Part shown: positions 1-64,000 of the stretch, in pieces | Position numbering within the stretch: the first letter of the stretch is position 1 | Layout: each line of letters begins with the position of its first letter | Position numbers and translations under genes: made by a program | Assembly (NCBI GenBank): GCA_973895155.1 | Contig: OZ316893.1 | Location: 26,834,798 to 26,898,797 of the forward strand | DNA from: Marsupella aquatica | Lineage: Eukaryota; Plantae; Marchantiophyta | Direction: 5' to 3' | Length of the DNA: 64,000 nucleotides | Notes under the pieces: model-generated | Databases searched by the model: none | Seen by the model: the letters and a program-made list of their open reading frames with translations, nothing else | What the model was told of the DNA's origin: nothing

Positions 1-2183
1 CTGTCTCTGTGCAATTTTTGCAAATGTTGTAGAAAAAAATTCTATTATTCACACTTGCTTAGCCAGGCATGAAAGGTGTATTTTTTGGAGGTATATGCTT
101 GATGAACCCCCTGCCAGAAAACTTTATGTGAAACCCCCTCCCCCACAAAATTTTGTTGCAAACTAGACCCCTTCCATAGGTTCTGTAGTATGGTTCTTGT
201 GTGGTGCCTAACTGCATTGTGAGTTACCATAGTAGACCACCATGTGCCTTGTCATAGTCCACTGCGTGCAGTCCTATTTGCTGACAATACAATCTAATAA
301 GGGGTACCAACTGGGCTACCAACACGTACATGTGCTTGAAGGGGGCTTGAAGATATAATGGATTTTATCTTAAAATGATTCTAGATTTGAGGGGATCCGT
401 CCCTACTTGACAGCGGGTTTGTACATCATTTCTAGTCCAGTTCTTGCAGGTCTACAAATTTTCCTTGTGGAATGAGGGTTTACGGTTTTCAGACATTTAT
501 CGTGGCTGGAGGGTTTTAGGGTGTCTCAATCATTTCTTGTCTTCTGCTTCTGAGACACCTCAAGATTCAATCACTTAAGTGTCCCTGCCAGAATTGAACA
601 CTTTTGGCATTCAATTAATCAGGGGCAAATGGCCAAAACTAGAGTTTTCATTGTACACAACATCCATGTTCTGTTTCTGAGACACTTAGAGATTTTTTCT
701 ACGCTGTAGGGGCTTTAAGGCCAAAGTAGAGGTTTGTCGGCTGGTTTCACACTCAAAGACAACTTTGGGTTTGGCTAATGGAAGACAATTTTTCAAGACT
801 TGGACAACTTTTGAATCATCTCAATCCTGAAGACATGAACCATACATGAACCATACTGTCTTCACTTCAGTTACATCTAATTCGGGCAGCAGCGACTTGG
901 TTCCCCCATGAGTTTCTATATAGATCTTGTGGGTGACCATTACATTAATTTGGGGCCACACCTCTTTATATTTCCCGTGAGGTTATAACCTAGACCAGCA
1001 ATTGATGGGAAGTGGCTGCATTATAATCTGAAGGGAAGAACACGGAGGTGACTGGCCCCTGATTAGTCTAAAACCTCCCAATGGGCTATGGGCCCTTAAA
1101 AGGTAGGGCGATGTAGCAATATGTAGCCCCAGATTAGTGTAAAGACTCCCTAAGGACAATGGGCCTCTACAAAACAAGGCGGTGTGCACAGCAATGTGAC
1201 AGGAAGTTTCCGGAGGTCAAGACGGTGGACACTGGCGCGGAGAAACCTCATGTCATCAAGCAGAAAACATCGGAAACAGACATATCTCGTTCCTGTTTGC
1301 TGAAATCAATCACTACTGTACTTCCACTAGACTTGAGATCTCGTTCATGTATGCTGTAATTAATCACTACTGTACTTACACTAGACTTGGCACATCGCGG
1401 ACTCATTTGGGCAGACCAAACTGCAGAGCCCTACGTAATTAGACAAAATTTCGCTGCACCCTTTGATCGATGTCGTGTAAGAAGTTGCTCCTAGCCTTCT
1501 TTCTCTCACGGCAGAGACATACAACTCCGTCGTCTCACTGCAAACTGAGTGATCCGCTCCAGGGTGGAATGCGCGATCGAACAATTTGTACCATAGAATT
1601 CGTTAGTACCAGAATTCTGACTTCATTCTGTGGTACAAGACATATATTGAACCGAATGAAGGCCGGCTGAGCTCTGGGTCCGGGCTCGGAGTTCGTTCGA
1701 GAAAAGATATGCCTTGAACCATAGGAATTCGTTAGTACCCGGCATGTGAGCAATCAGCTAATCATTTGCTCAGTGCAGCGTGTCCAACTAATCCATGGAA
1801 GCATTTGGCCTGTACTTAACGCTTGGACAGTCAGACGGCTATTTGAAATGGCCACCGGTGCTTTCACCTTTCCTACCCCAACCCAATTTTAATTCAAGTG
1901 GGCAGAAGAACGAAGTCTACGGCGGATTTGAGTGGAGCACTGAGAATTTGATGTGGGCCATAGGGTATTTCTTTCCTTCAACCTCCATCCACTACGTTCC
2001 ACGGGCCATGTAGTTTCTAACGTTGTGAGGGATCATACCGTAAATTTCCTATTTGCTGTTCCCCATAATCATGGCGGCTAAACTAGAGGTTGGGGGATTC
2101 ACGTAAGACAGGTGTCCAACCTCTGCGGGCTGATCATGACAAGGTTGGGCCCTGCTGTAGCTTTGCACTAGAGTGGTCTGAGG

Positions 2184-4450
2184 TCATTGCACGAAAACCA
2201 AATTGGGGTGTCTTTTAAAGCTCTGCGATTCTTGAGGCAAACGAGCCTCCGGTGAATCTTGAGCAGAGGCCCTGTTAGCCCCTCTGTTCATCAAAAACCG
2301 CAAGATGCCGGCATAATTCAGAGAGGCAGCCATATTCAGGGGGGTGGCACCTCGGATGCTTTTCACGTTCACATTAGCACCCTTTGCGACCAAGAGCTTG
2401 ACGACTTCCTTGTGCCCTGCCTCTACTGCACAATGGAGAGGAGTGTGGCCTTCCAGATCACGGCTCTGGATATTCGCCCCATGTGTCAGAAGCTCTCCAA
2501 CTACGCCCACATGACCTTTGAATGCTGCACAGTGCAATGCAGTCCACCCATACTGGTCCCCAGCGTTGATTTGAGCCCCCTTCGTTAGATACTTACGCAC
2601 CACTTCGAAGTCTCCCTTTCGGGCTGCTGTGAGCAGCCCATCTCCTAGTTCCAGAGCATGGAGGACTGCACTCTGTAACAAAAAATCAGAATGCCACAAC
2701 TCCGATCAGACACTCGGGTAATAAAATGCAGAAAGTGCAACCTGCAAAGGTCGAGAATTCATCCATCGCCCAGTGGGCAGAAGTTGGAACCAAAGATCTA
2801 CGAATCTCTATCTCTACCCACACCGTCACGACAAGCATATTCTTCGATAGGCTGAGCTTGAGGCAGATATCTTGGCCAAACTGAATACCGCAGCACCTTG
2901 TGGCAAGTCAATGCTGCCAACAAACCCTCAGCTGATAATAAACTCAACTAGAAACCGATTATTAATGGGAACCTTCCTTGAGAAAAAAGTCGTTTTGATC
3001 CGGAAAGTGCCGAGACAACGGAAAAGATTTGACGGACTGTGTCACACTGGAATTTTGCAATGCACCGATGGCAAATTCAATGATGGCGAATAGAAGAGGA
3101 AGAACAGAAAAACGAGCAACGACTGTAGAAGGAAATTCCAAAATTACTATAATTGGCAAATAATCATTATTACTGAAGAATCCAGAAGGGCGGGCATTTA
3201 AGAGCATAGCCATCTCTCAAGAAAATGGTGGTCGGCTGCTGCTTTTGGTGGAAATTGTCAAAGGTCTTGAGGTCGATGTCAGCATAATTGTGACTGATCA
3301 GGAGACTTTAAGCTTTTCAGGTAAAGAGCACTCAATTCAGCCGGAATGTTTCCTTGTAAAATTCCATCGACGAGATGCTAGCAGAATATACCGACGGAAC
3401 AGGAAGAAAGAATGAATGAGAGGATGAAAGAGTGCTCACATGGTCCTTCTCTGCAGCGATATCGTAAGGCGTCTTCCCTTCGACTGTTTTAATACCCTTG
3501 TTGGCACCCCATTCCAATAGCAGTTGCACTAATTGACTGTCATCCTTGGCTGCCGCGCGATACAGAGCCGTCCTGCCATCGTCACTTCTGGCATCTCTGT
3601 CAACGCCAGCGTCCAGAAGCAGGTTCACGCAATCAACGTGCCCTTCGGTGACGGCAGAGTGGAGCGCGGTTCGGCCCTCGCTGTCCCTGGCCTCCAAATT
3701 CGCACCGCTGTCAATCAACAGCTTCAGAATGTCTAGGTGATTCCATGAGGCGGCCAGATGAATGGCAGTCCAGCCTCTAGGATTTCGAGCTTCAGTGTTC
3801 GCTCCCCTCGCCAGCAACGAGCTCACTATATCAAAATGCCCCATATAGACCGCTTCCAGCAAAGCTGTCTGACCGGTATTGCTCATCACGTCCGCAGTGG
3901 CCCCTGCTTCCAGCAACAAGTTCACCATGTCCACATTTCCGCTCGCGGCAGCAATGTGAAGTGCCGTTCTTCCACTGTCGTCAGTCTTATTGCAAGAGCC
4001 CTGCCTGCCAATCATATACTTCACAGCCTCCACTTCCCCCTTGGCCACCATATGCCGCAGGAGGAAGGGCCCCGTGTACACAACGCTCAGCTTGGCGTCC
4101 AGGAACGTATGCTTCTTGCGCGAGGCGAACCATTCGGGCGGCACTCGTTCTGTTAGACTCCCACCTGGAGCCATGGCAGACTTGACCAGAAACTTGTCTT
4201 TGCTCTTAGGAAATGCATCTGGAAGCTCAGTCTGGGGCATCAAGATCACATCAAAAGAATACTCACCTAGAGGAGGGATGAATCCATTCTGGGGGTTCAC
4301 AGAGAACCTTTGGGGGGACGTAGTTTGCACCTTGAATGCCACATGCATGGTGTGCATAAGATTCCTCAGCTTGATAGTAGCACGGCATTTCTTCCGCAAC
4401 TCAAACTCAATCCTTACCTCACTGTCCAGAACTTCTAACAGCCTATCCAT
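2184..4450 (-). CDS. VPYL: VAPYRIN / VAPYRIN-like protein (N-terminal MSP/VAP domain + ankyrin repeats); exons 4450-3440 and 2672-2184, ~499 aa
   Basis: Exon 1 starts MDRLL..NLMHTMHVAFKVQTT..P..G.IPPL (MSP domain), followed by ankyrin repeats (GRTALHIAA, GQTALLEAV, GWTAIHLAA). The donor CAT|GTGAGC at 3439 and acceptor TTACAG|AGT at 2673 join in phase 0 to more ankyrin repeats (GWTALHCAA, GHTPLHCAV). Confidence 0.88.
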
Positions 4451-5590
4451 TCCTTTGTTTCTTCAATCTTCCACTTCAAAATGATGGGCACCTACCCAAC
4501 AACCGTCACAACAACACAGGTCTACGATGAATTCCCTCCTGTCCCAATACTTTGGTACTGGAGTCACTCATTGCCTCCAGTAGCAGCAGCTGACGAGCAA
4601 AACGTACAACATCTGATAAAAAAATTCAATTTTCTAGGAGATTCTCTCGAACTCAAAGCGAACGCAGTCCTCTACGCTGGAAGTGTATCTCGAGGTTTGC
4701 CCAGATGGTCTTGTTTCTCGGAGCCTCTCTCCGGCAGCAGGCGGAAGGACGGATTCAGAAGACACGCCCACCTCCCTTGCCCACGCTTCCTCCCAGTGAA
4801 CATACACAGTCAAGTCCTCCACTTCGCTCCGCTACTGCCTGTCTTTTCTTGTCTTCGTAACAAAGCCCTTTAGATCCAGTGCTTTCACCGTAATCCAGCT
4901 CCTCAACCTCTTGACATGAAAATCAAGCCATCGAAGTGTACATACTGACTGGACCACGTCCAATCATGGTCCGAACATTCCTCTGTTAGTCTGTTTCCTT
5001 CATGATTCCGTGGTAACTGTTGGATTCTCCTTGCCGTGCTGCCGTATGTGTGTCTGTGTACCAAACCCCTCTCCCTAATGAATGAATCATGCCATCATGA
5101 ATCATTAATTTTCACAACCCACCTTGCCCCCTTCCTCTCTCTCTGTTAGAAAATTATACCTCCAGACTCCTACAATCCTGGGCCACTACCGCTGCTTCTG
5201 GGCCCTTCTCCTCTCCTCTCGCGTTCTCTAATTGAGTGAGCCTCAGCCTACCTTGCCACCTTCCTCATCCTCTCTCCCTATCCCGCTCTGAGATACGCTC
5301 TCCGGCCTCATCGTCCAATTATAGATCATTACTGGCTGCTTTTGGGCTCTTCTGCTCTTCTGCTCTCCTCTCGAATCTCTAATAACTCTTGACTAAGCCT
5401 CAACACACGCCTATTTTGTCGCTCTGATGGATTGTGACTTCCCACCTTGCCGGCGATTCGTCGCACGCCAAGAGCCTCTCGACGGCAGGAGCAGTGTCAC
5501 TGTTCTGGCTATCCGGCAATCCGGCAGTCAATCTTTGAATGTGAATTGCGAGAAATCGATGAACGCTTTGCAGTACAAGTCAAACCACTG

Positions 5591-5708
5591 ACTCTGCATC
5601 CGCCTACAACGCACTCACGTCACAGAGATGTCTCACCTAAGTGGGGAAACTCTGCATCCGCCTACAACGCACTCACGTTACAGACATGTCTCACCTAAGT
5701 GGGGAAAC
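5591..5708. repeat. Tandem duplication, 58 bp x2
   Basis: ACTCTGCATCCGCCTACAACGCACTCACGT..TCTCACCTAAGTGGGGAA starts at 5591 and again at 5649. Confidence 0.9.
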
Positions 5709-5950
5709 GCTGCAACACATTGGCCAAATTACCACGCCACAGAGAAATCACTCCTTCCTCCCGAATTGTCAGCTGAAACACACTCCGATCCTTTGCGGGG
5801 CTCCGACAGCTAACCATCTCATCCTGGTTCTGGATGAGGAGCTTTACTTGCTCAATGGGAGCGGCTGCTCGCTTGCAGACTGCATCCGGCACTCCTCCCA
5901 TGAGGCAATCAGTGAAGAATTACTCGACGGCGAACCTTGCTCCTTGCTCT
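5695..5950 (-). pseudogene. AAC: Decayed fragment of a mitochondrial ADP/ATP carrier gene
   Basis: [25 protein letters not shown]...[15 protein letters not shown]...FPT matches the plant AAC first repeat. It has an internal deletion and a CAG>TAG stop followed by a retained GTGAGA donor. Confidence 0.85.
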
Positions 5951-6321
5951 AGCGTAGAGGGGACCCTACAGAGGACAAGGCGGGCAACCCAAACCTCAAC
6001 TTGAGGAACAGAATCAAATCAAACAGAAAGGGTACGCTGACTGTATCGCCAAGACCGCCAAGAATGTGATCTTTGTCTCTCTTTGTTGCCCAAACAACGT
6101 CATGAGATCGCTACCTTCCAGCGGAACATGAGATGAACCGAGCTCGCCAGAGGCGTCTTCTTGCCCATCAGTCGTTGCCCTCTCACGCCAATCGCTCTCT
6201 CTGCAACTCCCGATGACTACTCCTCATATTCCTCTGGTCAAGTTTCTGTTCCTGATCAGCTGTGGGCTTTACTCCGGAGCTTTTCAGTTTGCTGCTCGAT
6301 AGCGATTTAGATGTGGTCCTG

Positions 6322-6420
6322 AGCTTTTCCCTTACTTTTCTCCCCTTTATTATTGGTCTCAAGCTTTTCCCTTGTTTTTCTCCCCTTTATTGGTTCTCAA
6401 CTTCTCCCCTTTATTGGTTC
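6322..6420. repeat. Short degenerate tandem repeat (TTCTCCCCTTTATTGG core, 3 copies)
   Basis: Direct reading of the sequence. Confidence 0.7.
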
Positions 6421-9302
6421 GCAAACGCTCTTTAGGACTTTTGCAGATGGTAGGGACTCTTGGTTTTTTTCTTGGCTCTTGGGCTTTTTGGCTCTGGTAT
6501 TGGGTCTTTATTGGGTCTCCTTCCTCTGCGACAGACTCTCCCACCTTTGGGAATTTGAAAGTCCCATGGACCACAAGGTTGGTCTTTGAAACCCAATGGA
6601 CCAAATTTCCCAAATTGGAATTTATTGTAGTAACTTGATACTGGTAAATTAAAACATTTTTCTAGTTCTGGGGATATGCTAGAGGAGTAAGCAAGCTACA
6701 CTTCCATCAAAGCAATAGTGAGGCTATTTTGGCTGAGTTTTCCATCATAAATTTGGAGGGGTAAATTTCATTAGATTCATTGTAATTGTGTTGACATGAA
6801 ATATTTGCACTCGTGGTTTTTCATGTTTCTTCCTTCTCTACTTTCCTGGCAGGTACAAAACTAAATATTATCTTAGCACTCCTAATCATCAAGTTATGGT
6901 CCAGACTGTGTCCAACATGGTGGTCCATCCAAGCTTCAGTTTCCCCAATTTGGCCCTTTTTGCTCTTTGACAGTGATTTTTATTTATATATTTCATATAT
7001 TTCACAAAAAGCAAAATCTGGTAGGAGCAAGAAGACAGGCTTTGTGGGGCCATTTCTGGCAAATGGAGGTGATATCACAAATAGAAAGTCCAGACATTTT
7101 CAACATCAACTTTGATTTTATATCTACCTTGATATGTAAGTGAACAGTGCTAGTTAAAAAGCAGTTTGAGATCTTTTCAACTGGTCTAATTTCTCCTAGT
7201 TTTTTCCATAAAGAACTAAGAGAGTTATGAATTTCTATAAATACTTAATCACTCACTGTTCACACTTTGCACTTACAAGAGATTTTTAGCAGCTATGTAC
7301 ACATTAGATATCTCCCTTGATATCCAATGGTATCTGAGTTTTTAGGTTCCTATGAAAAAACTGCTAGGAAATATCTTTGCTCTAAGCTTAATAAAGTCAA
7401 TTTCATTGAGAATGGTGAGAATTATAAATTTCCAAAGATGAGTTGTCCCATTTCTTGCCACATTTCACTCATTGGTGTAATATGTACCACATGTGCAGAG
7501 GAGAGAGTTTTGTTGGAGTCCATTTGGGATGCAAAATTCTATCCAAGCATTTTGGCAAATATGGAGGTCCATCCAGGCTTCAATTTTGTTTTCATGGGGA
7601 ATTAGAGAACTGTTATTCATTCAATTTGAATTATAAGCCATATACATGAAATGTTCTTCAACCTCCTCCCCCCCACCCCCTCTCTCCACTAGGAAGAGAT
7701 GTGAACTTGGATCTCCTGCCTGTTATGTACCCCCACCACTGGGCTGTGATTTTTTGGCATTGAAGCAGTGAAGCATTTTCTTACAACCCACAGCACATCA
7801 GAGCACAGGCTACTTTGAAAACTGGTTGGAACCCTTTGCCCTCCACATACACTCAGGTAATTTGCTTATTAAATCTAGTGTGTAAATAGTGTTACTGGAG
7901 CATGTTTTATGTCTTTTTAATCAGGCTTTCAATGTTGAGTATTGCTCTTAGTCTTGTGACTCTAGCGCTAACCGCAGTTAGACTAACTCAGGTTAGGACT
8001 TAGCTAAGGTTAGCAGTGATGCATGTTGCATATAACTAGGGCTGATGTCAACCCCTGGTGGATCTTCAGTTCATTGTTGAAGTGAAACAAGAGAGAAGTA
8101 AAGGTCTCTTGCTTTCCCATAGACATAACCTCAGTCTGGAGGTGAATCACATACTTGTTGTGTCGACTACTTTGTATGATATTTACATGTGCATGGTGTC
8201 TCGGGATAAGGATTATACCCAGCATGAATCAACCAGTTTTCAGTTTAGGGTAGCCTATTCTCTGTGATGGGCTGCGGGTTCAATCCACTCACCACTCTAC
8301 AGCAGATAGCCCTGTACACTATCGTCCAGAGAAAAGCACCACTTAAAGTCAATAGTTTCCACCTCATCTAAGAAATCCTAGAATCCCACTGTGCTGGAGA
8401 AACGTGTCCAACAAGCACAAGATCTTGATTTTTTTATGGAGGAAAAAATCAACAAAGTTCAATGATCAGCGCACATAGGGATTGAGAGTGTGTGACCTTC
8501 ATACTTTCCTGGTCTTCCATCCCTCTCCGGTCTGGATGGTTTCATTAGGAGTGCCTCCAGCTCATGTTTTCATTGCTTCAAATTTTAAGCAATTTGAGCA
8601 CATAACAAACAACTTATAATCCAGATAGTGGAAGGGAGTTAGTGTTTAGCCATTCACATCTGGTCTTGACATCCAAAACTAGTCGGTCTAAATATTGCCT
8701 GTGGAGATCACCAGGTAAAAGCCCTGATGCAGCAGTACAGTTCATGGAAATTGCTAGGGACCACTTCAAGGTACATCCAAGCAGTACTTTCCTCCCAAGG
8801 TTGTACCCAAAGCAAGTAATCTTACAGACTAGTAATTTGCAATGAAAACCTACTTTTATGGGTCTCGAGTATGGTAGAGGTCTAGAGTGAAGCATTTGGA
8901 CACTAACTCTATGATCATCACTTAGCTTTGGGGGTGCATGAAAGTGCGGGTTCAAGGAATGAGGACAAAATAATCATAAACAAGCATGAACAATAAAACA
9001 TATTTTCCAGGTTGCAAGGTTTTTTTATATTTGCATATTTAGGTTCAAAAGAATAGGTAACTAGTATAATGGAAACCAAATTAGTATTGACCATAGACGA
9101 CATTCACAACGGTAAGCACATGACACATCCAATGCACAAGTGATCAACACAAGAGATATGTGGTTCAACTCCTCGAGGCTATGTCCACGCGAACAGGCAA
9201 GAGAGCTTTACTGTACTATAAGTCGTCGGCCATACCAAGTCTCCCCAATGTAAGCTCTCATTATCTCTCAAATGGCTCCATAACAATGAGCCTTAGTTCC
9301 AT

Positions 9303-9632
9303 TGTCACACCATTTAGAGTAATAGTAAAGTATATCGTACTATCTAGGGTATAGAGGTTTTATACGTGTGCTATATGAGCACTTTGTGTTTAGTTTGAGT
9401 TGGTGTGAGGGATAGTTATCCCCTTGTGCTGGCTCAAAGGCCTCATTATTCAATGTTGAGCCTTTGAGCATGAGCTTGGTGGCTATGGTGTGGCTGACCA
9501 GGTTGTGTGCATGTAACGTGGATTCCTTGAAGCACAAGGTGCGTTGGGCTTGACATATATGTGTGATCGCATCGGACGGGATTGATGTTGGATTAGCACT
9601 GATCGTTGTTCGATTTCATCCATTGAAGATTA
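9303..9632 (+). repeat. Terminal repeat A1 (330 bp)
   Basis: Colinear with 42322-42651, about 11 substitutions counted by eye. Confidence 0.93.
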
Positions 9633-10213
9633 CATTGAAAGATCATTGCAAGTTGATTCGAAGCTATTTTGAAGCTTGCTGTATTGCAGAGTTGATCCAT
9701 GGTAGCTTGGATTGTTGAGATCTTGCTGGTTGATTTGTGGTAGCTCAAGTCAGATCAGCCGTTGGTAGATTGGAGATTGTGAGCTATTGATTGCTCTGAG
9801 AGTACAACTTGGTGCTGTTTGAAGCTCTCTGATAGTTTGTTCATTGAAGTCCTCTCTGGAGTTGATTACCGGATTGACATTTGGAGCTTCTCGAAGCTAT
9901 GGCAATGAGGGACTGATCAAAGATCAGAAGGCACCTCAAGTGGTAGTTGCTACATTGTGTTTTTGGAGTTCTAGTCCTTATTGATTGCGTTGCAGCATCG
10001 CAAAGGCTATTGCGGATTTGAGATTCGTTGATGGATTGTACACTTTTACGAAGAAAGTGACAATCAAATGTTGGTGAATTGCGTTGTCGGCGTCACGATG
10101 GAGTCCGCGTTGCGACGAGGTGCGGCGACGACCTAGGGCACAAGGAAAATGACAATATTGTTGAACAGTGTTTTGGTCCGAGAATTGCGGCATGTTTTGT
10201 GGCACGCCTTGTT

Positions 10214-10643
10214 TTGGACTGGGATCATCCGAGTCCAATTGTGGGTTGTCTCTTGAGACTTCATTTTGACTCAAAGTTGGATTTGGATTGGGATCATCCG
10301 AGTCCAATCGTGGGCCTCACTTTGACTCAAAGTTGAATTTGGACTGGGATCATCCCAATCCAACTATACATTGGTAATTTTGGACCCCATTTGGACTTGA
10401 AGTTGAAGTTGGACTGGGATCATCCCAATCCAACAGTACATTGACAACGTTAGAGACTTGATTTTGGGCGAAGGTGAATTTGGATTGGGATCATCCCAGT
10501 CCAACTGTATGTTGGCGTGTCCAGAGACCTCATCTGGACCTAAAAGTGGATTTGGATTAGGATCAACCCAATCCAACTGTATCTTGGCGACTTCACCTGT
10601 GTAGAGGACGTGAAGGACTTGGACTGGGATCATCCCACTCCAA
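10214..10643. repeat. Array of seven 25-bp palindromes TTGGAYTGGGAT-C-ATCCCARTCCAA in the retroelement leader
   Basis: Copies start at 10214, 10283, 10339, 10409, 10480, 10552 and 10619 (period 56-72 bp). Confidence 0.92.
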
Positions 10644-11123
10644 CTTGTGGACCGGGCGTCCGGATGACTATTGAATGGATTTGAATTGGAGGCTCACCCC
10701 GACGTAGCAAAGTGTGGCGGGTGTGAAGGGCTCCCTCAGGCTCATCTCGGCGTTTCAAGGTGACTCATGACGAGGGGCGTGAGGGCGAAACAAGAGCCAG
10801 ACCGGAGCGGGCCGCAAGGTAGCTTGCTGGTACGTGAGGAGTAGTTGACAATTGGGTGGTGGTTTGGAGTGCCTAAGTTGGTGCATAACTTCAAGGGGGA
10901 GGTCATCCATCCCAAAGCTATTCCTCATGCGCGTGCTTAACCATGGGGTTCTTATGGCATGTAGTGTACCCACAAGCTTTCACAACTTGTTGTCTAAGTT
11001 AAAGGGCCAAGGGGCTTTATACACTTATTAGTTTGTCTAGAGACCTGTTTTGAACCAAATCAGAAGCTACTTAGAGGTTTTTGATACTTCTGAATCCATC
11101 TAGATGCATAGATTGGATCAATT

Positions 11124-11844
11124 TTGCATGGATTCTTAGCTACAACCTTGGGGCATTGTGAAGTCTATTATGAAGGTGATGGTAATGATTCAGGGCAGAT
11201 TTGTCATCACGGATTCTTTGGGTGCTACGGGACTGTCCGAGGGACAGAGGACTGTTTCACTCGAAGTGGGGTGCCGTTTCGGCCAACAACATTGATAGCA
11301 ATTGCAAGTGCAGCTTCAGATAGTGATTCTGACGAGGGCTCTATGACTAGTTCTCCTTGTCATCAGGTGATTGCACCTTTGTTGTGGGATATGGAAGAGA
11401 TGTACGGGGCTACAAAGGGCCCACGATGATACTCTGGTGCAGTTGGCATGATTGATCTGGATGACTTCATCCAAGAGTTTGATACGTGGTGCGATATGCA
11501 GTCATTACGTAATGCCACGTTGTTTACCTCTTTCATGGCATGGAAGGGATTATTTCAGCATTTAGAGGGGCCACCCATGGATGACTACCATGAGTTTTGG
11601 AAGGCTCATTTGGTTTAGATTAAGGCATGGAGGCAGCATTGGTCGCCTAATTATGTGTCCATCACCTATGGCACTAGAGCGGCTGCCCAACCCATTGCTA
11701 CAACTATTGCTTCTTCTAGCAGCACTAGCCAGAGTGGCACACCATCTACCAGTACCACTCCAACAACATCCATCGCTACTCCTACCGGTGTGATTGTGAT
11801 AGGGGTTGGAGTTGCGCCAACATTTAATCCCGTGGTGGAGTTCT
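11124..11844 (+). pseudogene. gag: gag 5' part, with in-frame stops, cut by CACTA-1
   Basis: One frame runs through ..IDLDDFIQEFDTWCDMQ..AWKGLFQHLEG..PTFNPVVEF. Removing CACTA-1 plus one TCT rejoins it in frame to FEVLKQNYQG at 25775. Confidence 0.75.
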
Positions 11845-14541
11845 CACTAGAAGAAACCGGCCCTATCTGAGACCCTCCCTTACATGACTTACTTGAGACC
11901 TTTGGAAATTAGTGACTCCAAGGTTATTGGTGTCATCTTTGTTACACCTTCTCAACTAAGTTTTGGTGAATTTTTGGAGAGTCATATCTATAACTATTTG
12001 GAGTGTTGCAATTGTAACTTAGTGTAGGCAATTATTTTGAAGTTTTATAAGTGACTCAGCACAATTATAATAGCGCTTTCTGCCATATTTATCACCATGG
12101 TTGCACATATATAAGAACAATATAACTTTGGCTCTTATTAAATAATAATGCCGACCCACATCCCAAATCCAACCCATACATATATACTTTATATGTATGA
12201 TTGACAAAATGATTATAGGTATATGTACCGGAGGTCGGTGCAATTGCAAGTCGTGCACCATGATGCAGGCCACTGGTTACTCCATCATACAAAGAGAAAG
12301 ACACACACTGAACCCACTAACATCATTTGGCAGCATTCTGTCTCCAAATATACCCCTTGGCCAATTTCAAATGGTTGCAACTCCCTTCATCTAGGAATAT
12401 TGAACAGCCCAATATTAGGGACTCTTTTTGTTAAGGGTACAATGCAATGCCTTTGCCGCAAGACCACTTCTACCTACTCTTCCTTGTAATGCGTGTTGCC
12501 CTCAATTGGCTTCATGAACCCCTTCACCTAATGGACCATGCCACAAGTTTCCACGTGTTACATGGTAATGCCTTTGCCCATTGACTGTTTTTCCCAAACC
12601 CCTTGTGCCAAAACCCTTGGGAGAAACGACGAGTGCCTTCGCGCGCACAGAGTGTCGGCATTTGGCGAGCGAGAAGGAAGAGCCGAACATCGTCAGGCTT
12701 GGGCCCTAGGTTTCCTGAGTGAATCCTATCGAGCTTCTTTGAGTGTCTTGTCTCCGCTGTGCGCTTGCAGTCAAAGGCTTGGATTCTCGCTACTATTGGG
12801 AGCTCGGGGTTGGAATGAGGGTTGAGTGATTGGCATTTTGTTGGTAGTGGAAGGAGCTGTGGGTTTAGGAGGCTGCTTATTGCAAGCACAAAACATTGCA
12901 GCGGTGACATTGCTAGGTTTTGCTACTGTGCTGAGTGAGGTTGAGGCTGGGTCCAGAGTTTACAAAGGTTGTCGGGAGGTTTATCGCGGATGACTGGCGA
13001 TTGGTGAGGCCTATTTGCATTCATCTCCACTATCATTGGGTACCCGAGATACAACGATCGACCTTCTATACAGAGGCGAGGAAGTGACGAGAACCTACAA
13101 CTCTTTGCGGGAATGCGTGGTCTTCTGCTTACCTGATTGCCCTCATGCTTGACTGTAAATACATTAGTAAAGTTTTGCTTTGGCTCAACTTTGGTCTTTT
13201 TTGGCCTTGCGTGACTGCGCTCACTTCTCTCGGTTTCCAGTGTGCAGTTGGCTAAAGACCTGGATGTCATGCTGTGAGTGCAAGCTGCTAGTAGTTGTCC
13301 ATAGCTTGGGGAAAGCGGTGGGGACTGAGGCCACAAAGGAGTTTGACCTGCGCTTTTTTTTCTTTGCAGCAAGAGCGAGAGTGAGACGAGTTACAAATTG
13401 AGTTTCATTGAGCTGCTGCCCTGGGCTTGGCGGAGGTCCTACACTCTTGTGTCGCTCACTTGTTCAGCTGCGGTGGGAGCGGGCTTTTGGTAGTGACCTG
13501 TTCAGTTGCAGTGGGAGCTGACAACTTTGGTGGTTGTGGTGTTGAGCTTCTGAGGAGGGCAAGCAACTGCGTGATGTGCCCTTGAGTGAATGTCTCTTGG
13601 AGGAGCTGCGAAGTGGTGAAAGGGGAAGGAGGTGAGCTCGGGCCTGGAAGCCATGTGCTTCTCCAACATTTTTGCACAATGCAATGCTGCTCAATCATTT
13701 ATCCTTCCTCTAAAGCTGAGTGTGACGCATCGACCTTTGACGGGAGTATCTGCATTACAGTTTGCTACATACGGCTGCTCTCTGTGTGGCAATCGCCAAT
13801 AGCTAGCGCAATGGAGGGTTCGACGTCAACTTTGAGTCATTGATCAGTGCACACTACATCGCTCTCCCTTTGCTAAACCCTTTCTTTTGGCTTGGTTCTT
13901 GGTGCCTTTGGCATAGGAGCGACGTTATTGCTAATCAACTCCCGAATCAACTTTGGAGGTGCGGGTTAGAAGGGGTTGGAGAGAGGAGGTCCAAACCGAG
14001 AATGCCCTTCACCGTCAACGGTTTCTACTAGTCCCGGCCATGCAGCTGAAAGTGCGCTTCTTTCAGGTGTCGTAGCATTCTGCCAGCCGGGTGCTTGGAC
14101 TGCAGAGAAGAGCAGCCACAGTCATTCAGTTCTTCTCCTAGCTCAGCTGCGCATTGTCAACCATCGAGCGCTGCTGCGCGCTAGCTGTGAACCCCAAGAG
14201 GAGCTGCGACAAGGAGGAGATGCAACCAAGAGGAGATGCGACGAAGAGGAGATGCAACCAAGAGAAGCTGCTGCATCCCACATTGAGTTGGACATTGAGG
14301 TAGGGACGTGAGCTACGCACTTTCAACCATCAAGCAACCACCAAGCTCGGCAGCGCTCTGGGATTTGTTGGCCACAGCAGACAAAGCGGAAGACAAAGGT
14401 GAGTGTTCGTGCACCGTTAGAGTAACCGCAAGTACTCTATTACATGCCTCGTTGTTCTCTATTACATGCCTTGTTCTCCCGCCCACTGTTTCCTGCGATT
14501 TTCTTTCTTCCATAAGAGAATGGTGATTTCTTCTTCTATCA

Positions 14542-14797
14542 CTTGATCTTTGAATCATGGAACTGCTTGGTACTTTCTCGCTTGCACAGAGAGACAGGGA
14601 CTGTCGTAGTCTTCATGATCTGGATGCAAGGGAACCGAACTCTATGACAAGAAGCCATCTCATCATACATCTGCTCTGCAGATCCGTTTCTTGTGGTATC
14701 ACAATATTCCTTGTACATGTTGTGATAACCTGTATGACTCTGATACGTGGACCCAGATACCGAAGTTCTTAATTGTGGTGGGCTTCTTTTCGAAGAT
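14542..14797 (-). pseudogene. RPL18a: Captured exon of 60S ribosomal protein L18a
   Basis: [15 protein letters not shown] (frameshift) [56 protein letters not shown], preceded by acceptor CTACCAG|ATC. The ORF track labels 14539..14820 as +, but that peptide reads from the minus strand. Confidence 0.9.
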
Positions 14798-15806
14798 CTG
14801 GTAGACACATTATTCAGCATTTGCTAACTTCGAAACTAGAAGGGTAACACATTAAACAACAGAGAAACTCACAACATCCTCCTTTGGTCCTTCAGAGTCT
14901 GTACTTTGATTCTGAAGTTTGACTGAGTTTTTGTTTACTAAAAGAATGTGACTGTGTAAGAGTTCCGTTTGGCAGTGGATTGGTTGAAGCACTTCATGCT
15001 AGTGTGTTGTCCACAGCTCTTCAACCAGCTTTCGTCTTCCTTGTCTTTCACCACTTATGATGACATCAATTCAGCTAAGACCATAGAAGGTTCCAAAGCA
15101 TCTAACTTGTAAAATCGCATTCTGTTACATCAAGGACTAAGGTGTTGGGTGCCAAAGGAGACAGCACAACAAACACGCTGAAAAGACTTCAGGACTGGGT
15201 TCAACAAGGTAGTGAAGGTGCTTAGAGCCATAGTAAGTATGCATTCTGTATCTTTCTCTGTTGATGTGAGCTTGTGCATAATGGGAGTTGTAGTTGGCAA
15301 GAGTTCCAAATATGAATAGATCCAGAAGTATGTGATCATGTACTTGCTCTATAAAGTTTCTGAAGATATAAGCATTTTCTGTTAGACCAGGCAACTTGGG
15401 AGTTGGTAAGTGTCACCTGCATCTGAGGGGCTACACCGGGGCATAAATGGAGGTTCACTTGCACAACACGACAACCAGTGAATTTTCTCTCTGCTGCAAC
15501 CTGCAAGGTGAGACTTTCGGTCTTTCTGGATGAAAAAACAGGAGTTTAATATGATTGATATACATGTCCGTCGAGAATATGGGTTTATCACCAAGCTCTT
15601 TGTCTTAGGAAACTCATAAACTCAGAATCAAATATGTACTATGCACGTTTCATGCTATGTGTATACTATGACCTGTAGTTGGAACCAAGACAATGAGTGG
15701 GAACTGATTAGTTTAGGTGGTTGCTGTTGGCGAGGCAAGTCGACCTCCTGCTCACCTTGCTCATCAAAGGACGTGAACAGAGGACATCACAACGAAAGCA
15801 ACACTT

Positions 15807-16256
15807 ATGGTGAGGACCCGCAACGCTGAACATGTGCGACTTGCACGCAAGGCAGAGATGTTGCGCCTTGAGTATGTCAGACTTGGGATCCTTCCAGCCC
15901 AGTCTGCATGGTACTTTGAGTACCCTGTTGTTTCCAGGAACAACTACAGCCGGCCTCTACCTGCTTCAGTACCCTTCCCGACATCCTTGGTATTTGTGTC
16001 TCTTGTACATGACCCGCCACAAATTAGGTTCCAAGGGTGTGTACACAGTTGCCAATATGACTGTCCTGCCTGTAGGGCTTCTGGCCCAGAATTGGATGAC
16101 CGTTCTCTTGGATGCCGATTTTTGCACAGAGCACAATGTATCATCTGGAACCACTCGCCATCCTGCAGTGTGCCTGGTGATGTCACTTGTCTTGCCCTCC
16201 CAGACCCCACCACCGGTGACTTTGGTGTCTACACATGTTTGGATCACATGCTCTAG
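15807..16256 (+). CDS. Cys/His-rich hypothetical protein (149 aa) inside CACTA-1
   Basis: ATG-initiated open frame co-oriented with the other cargo ORFs. It has a CVHSC..DCPAC..GCRFLHRAQC..H..C pattern; no family recognised. Confidence 0.4.
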   Translation: MVRTRNAEHVRLARKAEMLRLEYVRLGILPAQSAWYFEYPVVSRNNYSRPLPASVPFPTSLVFVSLVHDPPQIRFQGCVHSCQYDCPACRASGPELDDRSLGCRFLHRAQCIIWNHSPSCSVPGDVTCLALPDPTTGDFGVYTCLDHML

Positions 16257-16954
16257 AGGACCACTTGTCACACCGCATGCACAGACCAGATACCATTGAC
16301 CTATAGCTTAACACTCTGACTTCAACACAGAGGATATTTACTTAAAATTTTGATGTATGAGCAATTTTGGGTCCAGGGTTTAGGGTCAACAGTACATAAC
16401 TTATATCCTATTATGCCTGCACTAAGCAAAATATCCTAATTTAAGAGGCTAGCAAACTCGCATAAAAGTCTCTATTGAAAGACTGCTTTCATGACTGCTT
16501 TAACCTGGTGAACATTGCAACGTTGAATGAATTAATGGGCCATGTGATAATATGCAAAATGATTTATGCCTCACTTATTTGTCTCAGCCACTATCATAAC
16601 CTATTTAGGATGTATAAATTTCAACCCTTATGACACTGCTTCATACCAATCCTCTTCGAAGAATGCCTGTTTTACATGTCACGACTATTGTATGTGATTC
16701 AAATGCATGAAATGTTGTTGCAGATCTCCTTTGGTGAATCATAGCCACAATTAAAATTGAAGTGTTGGTGGAGAAATTGTATTAGGGGATCAGTTTTGTG
16801 TGTGGGCTCAACATACCAAAAGTATGTGTGCTCTGCATCCTTGTGTGGCCATTCCAATTCATTGCAGTAGCAAATGCCTTTGTACCTTAAATGCTAAATA
16901 TATTTTACTTTCTGTGCAGTCTGCTAAATTGTAGAGTCTATCTCATGCGCAGGC

Positions 16955-17635
16955 ATGGCACGGCCTAAAATTCAAGCCAAAAAGCGTGTGACAGAGGTGA
17001 GAAACACAGGTGTACTTGGGGTAGATGCTACTAACTTCTCTGCAAGTCAGATTTTCCAGAAGGCAGCTCATTGTTGTGCCATTTGTGACGATGGTGGGGG
17101 CCTGGTCATTTGTGAGGGCCCTTGCATGAGGCATTTCCACCTCAACCCGGAGTCTGACCTTGCTGCAGAAAACAACTGTCCAGGGGTGGGCCTCCCGTCA
17201 ACACACCAGGGAGACTGGATGTGCACTGATTGTTTGGAGAAGCAGGCTAAGTGTGCACAGTGTGGGAAGTTGGGGTCCTATGAGGGCTCTGTTGATGCTG
17301 CAGCAAATGTTAGGAAATGTCCAGACCGTTTTTGTGTGAGATTTTTCTGTTTTGAGTGTTTGCCTGCTCATGCCACAGCTTGCCCACTTCATAGGTGCAA
17401 GGCATGTGGTGAGCATGATGATGACTACTGGACTGACATAGTCCACTGTGCTAGGTGTCCCACTATGTGGCACTATCATTGCCTGAAAGATCATCAAGCA
17501 GAGGGTTATGCTTGTGACAGAGAAATCTATGATCACTCTGCACATGGTGTTGATCGATGGATATTTTATTGTCATCGCCATGCCATTGATCCTACCTCGC
17601 GCACTCCTGTGAGAGATCACATATCTTGGCTGTGA
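16955..17635 (+). CDS. Stand-alone EDM2-like multi-PHD-finger protein (226 aa), CACTA cargo
   Basis: CAICDDGG.L..CEGPCMRHFH, C..C.KLGS, CPLHRC..C, CARCP..WH..CL and IFYC..H.ID....TPVRDHI follow the order of the EDM2/NSD-type PHD cassette. The frame is intact. Confidence 0.82.
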   Translation: MARPKIQAKKRVTEVRNTGVLGVDATNFSASQIFQKAAHCCAICDDGGGLVICEGPCMRHFHLNPESDLAAENNCPGVGLPSTHQGDWMCTDCLEKQAKCAQCGKLGSYEGSVDAAANVRKCPDRFCVRFFCFECLPAHATACPLHRCKACGEHDDDYWTDIVHCARCPTMWHYHCLKDHQAEGYACDREIYDHSAHGVDRWIFYCHRHAIDPTSRTPVRDHISWL

Positions 17636-18221
17636 AGCTGAACATTGTACATGCACAGTGCACCTGATGTGGATGTACTATTTTTTGAGATTGCAGAGAT
17701 TCCAATTTTGAAAAGGAGTTGGGTAGGCGAGTTTATATAGGCAGCACTTATCTTGTGCTCTGGCGTCAGTGGCTGGGTACATGCCTATACAAACTTATCC
17801 TTACAAGCCTTCTTGGAAGTATTTAGGCTGAGTGGTCATTTTCATAAACACTTTCATCAGACTGCTAAATTAAAACAGGACTTCTAAGTTGTAAGCGTAT
17901 AAATTATCAGGCATGCAATTAATCAAATTGCCCTATAAGTTTGTCATTGAATGTATCCTCCTTTACAACAAAATATGTATGTGCCATGACAAGTTGGTTG
18001 CACTTCATTTCACCACGGATATGGATTTTGTAGTATATATTCAAACAATGTCCTGCATCCGTGCAGGTGCCTAGTACGTATTGTTCACATATCCCTTGTA
18101 CCTATCAAAATCGGACCTGAGCACCAGTGGGCCAGATCAACTCAAAAAGCAGGAATTTTGTTGTCCTTGTATTGTCAGGTGAACCCATTCTTCCAAAATT
18201 CACTGTCATCACGTAGAGTGT

Positions 18222-19100
18222 GTGTACATGGAGCCTGGTAAACGTAGAAAGTGTGACCACCCAGCAGTGTTTATAGGGGTCAGAGCGATTTTGGTCCATG
18301 GCCAGCATGGGTTGACCAAAGTGCATTGGCCAACTGTACAGAAACGATTCTCTGAGCTCCATGGCACTGTAGTTCAGGACATCACTCCAGAGACTACACA
18401 TGTTGTTGCAGGGACATGGCTATCAGTGATAAAGAAGTGGTCATGGTCCTACATGAATTCTGCAATTACTAAGCAAGGCCTAAAAGCAGTTGAGGCCTCT
18501 TGGATCACAGATTCCATAGCACATAAGATTGTACAGGATACTGAGCAATATGAGTTGTGGGAGGATGAAGAAGCTTCTGCATCAGCTTGGGCTGAACAAG
18601 AAGTCTGGGAAGCAAAGGCACGGCTTGCTGATCTCCAATATGGACCTGTACTCAACAAAGGACAGAGCTCTACAAGGCTGAAGTGTATGTTGGCTGAGGA
18701 GACGAAGCAACCAACCCCCATTCTGAAAGTGCTGAGCATGGTATTTGTGGAGGCGGGAATTGGAGAGGTTAAGTGCAAAGTGTACAAGTCCACAGTGCTT
18801 GACCTAGGTGGGACAGTGGAGGAGAATATAACAGAGGACACCACTCATCTCATTACTAAGTCATATCCCAAAGCCTGCCGCAAGTTTGGGAAGGGAGACA
18901 TTCGCTTTTATGTCATGTCCCATAATGTGTTTGTGGTTTCATATGCTTGGCTTGTGGAATCAGTAGCAGCTGGGAAGCGTCAAAACCCAATGGACTATGA
19001 TCTTTTTGAGGCCTGGCCACGGAAGGGTCAGGATCCTTACAGAGAGGACTATGAGACAACAAGTGAGGAATGGGTCATTAGCGATTCTGAATCAGAGTGA
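18222..19100 (+). CDS. Double-BRCT-domain protein (~291 aa), CACTA cargo
   Basis: Two repeats: LHGTVVQDITPETTHVV..WITDSI..QYEL and LGGTVEENITEDTTHLI..WLVESV..DYDL. Intact frame with an acidic tail. Confidence 0.82.
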   Translation: MYMEPGKRRKCDHPAVFIGVRAILVHGQHGLTKVHWPTVQKRFSELHGTVVQDITPETTHVVAGTWLSVIKKWSWSYMNSAITKQGLKAVEASWITDSIAHKIVQDTEQYELWEDEEASASAWAEQEVWEAKARLADLQYGPVLNKGQSSTRLKCMLAEETKQPTPILKVLSMVFVEAGIGEVKCKVYKSTVLDLGGTVEENITEDTTHLITKSYPKACRKFGKGDIRFYVMSHNVFVVSYAWLVESVAAGKRQNPMDYDLFEAWPRKGQDPYREDYETTSEEWVISDSESE

Positions 19101-19533
19101 GGAGTAGTAGCATCAGTTTGGATACAAGTTTTTTTGTATAAATCAGATCATTGAAATAAATGTGATCTTTGAACTAATGTAACTTGTTATGGTTGGTGGC
19201 AGTTGGGCTTATTTTACTGTTGGCGGATTGTTGTTTCCTGCTGCCTGGGGGTGTCACTGTAAACGTACATGCAGAGGCGGTACATTTGAGGACAGCGGAG
19301 GAGGTGGTGACACCCTCCAACATTTAGGAATTTTGTGTCATTCACTTGACAATAGGTACACTACTTGCGAACCTGTTTTTTTCTTTTGGGGTGGTTTAGG
19401 GTTTGTGAGAATTTAGTACACGTTATGTTAACTCTTTTGGCAGATACAATCAGGGATATATGGAACACAAATACCACCATTAGGCATCCTTGTTCACTGC
19501 TGTCCATGACTGCAGAGCTCCCAGCCTGTTACA

Positions 19534-22500
19534 ATGCACCCTGGTCACCACCCTCCCCAGACCCAGCCCAAGGCACAGGCACTGCCTTTGCATCATCCCA
19601 CAAGGATATCACGCCATGATAATAAGCTTTGGCAGCGTGAAAGGTTACGAACCAGACTTTCAGGAGCCAGTAGGATGAGATGTCCTTGTGCAATCTGCCA
19701 AGGATCCCGTACCAGGGGTCTGAATGAGGTTTGGCGGCATATCGCGGTTCATGGAAGAGATCCACGACATCGAGTTTGGAATGATCCTGCAAAGGAAGAT
19801 TCTTCCGACGAGGAGTGGAGGTTAGAATTTGATGCTGCCAATGCTGCAAGACGGGCAAGTGAGGTTCTGCCTGGTGCATTTGAAAATGTTGTAGCTGGTC
19901 TCTGTGGGTTGTCAGCTCTCCAACGGGATGGTGCTCAGGCAGCACCACGTGACGAAGGAATTCATGTGGAAGAGATGGTGAGAGACATCTTCCAAGACTT
20001 GGATGCATTTCATGATGGGCTGGACAATGAAGAGGATACGGCTGCAGATGCAAGTGTGCCCCCTGTCGAAGAGCCTCTTGATGAGTTTGAGATAGGGCAG
20101 GAAACCCCTGGGCATGATGGGATGTTTGGCTCTCCCCTGCAAATACAGGAAGGCAGGAAGTCTTTGTACCCCGGTAGCAAATGTTCTAAACTGGGATTTG
20201 TCATCATGTTCCTGAACATTTGCGGCAACCACAATGTCCCCAACATTTTGGTTTCTGAGTTGTTGGCATTCTTGCGAACAACTGTGCTACCAGATGGTAA
20301 TATTTTGCCCAAGAACATGTACGAGGCAAAAAGATGCATATCTAATCTTGGATTGAACTATGATTCGATCCATGCCTGTCCTGATGGGCATGTTCTTTTC
20401 ATAAAGGAGTATAAAGAATTGTTGACATGCCCTAAGTGTGGGAAGCACAGGTATCGAAACTCAGGAAAGTCTATGGTTCCCGCCAAGGTACTTCGTCATT
20501 TTCCACTCATTCCCAGACTTCAGCGGATGTTCAGAAGCCGTGCCATCTCGGAGATGATGACTTGGGCAACTGACAAGAAAAGTGATGATGGGCTACAACG
20601 ACATGCTGCAGATTCAAGGCAATGGAAACTCATAGATGAGATGTATCCCGAATTTGCTACTGAGCCGAGGAATGTCAGACTTGGGCTATCATTGGATGGG
20701 GTAAACCCATTTGGAGACAAGAACAACAAATTTTCGTGCTGGCCTGTAACTATTTTGAATTATAACCTTCCTCCTTGGATGACTACAAAGCGATTTTTTG
20801 TTCTGATGGTCCTACTGATACCAGGGCCAGACAATGCTGTATCTGCCAACATAGATGTGTTTCTGGCTCCCCTAGTGGAGGAATTGAGAAAGCTTTGGGA
20901 GGAAGGAGTTCTCACATATGATGTCCTACAGAGGCTTGGGAGGTTAAACCCATTCATCCTTAGAGCCATTGTCATTCTGACTATAGCTGACTACCCAGCC
21001 CATGGGATGATATCAGGCCAAACAACAAAAGGATATTGTGCTTGTACTATCTGTGGGCGCAATGTCACCAGTGAGTACTCCAGAGCCCTGCAGAAAGTGA
21101 TATACATGGGCCATCGTCGTTTTCTGAAGGCAGATCACCCTTATAGAGAAAGACAGGCACTGATTGCACACTTTGGCAATGAGATTGAGCAACGTGGACC
21201 CCCGGCACGAGTGACCAAAGAGGAGATCAGGCAGTGGGGAGCACTGAGGGATGACTATATCAAACGAGGGGGCAGGGAAGATGGAGTGAGTGATCCAATA
21301 AAGCGATATGGTGTAAAAAGACTGAGCATATTGGACTTGGAGCTCAAGTACTGGAGGGTAAGCCTCTTGGAGTTGATGCTAATTGGGATACATGTTTTGG
21401 TTCAGAGCATGTGCATTCATTTCGAAGAGAGAGACTAAACTTGAGGCATTTCCTGACGCTTTTGCATTGCAACGATGCAGGAGTTTGAGCCAAGCAAACA
21501 TAACATTGATGTTATGCACATTGAAAAGAATATTTGTGAGAGTCTACTCAGATTCTTGTGTGGAGAGAAAGACACTGGTTCAGTGAGATTGGATCTTGAA
21601 CAGAGGGGAATGAAACCCCATCTTTGGTTGAGGCCACATGCCCACAGAGCTGATGTGCTCTTGAAGTACCAAGCGCCCTATGTTCTGACAGACACAGAGT
21701 GGGAACTATTTGTGCAGAGGTTGAGTTCTTTGAAGGTTCCTTCAAACTATGGCAGTGCTTTCAAGAAGCATATCATGACTAGAAAGCTTGGTAGTATGAA
21801 AAGCCATGACTACCATATGTTGATGCAATAGGTGTTGCCTTTATGCCTGAGGGGCCTGTTGCAAAAGCCTGTTCGTACTGTGATCATGCGACTCAGTGAT
21901 GTGTTTCGTCGTATTTGTGTGAAGGTTTGGGATGAAACACACTTCCCACAACTGACAGAAGATGTCGCTCAGGTGCTGTGTGACCTGGAGATTTATTTTC
22001 CTCCCGCATTTTTTGATGTCATGACCCACCTACTTGTCCATGTTGTGGAAGAGCTACACCAATTTGGGCCTGTGAGTGCTCGTTGGTTGTACCCTTTGGA
22101 ACGGTACATGAAGTTACTCAAAGGTCACGTGAGAACATATTACAAACCTGAAGCAAGCATGGCTAAAGGTTACATCAAGGATGAGACTCTGGGATTTCTG
22201 ACCGAATACATAGCACAATATGAGCATGTGAAGACCAGGGTGTGGAATTCTGATGAGGAGGAAGGGGTGATAGGTGAAGTACTGGAAGGGGCTGCAACCA
22301 CAAAGAACTTGACCATATCTATGAGAGACTTGGCACATGACTTTGTATTGCACAACACTGTGGTGATGGAACCCTGGATACAGTGAGTGCATACATGTGC
22401 TATAATCCAGTTCATGATCTTAAATGTTGTGTTCGTGTGGTTTTCTCCTTCAGCCTGTTCATGTTTACCCAAGCTAATGCTGTGTGGTTGTTCGTTCAGG

Positions 22501-23265
22501 GAGTATGAGTCATTGAAGGCGGCCCATCCCACTGCAGGAACAACTTTTCCAGGTTTCATGGAGTGGATCAGAGTGGCAATTAGAGAGCATCACGAGACCC
22601 ACCCAAACATGGATGCAGATGTTTACCTACTGTCTAATGCCCCTAGCCTGAAAGTGAAGACTTACAAACGGATGAGAGCATATGGGAATCACTTCCGAGT
22701 GAAGGATGGTGACAGTGCCTACAGGGTGACGAATGACTGCGGGCTCATCACTGTATTTGAGTAACAGAGCCACAATCACGACAGGGCCTGGATGGAGATG
22801 GGATATGTGGGAGAATTAGTTGACATATGGGCTCTGGACTATGGGGCGGTGTCCAGTCCTGTGATTCTTATGAAAGGTTCATGGGTGCGGCAGGATTGGC
22901 TTGGTAACAGGGCTACCATGAAGAGAGACAACGACGGTTTCTTGCTGGCCAATTTCAGAGGGAAATTGCCCGAATGGTCTGAGCCATTTGTGTTTCCTAG
23001 TCAGGTGGAGCAAGCTTTCTTCCTGGATGTGGAAGACTCCCCAGGTTGGCGTGTAGTGTGTCATAAACAGGCCAGGCAACGTCGGATGGAAGGATCAAAC
23101 CTTGAGTTTCATTTACACTCTCATAGTGCCTTTGATCGTCGGCGTTCAGACCAAGTGCCTGTAGTTCATGATAGCGGGGACTTCATTCCTGTGACAAGGG
23201 TAGATGCATTTGCTGAAGGAGGCGAATTCAGAGATGCAGATGCCAACAGTGTGCCTGTGCCATGA
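19534..23265 (+). pseudogene. CACTA-1 TnpD-type transposase (transposase-associated domain, Transposase_21, DUF4218, DUF4216)
   Basis: Motifs RCPCAIC, IHACPDG, LRHFPLIPRLQR, RNVRLGLSLDGVNPF, DVMHIEKN, KSHDYH, WLYPLERYM and EPFVFPSQVEQAF. Introns at 21358-21480 and 22383-22499. Premature stops at 21829 and 22762. Confidence 0.93.
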
Positions 23266-23420
23266 GTAATGTGAATTGTTTGCATGGACATTAGTGAGGG
23301 GAAGGATGTGTAATAAAGTAATTCTGAAGCAACACAGATGTATGGATGGATGCCTGGTGATTGTGGTTGCATTGTGTTATACGGGGTGACCATAGATGAC
23401 ATGTTTTTGTGGTCCAGTAG

Positions 23421-24916
23421 GATGGAACAGAGTGACACAGAGATGTGTGAGTATGAAAGGAAAGCTATGGAACAACGAGCATACGTGAAAGCCAAAATCG
23501 CAGAACTGGATCTGGAAAAGGATGTGGCTGAATTGTAAGGGAACGATTCTCAACTACACCCCTCCGCTGAGTTTGTGTGACATGAATAGTTCAATGTGGC
23601 ACTAAAATTGTGACTGTATTCTCATATTGGAATGTCGCAGAGCCACAACATTTTCAAAGAAACAAAAGGAGTACGCAAGAAGGGTGACCAGCACTATCTC
23701 TGGGCCTGTGCGTCGGAGTGACAGGTTGAGCAAGAAGGTCGTACCTACAATGGCAGAATGTGGAGATGACATTGATGCTGCACAGGTGGGTGCAGACACT
23801 AGACAAGAAGATGCAGATGATGAGTATTTTCCAGAGGAAATGGATGAGGATGGGGTTATGAAGATGAATACATTGCAGAGCAGCCCCAAAAGAAACATGT
23901 AAGTAGTTTTCCCAACAAGGTTTTGAGTTAAAAACTCTTGTTTAGAGGTTTCATATGTTCAGTACTACACATATGTACCTTGCTTAGTTCCTGACATTGT
24001 AGTTGGTGATGTGATGCAGCGTCCTGCCAGTTCTGTTTTGCCTTTGAAGCCTGTGCATGCACCATACCAGCAGGGGGGGCTGACCTCTGATCAAGGTTGT
24101 CCATAGAGAATGTCCATAGAGAATAAGACAGGTGCTACAGAGAAGAAGTATGAGAACCTGGCAAATACTCGCTGTAATTTAGAGGCAACAAAGTTGCAGT
24201 CTGTACAAGCAACTTGTTTGACAGAGGGCAGTCAACCATGTTTGGATGAGGATGACATTGGCAAGGGAGTGGATGATATCAATGTTGGGGCAAATGAGGA
24301 TATCAGCAAGCATGACAATGATACCATTGAGCCAGATTCATGCTATGTAGATCTTGACTCCATTGCAGAGATAAATGATTTGCAGAATGTATCATTCTCA
24401 ATGACAGGTGTGCCTCTTGTTGAGATAAATCCAACCAAAGAGTTAGTTGGTATGACACTCCCAGGTGATGAACCTGCTACTGTGACAGTCCTAACAGAGG
24501 AACCTACTGAGCCTAGCTTCACTACTGTGAAGAGAGGAAGCATGCGCACACGAAGCAAGTCTGCTGGTGGGAGCAGAGCCACGTCAAAGGTTTCATACAA
24601 ACCTCCAAGAACAGTGCTGGCAGAAAGATCTAAGGTGGAAGTGGGGAAAGCACCTAATGCTGAGGGACAAAGTGGCTTGTTAGCTGTTGATGAGAGTGGA
24701 ACACGAGTAGGATTTGCCAGAGTGCAGGTTGGTTCCACAACGTTCCATGGCAAGAGGATTCCCCCAGGTTATTCAGTAGTGTTAGTCACATTACTAGTGA
24801 AACCTAAAGCTGTCCTTCCCATTCCAAACACAAATGATGATCCTCCTCAAAAGACACTTGGAGATGCTGCAGGTTCTTTGGTATTATGGCCAAGCAAGTT
24901 CATAGAGGATCCATAA
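23421..24916 (+). CDS. Spliced CACTA accessory (TNP1/TnpA-like) gene
   Basis: The N-terminal exon has EYERKAMEQR..KIAEL. The C-terminal VG.A.V....FHG..IPPGYSVVLV..L..P.A.LPIP....TLGDAAG..VLWP motif resembles the TNP1/En/Spm C-terminal domain. Probable exons ~23421-23535, 23641-23898 and 24020-24916. Confidence 0.65.
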
Positions 24917-25774
24917 CAATGTCATGCCATTATTTGTTTGTAGTGTGAGTCATGTTATGTAGATTTTAGATGTCAAGAAGCAGTACAAGAATCATGTCCT
25001 CTTGGAGATTCATAGTATCATGCATGTGCTTTCAGTTATCTCATCCTACAGTCATCAATTATGAGTTCCTGTTTTGTCTAAATTACATTGATCACATTGT
25101 AAACTATTCCATTGGAATTCAAATGATCTTCATTTTTTAGCAAGATTGTGATTGTGTTTAATTCTTATGAATGTTTTATGTAGGATCTGCTTATATGATG
25201 CTTTGTTTCATGTGGATGTCATTCATGTTATGTTCATTTCTTGTATTCAATGTGTTATATTTCTAAAGTTAGAACATCAGGTTTCTATGTATTGTAATGT
25301 CGAGTGCTCTCTCTCCTTATGAACTGTCCCTCTGTGTTCATTAGTCATGGTTATAACTTGCATGTGAACCTTATTAGTTATAAACATGAGTATATAGAGT
25401 CCCAAATGGTTCTGTTGTGTAACGTGGGCCAGGGTCTCCATTGGTCTCTCCTGTGACACTAAATAGTCACACGCTAGTCGTTGTTGAATGCGGGTAAGTC
25501 ATGTATGTGACTTACAATGTGACTCGCTGAAGTCATATTGCAGTCACGTCGAAACAAGGCTAGACTCCACAATAAAGTCACAGATCAGTCACAAATGGGT
25601 ATCAAGCAAGTTGCAAAGCCCAGTATCAATAGTGACTTCCATTTTTTGGTCTCAACTTTTGCAACTCCAAGGGTCACAGCGTGGGTCAAGTCACGTTGAG
25701 TCACAATGAAGTCACATGAGCCAAAATGAGTCATATATTGCGGTCTCAGTTCACCTCGGATTCTTCTAGTGTCT

Positions 25775-26460
25775 TTGAAGTATTAAAGCAAAACTATCAG
25801 GGTGTGAGGACTGATAAGTTGAAGGGTCTCCAGGAGTTTGAGCGCAAGACTGGAGAGAGTCTACATGAGGCATACACTCGTATGCGCAGATTGATCACTG
25901 TCACCAAGGGAGTGACAAAGGCTCAGGCAATCCAATTTTGGTATGCAATTCTGGATAGAGAATTGCGATGCAGAGTGAGAGATGTCACTCTACTTAGGGA
26001 TGCAGATCCCACATTGGCAGTTGTTTTTACACTTTCTGAGCGAATTGAGCTCAATATGGTGAATGAGAAGGTGGTGACTTTTAGATTTGCCAAGAAAGCA
26101 CCAAAGGCTGCATCTATATCTACACCACAGCCTACTGCACGGAAGAGCCAAAGGGAGAAGCCTATTGCACAAGAGTCTACCAGTCAGAGACCTGTGCCTT
26201 CCTATGCTGGACAACAGTCAGAATGTTGGACCTGTGGTGGGGATCATGCGCAGCGGTATTGCCCTGATCATAGAGAGTCAGGAGGGGCCTCAACACCTGA
26301 TCAACGGCAGTGTGATCATTGTGGAGCTCCTAGACAACACCAAGGATAGGTGTTTTTCACTCCATCCTAAGTTACGGAGAGGAGAACAACGCACACATGA
26401 TCAGGGAAGAGGAGGTAGAGGTGGTGGTCGTGGCCGAGGTATGCCACATGTAGCGAGGTA
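25775..26460 (+). pseudogene. gag: gag 3' part with two zinc knuckles and RGG tract
   Basis: LQEFERKTGESLHEAYTRM (gag MHR-like), CWTCGGDHAQRYC, CDHCG..H.. (frameshift) DRC, and GRGGRGGGRGRG. Confidence 0.85.
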
Positions 26461-27974
26461 GGGAGGTGATATTGCTCCTGCTATGACCACAAATCCTAAG
26501 GATACTAAGATTGCTCAATTGGAGCAATAACTAGCTACTATGGCTAGTTCTCAGGTGAGACCTGCTTCTGGTGATGGGGCTTCTACATCCTATGGGGCTT
26601 CCACATCTTATGGGGCTGATGGAGATCTTGCCACTATGGGATTCATGTGTGGCATTGCACACATTGATGCATCAACAACTTTGACGCGTGGGGCAGCAAA
26701 AGCTCTTGAGCCTTGAGGAGCAGTAGTGGAGCTAGATCCATAGAGGGGGGATGCACATTGGCAGACAAAGCTTCCTCATTCTTTTACATTGGCAGAGACA
26801 GTTCAGACTGCCTCTATGAACCCGGTTCAGACAAACCCTAGTGTGGGTCAGTTGGCAGAATCAGGTAGTGATGCAGCGGGGATGACAGGTACCTTGCTGG
26901 GGGCGGCTACTACCATAGTGCGCACCCCATTATTTTCAGCGACAGACATGCTGAACTTGGGAGTTGGTCCAGCTAATGTGTTTAGATTGGCAATCACATT
27001 ATGCGAGGATACTCCAGTTTTGGCTTCTCGTGCAGAGGCAGCATGCAGTTCTAGAGCAGAAAAGTTGACACCGCCTACTACAACTAGTGAGACATGGCAT
27101 GCAGCAATGGCAAAGTTGATGGATTTGCCAGCACGCCCTGCATTTGAGAGGACTAGGTTTAAACCTAGCGTTGTGTCATTGGATAATCGGAGTGGTATCT
27201 TCCGATTAGTTGGGCCTACTGGAGCCATATACCAGCTAGAGAGAGTGTTACTGGATACTGGTGCTCAGCCCTTGATGTTGGGTAAGTCTGCGGTACGAGG
27301 ATTGGCATTGCGTCCAGACGATCTGGAGGAGTGTCCCTTTCCTATTTAGACTTCATTGGGGGGACTTACACCCACACAACACATCACCAGATGACCATTT
27401 GAATTGAGGATTCAGGAGGGTCATGCCAAGGATAGCTCCCACATACAGGCGCAAGCTATTTTGACTAAGGCAGAGTCCTATGATGTGTTGGTGGGATGTA
27501 CAGTGTTGTACCCCATGGGATTTATTCTTGATTTTTGGGATGAATCAGTGTCATATAAACCTGATTGGCAATCAGGAGATGCCAGATTGAGCAGATTGCC
27601 AGTACAATTTAGTGGACCTGTGGGAGGCCCTAAACCTACACTATTGTCTTTGGCAGCCTTCAGTGGTGTGATCACTGATCCTGATGATTTGATGGAGGGT
27701 AATGCACATGCAATAGATGTTCCATCAGTGGAGGAGTCACATGAGGAGTAGATGGTGCGAAGGAGCAATGTGGATTGGGATGATCCCAATCCAACTAGTG
27801 TTGTGCCACCAGTATGGGGTACTGCACTGGCCTTGCCATAGAGGGCAGCACAATTGGTACATGATGCATGGCGTCATGCTTTTACACCACAATCAGGAGC
27901 AGAGCAGTCTCCTACAAGTGGGCCAGTGACTCTTTCACCATTGGATACCACTCCTATTGCATGGCAGTATCCAC

Positions 27975-28925
27975 TAGAGGGTATTTGTTTGTTGGATCTA
28001 TTTGGTGGGATTAGCATTGGATTGGCTGCTATTCTTCAGGCAGGAATTCCTATGCGTCGCTACTTGTATGTGGAGACAGATGAGACAACACGAAGAGTCT
28101 CATTGCGCCATGTGGCTATGTTGGTGGACCATTATCCACAGTTGTTGCCAGTGGATGTTGTTCGTGGCTATCAGCATGCACTGCCTGCTGATATTTCACT
28201 GTTGGGGGCGGATCATTTGGATCGTGTTGGCCCTATTGATTTGGTGATTGTTGGTTGGCCATGTCAAGGCCAATCTAGAGCTAGAGTTGGACATGGACTT
28301 CATGATCCACGCTTTGCATTGTTTTGGGAGATGTTACAGGTATTGCGTCATCTCCAGTTCCATCAAACACATTCCCCTGCCTACATTTTGGAGAATGTGC
28401 CACTATTGGATGATGAGCGTCATCGACTTGTTGCTAATGTTCATCAGGTCAGATCTTGGATTGGACCTGCTGTGTTATTGGATGCTGCACGTGTGGGTTC
28501 TCATGCACATCGTCCACGCTTGTGGTGGACTAATTTGTTACCTTGTGAAGTGTTGAAGCGAGCATTTGATAGCATTCCTTGCTCAACATCCTTGGTGGTG
28601 GATGATATTTTGGATCCAGGGCGTTGTGCACAACATGTGATCCAGTCTGACAGACCTCCATTGGCAGTGGTCAATATAGTTGGTCGCCCGCGTTGTGCAT
28701 TACCCACTTTTGTGAGCCATTCTGCTTCACATGCATTTAGAGTAGGTGGGCCTGGACTTGTGTGGGATACAGCTCTACAGCAGTTAGTGGAGCCTATTGC
28801 TGATGAAAGAGAGTGTGCTATGGGATTTTTGATAGGCACTACTGCAATTGCGTTGGTGTCAAAGAGTTCTCGCCGCCAGGTCCTTGGTCAAGCCATGGAT
28901 TTGAATTGCTTGACTTGGATTATCA
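27975..28925 (+). CDS. C5 cytosine DNA methyltransferase domain within pol
   Basis: Motif I LDLFGGI, II YVE.D, IV GWPCQG, VI ENV, VIII RPRLWWTN, IX ERE.AMGF..GTT, X RRQVLGQAMD. Same reading frame as protease and RT. Confidence 0.92.
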
Positions 28926-31900
28926 GCTTGGGAGTAGCTGAACAGTTGCGGATGTGCTCTGCTGGTGTTACTGATCGTCCATCAGTGAGCTTGCGGTTCA
29001 CTGAGACAGTGATGACCACAGTTGGGGGCGAGCAGACAGTCCATGGACCTATGGCAGGATTGGCCAAGGCTGGACAGATTGTTGAGCAGGAAGGGACTGC
29101 TCAATCTACTACTAAATAGCAATCATCGGCTATCTCTTCTACCCTACAAAAAGATATTAGGGATCTGGTGGAGAGTTGGGAGCCATAGATTGGTCCTAAG
29201 TTAACAGGGGAGGAAAGACGTCGCATGCATCAATTCCTGAAGAGTTACTGGAATTGTTTTGCATTCAACATGAAGGATTTGGGGACATTGAAGGGCCTTG
29301 GTATTCAGATTGAATTGGCTAGTGATGCGTCAATCTTTTGTAGACCATATCGTTATAGTGACATGGAGAGAGCTCTAATTCAGAGCAAAACTCAGGATTT
29401 GTTGGAGGCTAGTTTGGTGGAGATCTCATACGGGGAGTATGCATCTGCCATAGTGATGCCAGCCAAGAAGGATGTGCATGGTGATTACACAGATAGGCGA
29501 ATGTGTGATGATTACCGACCTATTAATCGTCAGACAAAATCTGATTGATATGCCATGCCCACACCTGAGGAGATCTTTGATGCAGTGGGGCATGCAAAGG
29601 TTTTTAGTTCATTGGATCCGAGGGCAGGGTACCATCAGCTTCCAATTAGACATTCTGACAGGTCCAAGACAACATTCTGGGGAATTGATTCTTATGGCAA
29701 GGATCGTTTGTATCAGTGGTTGTTCTTACCATTTGGGTTGAAGAATGCACCAGCTGAGTTTCAGAGAGTCATGGATCGAATCCTTGCAGGTTTGGATTTT
29801 GTCAGATGTTATATTGATGATATTTTGGTTTATTCTTCTACTGTGGAAGAACATCAACGACACTTGCAGATTGTGTTTGAGAGATTGAGGGAACATGGAT
29901 TGAAGCTCCATCCCGGCAAGTGTAAGTTCTTCCAAGAATAGATTGAGTATTTGGGCCACACTATATACCCAGGGGGATTGGGTGTACAACAGACTAAAGT
30001 GGAGGCCATTACACAGATTCCTCGTCCTACTGATGTGAGTAGAGTTCGTGCATTCTTGGGATTGGCGAGCTACTATAGGAGGTATGTTAAAGGATTTAGC
30101 CAGCTTGCTAAACCTTTAACCATACTTACTAAATTGGATCAGGAATGGATTTGGGGTGATCATCAGGAGCATGCCTTTCAGGAGTTGAAAGAAAGATTGG
30201 CATCATCCCCTATTTTGAGAAGACCCATTTCAGGGAGACCATTTTAGCTACACACTGATTTGAGTGGAGTAGGACTTGGCGTAGTGCTGACTCAGAAAGA
30301 TGATGTAGGACATGAGTTTGTTGCACGGCATATGCCAATAGATCAAACAATTCAGTAGAGGCTAAGTATAGCTCTTATGAGGGAGAGTGTTTGGCAGCAG
30401 TGTGGGCTGTGGCACACTTCCGCTGTTACTTGTTTGGTAATCCTTTCACTTTGATCACTGATCATCAGCCTCTCAAGTGGTTAATGGAGTCTGACAAGCT
30501 TACTGGGAAGCTTGCAAGATGGGTGTTGTTGTTGTAGGAATATGATTTCCAGGTTGTACATAGACCTGGAAAAATGAACTTGGATGCGGATGGATTGAGC
30601 CGCAACCCATGTACCAGTCAGCAGGATGAGACCGGAGCCAGATGGCATGATGAGTCAGATAAGGAGATGGTGCCAGGATGGCATGCATCTGCCTTCCTTT
30701 GTTGGGTTCGAGCATGCAGTGGATCTGTGGATTCTACTTCATTGGATGAAATAGATGATGAGTCTTCAGATGTGTATGTAACTTCTGGACAGCAAGATAT
30801 TCACAATGATGTGAGAGTGTTGGAATATTTGCGCAGTGGTTCTATTGTTGGTAGTGTTGATGCCAAGGAACGTGATAGGGTTCTACAGAGAGCCAAGAGG
30901 TTTCGATGGGAAGGAAACCATCTTTTGAGAGTACTACATGATGAAAAGGTATTGGTGGTACCAAAACCATCACAACGAGTACATTTGGTGCGACATGCGC
31001 ACGAGGAGTTGGGTCACTTTGGTGTGAAGCGCACTTACAATTTGTTGCAGACACAGTATTGGTGGCGTGGTATGCACACTCATGTCCAGCAACTGATAGT
31101 TAAGTGTGGTATGTGATTGAGTGAGGGCATCATTTAATGTTCCCACTCCCCAGTTGCATCAATTGCCAATCATGGGTTTGGGGTACAGATTGAGTTTGGA
31201 CTTTGCTGGTCCATTGCCTCTCACCCAACGACATAACCGTTATGTTTTGGTTATGGTGGAGCACTTCTCCAAGTGGATTGAACTAGTGGCATTGCCAGAT
31301 AAAGCTAGTGGAGGAGTGGCTACCACATTTATGGATCGAGTACTCAGTCACTTTGGAGCACCAGCTGAGGTGTTGACTGATCAGGGCACGGAATTCCGTG
31401 GAGATTTGAGGGTTTGTGTGAGCAAGCTCTGATTGACCATTGTACTACTTCTCGCAATCATCCTGAGGCAGATGGATTGGCAGAGAGAGTTGTACAAACT
31501 GTGAAGAGAGGATTGCGCAAGTATGGCTTGCAGGTTGGTCATTTGGGAGACTGGGATCTCCAACTACCTTGGTTAGCTATGGGCTACCGTTTCAGTCGAT
31601 AAGCATCACTTGCATCCTTCTCACCCTATTTCTTGCTATATGGTAGAGAGCCGGATTTGCCAGCGGCTATTCGTGTGATGTTGCAACTATTGTGGATTTG
31701 GATGATCCAGATATTTGGGTAAAGGTTTGTTCAGAGAGGGCACGCGTTTTTGAGAAAGTCATGCCCATGGCCTTTGACAACCTTGCTATTGCCCAGCATC
31801 GTGATACTTTGCAGTATGCTACTATTCATGGAGGAGGTTATCGCACGAGGATTAGGAGATTCTCATCCTGGTGATTATGTTTATTTGCAGCAGACAACAC

Positions 31901-32092
31901 CAACAACGCTTGATGTGACCGCAGGGCGGACAATCTTGCGTGTGCGTGAAGTGTTGCCTTCTGGAGTCCTTATGTTGGAAGGGCGTGATGGTATGGTTTG
32001 GAAGGATCATGTGCGTAATTGTGCACCATGTCACCTTCCAAACATTGATGGCACTGTGGATCCAAGCTTGGCACATGTACGTGCTAGCTTGA

Positions 32093-32232
32093 AGTGTATG
32101 TTGTGTGGGTCTGCTCAGGAAGCAGCTACTATGTTGATTTGTGATAGGTGTTCTAGAGGATGGCACATATCGTGTTTGGCACCACCCTTGCACATGATTC
32201 CTAGCGGATCATGGTTTTGTCCTCAATGTTGG
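32093..32232 (+). CDS. PHD finger at the integrase C-terminus
   Basis: CMLC..MLICDRC..GWHISCL.PPL..IP.GSWFCPQC (C4HC3). Confidence 0.92.
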
Positions 32233-32399
32233 TGATGCCGACTAGTTATCATTTGTGTTCTTATGGAAGATATAGATTGCAGGTAGGTGATCGATGGGGC
32301 TCACTTGCACTCGGCCTCCTGATCTTCGCACCTAAAAAGGTGTATATTAACCTTGTAGGACTCATGGCTAGCTAGAGTTAGGGGACCTCACTCCCAGCT

Positions 32400-32409
32400 A
32401 GGGGGGCGA
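32400..32409 (+). other. Polypurine tract
   Basis: AGGGGGGCGA lies immediately before repeat B1. Confidence 0.65.
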
Positions 32410-33384
32410 TTTTGGGTTTTGGGCATGTGTGGACATTGGTTCCATTTGTACTCCATTCTCTTATGTTTGTGTTAGTGGATTGTGAATATGTTTGGATATG
32501 TGTGACAAGCGATGTATGTTGCACTAGTACATTTTAGGGCCATTATCCGATAGCTATTCCGTCGGATCCCTTCGGAAACTTCATTTCGGAAAAATCAACT
32601 ATCCGATGTAACCCGCTTCGCAATATCCCATCCAATCCTCATCGGAAATCAACCATCGGACTTACTTCGGACTTTCCGTTGATGATGCCGACGGACTTTC
32701 CGATTCCAACCCATTCGCAAACCTGCACATCCGATCCAATACGTATCGGACACCAACAAACAGACCTTCTCTCAAAACAACCATTGTCCGATAGTAATGG
32801 TATGGGATAGTTCCATAGTTTTTGCTACGTACATTGCGATGCGTGTAGTATCGGAGTTTACGATACGTTTAGTATCGGAGTTTGCCTTTGGAGAATTATC
32901 GGATATTGCGTTAGATTTGGTATCGGATAGTGCGATGTAATGAGGTTTGGAAAATCCAATGACGTTGCCATCGGACACATTGTTTTGATGTTTTGGTTTT
33001 GTTGGAGGGGTCCGATGCGGAAAGGATCGGATGCTGTGAAGGGGATTGAAACGAAAGGACCGATGAAGGTGCAAACGGACATCATAACGGATGGCTTAAT
33101 TTGTTACAATAGCTACGGTTTCATGGGTGGTTATTTTGGGTTTGAGAACATCAACCAATATATTAGGGTCCAAAGGAGGCTCAAAACATGTGGTCAAAAT
33201 CTCATATTAAAAAAGGGGATGACCCCGATATGTACAAAATGGAATGGGCCTACCTAGTAGACCCATCTCAGCGACTGTTTGCTCCATGGGAACACCTAAA
33301 TGGAGCACTGAGTAGAGACTACACTCCATGGCACCTGCTAAGATCTAATCAAAGCTACCAGACCTACCTACACGGCACTAACCT

Positions 33385-35900
33385 CTAAAAAGATGTGTTC
33401 CGTCCCTTCTTCTTCTTGTGGCGAGAGCGAAGCTGGGGAACAGGTGCGGGATCCACAACCGGTGGAGCCACCTGTTGACCAGATGGTGGGTATAATCTTG
33501 TCCTACCCCCTGACCCACTAGATGCACCGCTAGGCACGGTAGAAGTCCCACCAACCCCTGACACAACAGAGTGAAAGGAGGCCTCGCCCCCCGGCAGACC
33601 TACTAGAGTGATGAGAGGCTGCGGCTGCGGATGATGCATGTGGCCCATGTCGTGCTGTACTGCCACCTGACTCACGAGATGGCGCTAGACCCCTAGAGCC
33701 ACCATCGTCCAAGTCACCACTGCCTCGACAAGGGGGGCTAGGTGCAGCAGATACTTCTCAACGAGGGGGGTTAGGTGCAGAGCATACTCCTGAGCGATGG
33801 TGTGGGCCTGCACCACCTCTACTACCCCCTGAAGGCCCCGGCCTCGTAGCCCGCGATGCTCCCCGTGACTGATGAGAGCTCACACCATCAACAGCATGTG
33901 ACCCACCTCCCCTCCCTCCCAATATGAGGGTAACATGAGGTATCTGGGCAGTAGGGGCAACTCTAGGAACAGTCTGGGCAACTATAGGAACAGTCTGGGA
34001 AACTCTAGGAATAGTCGCGGTAGCTCTAGGCTCCCTCTGCAACCCTGCCTCAGATGTTGAGTCCTCATCATCTGACTCCCCAGACCCCTCCTCCTCCTCC
34101 TGCACATTACAATTAATTAAAGTAAGGAACTTGGTCAAAACTCTACAAATGTAGCAGTGCTCTAGCTAAGCAAAATATTGTCCCAACTTAGGTAGGGGGA
34201 GGGAACAATTACCTCTCCCAGCTCATCCTCAATCTATCACTTTAGAGCACGGGGTCCATCCCTTGCTGCTAGTTCCCTCTCTTTTGGATCAATGGGACGA
34301 CCATACTCCCTCTCCTAACATTTCAAAATAAAAAGACCACTTCAGCACAATAAATTTAGTTTCAACCATAAAATCCACTCCCTATACCAAACTTCTCCCT
34401 CTCAAAACTCTATGCCTTCTATAACTTCTATAACTTACTTAACCCCTAGCAAATACTCTAAACCCTAAAAAAATCACCAGTGAACTCAAGAAGGGGTCCA
34501 TTCCGGAATTTCATGCAAGTCAAGCATCCCTATCCTATGCAATCAAAAAAACCCTAAACCCTACCCGTTTTAAACAAACTAAACCCAAATTCACTCAAAA
34601 TATACTCGTTCCGATGCAGCATCCGATATGGATTCTATTGGACTGCTATTGGACCCCTCATCCGCTAAATTTTAATGTTACTATGTCCGATGCGGGTTAC
34701 GACGAACAAACATCGGACTTAACAGTCCTGAGAGCAAAACAAGGGGGATCGGATCGTGATAAAGCAAAACGGGACAACCAAAATGTTCACTCTTCGCAAG
34801 AGAAGTCAGGTGGTCAGGGAGAGGAGCAAGGGAGGAGGGAGCTAGGAGGGAGGAGGGAGGAGCCACTTACAAACTCGGCCTTCAATCGATTGGAGCCGCC
34901 TTGCCCCATCCGGTGAGTCACAATGGGCCTCTCTTCTACTCGCTTCAATGCTGCTATGATGTTTGCAGGAGGTTTTTGAAGTCTTGCTGCTTGAGCTGCC
35001 CACTGTCGAAGGTTCAGTTGGAGGGGTGCCATGTCAATATCCTCCCCGGCAGCTCACTTTTCTTCTGCAATCCTGATTTCGTTGTCCCAATGTCGTCTCT
35101 TTAGCCAGGCTCGAACAGAGAGCTCCTCCTCAAGCCAAGCTGTCCATGCATCCTGGGGAATCACATCTGGACACTGGTGCTCCCTGACCACCTCTGCATC
35201 TATTGGCAAATCAGTAAGGTAATCCCTCATCTTCTCCCGCACATGATTCCTTGCATCTGAAACAGAGGCTGAAATTTGACTGTTTAGAAATTTGTCTTCA
35301 AGGTGGGCTCCGTTCTTGAATCTTTCTTTGATCTGCTCCTGAACCCTGGTCCTCTCCTCCTCTGTTTTCTTACCCCAGTAGTCTAGTGGCCCAAAATTTG
35401 CCCTCACAACCTGCAAGAATTGGCTGCAGAACAAATTGTAGCTCCTAGGTATTGGAGCCCCACCTGAATTGATAGCCGGCTCAGGTTGCAGAGCCCTCTC
35501 AGCCTCCCTTCGCCTTTGATCCTCAACTAGCAGCCTCTCTGCCTCCCTAGCTTATCTTCAAAGCTTTTTCTCCCTTTTCCGAGGAGAGAGAGCCTCCTCA
35601 CCATTTGGCCTAGCCCTCTCCGCCTCCTTTCTCTTCTTCCTCGCCTCTTTCTCTGTTGCGAGGCCTGCTGCAGCAGCCTTCTCTGCCTCACCTTTTGAGG
35701 CATCAAGCAAAACCTGAAGCATCGAGACTACTCTTGCTGCATCCTCCACTGAAAGCCCTGCCTTGGCCACAAACAACTCCCTCATTATCTCCTCATATGG
35801 CCGGGATGGCCCAGCCCCGTCTCCCCCATCACCCAATCCTCCTTCCCCCACCATCTCTCCTCCTTCCCGAGCTCCTCCCCTCTCGGCCTTAGAAAATTTT
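33385..35900 (-). pseudogene. Divergently oriented, spliced TnpA/Ptta-like accessory gene of CACTA-2
   Basis: W.......R....I..RF, CPDVIPQDAW..W and HRMGQGG (Transposase_24-like), with donor TTT|GTAAGT near 34870. Acidic and low-complexity 3' exons; stops and frameshifts present. Confidence 0.6.
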
Positions 35901-36852
35901 CTGAAATGACTGATGTGCGAAGGAAGCCCCGTAGTGTGCGCCTTCGCAAGCGCATCGGGATTTACGGATTTCAAATTTTGAATCAAGTCCGATTGTTTCT
36001 GCTTCGAAACATCCGTAGCGTATAATATTGAATGTCAAATCGGACCTTCCGATGCGTGTTGCATCGGACCCCTCCTCCGGCTCGTTATTCCTCGCTTTTA
36101 TGAAGTGTGATACGTTGGAAACGGTATCGGACCCCTCGTATAATATTATCGGATAGGGGGTTAAGTAGGGCTTATGTAGGGGTCATGTAGGTGTATGTGG
36201 GAAGGACCGGTTGTATTAACATTTAATCATCATGTATGTTTGAATCAGGTTTTATAGGGCCCTACATGTGGACACATACCGCAGGGGGTTGGCAACGGTG
36301 TCGTGGATGTGATATATTGACCTTCTTGCAATTTTGGGGTTTGTACCTGAATCCAGATTTTTTTGTGATATACTTTGGTTATCCATGTTCAATTTGCTAA
36401 TATTCGTCTTTGGGTTTGATGTGTAGTACCTTGGTTTTGAAGGGGTGGTTAGGCTTTTGTAGGGTGTTAGCTAGGTAGGTTATTTTGCAATGCACAGTGT
36501 GAGACCGCGCATCCAAAAGGTATGATGCCCCATCCATTTATTCCTTGATCCTTTAGGCTATTTCAGGTTTGGCATGCAAGTTTTTATCATATGTGCTTGA
36601 GCTTGTTTTCGGAAATTGTAGATCATGCATGCTCATTATGAAAATGTCCACCTTGCAAAGATTTTGGATATCCCCACACTTTGTGTATAGAGATACGGCC
36701 TAGTAGGCACGGCAGAGCGCGGGTATCATTGAGGTATAGCAAGTGTTGTATATATGTCTCTCATTCAATTGTTTTTCTAGACATAAATATTTGTCTTGCT
36801 GGTTTTTTTCTTTCATCCAACATATTGTCATGGTTGTATGATATATATGCAG

Positions 36853-38169
36853 ATGTCTTGCTTCCAATAGTTCCACGTCGGATTCAAACTCAGACACGAG
36901 CTTGTCTGAGGAGGAGGTTCCTCCACCCCCCCCTCCAGACCAACCTCGTGCTCGGCCACTAGGGTCCATACCTTGTTGGTGTGTGAGATGTAAGGGACTT
37001 GTGGTTCGACATGCCTGGGAGACTTGTGAGCACATCAAAAACTATAGTCGCCACGAGGGTGATACACCAGGGTATTTGCCTAGCCAGGTAATAAATACGT
37101 CCCTCCTTCATTCCATGAAATTCCAATAATTAGTCCACAAATGCTAAATTACTTTACATCTAAACAACAATTCATGTATTGATTTGTGTCAAATCATTGT
37201 TTGTTGAAATAGGTGCCTTGTAGACCCCCACCTCCTCTGGTTGATAATGCTATGTGGTTGGAAGGGTTTCTAGCAAGGGCTAGTGAGTTGCTTGCATCTG
37301 CCCTTGCCCATCCACCTCTTAGTCCCCCTGCTCCTATCCCCACACATGCGCATGTAGACGAGGATGCACCGGTCTCTCGACCCGAGGAAATGGATACTAG
37401 GGTCCTACGTACACATTCACGGTCTCGCAGACATAGATGACAATATGAACTGGTGGAGCAGGTAGAGAATCGGGAGGAGGCGTTACGTAGTGATCGACCA
37501 CCCGGAAAAGGAGATTATATTTGTGTTGAGGGCCGGTTTGGACTATCTTATCTCACTGGTAGGGCTGCTGATGTTTGGAAGGACTTTTCTCCTAGTCTCT
37601 TCAAATTTCCAGATTTCATTCATACTGATGAACCAGTTGACATATGGGGTCGGCCTTGGATAGTGAAGGCATCCTCTATTGGTGCTGATATAGGATATGG
37701 TCTATATGCTTTGGAGGACATTGTGGTCCCTCCAAAGCCATGGAGACGTGGATATGACGGAGAGCACCTTTCCCGGCACCTTTTCCCTTACATTGGGGCT
37801 GTATTTCATGCAAAGAGTTGGAAGACTTTGTTGCGTCAGCACCCAAGCTGGGGGGTGTACGCCTTGAGGATGGACTCAGACCCAGATGAGGTTTTGACTA
37901 GGCCGTGGCATTGTAGGATGATTGATGGTGACCCTATTCAGAATGGTAATTTAGCAGGGTACATCAATAGTACAACGGGTAGAGGTAGAGATTTTGAGGC
38001 TAATGTAGAGTGGATCCAAATTTTTGGCCCTCCTAGAGATCCGTATTTTGTGAAACATATGGATGACCATATCATGACAGTAGCCATTAGGACTATTAGA
38101 GCCGGTGAGGAGATATTGTGTGAGTATGAGTGGGACGCCCCAAAATTGTCCCTACGTTGCCGTCCATGA
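36853..38169 (+). pseudogene. SET-domain gene: CxCxxC..H exon (to 37087) + SET exon (37213-38169)
   Basis: VKASSI..GYGLYALEDI, IDG..GNLAGYINS, ANV and AIRTIRAGEEILCEY. GT-AG intron 37088-37212 in phase 0. One CGA>TGA stop at 37438 and a probable +1 frameshift near the start. Confidence 0.82.
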
Positions 38170-38297
38170 TAGTATGTTGGACTTACATGCATGTAAATCT
38201 TACATTGAATTAATGAGATTCATGATGATTTATATATATATATTGATGATTGTAATGAGATTAATGTTAATGAGATTGCATTGATGTTGTATGATAG

Positions 38298-41200
38298 AAT
38301 CAATATGTACAATCTGATATTGGGGTCATATCACGAGCTATGCGACAACACATTGTTGAGGCCATGGTGGCCAACCATGGGCATGATGGAGGGATGCAGG
38401 AGGATGATGTACAACATGAGGGTGATAATCCTACTCAAGCACATCTGGATGAGGAGAGGGCCATGGATGAGGTCATGGACCAATTTTATGATGATGATGT
38501 TGATATTGGTATGGAGGATATGGGTACAGCTGATGACAACACCACTCATCCAAGACCTTCTAGGGGGGGACAGAACAAGGATTGGGAGGAGGCTCAACGT
38601 CATGCTCGTACTCGCATATTTGAGGGTAGCACCTTATCTCGGCTCTTTGCAATAATGTTGTTGCTGAATGTGCAACAAAGACATGGGGCTAGCAACCTAC
38701 TTTTGGATGATGTTTTTCGTACCTTGCATGATCACATTTTGCCACCAGGCAATACCATGCCAGCCTCTTGGAAGGAGGCAAAACAAGTGTTGAAGTCCAT
38801 TGGCCTCAAGTATGTAGTGATACATGCATGTGTGAATGATTGTATTCTTTTGAGGGGGGAGCATGAGAATGCAACTGCATGTCCTAAGTGTGAGAAGCCG
38901 CGCTACCGTGATGACATGTTGACAGGGAAGGTGCCTCAAAAGGTTATGCGATACTTTCCTCTCATCCCCCGATTGCGACATCAGTACCGTTGTGCAGAGT
39001 TAGCTGAGTACATGGTATGGCACTCAAAGAATCATTCTGATATGGCTACGAACTCTAGTGCCATGCGGATGATGGTTGACTCTCCTGCCAATCGATTTTT
39101 TGAGGGCAGATGGGGGGAGTTCAGCACTGAACCACGACATGTTCAACTTGGCTTGGCAGCTGATGGTATCAGCCCTTTTGCATTGGCGGGTAAAGCAAAA
39201 CCATATTCAGTATGGCCAGTAGTTTTGACTAACTACAATATCCTTCCATGGATGGCCATGAAGAAAGGTCATTTATTGCTCTCCATGATCATCTCGGGTC
39301 CTAAGCAAGTAAAAAAGATTGACATCTACTTGCAACCATTGATTGATGAGCTTTTGCAACTGTGGAGAGGAGTGGATTGTTATGACGGACGTCGCAATAT
39401 AGGAGGTGTACCTCGCACGTTTACCCTCAAGGCCATCCTTATGTGGACCATGCATGACCTACCAGGTATGACCTGATAAACCTTAGCTTATTTCCTTGAT
39501 GTACTACCTTAAATTTAGTGTGCATTAACCTTATTTCATAATTGGCTGGTTGTATATGGGCTTGGTACAGGGTTTGGGTATATCTCTGGATTGCAAACAT
39601 CAGACTATCGAGCTTGCCCTTCATGCGGACCGGATTTGGAGGGAGTGGCAAGACGCAAGTCAAGTACTTTGCGTAAGATAGTTTACATTGGTCATACCAA
39701 ATCTTCCAGCAGACCATCCTTGGAGGAGTGATCATTTCTTGTATGACATTGATGAGGGCCAACCTGATACTCGTCCTCAACCTCAGCGAAAGGATCCAAC
39801 ATATTGGAGAGAGGTATGGGAGAGAGTTCAAGACCCTGATGATCCATTACAGTTTCTCCGATGTGGCATGACCCGTTTATCTGCATTGTCACAGTTGCCA
39901 TATTGGTCAGAGATGCCCATTAATCACTTGTTGGATGCGATGCACATTGAGGGAAATGTGGGGAGATCATTGATTCGTCATCTATATGGGGAGAAGAACC
40001 ACAACTGGAGAGAAAGTTGTGAGGAGATGGGGATGCATGGTCTTTTGGGTTTTTGGCCATCTTTGGACCCCCTTGGTGATCCCCCTAGCATCCATCCTCC
40101 TTGGGTTTTGACCAGGGCAGAGCGCATAGAGTTTCGCAGACGGATTGGGTCAATGAGGTTTCCCACAGGTTATGGTGCCAATCTTCGTAAGGCATTTGGG
40201 GGGGATGATTCTCCAAAATGGCCATCGTACCTAAAAACACATGATTATCATCGGTTACTAGAACATGTCATTCCAGTTGAGATTATTGGATTGGGTAGTG
40301 AGGAACTTCGTGATGCTCTTTGGTCATTGGGCAAGTTTTTGAGATGGGTATGTCAGAAGGAGGTACCAGAGGATGACATTGCTGCGATGGAGATATTTGG
40401 AGTAGAGGTTGTTTGCAAGTTGGAGAAGGCACTTCCACCCTCATGCTTTGATGGTCAGGTTCATTTCCTCATACATTTAGTGCGTGAGGTAGCAATTGCA
40501 GGCCCAGTACATTGTCGATGGATGTATTGGGTAGAGCGTTACATGGGGGTGATGAAGTCATATGTCTCTAATCGGGCTAGGGTGGAAGGTAGCATTGCAG
40601 AGCGTCATCTTGGAGCAGAGAGTATGTTTTATTGTACAAACATAGTTGTCACACTAGATCCAAGGGCACCTAGGGGATGGATAGATGAGGCGGCACGAGA
40701 GGCAGACTATTAGGATGATAGACTCACTGGGGCATCAGGAGAGCATGGCTTAGGCTCAGCAGAGCGTTTGCAACTTACAACATTTATATTGTATAACTCA
40801 CCAGAGGTTGTAGGGGAGTGGACAACATTTTATGAGGAGGAGAAGCAAAATAGTCGACGGCCACGGTTGTTTCCCAAGTTTCACCCATACATGAAATCAA
40901 AGTTGTTAGAAGTGGATGCCTTGGTGGGTACCGGAGACAGTATATTACATTACCCACAAGTGACTGATAAGCTTCGTACCTTGGTTCATGGTCCACTGCT
41001 TAAAGTCACGACTCGGACGACAATGTGGTCAAAGGGGAGACATTTTTGTGTGGAACGACTTGATGAGAAGAGAGCAGCTACACAAGATTGTGGGGTGATG
41101 GGTTGAATTGGTTCACCCAGGATTCCTAGAGTAGCACGTCAAACATGAACCCCATTCGCTCCACCGTGGCCCATTATGGGAAGATTGATGAGATCCTGAC

Positions 41201-41543
41201 AGTGAAGTACCATGCACATACTACTTTGGAGGAGGTGGTATTTAAGTGCAAATGGTTCAAGATGAATCTTGTAGGCAACAATCGAACATGTGAAGATGAT
41301 GCGTGCGGATTTACCCGTTTGAAGACATCTGCAAATAGTGTCATTAGTTCTAATTGGAGGTCCTTAGATCCCTTTGCCTTCCCACGTCACCTTGAGCAGT
41401 GCTTTTACCTACCCTATCCAGATGACCCACATTGGTCCATTGTCATGCCTTATATCCCTAGATCACGGTCTATAGTCCAAGAGAGACCCAATGTCGTTGT
41501 AGTGGAAGACAACGACATCCCCGACCCTCCACAAGCTAGTTAG
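38298..41543 (+). pseudogene. CACTA-2 TnpD-type transposase
   Basis: IHACVNDC, MRYFPLIPRL, RHVQLGLAADGISPF, HDLPG (intron 39466-39570), LDAMHIEGN, KTHDYH, WMYWVERYM and DPFAFP..QCFY. Frameshift near 39695 and stop at 40711. Confidence 0.92.
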
Positions 41544-42321
41544 TATATTTTGTATGTAGCTAGGCCCCCCCCCAACCACACCACCTTCATGTTTTTTTAA
41601 TTGGCAATATAAAAGTTGGCATCATTACTTCTTTAATTGTCATGGTATGCACATGCCCAAAATCTCTTGGTTATATATAGAAGTGTCCTTACCTTATATA
41701 CCCTTCCTAAGAACCCCCCCGCCTTATGTCCCATTGACCGTCCCATGAAAAAGCCATCGGATTTCCATCGCACCTTCTAGAAACAGAAACCAGACTGATA
41801 CTTCCAACTACGGACTATTCCATATAAAACCCATCTGACACACATTTCCGATCCTCTCCACAACGTACACCTTCTCCTCCTTTGTTGACGAGATATCCGA
41901 TCCAACATCCGACGGACAATGTCTGACATAATTTTTTATGCACAAACTATCCGACCCTAAACCCAACGGACACAAATATCCGATGCATTCCATGACGGTC
42001 CTAGTCCGATACAACTACCAACGCAAACATCTTGCGATGCATTAAGGTTCGGACGAATTATGCGGTCATAGCGACATAGTTTCCGATATGTTTAGTGTTG
42101 GATACTGTCCGATAGTAGTACGATGGGACAGTGTATGCGATGGGTTTTACATCGGAATATGTAGATCCGATGGTATCAGGATCAGAAAATACGTTGCGGG
42201 GCATATCGGATATTGTCCGAAGTGTTTGGCATGGGATGGGTGACGTTTGGCTCAAAAGGAGTATCGGAAAACCGCCGAAAATGTACTAGTATTGTGTAGC
42301 AATGTGTATGCGCACGACAGC

Positions 42322-42651
42322 TGTCACACCATTTAGAGTGGTAGTAAAGTATATTGTACTATCTAGGGTATAGAGGTTTTGTATGTGTGCTATATGAGCA
42401 CTTTGTGTTTAGTTTGAGTTGGTGTGAGGGATAGTTATCCCCTTGTGTTGGCTCAAAGGCCTCATCTTTCAATGTTGAGCCTTTGAGCATGAGCTTGGTG
42501 GCTATGGTGTGGCTGACCAGGTTGTGTGCATGTAACGTGGATTCCTTGAAGCACAAGGTGCGTTGGGCTTGACATATATGTGTGATCGCGTCGGACGGGA
42601 TTGATGTTGGATTAGCACTGATCATTGTTCAATTTCATCCATTGAAGATTA
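42322..42651 (+). repeat. Repeat A2 (330 bp)
   Basis: Copy of 9303-9632. Confidence 0.93.
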
Positions 42652-42652
42652 T

Positions 42653-42791
42653 TGTGGATTTTGGGCATGTGTGGACATTGGTTCCATTTGTACTCCATTC
42701 TCTTATGTTTGTGTTAGTGGATTGTGACTATGGCGCTTGGATATGTGTGACAAGCGATGTATGTTGTGTAGCGATGTGTATGCACACGACA
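42653..42791 (+). repeat. Terminal repeat B2 (139 bp, TG...CA)
   Basis: Copy of B1, followed by TSD CCAT. Confidence 0.9.
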
Positions 42792-43012
42792 CCATTTATC
42801 CAAGCACACACTGCTTAGGATATAGTGTGCAACTTAGTTGACCCAACCACATCTCCAACTATGGTTATATGTCGTAATCCTAGACCTGCGAGTAAATACC
42901 TAACAATTAGGTGGTTAGTCTCTCATTTATTTTTGCTTGTTACCCTCCTTTCCAAGCCCAGGGGGCTACACTAGTTGTAGCACCATCTATTTGCGATCCT
43001 CAAAACCATTCA

Positions 43013-43122
43013 AGGAGACAAGTCTGTGGAAACTCATTAACTCGGCCTTGATTCTCCCCCACACCTTGCCGGAAGGGGTACCTTGTCTTTTCATTCCCAT
43101 TTTGACATCACCCTTGTCACTT
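43013..43122. repeat. Dispersed ~110-bp repeat; inverted copy at ~54613-54722
   Basis: GGAAACTCATTAACT..CCCCCACACCTTGCCGGAAG..TGTCTTTTCATTC matches the reverse complement of 54613-54722. Confidence 0.8.
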
Positions 43123-44161
43123 TTTAGGTCAGGGTCTCATACTCGCTGCCCATGCCCCAAAGTCAATTACTCATCTTTACTCTTATGTTATTTTTACTTT
43201 TCATTAAGTTTTGAATTAATGCTTCAAGTGACGTTCATTGCAATTACCCGGATGGAAGTACCCCTAGACGACGTTTTCTTATTTTTGCATGTTTGTAAGC
43301 AGGAGAAGAAGACAGATTTTGGGAAGGTGCGTCTCGCTTTGTGATTTGTGTCTGTGTAAGCAAACAATTAATGTGTGCAGATTTGGATTTGGCTTTCAGT
43401 TCATTCCTTTTGCTTGTGCAAATAAGAATTGGGATGTCTTGATCTGGAAAGGAATTGAGAAGACCTAGAAGCGCACTGGCGGACCGGCTAGTACTTGGCA
43501 GGGTGGATCTTTGCTTCGGTTGATTCTCCATAGGGAGTCCGAACACTACTACGGATGGCTTGAATGAAAATTGGTGAACAGTGTTACAGATTGAAACTGT
43601 TTTGAGAAAGTTTGACTCAGTTAGTGCCTTGCGGGAGGGAGATTGAGGCTATGCTCGTTGCGCCCAGGGTTTGTTGATCTAGTGAACCTGGGATGATCGC
43701 GGGGACGGTGTTGGCCTCACTGGAGCTAAGGCACTTAAATGCGCGGACTTAGGGCGAGGCAAGCAGGATTACTTATTTAGGATTAGTGGTTGATTCTCCA
43801 CGGTGTAATCTGCTCCTGCTGTCAGTTGCGGCTGTTGAGAGTGAACGGGTTGGATTTGGGTGAGGAAAACTGGATTACTTACTTTGGATTAGTGGCTGAT
43901 TCTCCTCGGGGTTTCTGCTCTTGTTGTGGTAGCGGCGGTGAAGTGGGAACCGTGTGTTCTGGTGCGCTTCCCCTGGATTGGATTTGACTATTCCGACGGA
44001 ATAGCCTTATTGAATTTTGGTGAAGTATCACATAGAGGTTTGTGGTCTGCTAAATCCCGGTTTATCGGCGCGATTAGAAGGGTGGGAGAAGAGCTGTGGG
44101 ACTGCTAATGGCGATTACACTTCGGGAGATTTGATCGTGGAAGTGTAAACTCGGGTGCTAA

Positions 44162-46431
44162 TTGCCAATGGGGCATTACCGGCAGGTCACTGGACGTGTT
44201 GTGGACTCCCGTGGTTTCTCAAAGGACGGTGGAGTGGGCAGACACAGTTACTCACGACAGGACGCATGTTCTTACGAGGCTCCTCTGGATTGTGGCCCTG
44301 CTGACCTTGCGAAGCCTCTGAGGAGAATCTCTCTTGAGACTGCTAATGTGCCTTTGGAAAGGCTAGATCCCTTTGAGGTTGAATCCGCGCAATGGGACGA
44401 GAGACACGAAGCTATTCAGAGGAATTTTGAGGCGGTTGAAGAATGTGGTCAAGTGGGTACATATCGTCTTGAGGGGAACTGGGACGTCCCTGTTGCTCAT
44501 CGTCGACCGCTGCCAATGGGGAATTGTTGGCCAGCTGCTACGGGGACTAGCAATGGGGTGACGATGCCTGTCAATGGGAGGATTGCCAGTCCTGCGGGGA
44601 CCAAAATTGCTTCTCCTTTGGTGATGGATCAGAATCAATGTCACGGAGGGGATTCAGTGGGGATCGAGGAACTGGGGGCTGCGAATGAGGAAGTAATCCC
44701 GGAGGAGTGCATTGATATTCTGAAGAAAATTGTTGAGGGTTCGACTGATACCTGGCCATCTAAACTTCATACTACCTTGGTCTGGCTTGTGGAAGAATCT
44801 GCTCTTTCTGTCCACGAGCTTTTCCATTGCTCTATGTTATGCTACTTCACTGATCGGGCGCCCCTTCTTCCCGTGTTCAAAGACTGGGTTGCTGCTGAAA
44901 TGGTGGAAGGGATGGGATGGTCGGTGACCCAGACTAAATATGTGGGTAAAAATTTCTTCTTGATTGCATTTGAATATCCATAGCATAGGGAGGCGGCTCT
45001 TGCACAGGCACCTTGGTTCTTGGAGCGCAAATTTATGTTCACATTTCCCTGGGACCCATCTTTCGATGTCAAAAAGGAGTCATATGTGAAGCTCCCTGTG
45101 TGGATTGAAATTCCCTTTCGCTCTTTACTACTGGAGGGCTGTCGTAAAAGGATTGCGGCATCTTTTGGGAGAGTGTTGTACTACATACAGGGTGATGAAC
45201 GGAGCTCCTATCCACATGATAGGGCTTGTATCCTTTGGGACACCCGGAGGGAGGTCCCCTGTAGCGTGAAGGTGATGATTTGGGAGGATATTGCTATCTG
45301 GCAGCCAGTGATTTTCAAGAATATTCCTTATCACTGCTACAGGTGTAACAAGAAAGGGCACTTAGCTAGAGATTGCTTGACTATGGAGGCTGCGGAGGAG
45401 GCTCGGGCTCGGAAGGAGCTGGAGAATGTAAACGCTTTGGCCCCGGTGGGGGTGGTGGTAGGAGTGACGGCTCCAGTCGCTGCTACGAAAGATGATAGTG
45501 CTGCCACGGCGGAGGAGCATGTGAGGATTAACGAGGGTAATGGAGTTTTGGTTGGTGCGGGCAACACTGATAGGAGGGCTGAAATTTCGGCGTCCATGCC
45601 TCAGGATTCAGGGGCTTTGAAGGGCGTTACTACTGAATTGGTTGTCGGGATGACCCCCCTTCGGAATGTGTGCGGAGGGGAGGTCTTCCAGATTTGACGC
45701 ATCCTTTGGAGGCTGGTGGACTTTTAGCGTCAAACGGTGGGAAGCTGTGTGGGACTGCGACAATTCTTGGATCCGCTGCTGGTGTAGTCGCAGTGGGACA
45801 TTTGGTTAGGAGTGACGGAACTCCTCTTCTCCCTGCTGCTGTGTTGGACTCTCAAGGACCAAGAAGGGAAGTGGAAGATGAGGGGCAGGGGATTCTAATG
45901 CGAGAGTTGATGAATAAGGAAGCCATTGAGGGTCCGGTTGCTGCAATGGTGGCCTCTATTGCGGCGGTGGAAGCATCTATTGAGGAGGCTGAGCTTTCAC
46001 TTGGGAACGCAACTGAGGGATCGGGTGTGGATGAGAGGATGTCTTACCATGGAGAATCAGACCCCGGGCTATCAGAGTACGAGAAGTATATCTCTAAAAG
46101 TCAAATTAAAAAGGATAGAACAAGGAAATTGGAAAGACGGACACCACCAACTGAGAGGAAGAACAAAGGGAAGAAGGAACAAAAGAAACAACGATCCTTA
46201 CATTTTGAACCATTGCAATTGCAGGGTGATGGTGGGGTGATGATGATTGATCAGGCTAGCGGAGGAGCGGACAAAGAAGACTGGGCGGTGCCACCTAGGG
46301 ACTCGGGAGGAGGCAGTGAGATGGCGGGGACTGGAGTAGACCTGGGGAATATCTCTTATGCTCGGGCTCTAGAGGGTGTACATGTGGAGACCGGGTCCCC
46401 TCCGGTTGAGAGTTGTTTCCCTATGATGTGA
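44162..46431 (+). pseudogene. LINE ORF1 (DUF4283/RRM-like + CCHC knuckle)
   Basis: GKNFFLIAFE..APWFL..PWDP.F..LPVWIEIP and CYRCNKKGHLARDC. Stop at 44981 and a frameshift near 45680. Confidence 0.85.
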
Positions 46432-46463
46432 CGAGCTTGAAAGGACTGAAGGGGGTGGGAATT

Positions 46464-49400
46464 ATGGATCCTACATGGTATTTTGCTACTTGGAATGTGT
46501 GTGGGCTTTGCGACCCCAATCGGAAGCACATTGTTAAGGACTGGGTGCGCTCTCTACGTCACCCACCTATGGCTTTAGCACTGCAAGAGGTCAAGGTGGA
46601 TCAATTGAGGCTGGACATTGCACTGCGTGCGATCTTTCCAGGATATCAATGCTTCTCATCTGCACCGGACGAAGGTCATGGTGGTTCAGCCATTTTGTTG
46701 CATCCATCGCTGAAGGTGATTGTTTCTGGACAAGTTGATTTGGGAAGGGCGGTATGGATACAAGTGGAACATGAGAAGGGGAATTTTGGGCTGATCAGTA
46801 TATACGCTCCTAACAGTTCTCGGGAGAGGGTGCTACTCTGGAATGAGATAAAAGAGGTGCTACCTTTGGATCAATGGATATTCTGTGGGGATTTTAATAT
46901 GACTGAAAGCGGGGATGACTCTACTGGCACTGGTCCGCTCTTGCGAGGTCGAGAAACAGAATTTTGGCGCTTCCTAAAAACTAGATTTAACTTGGAGGAT
47001 GCGATGAATATTATCGGGGGGGTGAATGGATCAAGATTTACATGGAGGAAAGTTCGGTTTGGAAGGGTTACTCAATCAAGGCTGGACATATTTTATTTCA
47101 GTGAGCAGGGTTGGTGGATTGGAAAGTTGATACAGCTGGTGCACGAAGGGGGCACTGCACTCTCAGACCATGACCCAGTTCTCGTTGAATTTAAATTAGG
47201 TAGTGATGTGGGGACTGGATCGGGGAGGAAGTCATCATACTTCAAGGCCAATCCTGCCTTCCTATGATCAGAGGAGAACTGGGGGAAATTGAAATCGGCA
47301 TGGGAAGAAGGGAAAATGGAGGCAACTGACCCTCACCTCCGTTTTGCGCAGGCTAAAAATAGACTCAGAGAGTGCTTGAAAGGTATACAAGGCACCCCGA
47401 TGGCTTAGCAAATGGCGACGGAGGTGATAAGGGAGAAACTTCGACTACTGAAGGTTACATTGATGGGGGAGTACTCGGATGGGACTTTGAGTGAGTACTT
47501 AACGATGGAGAATCAACTGCGCACAGTGGAACATGACGAGGCTCAACTGGGGCGCAAGCTTGCTAGAATTAAGTGGCTGGGTGAGGGTGATGAGCCTTCT
47601 TGCTTTTACTTTGCTACTGTGAAAGCTAAGCGCTGTCGAGAAGCTATGCCCTCGCTGCTACTTGAAGATGGAACCACGATTACCAATGAGGCGGAAGTGC
47701 TGAAGGAAGTGGAAAAGCAATGCACAAAATTATTTGCACTTGAAATTCGGACTGAAGAGGGAAGTAGAGAGGTCAGAGAAGCACGTAATAAATTGTTGCG
47801 GAATACCGGGAGGGCCCTGAATGACGAGGAGTTGCATGCACTCGAGGATCTTCCGCTTCTCAAGGAGGTTGAAGGAGTATTATGGATGATGCCTGCGAAC
47901 AAAGCTCCGGGACCAGATGGGCTCACTGCGGAGGTCTTCCGTAGATGTTGGGCTTTTATTAAGAATGACATGATGGAGATGATTCAAGCATTCTGGGTCA
48001 ATGGGGAGATGGCTAACAATATCAAAGATGGGATTATTAAGTTCATCCCTAAGAAGCCTGATAAGAGGAGACTGAAAGACTGGCGGCCACTCACGATGCT
48101 TAATACAGGGTATAAGATTATTGCTAAGTTGCTTGCACTTCGACTCAAAGTCCTGTTACCCAAGCTCATCAGCGTGCAGCAAACTGGCTTTATCCCCGGT
48201 AGACATATCCTGGAGAATATTTCCATTGCATGGTTGACGGATGACTGGTTGAAACAAAACAAGTGCGAGGCCCTTTTTTTAAAATTAGATTTTGAAAAAG
48301 CTTTTGATAGAGTTGATCATTCTTATATTTGGGAGTCTATGCACCTTCTCGGGTTGGGGGATCATTTTATCATGTTGGTTAAGGCACTGTTAAGCAATTC
48401 CTACTCTCGTATCCATGTGAATGGACTTTTCTCCGATGAGATTCCCCTGCTTCGTGGTGTGAGGCAGGGATGCCCGCTCTCGCCGCTGCTTTTTGCCATC
48501 TCTACACAACCGCTTATGGACTTTCTTGATGCAGAGCTCAAGGAGGGCAGGCTCAGTGGAATTCAAATCACTGCTGGGTTGACTATTTGTTACAGACTTT
48601 TTGCAGATGATTTGGGGATGGTGATACCGGCCACTGAAGTGGCTTTTGTTCAAACAAGGGTTGCACTAGCGTGCTATGAGCTAGCTTCGGGGGCTCTGCT
48701 TAACCTACGCAAGTCGGTGGTTATTCCTCTGGAGCTGGCAGTGATTCCGGGTTGGCTTTCACAGTCGGGTTGTACCATTAGCAGATCAGGGGAGGTGCAG
48801 CGCTATCTTGGGGCACCACTCGGCCTGAACCTCCAGACTTCCCAACTGCATGACTTTTGTTTGGATAAAATTGCTCAGCGACTGTCCTTTTGGACTTCCA
48901 GGCTGCTATCCTTTACTGGTAGAGTGCTGTTGGTGAAACATGTACTGTAGACTATTCCTATTTACCATATGATGTTCCTCAAGTCCTCTGCGGAACTGGC
49001 AAAAAAGATGATTGCCCTCTGCCGAAACTTTTTATGGGGTTACAATCCGGCTGGAGGCCGTAAGGTTCCTCTGGTGGCTTGGGTTACTTTGGCTCGACCC
49101 AAGGTGATGGGTGGGTTGGGATTCAAAGATTTTCGGATTCATTCGGATGCCCTTTTGAGTCGCTGGTTCACTAAGGCACTGGATGACCCCAGCTCTGAAT
49201 GGGCTCGCCTACTTGGGGCTAATCTGATGTTGGTTAAGTGGCACAATCAGAAGGGTATAAGGCGGAATGGGTATTCGGTTAAGGACAGAATTCTGTTAAG
49301 CTCACCGTCAAATTTTGGTAAGCTTAGATATATAGGTAATCTATGGCAGGCTTGGGCGCCTCTTCGGGAATATCTGATCTTCTGTCCACTGAATGGAACT

Positions 49401-50393
49401 ATTCCTGGGCACTGGGGAATGATGGACCTGTTGAACTGCCTGGAAGGATTTCAATCATTACCTGTTGGCGTTTTGCATGCTCTTGCAGAGATTCGTGGGA
49501 GGATTGGACTTAGAAGAGTGGATGCACTGTGGTCGGATCATGGCAGATGTTGGATTTCGGTGGCTGCCAGGATTGATAAAGTTAGAGGTATTGATCGGGA
49601 GAGGCGGGAGATGTGCAATAGGCTGCTAGACACAATTTGCTCTGCTAGAAGGTGTATATCTGGTGCGGTATCCTCTCCTACTTCCTGGCGTTGGGGAGAT
49701 TGCAACGATAAGATCAATGTTTTCAGACTTGAAAACAAAAGAATTTACCAGATGCTGCGACCTAAGGGATCGGAGACCGGTAGACTGAACAGAATCTGGG
49801 GGGGCTCTCGGACTGAGAATGAATGGAGCAAGCTTTGGCTCAATCTGTGGACACTTGACATTGCAACTAGGGCTAAGACCTTTCTATGGCGGATCATTGC
49901 GCAAGGGCTTTTTTGGGGCGTGAGAGCTCTTAAAATTGGTAAAGGGACAGGGAGGTGTGGGATGTGTACTGGCTCATGGGAAACGATTCCTCATATTTTC
50001 TTTGAGTGTAGGCATGCATGTAGGTGCTGGAGATTAGTACAGGATTGTATGGCAGGCTGCTTCACTTGGCCTTGTTTGGAGATGCTTCCGATGCTGGACT
50101 CTACTGTGGGTAGGGAGAGCATGCATACGGTGAAGGCCTTTGTAATGTACCAAGTTCTATGGACTATTTGGCTTGGCAGGAATGAGCAGATTTTTGATCA
50201 GAGAGACAGACGTAGGTTTGACCTCACACTTGTTCTCTCCGAGGTTGTGGACTCGCTGCATGCTGCTTGTAGGGTCACGCCGCCTGGTCGGAAACTCTCC
50301 AGGCTGCTTAGTGCCAAGGGAACAATAGAGATACTTAGGATCAGGTGGATTCCTCGGATTGGCAACCGGTTTTTTTCGTTGCCCGGTCTGTAG
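46464..50393 (+). pseudogene. LINE ORF2 (APE endonuclease, RT, zf-RVT)
   Basis: TWNV.GL, LQE, IYAP, GDFN, SRLD, SDH.P, KAPGPDG, KLDFEKAFDRV, GVRQGCPLSP, LFADD and C..C..ET..H.FFEC. Stops at 47265, 47406 and 48948. Confidence 0.95.
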
Positions 50394-51904
50394 GTGGTAT
50401 GGCGGCAGTCACTGTCGCGTTCCCTCTGTACTGCTTGGGAGGATGCTTTGGGCTGCCGGTGTGCTGGGGTATGTCTTCCCTGGTGGCGGTCGTGTCGATG
50501 GGCTTTTCCCTTGTAGGGTCGTTGATTTGGGCTGAGGGCTCATCTGTGGGTGGTGACTTCTCACTTTCCCGCTTGGGTTCTTTGGCCCTTTGTTGTATTG
50601 CCTTTTTTGGGCTTTTATGTATTTCGATGGCCTTTTGGGTCCCCCCTCCGCGGGGTTCACGTGTAAAAAAAATTTAAAAAATAAAATTGGGATGTCTTTG
50701 CTGTTTTGGTTTGTGTAAGTGGGCAACAAATGTGGGCAGATTAGGATTAATTAATCCTTTGATCTCTTCTTTGTTTTTGCCTGTGGTGTGTAGGGATGAG
50801 GCCTGAAGCATACAAAACAGCCAGTGAAGAGGCCTGAACAAAGAGAACTTCATGGACATAGTTTCCACAACTAGAGATGTCAAGGAGTGTGTTGAAAATG
50901 GCCACACATAGTCAATTGGTCCATTGAAGGCCTCTATGGTGAATTTGATATCTTCCATCTTTTCCCTGCTAGCTTTGCTACCATGGACATATGCGGTTGG
51001 GCTTGGATGGGAATATGTGCACGAGGACAATTGACAGGAATTCACAATGTAGCCATATTTTTTCAATGTGCTTTTTAGTCCACAATCTCCTCACATGCCA
51101 GATGCATAAGGTGATCTAAACACTTGGCCAAACCTCACTGCCAAAGCAAACACAGTCAAACTATATAATATTGTGATGAGATTGTTTCAATATTTACAAG
51201 AATAGTTGAGTGCGGGGTGGAGCAACAATGTTAGTGCAAATTCTCTTAACACATTATGTTCTTTGACTGCACAATCCACTACAAAGCATGTTGGAGTCCG
51301 TCAGGAGCCCTTGCCCCATCTGGGCGTGGGTCATGTTTTCTAGTTCTTTTCATGGCTACCTTCCCTACAATCAGAACTTCAACAAATCTTGCTCTTTGTG
51401 TGTCTCCATTGGAGCCCAACATGTTGGAATTTCATTCTTGAAGCTCGTCTTGAAGTCATCAAAACAAACCATGTGTACAAAGAGTATTGTACACAGTATA
51501 GAACCAACGCTAGATTTCTAAAAGTAATAACACCAATATATGACAGAATGTCAAAACTACAAAACAACATTTACATAAGCAAGGGCAGACTACCAAAAGT
51601 AGCTAACAATGATACATAAAAGCATAATGTACATTGAAAGAACATTATACAATCAATGTCACATTACTAAAACCACCAAACAATAATATGTCTCATAGCT
51701 TCATTCAGAACATTATACAAGGTCAGATTACTAAAACAACAGAACAGTAACATATGTCACAACAAAGCATTTGTAGAAAAAGTATTGTATAACATTCCAG
51801 AGCCAACATCAAATTATTGAAACTAACAGAAAGTACTGCATGGCAAAGCTTATAACAAATACAAAGTAACATTGGATAGCAAACTAGGTCAAATTACTTG
51901 GAAT

Positions 51905-52500
51905 GAGACTCTTATATTCATTCACATCAAAAGTGGCATTCATGGACACAACACCACCATGCCCAATGTCTCGTCCTACTATGAATGGCCATATTAATGT
52001 TTTGAATGTTCTTCAAATCTAGTCCCAGGTCCCTTGTCCAAATTACATTGGCTCAATTATCAACAAAATTCTTTCTATGTTGACGTAGCTCTTCCTGTTG
52101 GGCCTTGAGAACTCCCAATTCAATGACCCCTGTTCATGAGAGCCACTCAATGCTCTCACATGAGTCAATGAAACTTTTGGGGGCAATGTGAGCCCCCATG
52201 TCCATGCAGACCTGTCCTCCCAACCATGACAGAAATTCCTTGTATTGTCAATATGTTGGAATTCTGTAAATTTCAACAGGCAAACATTCGGCCTTTCCAT
52301 CTCCTTAAAATTTGCTGAAAAACTGAATGTGCAACCTCTCCTAAAAGACGCTCCAGTTTTTGTAGTCTGTTGGAGTGGCTTCTGCCCATTGTGAATAACT
52401 CTATTTTCTGCTAGATCCCACATAAGTCTCTGTTGGCGTCTTCTGATCCAGAACAACACAGATACCATGCTCTTTGTTACCACACTCTTTATTTCTTTTA
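51905..52500 (-). pseudogene. MULE/SWIM-family transposase remnant
   Basis: RRGCTFSF....RPNVCLL.F....H.D....CHG..DR, then GHGGVVSMNATFDVNEYK (decayed MULE D-x-T-F motif). Heavily deleted. Confidence 0.6.
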
Positions 52501-53504
52501 TTTTCAGGCATGTGTTGAATTTCTCACGACATTCCTCCCCTCCAACATATCTTTGTCAAGCATGGATAGTGGTATCCAAGCTTGTTTTTGAGATCAGTTC
52601 AAATTCTCATGAGTAAACTTCCCTGGTGTTGGAATCTGGATTTGGTCACATTCTAGTGCCCTATAGTTATATCTTGATTTGATGATATTTGGGGCATTCC
52701 CATGGGACATGTGACATTCTCCAATACAAGTTTAAGGACTGATGCTTGCAATCCAAAGAAACAAAGTCGGGCGTAGTTATTGTTTGATGTCTCTTACACA
52801 GAGTCAATCTCAGTAAATATGAGAGTAGATATACACAACTAGCTCTCCTTATTCATTGACATGCCATAATTCTCAATATGTATGCACAATTATTGTTCTC
52901 ACACGGGGCAGGGTTTCTCATTCATTCATTCTCATTTATGGACAGGTATTGTGCTCAAATCACAAACAGTTAGACATTTAATATTCATTCTCATTTAGAA
53001 CACAAAGATACTCTTCTCATCCAACTGCACTATTGGACGGTGCGGCCAACCCTCCATGGTCGAACAAAAAGGTGAAACCACATGATTAGGGAGAACCGCA
53101 AAAAGTTGCCGCCATTGCCCAAACTTCAATTTGAAGACAATATGGGTTGTCTCTGGATTCAAAATTTACCTATATTGTGGGATATTCATTAGGTTTGCCT
53201 TCATGTGCTCCACACGGGGTTTTCATGATAGTTTTATCCGAGACTGTTAGTGCAGAGTACCTTGGACTTGTGTAGTCACTCTCTTCCACAAAACTTCCTA
53301 GTGTGGTTGCTCTCTTTCACAAAGCTTCCCTGTGCAATTGTTCGTGCGATTGTTGTCATCCACAAAACTTCCTTTCATGGGCACTTTTTTGTCACTAGCC
53401 AGTGGGCAGTCGCTTGTGTTGACTGAGTGGATTGTCTGTCAAAGGAGACAGACGATCTGCATTGTCACGTCCACATTCAAGCCTCTCCACATTCCAAATG
53501 TCCA

Positions 53505-53644
53505 CAGTGAATATTCCAGTTGAATGAGCACTTCCATGAGCATGTCAGGTGATAAACATCCGCTCGAGCATGACCAGTGAATATTCCAGCTGAATGAGCA
53601 CATCCATGAGCATGTCAGGTGATAAACATCCGCTCAAGGATGAC
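53505..53644. repeat. Tandem duplication, 70 bp x2
   Basis: CAGTGAATATTCCAGYTGAATGAGCAC..GTCAGGTGATAAACATCCGCTC at 53505 and 53575. Confidence 0.9.
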
Positions 53645-55430
53645 CAGGATGATGAGGCAGTGCATCTCTGGCATAGAGAGGGGGTATGTGATGTGGATAT
53701 CCCTGAAGTTGACAAACCGCCACCATAGGACAGACCATGCTTTGGAAGGAGAAGGAAACAGACTCAAAACCTTACAACAATTTTGGATGGGAAGAGTCCT
53801 GAGCAAGAATAGAGTTTGGTTTGATTAAATGTGGGGTGTTATGTTGTTTTCTCCATGATATTTTACCCTGCCTGGATGCTTGCCTCCTTGGAGTGTGGTG
53901 GATTGGGCCCGGTAGATTGCAGTGACAAGCATGGTGGACTGGGCTTGGGCATGGGCACGGGCCTGGGAGCGTAGTGCACTACGAGGCCATGGCTGTGGTT
54001 GACTGTACACAGTAGGCACCACACAAGAACAAGTTGTATGGGTCACTAAGAGGGGTCCTACTACGAAAAAAAAGTTTAATTGGGGCCATTAGGTAAGAAA
54101 GTTTCCCCAGGGGGCCATCAAACATATATCTCCCTTGTTACTTACCTTGTAGTTGTAGTTGCATGTACAGTCCATGTGCAATGACAAGTTCTTTGTTGCA
54201 CCTGGAGGGTTGATTCCATACCTTGCCAACAAATGATGCCCTTTGCTGTCAACTATGAACCTCGCGCCTGGTTCATAGATTCGAGGCAGTGGCAAGTGAT
54301 GCTTGAGGTTTGCATTGCCATCTCCAGGAACAATATCTCCATGCCAAGATCTACCACGTCCACATCTTCATTTTGGCCGTAGTAGACAATGGAGCTCGTA
54401 GAGCACTTTCCACACACGTCTTCATTCTGCCCATAGTGGGCAATGGAGCTTGTAGAGTACTTTCCCGTGTGCAGGGTACCTTTGACAAAATGAAGATTCA
54501 GTTTTTACGCACATGCATTGTAAGGTGGACCCTAGCATCCAGATCAGTCAGAAAAGCCCAACATACAATTAAAGTTAAGTGATTCCATTTAATGACTTTC
54601 AGGCACGGACAACAAGTGATGAGGGTGATGCCAAAATGAGAATGAAAAGACAGGGTACTTCTTCCGGAAGGGTGTGGGGGGAAATCGAGGCAAAGTTAAT
54701 GAGTTTCCCCAAACTTGTCTCTTTAAATTCAAAAACTCTTCTCAAACATGTCCAACAATGTAGGAGTGCAATCAAAGTTTTCAAAGCCAAAGAGTGGTCA
54801 AAAGAGTCCCCATATGAGGAGGGTGTACAAGTACAAGCAAAAGTACACCCAAGTACAAGCAAAAGCTTGTTGGTGACAACATATAAACAAACCAAAGACA
54901 ATCCAGGAAAGTACACTCTACTGATGTGTTCCTAGATGTTATTCGCAAAATGAAAGCTCCTATAGACTACAACATTTGACAAGATGCTTAAATGGACTGC
55001 TCAAAATGCATTGACCATCTTGAAGCCTTATCTTGCTTTTGTCCTATCATGCAAGCAGTTTCAGAGACAAAAAGGGCTTGGTCTATCAGAATCCTTGGGT
55101 CAATTCTGGTTGTCTAGCAACCTTGTTCCTCACACTTCCCGCAATCTGGTGATACTATTCTTGGCTTAAGTTATACTCTAATTCCTCAAGCATTCCTTAT
55201 GATTCAAGGGAACCCAAATTTGGCTTCAAGGGAAAAATGATTACTTGAGGAGTTAGAGTGTAACCTAAGCAAAGAATGGGAGCATCAGGAACCCAATGAG
55301 TTAAACCCAAATGACCAGCAGTTATTTCTTTAAGAAGATCAACAGCTAGTGAACATTTTTTGGGGGTGTTTTTTTAGCCACAGATTTTCTGGTAGCATTA
55401 GATACCCTAGGAGTAATTTCCTGGAAAGGA

Positions 55431-55710
55431 TTTTTAATAAATTTTAATACCGTGAAACCCCACGGATAGGGGGGCACAAAAAGGCCAAAACAACCAGAAC
55501 CCATTGACAAAGCAAAGGGAACCCCGGGGCCGACAGCACCCCCGAGGACCAACCACCCACAACTAAGGCCACAACCCACACCCACCGCGCCCAGCGCAGA
55601 AGGGCCCATCCAAGCCCAAGCAATCAAAGGGACCACCCCACAAACATCCAAATTCTAAAGACCTCACACAGCGCCCCTGTCAAAGCTATGCTGGCCAGCC
55701 CGAAACCAAG
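55431..55710 (-). mobile_element. 5'-truncated LINE 3' end related to the 43441-50684 element
   Basis: The minus strand ends GGCCTTTTTGTGCCCCCCTATCCGTGGGGTTTCACGGTATTAAAATTTATTAAAAA, similar to the LINE end GGCCTTTTGGGTCCCCCCTCCGCGGGGTTCACGTGTAAAAAAAATTTAAAAAA. The 5' limit is approximate. Confidence 0.7.
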
Positions 55711-56756
55711 CCTTACGATGAACATCAAGCCACTCTTTGGCTTGGCAGAACTACTAAACTATTCTGAAAGTTTTTGCTCCCAATGACCAAGTTGGAGGAT
55801 CCATTTATCAATTTTGCAATATGTTTTTGCTTGAAAGTAAATGCATTAAGGATGTTTAGCAAAGTAGTTTTACTACTTCCATAAATGAGTTTAATTTGGG
55901 AATGGGAGTGAATGCACACTCATGGGTTTCCAGCATCTTTGTGGTCACAACAAGTCAAAGATTAAGTTCCAAAATGAATTAGAATTAGTTGGTTCTTGTA
56001 TGGTTTGGCATGCAACACTTGAAAGAGGGGGCGGGAAGGTTCAAATTAAGTGTAACTGAAACTGATAAGGCACAGCTCATTCCGTTCAGGTGTCAACAGC
56101 AAAAATTAATGGAGCTGAGAAACAACAGAATGATCAATTTTATCTGATTGTGACAGGGATTGGACAGCACATGCATATCCTACATTTCACAAACTAAGGA
56201 GGCACAAACACTTAGAGAGGACTGATTTGCAACAGCCCCTCTCCAGTAAAATAGTCTCTCAGGAACACATCTTGTCACAATTTTGTGCTTGAGGCCTAAG
56301 AAATGTACCTCTTGATGCGGACGAGTGCTAAGTGGGTTCTTCATCCAGGCTCTTGTGTGACCACTTGATTGTACATTTGCCAAGAGGGCTGGTTCTTTTT
56401 AGTACCAACTCCTGTGTGGAACACATTTTGGGGGTGTTTCTCCCCCATTTCCAAGGAAAAGAAGGAGAGCAGCCCATTTTCCATGCGTGCTCAGGACAGG
56501 TTAGTTTTCTAGCTTGCTCATCATGGTTTTACCATGTGCCATCATTGCTGTGTGATAGGGTTGCACCAACTTCAAACAATCTCCCCAAATTAATGGTAAA
56601 TGTTTTTAAGACTATTGTATCAAGATAAATGAGAAAACACATATTCTGTAAGGTATTTAAAAGTGTAAAGATTCCCCCCAAAAGATTAAAAAGTTTGTCT
56701 TGTAGTGTTTCCAGCTCAAAAGTATTCCCATGTTGAGAAGAATGATTTATCAATCC

Positions 56757-57582
56757 TTTTTAGAAAATATACACACTTTTTATAGAAAGGGACCAAACAG
56801 AGTACAAAAGAACAAACAAAAGAGGATCCAAGTGGACAAAACCAAACGTAAACGAAGTGAGCAAAAGGGAACCTCTAAACACCAAGAAAGAGGAACTAAA
56901 AGTAAGAAATGAGCAATAGGGAACCCCTAAAAACCAAGAAAGAGAGACTAAAACTAACCCAAACGGACCGAGGTCCTCATCATTCTTAGCAAATGTGGCA
57001 AAAAGCTAATGGTCCACATCAAGGGTCAAAACTAGATCGACAAGTGGGATTGGAACATCCTCGAGGGGAGCTAGCCGCTGCGGAGGCACACTAGCACCCA
57101 TTGTAAGAGATCGACGATAGATGGCCCGAGCTTGAGCACGTTGTAAGGTGACTGAAATGCGTTGGCGAAAGTGCGTGGTCAAAAAAGATAGCAGGGGTCC
57201 AGTGGGACCCATTCGGCCATGAACATCCCGGGCAGCTTGCTGAAGAGGGCCATCAAACTGAGGATGAAGACGCTTGAATAGCTCCAGAGCAAGGGGGAGG
57301 AAGCTGTCGGATGAAGCTCGTGCAGCATATTTGGCCTCCTTTGTTGTTGCCGCACGGACGCTGCTGCCCCTGCCATTGTTGCCGTTGTCCCAATGATGTC
57401 TGGGCGCAATGGGTTTGCCACCACTACATCTGCCAAAGTACGTTGACCCTCACGGACCATGGTAAGATCCACCCGTAACCGTTGTGATGGAGGACCAGGT
57501 AACTCGAGTACCACCTCCCGCCGCACGCATACCAAAGAGCCAGAGAGAACCTGAGCAGTCGCATCTCGCACAGCGTCGTGAA
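56757..57582 (-). mobile_element. 5'-truncated non-LTR retrotransposon with restriction-like endonuclease (CRE/R2-type)
   Basis: HDAVRD...REV....RLRVDL.....LADVVV..P, (frameshift) KEAKY....FLPLALE...RLHP, and FRQRISVTLQRAQARAI, followed by a T-rich 3' UTR. Confidence 0.72.
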
Positions 57583-58989
57583 CAATAATGGTTTTCTTAG
57601 AGTTTGGATGGATTTTTTAGTCATCCTTTTAAAGCAAGAATAAATTAGTTTTGGGTGATTTGGTACTTGTGCCTCAATGCTTATTCCTTTACAAAGCGTC
57701 TGCCCCATTTCTATCCTGCATGCCATTTTTCTAGTATAAAACTGTTTAGCTTCTAAACTATTGTGAATTCCTTTCTAAATATGGTGGGACTCTCATGTTT
57801 TTCTCATAATGACTTAGGTTAGCCACATGTAAGTTACTTAAAACCATAACTTAGGAAATAGAAGTCTAAGCCCTACTTAAGAGGAGAGGGAGTCAAATGT
57901 TTGTTTCTTGCAACTCTTGGATTCCATCACACTCTTGAGAATAGATAAACTAGGGTCTAGGTATCTATAGCAAATGAAGAATCAATTTACCATTATAATC
58001 AAGTTATGGTATATTCTAACAAAAGATGAGAAAAACAGAAAAATAAAAATAGATCTATAAGGGGGTATCAAGAATCAATCCGTGGACCCCATGTTATTTT
58101 AGAGGTAGTTATCTAGAAACTGAAGCCTAAATGGACCTCCAATTCTAAATAAAAACAAAATTCAAAAATGGACAAGTCATGTTGATTGACACTTGAAACA
58201 GTTGCCAAACTTACCAAGGCAATCATAATTAACATCAATCACAAAACTAGTTGCAGTATGAACTCATTGGAAAGCTAATGTAGAGAACATTGGAAACTTA
58301 TAATCTTCTCAAAACTCAATTAGTTCGTGGACCCCTTGGCTAATAAAATCAGGGGGAAGAGTCGATCTGAGCCGTCTCCATTTCGTATCTCCGGAAATCT
58401 CGTCCCTCCATCATAATGGCCAATCTATGGCTCAAAAGAAAGATCTCAAATAGATCTATGGATGGGTTCTGTCCGTTTTGCAAATGGGTTAATATTTTTC
58501 AAATGAAAAATTAAACAAATCCAAGCCTTCCTAGCCGTCGATTTTGTTGATTTTACGATCTTTGCCGTCCATTTTGTAATGCCTCTAGAAATCTTATTCA
58601 TCCATGTTAGAAGGCGATCTAGGGTGCAAAAGAAAGATCTCAAGGAGATCTACGACTTGGTATTTTTGTTTTGAGAATGAGTAAATAGTTTTGAGTATAA
58701 AATTTGATGAACTTTCAAGATTCCAGCCATTCCTCCTCCCCGATCCTGGGTTTCTATGTGCTCTCAGCATTAATGGCCGTACAATACGAGAGGTCCTTAC
58801 ATACCGGGAGTTGCGGTTTAACAAGGAAGTTATCAAGTTAGTTATTAGTCATTATTTATTATATGATAAATACTTTTTATAAATCTTTGAATTTAAGTTT
58901 TAAAATTGGAAATGTAACTAAAACGGTTGTACATAGTGACAGTTTTAATTGTCTTGCTCTTTGCATTTCCAATGTTTTTACTTTTCTTT

Positions 58990-59802
58990 TTATGGCACGG
59001 CGTCCCAAAATTTACACCCAAATTGACACAAACATGAATGAAAACTATAAGTTTGATTCACAAAACCGACGAGTCTTGTTTGTTGCGGTTGTTGGTGATG
59101 TGGCATGCTGTGGTGCCAGGAATTTTAGAAGGGACCTCTAGTGGGGTCCGTAACTAAATCTATCAATGTTCATTAAAAAGCTAAAGAAAATTTAAAATTC
59201 ATAATCTCCTTACTACTCGATAAAATATGTCAATTTTAGGTTCATTCTCATGGAAGGGGTCAACATTTAAGGGGTTTATGACAAAGATTTCTATTCATGT
59301 TAGAGATTATGAAATCATGGGTAAAATCTATTTTTCAAATTACGTACTCAATTCTTATCGAATGGTGACAATGCTGAGCTCATTAGGACCATCTCTTCAA
59401 GATCTTTCCAACGCCATATTATACATGAGTTTTCATTATGATTGACTCAGCAAATGAAAAATAATGAAAACTCCGGGTTTGACATAATAAAATCAAATTT
59501 CATATAATAAAATTGCTGCTGGGGAAATTTTATGTTTTGAATAAAATCAAAATGTAAATAAAACCGTTATTGGGAGCAATTTTACCTCAATCTTTTTGTA
59601 TTTTGATTTGCATGTCAGTTTTTTTCTACATTCTTTTTTACGGCATGACGTCCCAGTTTTTACAGCAAAGTTGCAATTTTGGATAGAATTAACTTCTATC
59701 CAAAAACAAGTCTCTTCCTGTTTGCAACGTGCCATGATGATGTGGCGTGCTGTGGAGCCAGGAATTTTGGAAAGGACTCCTAATGGGGGTCCATAAATAA
59801 AT
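58990..59802. repeat. Diverged direct repeats ending in a GGACC..GGTCC hairpin (about 58990-59160 and 59640-59802)
   Basis: TGTGGCRTGCTGTGGWGCCAGGAATTTTRGAARGGAC..GGGGTCCRTAA occurs at ~59099 and ~59741. Confidence 0.7.
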
Positions 59803-62800
59803 TAAAAACAGAAGGGGTAAAAATAAATTCAAAGTCCCCAAAATACAAAGGATACACCTTGCTTAAAATAAATAAAAATAAAAATACATATACAAAATCT
59901 CAATAAGACAAAGTAACCTCAGTAGGCTCCTTAACACAGGTATGGGTCCAGACTATTAATGCTAATGGTGAGCTCTATAAGCAAATGGTACTGTTCAATA
60001 GGTGTTCTATTTGAGTTCTTCGAGTGCCATTCTTTACTATTGGGACATGGGAACCTTACAAAGTATGTCAAAAGAGCATGTTAAATGTTGAGGTACAAGT
60101 TTTGGATTGTGGGGACCCACTTGAAGTTTTCGGCCACAACTCTGTTCGTTAAGTCTATTTAGGTTGAGAGTTTTTGTCCTTGGGTTTGCTTACTCACTGT
60201 TAAAGTATTGTGCAGAGTGGAACCCAAGTATAAAATTCAAACTCTTTATTCACACAGCTTCCATCGCTTCTCCATTCCCACAGCTTGTGCTCTCTCTTTG
60301 ACTCTCTTCCCTGTAGGCAAAACTTTTGTCTCTTCTCCTTACCAGCAACTCATGCTTTCTCTTTCAACTATTTTTTTCTTTCTATTTTCTAAAGGGAAAT
60401 ATGTGAACCCCGGAACAGTAAATCACAACATTTGAAGAGTAGACCTATGACTTTCAACTATCTTTTGCAAATGCAATTTTCATTCTGACCTGGCATATTT
60501 TGAGGACAATACTTTGGCTTTGACAAAATTGGGCTAGCACAACTAAAAATATAAAATAAGATGTGACATAAAATTAAGCTAAGTGAATCACTTGCATCAA
60601 AAGTTGTGTGATGGTAAAGAAAACAAGTGGGCGGGAAAGTGTCAAGACCACGGGTGAAGGAAAGCAATTTGGCCGTTAATTTTGTAGAAGGATTGTTAGG
60701 GTATCCAATGCAGTCTGGTGAGTTGTTAATTGTCGTGAGTACCACTTGGTTTCGCTTCCAATGACATTTTTATTCCTGTAAAAACTGTTTATAGGAGGAA
60801 GATTGAAATATATGTCTTTTAGTAATGAATACCTTGGGGCTGGACACAAACGACGGAAAATTGGGATTAAGGCCAATTATAAAGCAAGAAAGGCCGCTTC
60901 TAACTGTTTCCTCACTAGGTGGTCTAGACTTTCCAGTGTTGCATGGTCAAACGGTCATAGATTACTCCAGCACATTCTTTTTCAGGTTTCTTTTAAACAT
61001 TGGTCAAACTTTCATAGATTACTCTAGCCATTCTTTTTCATTGGCCCTTCGCTTTTTCTCCCTTGATTGAGTTTCTTGACTGAGGGATTTGTCTGATTTG
61101 TCTCCCGGTTGGGTGCTCTTTGTTTTTTGGCAGTTTGACATATATTTTTTCAGGTTGCTTTTGTTGTACTTTGTTGGCACTTTTTCAGTAAAATTGCTCC
61201 CCTTGCCCACCTACTGGTTAAGCAGTATGCCTTCCTTTATAGCCCTTATACATCCGACATGTGGCTAACATGACCCAACTTTGCTTCCGGTGGTTTTCCA
61301 TAGGGTAGTTCAATAGTTTTAAATTTGCGTGTTGGCACCCGCCTATAGCGTATTCACACTTGAGCCTATGTGCCCGGGTATGTACCTAGTTTCTCCTCTC
61401 TTGCTTGGGGAGAAAATCCATGTCTAAGGCGAGGTAATGAGGTATTTTAGCTCCTTGACATGACTCTGGGCATATGCGCACATGCAAAGCTTTTTACTGG
61501 ACCCAATAATCTAGCTAATAAAGGGCAATCAAAAGCTATTTTTGGGATACACTCTAGAATGTAGCATCTAGACTGAGACTCTAACTAGCCCAATCAAAAT
61601 GCTATTCTAGGGGCTACTCTCTAAAATGAAGCATCTCTAACATGAAGCGTCTAGACTGAGACTCTAACTAGGGCATAAGGGAAAATGAACACAAATAGTG
61701 AAGGTGAGGGCATAATTCAAAGTGAAGTTTTGGGTACCTTGATTCAAGGTCTATCAACAGTTCTGGATCATTCATGGAGTTTTTTTGGTTTGGTTTGTTT
61801 TGTTTTGAAAGGAAAGAAAAAGGAGTCCATCAAAGAACTCTTTTCAATTTGGGGGTCTATCAAGCAAATGTCTGAAGTGAGGGAAGGTGCAAACAAAAAA
61901 CAGAAATAACACAAAGATGATCAAGAATATAATGGAATCCTTTTGTTTTGCAAGGTTTTTGTTAAAATATTTCTCCTAGTCTTGTTTTTCAAGGAACGGG
62001 TAGTCATGCTGGTGGACTATTAAAATCTTTAGAAGAGAAATCAGAATATTACAGGACACTCTGCAACCTGTCGACAACGCCATAGATTGGGGTGACGTGA
62101 CCAAGCTCCTCAGAAATCAATCAGTGAGCATGCTCCTGAGGATTAACCACGTGGCACCAACATTTTATGCAGGAAACACAAGCAACATTTTGCGCTCTCC
62201 TCTGCTCCCAAATGAAACAATCACCATACACCCATGATGTAGATTGGAATTGTTTAATAAAATTCGTACAACTGCCAACTACATCATGAATTGTAGCCTC
62301 ACATTGAGTTACAGGGCCTCAAAGGCACGAAAGGAACGTGTGTTTACATTATTGTTGCAACATGATCGGATCTGCTATGCTTTGATCTATGCTGCTCGTC
62401 TCTCCTCCCATCGAAGGAAGGAAGAGAATTGCTGGCTTGCTTTTCAGGAAAGCGGTGCGTTGGCTGGGTTATGGATTTCCAGACCGCTTCTTCAGCCAAC
62501 GCCCGTTCTGTAGCTCTGTTGTGAAGCTCAGGTGGGTTTTGTTTCCTTCTCCAGAAACAAATTGAAAAACTTTAGAGCTTGAGTTTTACATCGATTTCAT
62601 GGAATATAACAACTTGATTTATTGCTTCTTTCTTTCGGATGGCTTAGGCTGGTTCGACATCAATATCCTGATCTGTCGACCCACCGCCGTTTACTTTGGC
62701 TTTCTTGTTTGGTGTCTTGGAATTTCATTACAGACATTCGTCCATGCTTTCGTCTTGGACAGGATCATTATTTCCGTCCGGTACGGGTGAAAAGCTGAGA

Positions 62801-63153
62801 GAAGAAGCAAGCACTACCTTGAAAGGGATAAATGAGTTGGATTACGACACATATGGGATGTCCTAAAATCTTCCTGACCTCCAATATATTCTGCCCGTGT
62901 TCATCACAGATGTGGGATTTTTTGGCACCCGTATGAGCAGCAGTATTCCACAGCGTCAGCCAACTTCAAAATGGATGTCGCTGCCTTGCTAACTTTTGGC
63001 AGAAGCTGTCTCATCACCGTGGCAGACAGCCTGTAGTGATCGAGAAGTGATCTTTCACCTGGTCTTTCTTCAGAATCTGCAGAATCTGAAACGGCTCACA
63101 AAGCACTTGTCTTTCCTGAATGTTTTGGTCAAGATTCAATTGAACTCCAAAAC

Positions 63154-63479
63154 ATGGATATACTGGAACTTTGGCCGGTTATCTTGTCTGTGGTGCTGAT
63201 TTGTGTTTTTTTTATCCTTGGTATTGTTCTCATCTTATTGCATGAGTTTCCTAGAAATAAGCTTGAGGGAGAGCACAAAGAAGTGGAAGAGTTTTCTGCC
63301 AAGGTAACCGAGAACCCGATAGTTCTGAGAAAAGAGACATGGCAGGCATGGGCTGGTGCACTACACCCAAGCTGGTTACTGGGGCTTCGACTTCTCGCAT
63401 TCCTCTATATGTTGGGATTGTTGATTACAGTGAGACTTCAAAGAGGAAGCTGGTTTTATTTTTTCTACTACTATACAGA
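63154..63479 (+). CDS. First coding exon of a conserved plant multi-pass membrane protein (At5g62960-like family); gene continues beyond the window
   Basis: N-terminal TM helix, then TW......LHPSWLLGLRLLAF..L.LL......G...FYYYT ending at a GA|GTAAGT donor. Confidence 0.72.
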
Positions 63480-64000
63480 GTAAGTTTGCTAGCTATTTGT
63501 ACTCCTTTCCACCTGGCTCTTTGTACTAGGACGTCTATTATGTACCAATCACGTTTACTGGAGAAGTTGTTATTCACCCATCCATCATCGTTTTACAATA
63601 ACCCTTCATGAGATTAATTTGGAGCCAGGGGTATGGCAATAACCCTGAATGACACGTTGATTAATTTGTAAGCCAGGGGTATGGCTGATTGCACGAGTGA
63701 TAGCCTAACGTTATCCCTTAGATTTTTTCTGCAGACTGTTCCTTCATTAGTGGATCGATGCGTCAAGGTACTTATGGCCCTAGAAGTTTAGAAGGACTCT
63801 TATGCTTCTCAGCAGCTTCTGAAACACCCACGGTTTCTAGACGTAATTTTAGAGATGAGTTTCCCACTAGACGTGGTTAAGATTCAATCCTTGAAAGACA
63901 CTGGCCAACTTCCTCTCTCTCAAATTGACTGGTCACCTGACTTCAACAATTGCTAAATATTCCACGACATGGTTCGAACATAGCTAGTTGCACTGTTAAC

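Follow-up and report, generated by a model that had tools for sequence, protein, structure and literature searches.

A decayed Ty3/Gypsy element of Marsupella aquatica with permuted repeats, a DNMT3-like domain and integration ends probably made at an internal palindrome

The stretch of Marsupella aquatica DNA analysed here (64 kb of contig OZ316893.1; the window) contains, between positions 9303 and 42791, an old and decayed Ty3/Gypsy copy, which measures 9,786 nt (about 9.8 kb) once two nested CACTA transposons are subtracted. Its repeats are arranged as A1...PPT-B1-GC-A2-B2 (Table 1), with B1 and B2 matching at 131 of 136 aligned nucleotides, with four gap columns. The central GC of the palindrome at the B1/A2 joint is missing from the ends of the integrated element. 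A first-pass annotation had proposed these coordinates, the ends bounded by target-site duplications (TSDs), the order of the PPT and the 3' repeats, and the palindrome; all are confirmed on the sequence. The string ..TTACA after A1, which it read as the continuation of a conventional LTR, is present, but it is not an LTR end; most likely the primer-binding site begins with its ACA. Two complete, identical terminal LTRs bounded by a PBS and a PPT, a criterion for Ty3/Gypsy elements, are not found; the repeats are permuted. A1 also contains a predicted promoter and a predicted transcript start. Both CACTA elements have inverted ends and 3-bp TSDs, the right end of the second being TAGTA rather than TAGTG.

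Domain matches bear out the assignment to the Ty3 elements with a DDE integrase. The domains follow the order gag-PR-DNMT3-like-RT-RH-DDE integrase-PHD, that is, the Ty3/Gypsy Pol order PR-RT-RH-IN with a methyltransferase domain placed between protease and reverse transcriptase. The reverse transcriptase is of the Ty3 type: its best solved match is the Ty3 enzyme (E 1.6e-26), and 4ol8 and Ty3-G Gag-Pol (E 1e-26 and 1e-25) rank above six others. The catalytic D-D-E is present, and the H2C2 and D-D-E integrase is uninterrupted in two relatives. A Pfam search gave no chromodomain at the Pol C-terminus, where a PHD finger is found instead. The in-frame TAG and the CAATCA behind it form a possible readthrough site, judged by the motif consensus. 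In a FastTree tree of 130 amino acids, built without reference clades and read for nearest neighbours only, the reverse transcriptase groups with Marchantia-labelled ones, and Marchantia-labelled proteins with both RT and DNMT domains occur among the matches listed. In a search of viral contigs the integrase end was unmatched and the methyltransferase gave only three distant matches. The DNMT3-like domain, the PHD finger and the self-priming site described below go beyond the content of the first-pass annotation.

Table 1. Features of the element and its nested insertions, in window coordinates.
Feature	Position	Strand	Remarks
Left TSD, CCAT	9299..9302	+	Coordinate check; empty-site contigs
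A1 repeat	9303..9631	+	Begins TGTCAC, TGTC being the right palindrome half; 319/330 nt the same as A2
Predicted self-primer (RNA 5' end)	9445..9456	+	Two changes relative to A2 in the window copy; covariation in relatives
Putative primer-binding site (PBS), 12 nt	9632..9643	+	Complementary to A2 at 42464-42475
Tandem repeats of ~70 bp, 5' leader	10213..10645	+	
Gag, N-terminal part	11391..11844	+	Stops; tblastn 78% to Marchantia-labelled proteins
CACTA 1	11845..25771	+	TSD TCT; ORFs: Tnp2 transposase, PHD-like, BRCT
Gag, C-terminal part (Cys/His knuckle), and aspartic protease (LLDTGA)	25775..27750	+	Frameshift, stops
C5 cytosine methyltransferase domain, DNMT3-like	27974..28960	+	PF00145; best solved matches DNMT3A
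In-frame TAG, then CAATCA	29117..29125	+	Between gag-PR-DNMT and RT-RH-IN frames
Reverse transcriptase and RNase H	29189..30540	+	Stops, one frameshift
Integrase: H2C2 zinc site, D-D-E core, C-terminal domain	30960..32090	+	PF17921, PF00665; frameshifts
PHD finger, Pol end	32093..32232	+	PF00628
Polypurine tract (PPT), G-rich	32400..32408	+	Adjoins B1; at same position in relatives
B1 repeat, first part	32409..32521	+	Interrupted by CACTA 2
CACTA 2	32522..42291	+	TSD TTG; ORFs: SET-domain, Tnp2 transposase
B1 repeat, last part	42295..42319	+	GACA at end
Palindrome GACA-GC-TGTC	42316..42325	.	Predicted integrase cutting site
A2 repeat	42322..42650	+	Matched to A1; self-primer site 42464-42475 intact
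B2 repeat	42651..42791	+	Terminal CACGACA; adjoins A2 at primer-site edge/PPT edge
Right TSD, CCAT	42792..42795	+	Coordinate check

The element lies in a repeat whose uninterrupted form connects the left and right flanks in 25 contigs (X1) and 20 contigs (X4); compared by eye, the flank-to-flank length fits an exact 4-bp duplication. Read mapping was confined to the 3' repeats of the window. In four sequencing runs, 47, 27, 49 and 42 contigs exit the window exactly at 42791, and the sequence past this point is mixed (agreement 0.38-0.39). The A2/B2 joint itself is crossed by contigs 82-88% identical to the window. For the 5' ends of the window's own family, about three distinct records were available among the 32 listed of 3,989 matches, in addition to the relatives.

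The relatives are short-read metagenome contigs, with few assemblies, taken from the best 80 of 479 loci and representing 60 insertion sites. Counting classifiable ends (34 3' ends and 15 5' ends) and leaving out solo A-B units, three product classes are seen at the 3' side: 12 sites have B-nn-A-B, 20 have a repeat-less A-internal-B and two are fold-backs. The B-nn-A-B sites are independent and belong to at least four repeat families. Conventional two-LTR copies were not found, B preceding A in none of the 15 5' ends. The other 26 sites are unclassified, among them L035, L042, L073 and L088, with at least 700 nt downstream and no recognisable layout, and L077/80/82, with a B repeat and no palindrome. 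L041, L084 and L090, in which B-GC-A runs into the primer site, were considered as conventional LTRs and rejected, being taken as collapsed assemblies; a 127-nt terminal overlap in L084, the one contig whose ends overlap, was likewise discarded as evidence for a circle, as collapsed repeat assembly gives the same. The permuted layout is a trait of the lineage. That the window holds a one-off rearrangement, a tandem deleted copy or an assembly artefact might be suspected from its age and double interruption, and the first-pass annotation had pointed to the relatives as the place to check this; with layout and joint common to independent copies, no conventional 5' end, and the same joint bridged in the diverged contigs, we regard the chance of it as negligible.

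The ends of the relatives are as uniform as their layout. The 3' end is exactly GACA in 26 of 34 cases (one change in five, two changes in one, truncation in two), and 14 of 15 5' ends begin with TGTC. Within the palindrome, the spacer is 2 nt in 21/21 relatives (GC 11, AC 7, AT 1, GT 1, AA 1), supporting the earlier claim that the integrated ends are palindrome halves and that 2 nt are lost. Loci just 41-44% identical in the IN-PHD region still contain a perfect palindrome of 16 bp. In copies with both ends intact, the TSDs match at all four positions in 7 of 11, against 2 of 110 mismatched pairings; two of the 11 differ at two positions and none reaches 5 bp. TG..CA ends with 4-bp TSDs of varied sequence fall within the Ty3/Gypsy criterion of 4-6 bp.

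The 12 nt after A1 are likely to be a self-priming site of the Tf1 type. Their complementarity to A2 has a chance probability of 0.0007 (20,000 simulated sequences), and complements of 12-16 nt, differing in sequence, are found in the window, L022, L040, L050, L055, L084, L041 and L090, with shorter ones in L081 and L086 (9 nt) and in L069 (8 nt; the same site as L022). The window has no tRNA gene. The A2/B2 joint of the window places the edge of the primer site against the edge of the PPT, with one shared A, and in three families of unrelated sequence it falls on the edges of PBS and PPT, as expected if the ends made by reverse transcription define the joint. The earlier proposal that reverse transcription produces the unit B-GC-A is supported. 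Alternatively, the integrase might make the ends at the palindrome, with the parent RNA as template for an A/B joint that is not remade in each cycle, as has been proposed for PAT/Ngaro elements. The joint is indeed nearly invariant within a family (equal length in eight of nine copies, the ninth having one extra base on the PPT side), and L047 retains joint and B despite a deletion reaching the 3' edge of the self-primer. However, B2 would go uncopied if priming occurred after A1 with transfer to A2, and a templated joint sits poorly with the agreement of PBS and PPT edges in the three unrelated families; we consider it quite unlikely.

From these features a replication cycle may be drawn up. 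The RNA would begin within A1, about 30 nt past a TATA-like box; the 12 nt at its 5' end would prime the minus strand just after A1, as in Tf1. Plus-strand synthesis from the PPT would give an ordinary reverse transcription product, B-GC-A...B-GC-A, whose ends would lack TG..CA. The integrase would pass over these cDNA ends and instead cut the palindromes with a 2-nt stagger; cutting both palindromes of plain cDNA would yield A-internal-B, the commonest product, likely sterile because the downstream A for strand transfer is absent. We hold this core of self-priming, a B-GC-A repeat unit and integrase cutting at the internal palindrome to be very probable. To obtain the full class, the plus-strand 3' end would jump or be joined to the start of B, which shares 1-6 nt with the primer site, forming a substrate with three repeats; cutting of its outer two palindromes would then produce A-internal-B-GC-A-B, a copy able to replicate and bounded by a 4-bp TSD. 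The template for the additional B-GC-A unit is a conjecture, and to such an asymmetric, right-end-extended cDNA as the substrate we give an even chance.

The two independent fold-backs, L007 and L018/19, carry A2 followed by a primer-site copy and an inverted A that ends in GACA. This structure implies that the primer was copied into the plus strand, and that ends were made at the palindrome within a longer DNA in which the middle palindrome stayed uncut. Some A-internal-B copies may stem from later recombination between B1 and B2, against which the similar age of the two classes is weak evidence (median distance 0.082 for A-internal-B, not older than the full class at 0.088; p 0.19).

A two-LTR circle opened at the palindrome inside one LTR was the route favoured in the first-pass annotation. 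In an amended form of it, the circle would be made from the self-primed linear cDNA, and one-LTR circles would give A-internal-B. This route would account for an A2/B2 joint in which the right end of the predicted cDNA exactly meets its left end, for the extra PPT-side base in one copy, as end-joined circles can have, and for both ends by a single cut; palindromic circle junctions are reported to be cut by retroviral integrases (PMC1180852; PMC4372172). A plain circle should open equally at its two identical palindromes, but the mirror isomer that this predicts, A-B-GC-A-internal-B, is seen in none of the 15 5' ends (p 0.03 to 0.0003 in two counts), and the fold-back copies require two separate cuts that skip the middle site. 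The A repeats of the mirror isomer lie close together, and recombination between them could also have removed it. A circle opened preferentially, indeed nearly always, at the 5'-repeat palindrome is an alternative leading to the same product; it is possible but rather unlikely. The right-end-extended cDNA fits better and is preferred because of the missing mirror isomer.

The order A-coding-B-A-B, with an internal B-A joint containing both ends, is that of the PAT/Ngaro DIRS elements (including SymbioDIRS-Dnmt3), which use a tyrosine recombinase, whereas a DDE integrase, a PPT, TG..CA ends and 4-bp TSDs are found here. The shared repeat layout, and an integrase-independent route described for Tf1, would allow insertion from a circle by host recombination or by a tyrosine recombinase, with the integrase a bystander. 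No recombinase domain was matched by Pfam in 12 six-frame translations (E 0.01), two uninterrupted relatives have no space for such a gene, and uniform TSDs of varied sequence, the TG..CA ends and the conserved D-D-E also stand against this route, which we judge very improbable. Bacterial IS3/IS911, IS21 and IS30 offer another parallel, as their DDE enzyme opens abutted ends with a 2-3-nt spacer; they are DNA transposons without reverse transcription.

Tf1/Sushi and the plant Tcn1 elements have the same Ty3 domain order, and their primer site likewise finds its complement within the 5' repeat (PMC4600332; PMC6317226). They are chromoviruses with ordinary terminal LTRs, and in this they differ from the window element with its permuted repeats, PHD finger and DNMT domain. 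A single-stranded PBS tail is reported to persist on about half of the Tf1 cDNA (PMC11042837). The foamy-virus integrase is described as cutting a palindromic LTR junction to leave a 5'-protruding AT (PMC1180852), and the 2-LTR junctions of foamy virus and HIV-1 are comparable in being cut after CA on both strands, the cut in foamy virus leaving a 5' overhang of 2 nt. In these viruses, however, the palindrome arises where the true cDNA ends meet and belongs to a side path; in the window element it has a fixed internal position, and the end-to-end joint stays uncut. The first-pass annotation cited Troyka for split direct repeats. Troyka has a Ty3-like domain order but ordinary LTRs with CG..CG ends and 3-bp TSDs, against TG..CA and 4 bp here, and is restricted to animals (PMC12440569); the 2025 paper has neither 'direct repeat' nor 'circular', and uses 'split' in another sense.

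The view that this layout was undescribed for an integrase-bearing element does not hold: it was noted once, unexplained, in the charophyte alga Klebsormidium nitens, where the Fig. 4c legend on KnitGypsy-Dnmt3 gives DIRS-structured repeats and Gypsy domains (de Mendoza et al. 2018, PMC5890265). Going by that legend, both elements combine a Dnmt3-like domain in a Gypsy Pol with a DIRS-like repeat layout; the description is one sentence, in whose text ends, TSD, palindrome, priming and mechanism are absent. The likeness is by description only, Klebsormidium-labelled sequences being absent from 32, 35 and 6 protein matches, and the window copy groups with Marchantia-labelled reverse transcriptases. 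In the literature outside subscription journals and Repbase, KnitGypsy was met only in the 2018 paper; a plant integrase Gypsy with split direct repeats (by title and start of abstract), a permuted-LTR DDE-integrase retrotransposon with a circular intermediate, a Marchantia Gypsy with a DNMT3 methyltransferase domain and a Phygy/Selgy element with a PHD were not found there. According to a passage of a 2019 review, land plants such as tracheophytes lack methylase-encoding transposons; this element and the Marchantia-labelled proteins with RT and DNMT domains bring a DNMT3-like domain into bryophyte retrotransposons.

With paired terminal LTRs absent and the commonest form repeat-less, programs that search for two LTRs are likely to miss such elements or to misplace their bounds. 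In vitro and drug-reversal experiments have fed a debate on whether retroviral-type integrases really integrate from palindromic junctions of joined cDNA (PMC1180852, PMC4372172); a natural lineage seemingly dependent on cutting an internal palindrome offers a 16-bp site on which this can be tested. It is rather probable, in our estimate, that this is a deep green-plant lineage of DNMT3/PHD Ty3 elements in which the ends made by reverse transcription are uncoupled from those used in integration: the integrase would cut an internal palindrome in the manner of a site-specific endonuclease, a sterile and repeat-less copy would be the default product, and offspring would come only from head-to-tail cDNA, circular or with three repeats. 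If true, this would be a distinct replication cycle for an LTR retrotransposon, the eukaryotic counterpart of circle-junction insertion sequences.

The Ty3/Gypsy-type element contains two repeat parts, A and B, and is ordered A1, leader, gag, protease, C5 methyltransferase, RT, RNase H, integrase, PHD, PPT, B1, GC, A2 and B2, with a length of 9,786 nt once the two nested CACTA elements are removed. The coordinates, ends, target-site duplications (TSDs) and split repeats put forward in the first-pass annotation are all borne out by the window sequence and by self-BLAST, in which A1 and A2 are identical at 319 of 330 nt, and B1 and B2 at 131 of 136 aligned nt, skipping the second CACTA. The best solved match is Ty3 for the RT and DNMT3A for the methyltransferase. 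Stops and frameshifts show that the window copy is dead. One unit of a 70-bp leader repeat (window 10213-10645) is also present at 27757-27797, in pol directly 5' of the DNMT domain. The target (9276-9302 and 42792-42905) is an older multi-copy repeat. Both CACTAs carry chromatin-type ORFs (16928-19100 and 37441-38169), PHD-like and BRCT in the first and a SET domain in the second.

Features of the element and its neighbours (window positions)
Feature	Position	Strand	Remarks
Left end	9299-9308		TSD CCAT, element start TGTCAC
Right end	42785-42795		CACGACA, TSD CCAT
CACTA 1	11845-25771		interrupts gag; inverted ends, 3-bp TSD
CACTA 2	32522-42291		interrupts B1; inverted ends, 3-bp TSD
L1-type LINE	44162-50393		DUF4283, zinc knuckle, endonuclease, RT, zf-RVT
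Host gene pieces	2184-4462	minus	MSP domain, ankyrin repeats
118-nt inverted repeat pair	43008-43125 and 54611-54728		flanks LINE region on both sides

The closest protein matches are labelled Marchantia, Calypogeia and Sphagnum, and in a tree the RT clusters with Marchantia-labelled RTs, which points to a bryophyte as the probable host. Identity to labelled bryophyte sequences reaches 81-83% for IN-PHD and, among the longest matches, at most 64% for the DNMT domain. This domain lies between protease and RT in a bryophyte-like group (the window, proteins P0008 and P0065), and between RNase H and integrase in distant relatives (P0022-P0024, P0029 and contig L088), one of them labelled Haematococcus. 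An in-frame TAG followed by CAR-YYA, resembling a leaky-stop (readthrough) signal, separates the gag-PR-DNMT and RT-RH-IN-PHD frames in the window (29117-29125), L084 (3489-3497), L041 (5083-5091) and L036. In two relatives free of interruptions, this TAG is the stop that separates exactly two in-frame ORFs; in most L022-family loci no such motif was seen there.

The relatives are the 80 best matches among 479 metagenome loci found by IN-PHD alignment, together with seven contigs from prokaryote assemblies. They form 61 clusters; as L056 has a flank in common with L052-L054, the number of insertion sites is 60. The seven contigs (L084-L090), retroelements of this lineage within bacterial and archaeal metagenome-assembled genomes, are likely eukaryotic contaminants. 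In this sample the 3' end was classifiable at 34 of the 60 sites: 12 read PPT-B-nn-A-B, 20 PPT-B-flank, and two are fold-backs, in which PPT-B-nn-A is followed by a primer-site copy and inverted A. The remaining 26 comprise two contigs ending after B-nn-A, six with B-GC-A and no second B, one decayed B repeat without palindrome, one internal deletion, and 16 of insufficient length or unrecognisable layout, of which four have at least 700 nt downstream. L047 carries a deletion close to where its IN-PHD match stops. It fuses pol to A at most 4 nt from the self-primer's 3' edge and leaves both the A/B joint and the B end in place; a first strand transfer that was mis-aimed may be the cause.

In the same sample, 14 of 15 5' ends start with TGTC and none has B ahead of A, while 3' ends read GACA in 26 of 34 cases (one change in five, two changes in one, two truncated). 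TSDs were compared in 11 copies whose two ends are both undamaged (two others, with a damaged end, were left out): they are exact 4-bp repeats in seven and have one mismatch in two and two mismatches in two; mismatched pairings agree in 2/110. The spacer is 2 nt long in all 21 loci, GC in 11 and, with one exception, a transition from GC in the others. The 16-bp palindrome is perfect in two loci with an IN-PHD identity of only 41-44%. Complete-LTR copies or differing joints had been expected of a one-off event; the relatives share ends, TSDs and layout, and such an event is scarcely credible.

The window's own family was followed in four public runs from two studies, containing 26-44% of sampled words and aligned to the 3' repeats at 80% likeness. 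At position 42791 precisely, 47, 27, 49 and 42 contigs, respectively, diverge from the reference; the sequence beyond is mixed, with an agreement of 0.38-0.39, and includes new flanks as well as B-nn-A joints. Among the 32 records listed, three span the A2/B2 joint with 21-30 differences, and about three distinct ones begin at 42322-42323, preceded by hundreds of unlike bases. Uninterrupted target-repeat contigs are consistent with a 4-bp duplication.

The 12 nt directly 3' of A1 are the reverse complement of 42464-42475 in A2 (chance 0.0007); A1's own copy of this site has two changes. In relatives the complement recurs with different sequences: it measures 12 nt in L022, L050 and, co-varied, L040, 13 in L055 and L084, 16 in L041 and, in a wider search, 12 in L090; it is weak (8-9 nt) in L069, L081 and L086. 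The pattern matches that described for Tf1-type self-priming (PMC4600332, PMC6317226). By eye, four relatives have a TATA-like box about 30 nt upstream of the self-primer; the window copy has none, and one contig per run has TATA inserted there. In all three families folded (window 42450-42490, L013, L055) the site lies within a local hairpin, which could block it on unspliced upstream read-through RNA.

At the A2/B2 joint, the base that precedes the primer site meets the one that follows the PPT, and a single base is common to both sides (window, L022 family, L055). The joint's length is the same in eight of nine copies of one family, the ninth having one extra PPT-side base. Since it lies at the primer-site and PPT edges, the reverse-transcribed repeat is B-GC-A, with ends other than TG..CA. 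This agrees with the unit first proposed, but not with the reading of TTACA, into which A1 runs, as an LTR end, because TTACA overlaps the primer site.

Layout and ends, TSD and spacer, the joint, the complementarity and the three classes of product are observed directly. In the scheme proposed from them, the integrase probably cuts the palindrome GACA-GC-TGTC at the B1/A2 joint on both strands, each time after CA; IS911 and IS30 junctions offer an analogy. Foamy-virus integrase is reported to show this geometry on its own junction (PMC1180852). Insertion by a recombinase or the host instead is very unlikely; no tyrosine recombinase was found in 12 six-frame translations. The repeat-less product, A-internal-B, could arise from a plain linear cDNA by cleavage of its two palindromes, or from a one-repeat circle by a single cut. 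Within the best 80 of 479 loci and seven contigs no other class is as common, and it is no older than the full class; some of its members may stem from later B1 × B2 recombination. To make the full form, A-internal-B-GC-A-B, the A end would have to be joined to the B start. Random opening of a two-repeat circle would yield the mirror isomer (A-B-GC-A-internal-B) as often, and so would a dimer of full cDNAs, but the isomer is absent from the 15 5' ends examined (p 0.03 for 5 versus 0; 0.0003-0.002 from the B-only class). Of the circle opened at the palindrome favoured in the first-pass annotation, the ends at the palindrome are supported and the plain, unbiased opening is not. In the fold-back copies the plus-strand tail was able to prime on another template, and the two outer palindromes were usable separately, the middle one being skipped; Tf1 cDNA is described as often retaining a plus-strand tail (PMC11042837). 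Given the missing mirror isomer, the fold-backs and the Tf1 tail, we therefore rank first a right-end-extended, three-repeat cDNA as substrate, a choice held with about even confidence, and second, more doubtfully, a circle with biased opening; a templated joint seems improbable.

The element resembles Ty3 in coding, priming and TSD but is without two terminal LTRs; it has the layout of PAT/Ngaro but not their enzyme. Troyka, cited earlier as a split-repeat precedent, does not support that use: the paper's available text describes ordinary LTRs (PMC12440569). A figure legend in de Mendoza et al. 2018 (PMC5890265) gives KnitGypsy-Dnmt3 DIRS-like repeats with Gypsy domains; the article text and a term search of its supplementary files yielded no mechanism for this layout. 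The literature searched, subscription journals and Repbase lying outside its scope, yielded no account of the palindrome, priming or product classes. Compared by description only, the element is probably kin to KnitGypsy-Dnmt3. The permuted-repeat feature is real and lineage-wide.

Follow-up and report, generated by a model that had tools for sequence, protein, structure and literature searches.

The 64,000-nt stretch of Marsupella aquatica DNA analysed here (contig OZ316893.1, positions 26,834,798 to 26,898,797; hereafter the window) raises the question of why a transposon should encode PHD fingers of the type found in the host protein EDM2. An initial annotation had described an intact 226-aa ORF with its own ATG and a basic N-terminus, carried by a CACTA element, and had interpreted it as a captured, diverged EDM2-like reader module that could act as an anti-silencing factor or decoy. 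Translation of the region confirmed a stop-free, Cys/His-rich frame of 226 codons running from ATG to TGA, with the basic N-terminus as described. A wrong-frame artefact was rejected, as the opposite strand contains a stop and no such motif.

The ORF was shown to reside within a 13,927-bp element (11845-25771), which is inserted into the gag-like region of a Gypsy. Its inverted termini starting with CACTA, its 3-bp target-site duplication and its Tnp2 transposase place it among the CACTA/En-Spm elements (Table 1). A joint representing the empty site (11841 to 25772, with three shared letters) was identified in public contigs of runs X1, X3 and X5, in agreement with the terminal inverted repeats and the TCT on both sides, and the carriage of the ORF by a CACTA element was thereby upheld. 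The possibility that the ORF is a nearby host gene instead of cargo was rejected, because it sits between the terminal inverted repeats. The coding regions of the element follow each other in one orientation, namely the 149-aa ORF, the PHD ORF, the ORF with two BRCT stretches, Tnp2 and a further coding region, which we take to be possibly TnpA-like. The 149-aa ORF returned neither a Pfam match nor a usable Atlas match, and the two-BRCT ORF, positioned between the PHD ORF and the transposase, displayed only weak PDB matches (BRCA1, Rad4 and Rtt107). The window copy is probably disabled, because its transposase contains two in-frame stops, at 21829 and 22762; a base at 23851 is also missing from this copy and present in others. 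Short repeats were observed around 25450-25740, by eye only.

Table 1. Features of the CACTA element and of its PHD-cassette ORF (window coordinates)
Feature	Position	Strand	Remarks
Left target-site duplication TCT, within Gypsy gag-like region	11842..11844	.	
Left terminal inverted repeat, starts CACTA	11845..11874	+	30 nt, 77% complementary, first 11 nt perfect
Predicted 5' splice donor of non-coding leader exon	14399..14404	+	Consensus match by eye
149-aa Cys/His-containing accessory ORF	15807..16256	+	Well covered in all four runs
Stand-alone EDM2-type PHD cassette ORF, 226 aa	16955..17635	+	
Basic N-terminal motif A-R-x-K-x-x-A-x-K	16958..16984	+	Conserved, H3-like spacing
PHD1 / PHD / variant-PHD core plus EDM2-specific closing segment	17069..17629	+	Purifying selection among copies
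Accessory ORF with two BRCT stretches	18228..19100	+	Pfam BRCT E 1.6e-11
Tnp2/TnpD transposase gene	19534..23265	+	Transposase_21 E 2e-70, DUF4218 1.5e-28, DUF4216 4e-5; introns judged by eye
Downstream coding region	23400..24916	+	Without Pfam match
Right terminal inverted repeat, ends TAGTG	25742..25771	-	
Right target-site duplication TCT	25772..25774	.	

Chromatin-related modules were also encountered in the neighbouring elements. A second CACTA element (32522-42291), with inverted ends (the right one bearing a terminal mismatch), a duplicated TTG and its own Tnp2 transposase, encodes a 242-aa SET-domain ORF (37441-38166; Pfam SET E 5e-6). The Gypsy element hosting both CACTA elements encodes, at 27842-29116 and 31723-32235, a C5 DNA methyltransferase-like ORF (E 1e-8) before the reverse transcriptase and a canonical PHD finger (E 1e-11) after the integrase. 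The SET-bearing CACTA and the methyltransferase- and PHD-bearing Gypsy suggest a repeated capture of chromatin modules by the elements of a little-studied plant lineage. The 5' region of this Gypsy comprises, at 10213-10650, an array of approximately seven near-palindromic units with a spacing of 70 nt, and another unit is present in the pol region, at 27769-27801. The window further contains a LINE-like element (44162-50393; DUF4283, zinc knuckle, endonuclease, reverse transcriptase and zf-RVT) and a host-like gene with MSP and ankyrin repeats (2184-4462, minus strand).

The 226-aa protein starts with a basic decapeptide and ends in TPVRDHI-SWL. The initial statement that it ends exactly after TPVRDHI is therefore accurate to within three residues, SWL preceding the stop, and it is this longer end that is conserved in the family described below. 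Pfam analysis returned three NSD-type PHD models, in order and all under their curated cut-offs. The AlphaFold model based on a 21-row alignment exhibited a mean pLDDT of 80.8, with values of 77-95 for residues 31-220, while residues 1-26 were disordered and undocked; a predicted complex of residues 2-31 with residues 30-226, for which no alignment was used, scored 0.07, a value that speaks neither for nor against docking. The first AlphaFold model (pLDDT 64.5) gave no Foldseek match at E 0.001. The second matched PZP domains and pieces of NSD PHD-C5HCH, in each case at a low TM-score over the whole chain, and no solved structure spanning the cassette was thus found.

To which PHD proteins the cassette is related was assessed by profile comparison, phylogeny and HMMER searches, all of which identified it as EDM2-like and not as an unrelated PHD. 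Alignment of the family profile with a grass EDM2-type cassette (L001) by hhalign yielded a value of 3e-27 over 179 columns, reaching the closing motif, whereas alignment with an insect NSD protein yielded 1e-7 over 127 columns and stopped before the EDM2-specific end. NSD as the nearest family was rejected on account of this weaker match, which lacks the closing segment. The HMMER ranks directly following the family were, where looked up, occupied by EDM2-type proteins, i.e. Selaginella EDM2 and hypothetical proteins of Marchantia, Riccia, Calypogeia, Diphasiastrum and Ceratopteris. The resemblance to the PHD region of NSD1/2/3 consists in the sub-threshold matches of the ORF to NSD-type Pfam models, with NSD2 and NSD3 being the best solved-structure matches by sequence, but NSD proteins combine their PHD array with SET and PWWP domains, both of which are absent from the transposon ORF.

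EDM2 is reported to comprise 2.5 atypical PHD repeats, acidic domains and a methyltransferase-like domain (PMC7529245). The transposon ORF, with an identity to EDM2 of 27-32%, shares with EDM2 and EDM2-like proteins (Selaginella XP_002976689.2, Zizania P0007, Marchantia Mp2g00350 and Mp1g03210) the atypical PHD cassette and the closing H-x-I-D...T-P-x-R-D-H-I. It differs from EDM2 in lacking the RFD domain, the C-terminal methyltransferase-like region and the acidic run; RFD, acidic regions and a methyltransferase-like domain were found neither in the 226-aa ORF nor in its neighbours. Within the cassette, a His is changed to Cys in the second finger and a 20-residue helical insertion is missing, and the ORF represents a single coding exon within a transposon, with an extra basic motif. 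Judged by its sequence, the PHD ORF is thus an EDM2-type cassette only and falls outside the EDM2 family proper. The stand-alone form by itself is not unique, because PHD-only EDM2-like proteins, likewise consisting of a stand-alone cassette with a basic N-terminal part, are present in grasses (L002-L007 and P0019) and in Marchantia (Mp4g03050, P0059). These proteins group with host EDM2 lineages, outside the family clade. The Marchantia protein, which is 280 aa in length and groups with liverwort paralogs, nonetheless carries the basic motif of the family.

Relatives of the PHD ORF were retrieved by a word-index search (15 proteins of 148-304 aa, unnamed save for one 'hypothetical protein') and by a full HMMER search of 1.84 billion representatives (13 more members, whole or partial). 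At least 25 short relatives, with identities down to 37%, were thereby identified, and nine of the 16 sequences comprising the window protein and the word-index relatives stop exactly at SW followed by L or I. The family forms one old clade of same-sized proteins on a long stem (support 97/100, 14 of 20 rows), a grouping also obtained in a second, quick tree (SH-aLRT 98, 11 of 36 rows). It falls inside the EDM2-type group without branching from within any of its seed-plant, fern, lycophyte or liverwort lineages, and in the quick tree it belongs to a basal polytomy. Descent from the grass PHD-only genes was rejected by this placement. A transposon context is demonstrated for the window's own family and presumed for the relatives, some of which may be host genes. 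Run X7, which derives from another organism, contained deep contigs coding for a diverged PHD cassette (84-749), compared with 4-11 for near-identical pieces of the element, a contrast that fits a second multi-copy family. No family member was found in JGI metagenomes, where 11 loci represented seven EDM2-type transcripts and four unrelated PHDs; no family locus was detected in the viral contigs scanned, and the prokaryote genomes scanned gave a single weak match (L012).

Single near-identical contigs covering the element body exhibited word depths of 1,554-1,782 (X1) and 3,058-4,166 (X3), compared with ~13-40 for one-off contigs. The element family is read as having many copies because of this difference, although depth does not equal copy number. 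Selection was estimated from variants in the collapsed contigs of four runs, using sites with a share of at least 25%. In the PHD ORF, 38 such sites were found (16 synonymous and 22 non-synonymous), with no stops and no indels. Across the whole ORF the pN/pS ratio was 0.37-0.50, and in core codons 39-226 it was 0.33-0.36 (p 0.004-0.009), values that derive from a small sample of 38 sites and are not independent of subfamily structure. Codons 1-38 as a whole appeared neutral (pN/pS ~1.0), and within codons 1-12 only two changes were observed, both synonymous and both falling in the N-terminal motif. The sole Cys or His altered among the variant sites was the unconserved H180. The best-supported 12 of 108 indels over the element were all located outside the PHD ORF, and six lay no more than ~70 nt from one end or the other. 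The comparison of copies proposed in the initial annotation, performed here as pN/pS, hence revealed purifying selection in the core, and a copy-specific neutral capture was not borne out. The window copy itself is young, differing from the five closest X1 contigs at 11 of 3,246 bases.

Compared with other EDM2/NSD-type proteins, the region preceding PHD1 has lost its acidic character. Position -3 relative to the first Cys is Asp or Glu in 96 of 114 other EDM2/NSD-type matches, and 24 of 26 family members possess Pro or Ala followed by His where the others carry an acidic residue before PHD1; the 20 preceding positions contain a mean of 2.3 acidic residues in the family versus 8.2 in the others. 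In AIRE, D297, two residues before the first Cys, is reported to bind H3K4, and D312 to bind H3R2 (PMC2261226). According to the alignment, the equivalent of D297 is His in the family, and the acid equivalent to D312 is kept (E54 in the window protein, Asp in relatives). H3K9-methylated peptides have been described to pull down EDM2 (PMC6208443), but reading of H3K9me2 by the family cassette is not to be assumed, because the acidic run and the acid before PHD1 are gone. The specificity of EDM2 may therefore not carry over to the family cassette, and the acidic loss before PHD1 may amount to a loss of histone binding.

A further feature absent from the initial annotation, as was the loss of the EDM2 acidic run, is a conserved N-terminal motif with the spacing of the histone H3 tail. 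This tail carries Ala, Arg or Lys at positions 1, 2, 4, 7 and 9, and the window protein, counted after Met, matches at all five positions (Ala1, Arg2, Lys4, Ala7 and Lys9). All five matches were retained in 0.03% of shuffles of the first 12 residues, or in 0.8% when the first two were kept fixed. At least four matches were found in the window PHD protein alone among 3,169 Met-started 12-mers from the window and 12 loci, a weak control in that most of these 12-mers do not begin at a true start. The pattern R-x-K-x-x-[A/S]-x-[K/R], which was noticed after the fact, is present in 16 of 26 family members versus one of 109 other EDM2/NSD-type proteins (Marchantia Mp4g03050), 24 of the 133 control proteins having been left out as they were not located. 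It occurs in 11 of the 16 members used to define it and in five of 10 later members (eight of 10 for a shorter form). Ala directly follows Met in 10 of the first 15 members, and in one subfamily 6-10 residues separate the motif from the start. Unlike in H3, a hydrophobic residue is preferred at position 5 and Lys at position 6, and Arg precedes the last Lys in only a few members. A 14-column motif profile, probably too short for HMMER, gave no PDB match with E values as high as 10. Short H3-like lysine motifs in non-histone chromatin proteins are known from the histone mimics G9a, ATF7IP and SETDB1 (bioRxiv 10.1101/2025.10.22.683908). Those are ARKS-type K9 motifs of animal host proteins, whereas the putative mimic described here exhibits H3-like spacing over positions 1-9 and is carried by a plant transposon.

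With regard to transcript structure, the ATG of the PHD ORF is located 2 nt past an AG splice-acceptor-like site (16952), and such a site shortly precedes the ATG of each ORF of the element. Together with donor-like sites at 14398 and 15507, this suggests that a single leader is spliced to alternative ORFs. No in-frame ATG in the PHD frame is present upstream of the first of these donors. Upstream of the donor-like site at 15507, an open in-frame ATG is located at 15447, and a spliced PHD form of ~21 additional residues starting there is possible. The initial description of the ORF as intronless consequently holds for the coding stretch, while the mRNA probably contains spliced leader exons. 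The 5' part of the element (11984-14403) is far shallower than the body in all runs, which suggests subfamilies differing in their 5' regions or promoters.

In our preferred reading, to which we give a probability of about 45%, the gene is a long-standing accessory of the CACTA element. Its product, likely a small nuclear zinc-finger protein, would bind chromatin or chromatin factors to the element's advantage, acting as an adaptor or as a decoy against silencing by the host. The PHD ORF would be expressed through alternative splicing, from a shared 5' leader to the acceptor before each ORF. The trimmed cassette would still engage the H3 tail or the nucleosome, with a specificity shifted from that of EDM2, a protein described as forming a complex with IBM2 and AIPP1 that acts on intragenic TEs in heterochromatin (PMC10241880). 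Devoid of the EDM2 effector domains, it could compete with or redirect the host EDM2 pathway and H3K4/H3K9 enzymes, the tail serving as possible bait, and the outcome would be better full-length transcription into the transposase, which sits behind three other ORFs. The effect of EDM2 on TEs is reported to go in both directions (PMC3632883 and PMC7529245), so an EDM2 decoy need not benefit a TE. Of the earlier interpretation as a whole, the EDM2-type, CACTA-carried, diverged and non-neutral nature of the ORF was retained, and H3K9me2 reading and anti-silencing stay hypothetical. A more elaborate version, in which an old plant CACTA lineage employs a two-part decoy composed of a captured EDM2 reader and an H3-tail mimic baiting host H3K4/H3K9 writers and readers, is considered doubtful, though not negligible.

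The disappearance of the acidic run and the Asp ahead of PHD1, with His at the AIRE H3K4-binding Asp position, would suit a non-histone scaffold, i.e. a cassette that has lost histone reading and binds the element's own products, with the basic motif as a nuclear localisation or nucleic-acid-binding signal. The Lys at position 6 and the hydrophobic residue at position 5, the frequent location of the motif away from the very N-terminus and its occurrence in the Marchantia PHD-only protein P0059 are in line with such a role. We regard it as unlikely, however, given that the acid matching the H3R2-binding D312 of AIRE is retained, and that the R2-K4-A7-K9 spacing is fixed down to 37% identity, which is probably tighter than a localisation signal requires and is attained in ~1% of shuffles. 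A targeting or tethering subunit of transposition, in which the cassette steers the transposase to a type of chromatin (e.g. other repeats) and the BRCT protein provides a link to DNA repair, is likewise judged improbable. Chromatin-reading modules after the Gypsy integrase steer insertion, the Gypsy element invaded by both CACTA elements of the window has a PHD there, and the PHD ORF, BRCT ORF and transposase adjoin in one orientation; yet with repeats as abundant as in this window two insertions do not amount to a bias, and the role does not need an H3-like tail.

Stronger reservations apply to a host-serving gene, that is, an EDM2 paralog, domesticated or carried as a passenger, that the element has multiplied. 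Annotated PHD-only EDM2-like genes do exist in grasses and Marchantia, one of them with the N-terminal motif, but their products fall outside the family clade, and the gene rides on a high-depth element family with conserved ends, the diverged PHD contigs of X7 being deep too, all of which renders this quite improbable. A neutral Pack-CACTA-type capture of an EDM2 fragment, kept intact by the youth of the element, would accord with the few differences of the window copy and with the capture of host DNA known for Pack-CACTA elements (PMC13317346). It is nevertheless very improbable in light of the low identity to EDM2, the long stem branch, the synonymous excess, the absence of high-share disruption and the conservation of start and stop over a deep clade.

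The adaptor or decoy preferred here would resemble VANC of VANDAL elements and TnpA of Spm in being an accessory protein encoded by a DNA transposon. VANC binds sequence-specifically to tandem motifs in its own elements, and TnpA, which activates Spm, likewise targets the DNA of its own elements in a sequence-specific manner (PMC10398659). VANC probably arose via capture of a host chromatin regulator (PMC13547354), and TnpA is described as derived from a transposase (bioRxiv 10.64898/2026.08.24.746577). The PHD protein, with its putative anti-silencing role, differs from both in its predicted histone-reader fold. No VANC-type domain was found in the 226-aa ORF by Pfam, NSD-type PHD models alone being matched, and no sequence-specific DNA-binding part is visible in the protein. 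The VANC comparison drawn in the initial annotation consequently applies as a functional analogy only, with nothing pointing to sequence-specific binding, and the gene, as part of a CACTA element, may resemble VANC in its working as a captured accessory factor, along a different route. Global anti-silencing has been argued to be rare in TEs because it is harmful to the host (PMC10398659).

No report of a CACTA element with EDM2-type PHD cargo or with a PHD finger and BRCT, or of histone mimicry encoded by a plant transposon, was found in the searchable literature, which covered few subscription papers and did not extend to Repbase. If the two-part decoy were true, it would amount to histone mimicry encoded by a transposon and to a way of countering silencing that, unlike those of VANC and TnpA, is not sequence-specific, in elements that also carry BRCT and SET modules. 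As the PHD protein is small and soluble, it is open to direct testing. The plant anti-silencing factors VANC, TnpA and MuDR-type transposases are described as sequence-specific; a transposon that carries a conserved copy of the host's own heterochromatin reader would be following another strategy, with the EDM2 pathway as its target.

What the first reader, a model, noticed from the sequence alone, without database searches (positions are those of the whole stretch)
27854..29119. Retrotransposon-encoded cytosine DNA methyltransferase in frame between protease and RT in a land plant
Seen: motifs I, II, IV (catalytic PC), VI, VIII, IX and X are present in canonical order, with DNMT3-like spacing. 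The domain shares the frame of LLDTGA and YIDD and has no stop, although the flanks do. Known: DNMT-bearing retrotransposons were reported in Symbiodinium and the charophyte Klebsormidium (de Mendoza et al. 2018). Inference: this lineage persisted into or entered land plants and may methylate its own cDNA or target site.
Basis: partly seen in the sequence, partly recalled or inferred. Interest (0 to 1): 0.88.

Follow-up and report, generated by a model that had tools for sequence, protein, structure and literature searches.

The report
Split-repeat retrotransposon with Gag-linked DNA methyltransferase
This is a dead copy, in a liverwort-like genome, of a moss and liverwort jumping gene that carries its own DNA-methylating enzyme; a conserved stop signal keeps the enzyme on the capsid-protein gene, so it is likely made in bulk and likely methylates the element's new DNA copies.

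Summary
The methyltransferase is real: PF00145 hit, closest to DNMT3A, between protease and RT of a Ty3/Gypsy element. The host is liverwort-like. This copy is dead (12 decay stops, about 6 frameshifts, two nested CACTA transposons), but the family is abundant and the domain is conserved and co-inherited with RT in Marchantia, Calypogeia and Sphagnum relatives. The scan has noted such elements in bryophytes before (8 notes on other genomes).

(1) The stop right after the DNMT (TAG CAA TCA, the CAR-YYA readthrough signal) is conserved, not decay: 43 of 44 scored relatives have a stop there, and an intact 46%-identical element has it as its only stop. ORF1 is therefore Gag-protease-DNMT; RT-RNase H-integrase-PHD likely follow by readthrough. 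(2) The element has no ordinary LTR pair but split repeats, A-body-B-GC-A-B, with TG…CA ends, a 4-bp target duplication and a palindromic inner junction.

It is a variant of Klebsormidium KnitGypsy-Dnmt3; common descent and enzyme activity are untested. Young Marchantia copies make it testable.

The parts
9299..9302 (+). Left target-site duplication, CCAT
   Evidence: same 4 bases at 42792-42795
9303..9632 (+). Repeat A1, 330 bp, starts TG; 5' end of the element
   Evidence: 96.7% to A2, 10 transitions and 1 transversion, K2P 0.034
10215..10642 (+). Leader array of 7 hairpin-forming 23-nt units, about 70 nt apart
   Evidence: 8 matches in the window against 0.01 expected; unit folds with z -2.9; the pattern was not found in 4 moss-type leaders
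11391..11844 (+). gag, 5' part
   Evidence: 11391-11672 matches residues 1-94 of Marchantia ORF1 proteins at 74-79%
11845..25771 (+). Nested CACTA transposon 1, inserted in gag; TCT duplication
   Evidence: CACTA...TAGTG ends; Tnp2 transposase; sister contigs join 25772 to sequence like that before 11845 (table 7)
25772..26335 (+). gag, 3' part with zinc-knuckle motifs
   Evidence: matches residues 142-338 of P0122
27200..27598 (+). Aspartic protease (LLDTGA at 27248-27265)
   Evidence: relatives hit PF13650/PF13975
27974..28948 (+). DNMT3-like C5 cytosine methyltransferase domain
   Evidence: PF00145; DNMT3A best by sequence, profile and fold
29117..29125 (+). Conserved stop plus CAR-YYA hexamer (TAG CAA TCA); end of ORF1, likely readthrough site
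29339..30600 (+). Reverse transcriptase (YIDD 29810-29821) and RNase H, with stops and a frameshift
   Evidence: PF00078, PF17919; the intact relative L082 is closest to Ty3 Pol
30907..32070 (+). Integrase (H2C2, DDE core, C-terminal part), broken by frameshifts
   Evidence: PF17921, PF00665
32089..32232 (+). PHD finger at the end of Pol
   Evidence: PF00628 E 1.4e-11; closest solved PHDs CHD4, KDM5B, ATXR5
32400..32409 (+). G-rich purine tract directly before B1, likely the plus-strand primer site
   Evidence: same tract before B1 in 5 of 5 loci printed
32409..32521 (+). Repeat B1, first part
   Evidence: 94% to B2
32522..42291 (.). Nested CACTA transposon 2, inserted in B1; TTG duplication
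   Evidence: inverted ends; Tnp2 and DUF4218
42295..42321 (+). Repeat B1, last part, ending ACA, then the 2-nt spacer GC; with the start of A2 it forms a 10-bp palindrome
42322..42651 (+). Repeat A2
42651..42791 (+). Repeat B2, ends CA; 3' end of the element
42792..42795 (+). Right target-site duplication, CCAT

Best explanation
The window holds a dead copy of a Ty3/Gypsy-type retrotransposon with split repeats whose first ORF encodes Gag, protease and a DNMT3-like methyltransferase, and whose RT, RNase H, integrase and PHD finger are likely made by ribosomal readthrough of a conserved stop, so that the methyltransferase is likely packaged in bulk and would methylate the new cDNA. Shown: the anatomy, the conserved stop and its context, the 4-bp duplication, the palindromic B-GC-A junction, conservation of the domain. 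Inferred step 1: a minority of ribosomes pass UAG-CAA-UCA, so DNMT is made at Gag level and RT/integrase at a low level. Inferred step 2: with no tRNA primer site seen, the purine tract before B1 primes a plus strand across B1-GC-A2, which serves as template to rebuild both ends. Inferred step 3: the DDE integrase cuts after CA on each strand of the palindrome, giving the usual CA-3' ends, and inserts with a 4-bp duplication. Inferred step 4: the DNMT methylates the cDNA, probably at CG, so the new copy arrives marked like host repeat DNA; the PHD probably reads unmodified H3 tails to aim insertion. My odds: anatomy 0.95, readthrough 0.8, cDNA methylation as main role 0.5, junction cleavage 0.5.
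For: Domain order: protease before the DNMT in 50 of 57 loci and RT after it in 51 of 56 loci with enough flank, of 80 fetched. Stop: 58 non-redundant loci had enough sequence, the site was found in 44, 43 have TAG or TAA there and all 44 are followed by CAA; control, 19 of 575 decay stops are followed by CAR and 0 by CARYYA; of the window's 13 in-frame stops in 26336-30322 only this one has CAR. L082 (46% identical DNMT) has one stop in its whole 6.2-kb frame, TAG CAA TCA at this place; its next in-frame Met lies inside RT, which argues against reinitiation. Gag-PR-DNMT proteins of 1278-1435 aa from Marchantia, a Calypogeia cluster and unnamed sources end 50-125 residues after the domain. CAR-YYA is the known plant-virus readthrough signal (PMC2194720). 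Split repeats: complete in L067, partial in L003, L008, L031; 4-bp duplication exact in the window and 3 of 5 loci, 3 of 4 bases in 2. Selection: window versus loci, DNMT dN 0.28 at dS about 1.8, RT 0.17 at 1.7, PR-DNMT linker 0.62 at 2.2. DNMT and RT trees agree, rho 0.95, 0 of 2000 permutations, 14 elements. Catalytic Cys kept in 65 of 66 loci. Foamy-virus integrase cleaves palindromic LTR-LTR junctions (PMC1180852 abstract).
Against: The exact CARYYA is present in only 2 of the 44 loci; 40 have CAACCC followed by an in-frame ATG, and these loci are one clade, so not independent. No conserved stem-loop after the stop. Six Marchantia or Sphagnum gene models run from DNMT into Pol by skipping the linker, which could reflect real splicing. 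CpG depletion of the element (o/e 0.35) equals that of the CACTA neighbours (0.37, 0.43) and intact L082 is at 0.76: no trace of self-methylation beyond host methylation. The Klebsormidium DNMT gave no methylation in yeast, called inconclusive by the authors. Within the moss-type loci DNMT dN/dS is 0.55 against 0.39 for RT (decay-dominated). dS is near saturation between lineages. No permuted A-B-A-body-B copy among 20 A starts, which a symmetric circle would predict.
Confidence: 0.68

Rival explanations
1. Same element, but the abundant DNMT acts outside the particle: it methylates host chromatin or the insertion site, or acts as a decoy for the host DNMT3 pathway, rather than marking cDNA.
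For: Placement on the Gag side of the stop gives far more enzyme than one cDNA needs (inference). No extra CpG loss in the element. Host DNMT3b is the de novo CG and CHH enzyme of moss heterochromatin (PMC6453930 passages).
Against: Fusion to Gag and protease is the usual route into the particle (general knowledge). Catalytic motifs are kept, which a pure decoy would not need.
Confidence: 0.2
2. Pol is expressed by splicing, reinitiation or a second transcript, not by readthrough.
For: In-frame ATG two codons after the stop in most moss-type loci; gene models that skip the stop; Tca2 shows that an in-frame stop need not follow the simple readthrough model (PMC2194720 passages).
Against: Window, L005 and L082 lack that ATG and have exact CAR-YYA; the frame is kept across the stop in 31 of 47 decayed loci and in intact L082; the skips in the gene models begin and end at different places.
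Confidence: 0.15
3. This particular copy's DNMT has been domesticated as a host gene, which is why it has no stop.
For: No stop in 425 codons where the flanks have 12 in 903; among relatives only 3 of 67 DNMT regions are stop-free.
Against: The first Met of the frame lies after motif I; substitutions at conserved places against P0121; end branch 0.15 against 0.049 for P0121; gag is cut by a 13.9-kb insertion; the locus was chosen for being open.
Confidence: 0.04
4. The DNMT is a passenger: a captured host gene fragment with no role in the element.
For: Activity is unproven for any Gypsy-borne DNMT3.
Against: Conserved over lineages as distant as 46% identity, dN far below dS, tree matching RT.
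Confidence: 0.03

Closest known systems
KnitGypsy-Dnmt3 of Klebsormidium nitens (de Mendoza et al. 2018, PMC5890265; read parts 1-5 of 7 with figure legends, passages of the peer-review file and rows of the species table; figures and supplementary figures not seen)
   Same: Gypsy domain set, DNMT3-like domain with unpermuted motifs, purifying selection, DIRS-like repeat layout (their legends: A-coding-B-A-B).
   Different: There the DNMT is stated to be in the same ORF as RT and RNase H; here a conserved stop separates them and the DNMT belongs to the Gag-protease ORF. Host is a land plant. In the text I read there is no target duplication, junction palindrome, readthrough signal or PHD. Marchantia and Sphagnum are absent from their species table.
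PAT, TOC and Ngaro tyrosine-recombinase retrotransposons (PMC4157794, passages)
   Same: Split direct repeats A1-B1-A2-B2.
   Different: They integrate by a tyrosine recombinase; here a DDE integrase, TG…CA ends and a 4-bp duplication, and no recombinase ORF.
Stop-codon readthrough in TMV, MuLV gag-pol and SIRE1 (PMC2194720 and PMC3441728, passages)
   Same: In-frame stop with CAR-YYA regulating a downstream enzyme.
   Different: Here the stop lies after protease and DNMT, not between gag and protease or between pol and env.
EpiLTRs and DAM-LTRs (bioRxiv 10.64898/2026.05.21.726589, section 8 and passages; supplements closed)
   Same: LTR elements with a methyltransferase and a chromatin reader.
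   Different: Their DNMT is sister to DNMT4, with DAM and chromodomain; here DNMT3-like and PHD. The preprint refers to 'streptophytes (Gypsy-DNMT3)' without naming land plants in the passages found.
Chlamydomonas Gypsy-7a_cRei and REM1 (PMC9940879 and PMC2774666, passages)
   Same: Green-lineage Gypsy elements with a PHD finger.
   Different: No DNMT reported; Gypsy-7a has left and right LTRs.

Membership tests
C5 cytosine methyltransferase (PF00145) | Profile hit above cut-off; motifs I, IV (PC), VI (ENV), VIII, IX, X | tested here: met
C5 cytosine methyltransferase (PF00145) | Methyl transfer to DNA cytosine | not testable with these tools
   needs an assay
DNMT3 | Closer to DNMT3 than to DRM, DNMT1, DNMT2 or bacterial enzymes; unpermuted motifs | tested here: met
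   Profile against PDB: DNMT3A 1e-19, DRM 3e-9, M.HhaI 5e-5, DNMT2 4e-4; fold search lists only DNMT3 entries in its shown rows, on a model of mean pLDDT 59
DNMT3 | Nested in the DNMT3 clade in a tree with host enzymes | not tested
   no host DNMT3 sequence was retrieved
Ty3/Gypsy (Metaviridae) | Order PR-RT-RH-IN and RT closest to Ty3 | tested here: met
Ty3/Gypsy (Metaviridae) | TG…CA ends and 4-6 bp target duplication | tested here: met
   norm as stated in PMC12440569
Ty3/Gypsy (Metaviridae) | Two complete LTRs flanking the body | tested here: not met
   5' end has A only; 3' end has B-A-B
Ty3/Gypsy (Metaviridae) | tRNA primer-binding site after the 5' repeat | tested here: inconclusive
   no TGG-type site directly after A1 in the window or in 4 of 4 loci printed; no host tRNA set was compared
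KnitGypsy-Dnmt3 | DNMT3 in a Gypsy element with DIRS-like repeats, under purifying selection | tested here: met
KnitGypsy-Dnmt3 | DNMT in one ORF with RT and RNase H | tested here: not met
   conserved stop between them; P0145, P0146 and P0149 do have DNMT within one Pol ORF
KnitGypsy-Dnmt3 | Monophyly of RT and DNMT with the Klebsormidium copies | not tested
   no Klebsormidium protein among named hits; the sensitive profile search could not be run
PAT/Ngaro tyrosine-recombinase elements | Split direct repeats | tested here: met
PAT/Ngaro tyrosine-recombinase elements | Tyrosine recombinase | tested here: not met
   DDE integrase instead; leader has no frame over 134 codons and no coding match between window and 5 loci; about 180 bp between PHD and B1
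Troyka | CG…CG ends, 3-bp duplication, animals only | tested here: not met
   PMC12440569 parts 1-3 of 5
Chromovirus | Chromodomain after integrase | tested here: not met
   the last ORF hits PHD families only

The most novel reading that the evidence does not exclude
An unrecognised streptophyte group of integrase retroelements that has given up the LTR pair and the tRNA primer, rebuilds its ends from an internal palindromic junction that integrase cuts, and loads its particle with a DNMT3 at capsid stoichiometry so that each new copy is inserted already methylated, with young copies present in the model liverwort Marchantia.
Probability: 0.3. Interest if true: 0.85.

Novelty: new variant of a known kind. 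Interest (0 to 1): 0.62.

Why it matters
What transposon-borne cytosine methyltransferases do has been open since 2018, because the hosts were dinoflagellates and one alga. Marchantia polymorpha is genetically tractable, has methyltransferase mutants, and carries at least five Gag-PR-DNMT gene models of 1278-1281 aa at 95-98% identity, now labelled hypothetical proteins. The readthrough stop predicts that the enzyme is abundant, which changes the models for its role and means derepressed copies could alter the host methylome. Split repeats with a DDE integrase imply an undescribed replication route, and such elements would be missed by LTR-pair finders.

Tried and rejected
No whole genome is held for the window, so copy number and intact copies in the host could not be counted. 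No RNA holder listed; no evidence on expression. Read laying over the 5' end gave no result, so the 5' junction in sister copies is open. The profile search over protein representatives never ran (queue full, 8 tries), so range beyond bryophytes and the Klebsormidium link are open. Viral contigs gave 1 distant DNMT at 29%; prokaryote genomes gave 1 locus, L082, which is a whole retrotransposon in a cyanobacterial assembly and likely a eukaryotic contaminant; neither supports a phage or bacterial donor, but the patterns were family-specific. Atlas look-ups with relatives returned only generic DNA methylase clusters. My recollection that Troyka elements have split repeats was wrong. A conserved stem-loop after the stop was sought and not found. 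CpG depletion as a mark of self-methylation was uninformative. The shift of frame near 26336 is not a programmed gag-pol frameshift: full-length relatives run Gag-PR-DNMT without a break and sister contigs differ there by one base. The careful tree did not finish; one search is a quick tree of 41 rows without an outgroup. dN/dS for the linker after the DNMT could not be computed (0 loci mapped). No tRNA gene in the window. Not-in-print claim: searches found no paper on land-plant Gypsy-DNMT3, its readthrough or its ends; Repbase, subscription journals and the Marchantia genome papers were not available, and the figures and supplementary figures of PMC5890265 and the supplements of the 2026 preprint, which may bear on this, were not seen.
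Full report
Observation. The frame 27842-29119 is open and hits PF00145 above the curated cut-off. Motifs I to X are in linear order. Among solved structures DNMT3A is the best match for the single sequence (E 9e-9), for a 22-sequence profile (1e-19, against 3e-9 for DRM and 5e-5 for M.HhaI) and for a moderate-confidence model. Protease LLDTGA and RT YIDD lie in the same frame. Downstream are RNase H, integrase and a PHD finger. A neighbouring VAPYRIN-like gene is closest to Marchantia (76%) and Riccia, so the host is most likely a liverwort.

The whole element. Self-comparison shows two repeat pairs. Read with the sequence they give: CCAT, A1 (9303-9632), leader, gag, pol, B1, GC, A2 (42322-42651), B2 (to 42791), CCAT. 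The element starts TG and ends CA. Two CACTA transposons are nested in it, one in gag (11845-25771) and one in B1 (32522-42291), each with a 3-bp duplication; without them the element measures about 9.8 kb by subtraction. The copy is dead: 12 stops besides the conserved one in 26336-30322 and about six changes of frame. A1 and A2 differ by 0.034.

The family. Searches returned 167 and 29 relatives; the named ones are from Marchantia, Riccia, Calypogeia and Sphagnum at roughly 47-73% identity, none from Klebsormidium or vascular plants. In four public runs the element body is covered far more deeply than the low-copy part of the nested CACTA, and the DNMT bins about as deeply as the RT bins (run X1: 180,000-190,000 against 227,000, and 1,000-6,000 in the CACTA part; the tool warns that this is no copy number). 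Of 187 metagenome matches the best 80 were kept, 68 clusters with L081 counted. Protease precedes the DNMT in 50 of 57 and RT follows in 51 of 56 loci with enough flank. In a quick tree the window's DNMT lies in a 99-support group with the Marchantia, Calypogeia and Sphagnum sequences. DNMT and RT distances agree over 14 elements. Between window and loci, dN is 0.28 for DNMT, 0.17 for RT and 0.62 for the linker, at dS near saturation; among the decayed loci the ratios are 0.55 and 0.39. The domain is a selected, long-standing part of the element.

The stop after the DNMT. In 47 loci with an undisturbed linker length, 31 keep DNMT and RT in frame and only 1 of those has no stop between them. 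Anchoring on the site, 44 of 58 loci could be scored: 30 TAG, 13 TAA, 1 TAC, all followed by CAA. Of 575 decay stops, 19 have CAR and none CARYYA. Most of the 44 are one moss-type clade with CAA CCC ATG, so the independent cases are few: the window (TAG CAA TCA), L005 (TAG CAA CCA), L082 (TAG CAA TCA) and that clade; L047 has two stops in a row at this place. L082 is the strongest case: 46% identical in the DNMT, one stop in 6.2 kb. Full-length Gag-PR-DNMT proteins end at this place. CAR-YYA alone directs readthrough in tobacco mosaic virus (PMC2194720 passages). I infer programmed readthrough, which puts the DNMT in the abundant Gag product. Against: the clade's hexamer is one base off, six gene models skip the stop, and no RNA structure supports it. 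Three distant proteins have the DNMT inside one Pol ORF, two of them between RNase H and integrase, so the position of the domain has changed within the wider group.

The ends. L067 is a second complete A-body-B-GC-A-B element with an AAGG duplication. Of 21 B ends examined, 4 run on into the junction and A, 14 run into unrelated flank, 2 follow a partial A and 1 is at a contig end; 0 of 20 A starts are preceded by B. Short A-body-B forms carry a 4-bp duplication (L027 exact; L058 and L043 three of four). They may come from B1-B2 recombination, from cutting at two junctions, or from assembly collapse; I cannot tell. The junction is a palindrome of 10-16 bp in the window and 3 of 4 loci. A G-rich tract precedes B1 in the window and 5 of 5 loci; no TGG-type primer site follows A1. 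A cut after CA on both strands of the palindrome would give exactly the ends that retroviral integrases join (general knowledge), and foamy-virus integrase is reported to cut such junctions (PMC1180852 abstract). This replication route is inference.

Role of the enzyme. Packaging with Gag and methylation of the cDNA is the most economical reading and is the one proposed for DIRS-borne DNMT3, which methylated CG in yeast; the Klebsormidium enzyme did not, inconclusively. The element's CpG loss is no greater than its neighbours', so sequence gives no direct support. The PHD is closest to those of CHD4, KDM5B and ATXR5; that these read unmodified H3K4 is recalled, not from a call.

Comparison. 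The closest known system is KnitGypsy-Dnmt3, which has the same repeat layout and domain types. It differs, as described, in having the DNMT in one ORF with RT. Membership by descent is untested. Later papers mention 'streptophytes' without naming land plants in the passages I found (PMC12344493; 2026 preprint). Passages of the Marchantia sperm preprint, a chromatin survey, PMC6453930 and a 2026 review do not mention these elements. Eight earlier notes of this scan report the DNMT-bearing Gypsy in bryophytes; look-ups for readthrough and split repeats found none on this family.

Verdict. Real; a new variant of a known kind. The land-plant range, the readthrough stop and the integrase-plus-split-repeat anatomy are supported by sequence; enzyme activity, substrate and replication route are predictions. 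Interest 0.62.

Noticed in passing
window 16928-19100: Nested CACTA 1 carries frames with NSD-like PHD fingers (weak, E 5e-5) and a twin BRCT domain (E 2e-11) upstream of its transposase.
   Followed up: partly
window 37441-38169: Nested CACTA 2 carries a SET-domain frame (PF00856, E 5e-6) just before its transposase: another chromatin enzyme on a transposon.
   Followed up: partly
window 27771-27793: One perfect copy of the leader hairpin unit lies inside the coding linker between protease and DNMT; role unknown.
   Followed up: partly
window 44162-50393: L1-type LINE (DUF4283, zinc knuckle, endonuclease, RT, zf-RVT) with few stops.
   Followed up: partly
window 2184-4462 (-): VAPYRIN-like MSP-ankyrin host gene, closest to Marchantia polymorpha.
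   Followed up: yes
window 43008-43125 and 54611-54728: 118-nt inverted repeat pair, 84% complementary, flanking the LINE region; not explained.
   Followed up: no
L082 1-6203: An apparently intact Gypsy-DNMT element sits in a cyanobacterial genome assembly, likely eukaryotic contamination.
   Followed up: yes
proteins P0145, P0146, P0148, P0149: Distant relatives with other domain orders: RT-RH-DNMT-IN-PHD in one ORF, and DNMT-RT-RH-IN without a stop; hosts unnamed.
   Followed up: partly
L027 5979-14618; L058 2265-12055; L043 1476-7417: A-body-B copies with no repeat at all but with a 4-bp duplication; invisible to LTR-pair finders.
   Followed up: partly
window 5591-5714, 53505-53647, 56854-56957: Short two-copy tandem repeats of 52-70 nt.
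   Followed up: no

Follow-up and report, generated by a model that had tools for sequence, protein, structure and literature searches.

In a CACTA transposon of the liverwort Marsupella aquatica, an exon encoding a SET domain separates the transposase from a short leader exon that resembles a zinc finger. On balance, we favor a reading in which such bryophyte elements make one transcript with two splice forms. One form would encode the transposase, and the other would encode a leader-SET fusion predicted to methylate chromatin lysines, with copies of the element itself as the most likely sites. The sequence analyzed, referred to here as the window, is a stretch of 64,000 nucleotides of contig OZ316893.1.

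The ends of the element place it in the CACTA superfamily. It has 14-bp terminal inverted repeats (TIRs) that begin with CACTA and match at 13 of 14 positions, and a 3-bp duplication, TTG, lies on both sides (Table 1). Empty-site joints (32518>42292) were present in all four sequencing runs. By raw count, 11 of the 15 ATCCGAT/ATCGGAT sites in the window fall in the two element ends, as subterminal repeats. Pfam identifies a TnpD-type transposase, with Transposase_21 (128.6 bits), DUF4218 (100.2 bits), and DUF4216 (31.1 bits) all exceeding the cut-off. A gene on the minus strand, head-to-head with the leader, has a homologue 5' of the leader in 8 of 25 loci. It had no Pfam match, and Atlas pointed to PF03004 at 0.88, which is a lead only. 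This gene possibly encodes a candidate TnpA-like protein.

Table 1. Features of the SET-bearing CACTA element (window positions)
Feature	Position	Strand	Basis
Left target-site duplication TTG	32519..32521	+	Sequence
Whole CACTA element, 9,770 bp, within an LTR	32522..42291		TIRs and TTG duplication; empty-site joints
Left TIR, CACTAGTACATTTT	32522..32535	+	Sequence
Second gene, head-to-head, possibly TnpA-like, stop-broken	33400..36030 (approximate limits)	-	Homologues upstream of leader
Leader coding exon: Ser/acidic stretch and CxCxxC-x12-H motif, Transpos_assoc-like	36853..37087	+	
Intron GT..AG, 125 nt, 71% A+T, phase 0	37088..37212	+	Sequence composition
SET exon: Pro-rich linker and SET domain, own stop	37213..38169	+	
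SET core: GxG (37693, 37699), Tyr 37789, Tyr 37858, Asn 37966, Tyr 38125	37693..38133	+	
A+T-rich spacer, 128 nt, 75% A+T; ends in sole U-rich YAG	38170..38297	+	
First transposase exon: phase-0 acceptor TAG/AAT, without Transpos_assoc motif, start of Transposase_21	38298..39465	+	
Remaining transposase: Transposase_21 end, DUF4218, DUF4216	39571..41543	+	
Right TIR, terminal base mutated	42278..42291	-	13/14 match to left TIR
Right target-site duplication TTG	42292..42294	+	Sequence

A preliminary description of this DNA had placed a leader donor at 37087, acceptors at 37212 and 38297, and a stop codon at 37438, and all four were confirmed. The donor CAG/GTAATA (the slash marks the splice point) is in phase 0 to the IPCWCVRC frame and is the sole CAGGTAATA within the window. 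The SET frame starts after the acceptor ATAG/ at 37212 and stops at 38167-38169, and a frame of 392 codons follows the acceptor TGATAG/ at 38297 and runs via ATG 38340 into the transposase. At the intron between the leader and SET exons, contig 13 of run X2 retains both flanks with 124 different letters between them. The SET exon had also been assigned to the first intron of the transposase gene. It does lie between leader and transposase, but because TGCAG immediately precedes ATG 36853, the proposed intron is probably the first coding intron, with a noncoding exon probably upstream of that ATG.

The SET assignment withstood both profile and structural comparison. The window exon scored 27.3 bits against Pfam SET (PF00856; cut-off, 22.4), and 8 of 10 SET-bearing relatives also exceeded the cut-off. 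SET was the only Pfam domain in the window exon and full-length relatives, with no methylase. An AF2 model of the domain reached a pLDDT of 92 and a pTM of 0.88; an earlier fold from 10 sequences was unusable (pLDDT, 42). With the model as the query, SET proteins were the top PDB matches listed by Foldseek (E, 3e-6), and VIA structural comparison gave Z scores of 11 to 12 at an rmsd of about 3 Å (at Z 11.9, rmsd 3.1 with 126 residues aligned). A phmmer search of the PDB with the single SET open reading frame returned nothing relevant.

We mapped the active site by residue counting on an alignment with LegAS4. Four of the six LegAS4 active-site/cofactor residues (Y135, Y159, N181, and Y220) correspond to Tyr, Tyr, Asn, and Tyr, all retained in the window. 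Across the alignment, these positions were Y or F in 77/77, Y in 78/82, N in 71/82, and Y in 66/71 sequences. The equivalents of S158 and Y231 are lost. Canonical host SET families (SUV39, SET2/NSD, TRX, and E(z)) combine an NHS motif with flanking domains, pre-/post-SET or others. The element's domain falls outside them: the NHS His is replaced by Ser in 79 of 82 SET sequences, flanking domains are absent, and the window exon stops 13 residues past the terminal Tyr, with no post-SET region. We consider it quite probable that the SET product is an active SAM-dependent lysine methyltransferase. It carries a small residue at the Phe/Tyr switch position and may add several methyl groups. Pattern scans, which reach close relatives only, found no relative among 92 candidates from viral contigs or 110 from prokaryote genomes. 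Viral structure matches were generic SETs with 13 to 18% identity.

By means of the shared leader, the enzyme might be directed to DNA of the element or to its transposase, and the mark written there might then oppose host silencing. This is the most speculative step, and we offer it tentatively. The complete scenario, an old bryophyte CACTA clade in which exon choice gives a histone methyltransferase that the leader, as a zinc-binding domain common to enzyme and transposase, steers to the element's own copies for anti-silencing marking, is more doubtful still. If true, land plants would have a chromatin writer that a transposon encodes and aims at itself, and the splice choice would toggle between "open my chromatin" and "jump." A competing account, which we also regard as doubtful, keeps the splicing and makes the SET product a methylator of nonhistone proteins (the transposase or a TnpA-like protein), a repressive self-limiting writer, or a noncatalytic binder. 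The missing NHS His and post-SET region are consistent with this, as is the VIA finding that the domain is equidistant from H3K4, H3K27, H3K36, H4K20, and SET7/9 enzymes, with no structural subfamily standing out. Furthermore, DNMT-carrying retrotransposons are described, in the available part of PMC5890265, as elements with silencing-type enzymes. However, the active-site residues are kept across 82 sequences. Also, the bacterial SET protein LegAS4/RomA lacks the His and yet methylates H3K14 (bioRxiv 10.64898/2026.05.29.728679, which in its available part names the active-site residues). Among solved structures, LegAS4/RomA (PDB 5czy, 8swi/8sr6) gave the strongest sequence match (E of 1e-7, with 9e-4 for the second) and is likewise a minimal SET in which YIN-x-S replaces NHS. 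The two differ in that identity is only about 20%, the VIA score is no better than for other SETs (Z 11.0 versus 11.9), and the ankyrin and cSET parts are absent here.

The leader had been likened to the Transpos_assoc domain. That likeness did not emerge from the window's own leader, which failed to match Pfam Transpos_assoc (PF13963) even at E ≤ 10, and the leaders of relatives reached at best 16.3 bits, under the Pfam cut-off of 27.7. It did emerge by way of relatives and when profiles were compared: hhalign gave a probability of 95%, the CxCxxC-x12-H pattern and spacing agreed, and the score was reached by 0/1000 shuffles of each of four leaders. The comparison profile, made from 82 of 87 flagged proteins (79 retained), was trimmed around the CxCxxC motif, which favors a match. 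On the profile evidence, the leader is a probable, weak homologue of Transpos_assoc. The motif is missing from the transposase exon of the SET-bearing family in all five cases tested. PF13963 is flagged in 87 of 120 other plant-type long transposases listed (a set that includes one bryophyte model), and CACTA-1, also within the window, has Transpos_assoc in a single open reading frame. A leader-to-transposase join would restore this N-terminal domain, which in other plant CACTA transposases is not split off from the rest. The shared leader offers a handle on the function of this transposase-associated domain, for which the literature matches listed included no dedicated study.

Two in-frame joins of the leader had been proposed. 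The join to the SET exon is seen in 16 of 67 protein records, including Calypogeia and Sphagnum gene models, and this splice is very likely. The exact join to the transposase start occurs in 0 of 74 records, and two-product splicing is for that reason something that we infer; it is nevertheless probable, from the splice signals and frames, that the leader also splices past the SET exon. Also counting against that join, the transposase-exon start is reached from inside the Pro-rich linker in five Riccia models, and SET-exon sequence is fused with transposase in five further models. Neither 37087>37213 nor 37087>38298 was among the 15 joints listed, of 95, in four DNA-like contig runs. Both acceptors were kept in phase in relatives. 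The phase-0 donor is present in all 13 leader-holding loci (of 25), the SET acceptor TAATAG/ in 16 of 25, and the transposase frame in 15 of 25. All three phase-0 sites are kept in divergent subfamilies. Because most of the metagenome loci belong to a single subfamily (identity about 90%), they amount to two or three observations that are independent.

If the locus instead held two tandem genes, the leader would serve the SET only, and the transposase would use its own promoter or re-initiate at a Met inside its first exon. We think this unlikely. The absence of the exact leader-to-transposase join fits it, as do the 33 of 120 listed transposases without a PF13963 flag, and EN/SPM families alternate between spliced and split-gene layouts (PMC13547354, available part). 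Sphagnum-type transposase exons and those of one Riccia subfamily also share the position of a Met near the exon start (EDMLPRRLR and FEMYPRRLR). However, this Met is missing in the window and in P0013, P0214, and P0349, and tandem genes would leave the transposase without its usual N-terminal domain. Furthermore, the transposase frame opens exactly at a U-rich TAG/AAT in the window and in 14 of the 15 loci that have the frame (as CATAG/AAT), and the spacer between SET and transposase is just 128 to 219 nt, with an intron-like composition. Under two-product splicing, the SET transcript and the long intron would likely both have their 3' ends in this spacer. Residues preceding Met 38340 gave a nonsignificant alignment to L002 (203/1000 shuffles were as good) and to P0013 and a borderline one to two Riccia models.

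A leader-SET-transposase triple fusion as the real product is very improbable. Models P0013, P0214, P0313, and P0349 join SET to transposase sequence. However, these four disagree on the junction, which usually falls within the SET, and the SET stop is present in the window, L001, L003, and L008. We rejected a fusion through a conserved donor because no shared, in-frame phase-0 donor was found near that stop.

Absence of the SET exon from related CACTAs had been named as grounds for refutation. It is present there: the order leader, SET, transposase is repeated in metagenome loci and in gene models of Calypogeia, Sphagnum, and Riccia. More distant relatives occur in Adiantum and Ginkgo. Between subfamilies, purifying selection acts on the SET, with dN/dS of 0.31 to 0.43 (0.16 for one pair); among near-identical copies the range was 0.49 to 1.21. 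L010, which has a stop codon, was omitted from alignment A2. Sphagnum open-frame cluster P0316 has 360 members. By these comparisons, the SET exon is a CACTA-encoded family feature and not a one-off capture. Neutral, Pack-CACTA-like capture of a host gene fragment with splice signals arising by chance is scarcely credible: the window copy is broken at many places, and L016 has a truncated SET and 8 kb downstream without a transposase, but liverwort and moss lineages share the gene order, the SET is under selection, SET-linked transposases group together on one side of a tree branch (support, 100/99), and read depth over the SET exon is of the same order as over adjoining transposase bins in four of four runs.

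SETMAR differs in being a fusion domesticated by the host, with a transposase of the mariner type, whereas the SET described here lies inside a mobile, multicopy element and has a stop of its own. The available part of 10.1101/2021.11.30.470311 places SET and transposase domains at one locus for SETMAR and counts 823 chromatin-TE fusion models, including SETs. The preliminary description overstated the novelty of a transposon-borne SET. According to the available parts of the sources, SET genes are already known on DNA transposons, including Phytophthora HarbingerS, SET-bearing MuDR, and Helitrons (cited in PMC12730594 and in the Bostrychia preprint). These belong to other superfamilies and hosts, the transposase and ends here are CACTA-type, and the available text presents them as accessory genes without mention of a shared exon. 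The red-algal Plavaka accessory gene PAG2 joins a SET to an N6-adenine methylase (bioRxiv 10.1101/2025.02.11.637652). As described in the available part, it too is a SET held long-term by a DNA transposon of the EnSpm superfamily. However, PAG2 is a separate gene with a methylase, whereas the SET exon here is fused to a leader without one, and the transposase here is of the plant Transposase_21 type. En/Spm of maize and Arabidopsis EN/SPM3 make TnpA and TnpD by alternative splicing (PMC13547354; bioRxiv 10.64898/2026.08.24.746577; available parts). Our element is also a CACTA that would make transposase and accessory regulator from one unit, but its accessory product would be a SET enzyme with a shared N-terminal exon rather than DNA-binding TnpA, and its TnpA-like candidate is separate, on the opposite strand. 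VANC of VANDAL elements, an anti-silencing factor that induces hypomethylation (PMC12730594 and Bostrychia preprint, available parts), offers an analogy of function only, as a protein that an element encodes and that works on that element's chromatin; it is not a SET enzyme.

What is new is a land-plant CACTA clade in which the SET probably shares the transposase's N-terminal exon. Our literature search found no description of a bryophyte CACTA-SET, and the available text of PMC4158355 and PMC11982613 has nothing on a SET exon; Repbase Reports, subscription papers, or the supplement of 10.1101/2021.11.30.470311 may contain one. For the several transposon lineages with SET genes, the available literature has so far only predicted roles. 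PRC2/H3K27me3 partly represses bryophyte transposons (10.1101/2022.10.24.513474, available part), and therefore whether a plant transposon places histone marks on itself is testable here. The family occurs in tractable bryophytes and includes open-frame models (e.g., Sphagnum P0316), and the predicted enzyme is compact (about 350 aa), so that its substrate is directly assayable.

The Marsupella aquatica copy in the window is dead. A TGA at 37438-37440 does interrupt the SET exon, as first described, but the damage is more extensive. ATG 36853 is out of the leader frame and lies 235 nt from the donor, versus 231 or 234 nt in eight relatives, and in the closest relative, P0292, a single frame covers MQMLTSDSSTSD. 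We therefore read the window copy as having a 1-base insertion (+1 frameshift) at about 36856, through which both predicted products, SET and transposase alike, would be lost. Family-wide variants at this frameshift and at the TGA were judged from protein and locus relatives. The transposase has a frameshift at about 39700, a TAG at 40711, and a TGA at 41104. The SET exon also contains an in-frame 12-nt duplication at about 37762-37773.

The SET exon lies in a CACTA transposon that is itself inserted within an LTR. The 14-bp TIR matches at 13 of 14 positions, a TTG target duplication flanks the element on either side, and empty-site joints were found in all four sequencing runs. Depth over the SET exon was of the same order as over neighbouring transposase bins, again in 4/4 runs.

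Features of the SET-bearing element and of other elements in the window
Feature	Position	Strand	Remarks
CACTA element with SET exon	32522-42291
Conserved head-to-head gene, possibly TnpA-like	33400-36030	-	Homologues in metagenome loci L004, L005, L007, L008, L022-L025
Leader exon	36853-37087	+	Followed by 125-nt intron
SET exon	37213-38169	+	Ends in own stop
Spacer between SET exon and transposase	128 nt	+	A+T-rich
TnpD-type transposase	38298-41543	+	Transposase_21, DUF4218, DUF4216, all above Pfam cut-off
Ankyrin-repeat ORF	3332-4462	-	375 aa
Array of ~70-bp units	10213-10650		Palindromic core (TTGGA.TGGGATCATCCCA.TCCAA); further copy 17 kb away, 27769-27801
Second CACTA element	11845-25771
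NSD-like PHD cluster	16928-17635		Pfam 23.8 and 23.6 bits, below cut-off
Twin BRCT domains	18183-19100		Above Pfam cut-off
LTR-type element	27842-32235		C5 DNA methylase (35.2 bits, cut-off 22), integrase zinc-binding domain, C-terminal PHD finger (44.7 bits)
L1-type LINE	44162-50393		DUF4283, zinc knuckle, endonuclease, RT, zf-RVT; stops and frameshifts

The preliminary description placed the SET exon in the first intron of the transposase and proposed that the leader could be spliced in frame to either. Its coordinates were all correct, and the leader donor and both acceptors are conserved, with phase and sites recurring in divergent relatives. Each of the 13 leaders has a phase-0 GT at its end. 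In 16 of 25 metagenome loci the SET frame begins at TAATAG/ (slash, exon boundary); five others begin inside the exon, three are disrupted, and one is divergent with GTAG/. The transposase frame opens at CATAG/AAT in 14 of 15 loci and at CATAA in one, which should be counted as two or three independent cases rather than 14. In L001, a locus of a third subfamily, this acceptor reads CATAG/AATATG, and the window's GATAG/AAT is the sole U-rich YAG of its spacer. Among gene-model annotations, 16 of 67 records use the leader-to-SET join, which we consider very probable from these signals. Against the leader-to-transposase splice, the exact join to the transposase start was used in 0 of 74 records; the Sphagnum-type subfamily and one from Riccia share a Met at an identical position close to this start; and the pre-Met residues of the window did not align significantly to locus L002. 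Even so, this splice is probable. At 38327 nearly all aligned contigs have A rather than C, a synonymous difference that creates a donor-like GG/GTAATA 27 nt into the transposase exon.

The likeness of the leader to Transpos_assoc held in its CxCxxC-x12-H pattern and in hhalign (95%), but the match is below the Pfam cut-off. Against a profile trimmed around the CxCxxC motif, the score of each of four leaders was reached by none of 1,000 shuffles. No Transpos_assoc domain was found in the transposase exon in the five cases tested (5/5). The domain was flagged in 87 of 120 other transposases, and CACTA-1, another transposase in the window, has it in one ORF. TGCAG stands immediately 5' of the leader ATG (36847-36852) and relatives' starts read MQM, LQM, or AQM, which suggests a non-coding exon upstream. 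The Atlas match of the minus-strand gene to TnpA-like proteins was weak (0.88), and it is possibly TnpA-like. A 2026 preprint describes such proteins as apparently restricted to flowering plants (10.64898/2026.08.24.746577).

The SET assignment was borne out by the Pfam profile (27.3 bits; cut-off, 22.4). Among named SETs, the nearest is a Calypogeia fissa model (69%), which makes a leafy liverwort the probable host. A profile search of the full library gave 135 representatives at E<=0.001. An AlphaFold model, based on 82 aligned sequences from these representatives and earlier matches, had a pLDDT of 92. The structure matches listed were SET enzymes tied at Z 11-12, so substrate class is not readable from them. 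The best solved structure by sequence was LegAS4 (E, 1e-7), followed by EZH2 (9e-4). Four of the six active-site or cofactor residues named for LegAS4 (bioRxiv 10.64898/2026.05.29.728679) correspond, by counting on the alignment, to Tyr 37789, Tyr 37858, Asn 37966, and Tyr 38125; these are retained in the window and most family members, and the other two are not. The NHS-motif His is replaced by Ser in 79 of 82 sequences. LegAS4, described as an active H3K14 enzyme, likewise lacks this His. The SET exon product has no post-SET region, and the residue two before its terminal Tyr is small (A/C/V/I/T). Under the Phe/Tyr-switch rule, a small residue at the switch position permits multiple methylation, which would allow the CACTA SET to add several methyl groups.

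In the likeliest reading, a single transcript either keeps the SET exon and ends in the spacer or skips it and yields the transposase. The spacer contains three TGTA motifs. Such motifs have a role in polyadenylation, and these putative signals could mark the 3' end of the SET-including transcript. The SET product would carry the N-terminal domain of the transposase, which could guide the predicted enzyme to element DNA or to the transposase. An anti-silencing chromatin writer is tentatively the single likeliest role. A self-repressive product, a non-histone target, and a non-catalytic function are together about as likely as anti-silencing.

Related CACTAs do carry the SET exon, with leader, SET, and transposase found together in metagenome loci and named gene models. 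A metagenome scan gave 25 loci, mostly of one subfamily whose SET is ~40% identical to the window's and which matches named Sphagnum models by sequence. Eight of them have the minus-strand gene upstream, 13 have the leader, and in 15 the transposase frame follows downstream; the remaining loci are rearranged or break off too soon, and in L016 a truncated SET is followed by 8 kb that lack transposase. Named models with leader and SET come from Calypogeia, several Sphagnum species, and Riccia sorocarpa. More distant SET relatives (P0270, P0273, and P0206) are from Ginkgo biloba (Gb_21150), Adiantum nelumboides, and a Calypogeia model whose N-terminus differs. By simple NG86, with the deepest pairs near saturation, SET dN/dS was 0.31-0.43 between subfamilies (0.16 for one pair) and 0.49-1.21 among near-identical copies, as expected if the transposon gene is under selection and its copies decay once inserted. 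Seven SET-linked transposases were separated from 29 others by a branch with 100/99 support, which may partly mirror host taxonomy, because only CACTA-1 among the 29 is known from the same kind of host. In the SET tree (P0316, L008, L001, P0143, P0346, and P0147), the Sphagnum-type SET joins one Calypogeia subfamily (100/100), and the Calypogeia-like subfamily of the window falls elsewhere; horizontal transfer between moss and liverwort is possible.

The TGA at 37438, held to disable this copy, is present, but the damage is wider. The ATG-to-donor distance in the leader is 235 nt, versus 231 or 234 in eight relatives; of four other leaders audited, one has 230 nt and three lack an ATG at that place. 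The nearest leader, in the relative P0292 (83%), reads through in one frame, which points to a single base inserted at ~36856 in the window. The SET exon has an in-frame 12-nt duplication absent from most relatives, and the transposase is interrupted by a frameshift at around 39700 and by two stops, at 40711 and 41104.

Transposon-borne SET genes are already known, on HarbingerS and MuDR elements of Phytophthora (PMC12730594), on Helitrons, and as PAG2 of red-algal Plavaka elements in the EnSpm superfamily (10.1101/2025.02.11.637652), and TE fusions with SET domains have been catalogued (10.1101/2021.11.30.470311). En/Spm produces both TnpA and TnpD through alternative splicing; in some families the two are split (PMC13547354; 10.64898/2026.08.24.746577). 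What appears to be new is the shared-leader exon layout in a land-plant CACTA clade; no published account of a SET exon in a bryophyte CACTA was found in a search that stopped short of Repbase and most subscription literature.

Among the other elements, the LTR-type element resembles KnitGypsy-Dnmt3 of a charophyte (PMC5890265) but sits in what is probably a liverwort; "liverwort," "Marchantia," and "PHD" do not occur in the text of that paper. The second CACTA element carries its PHD cluster and BRCT domains upstream of its transposase, with a Transpos_assoc-like domain inside the transposase ORF.
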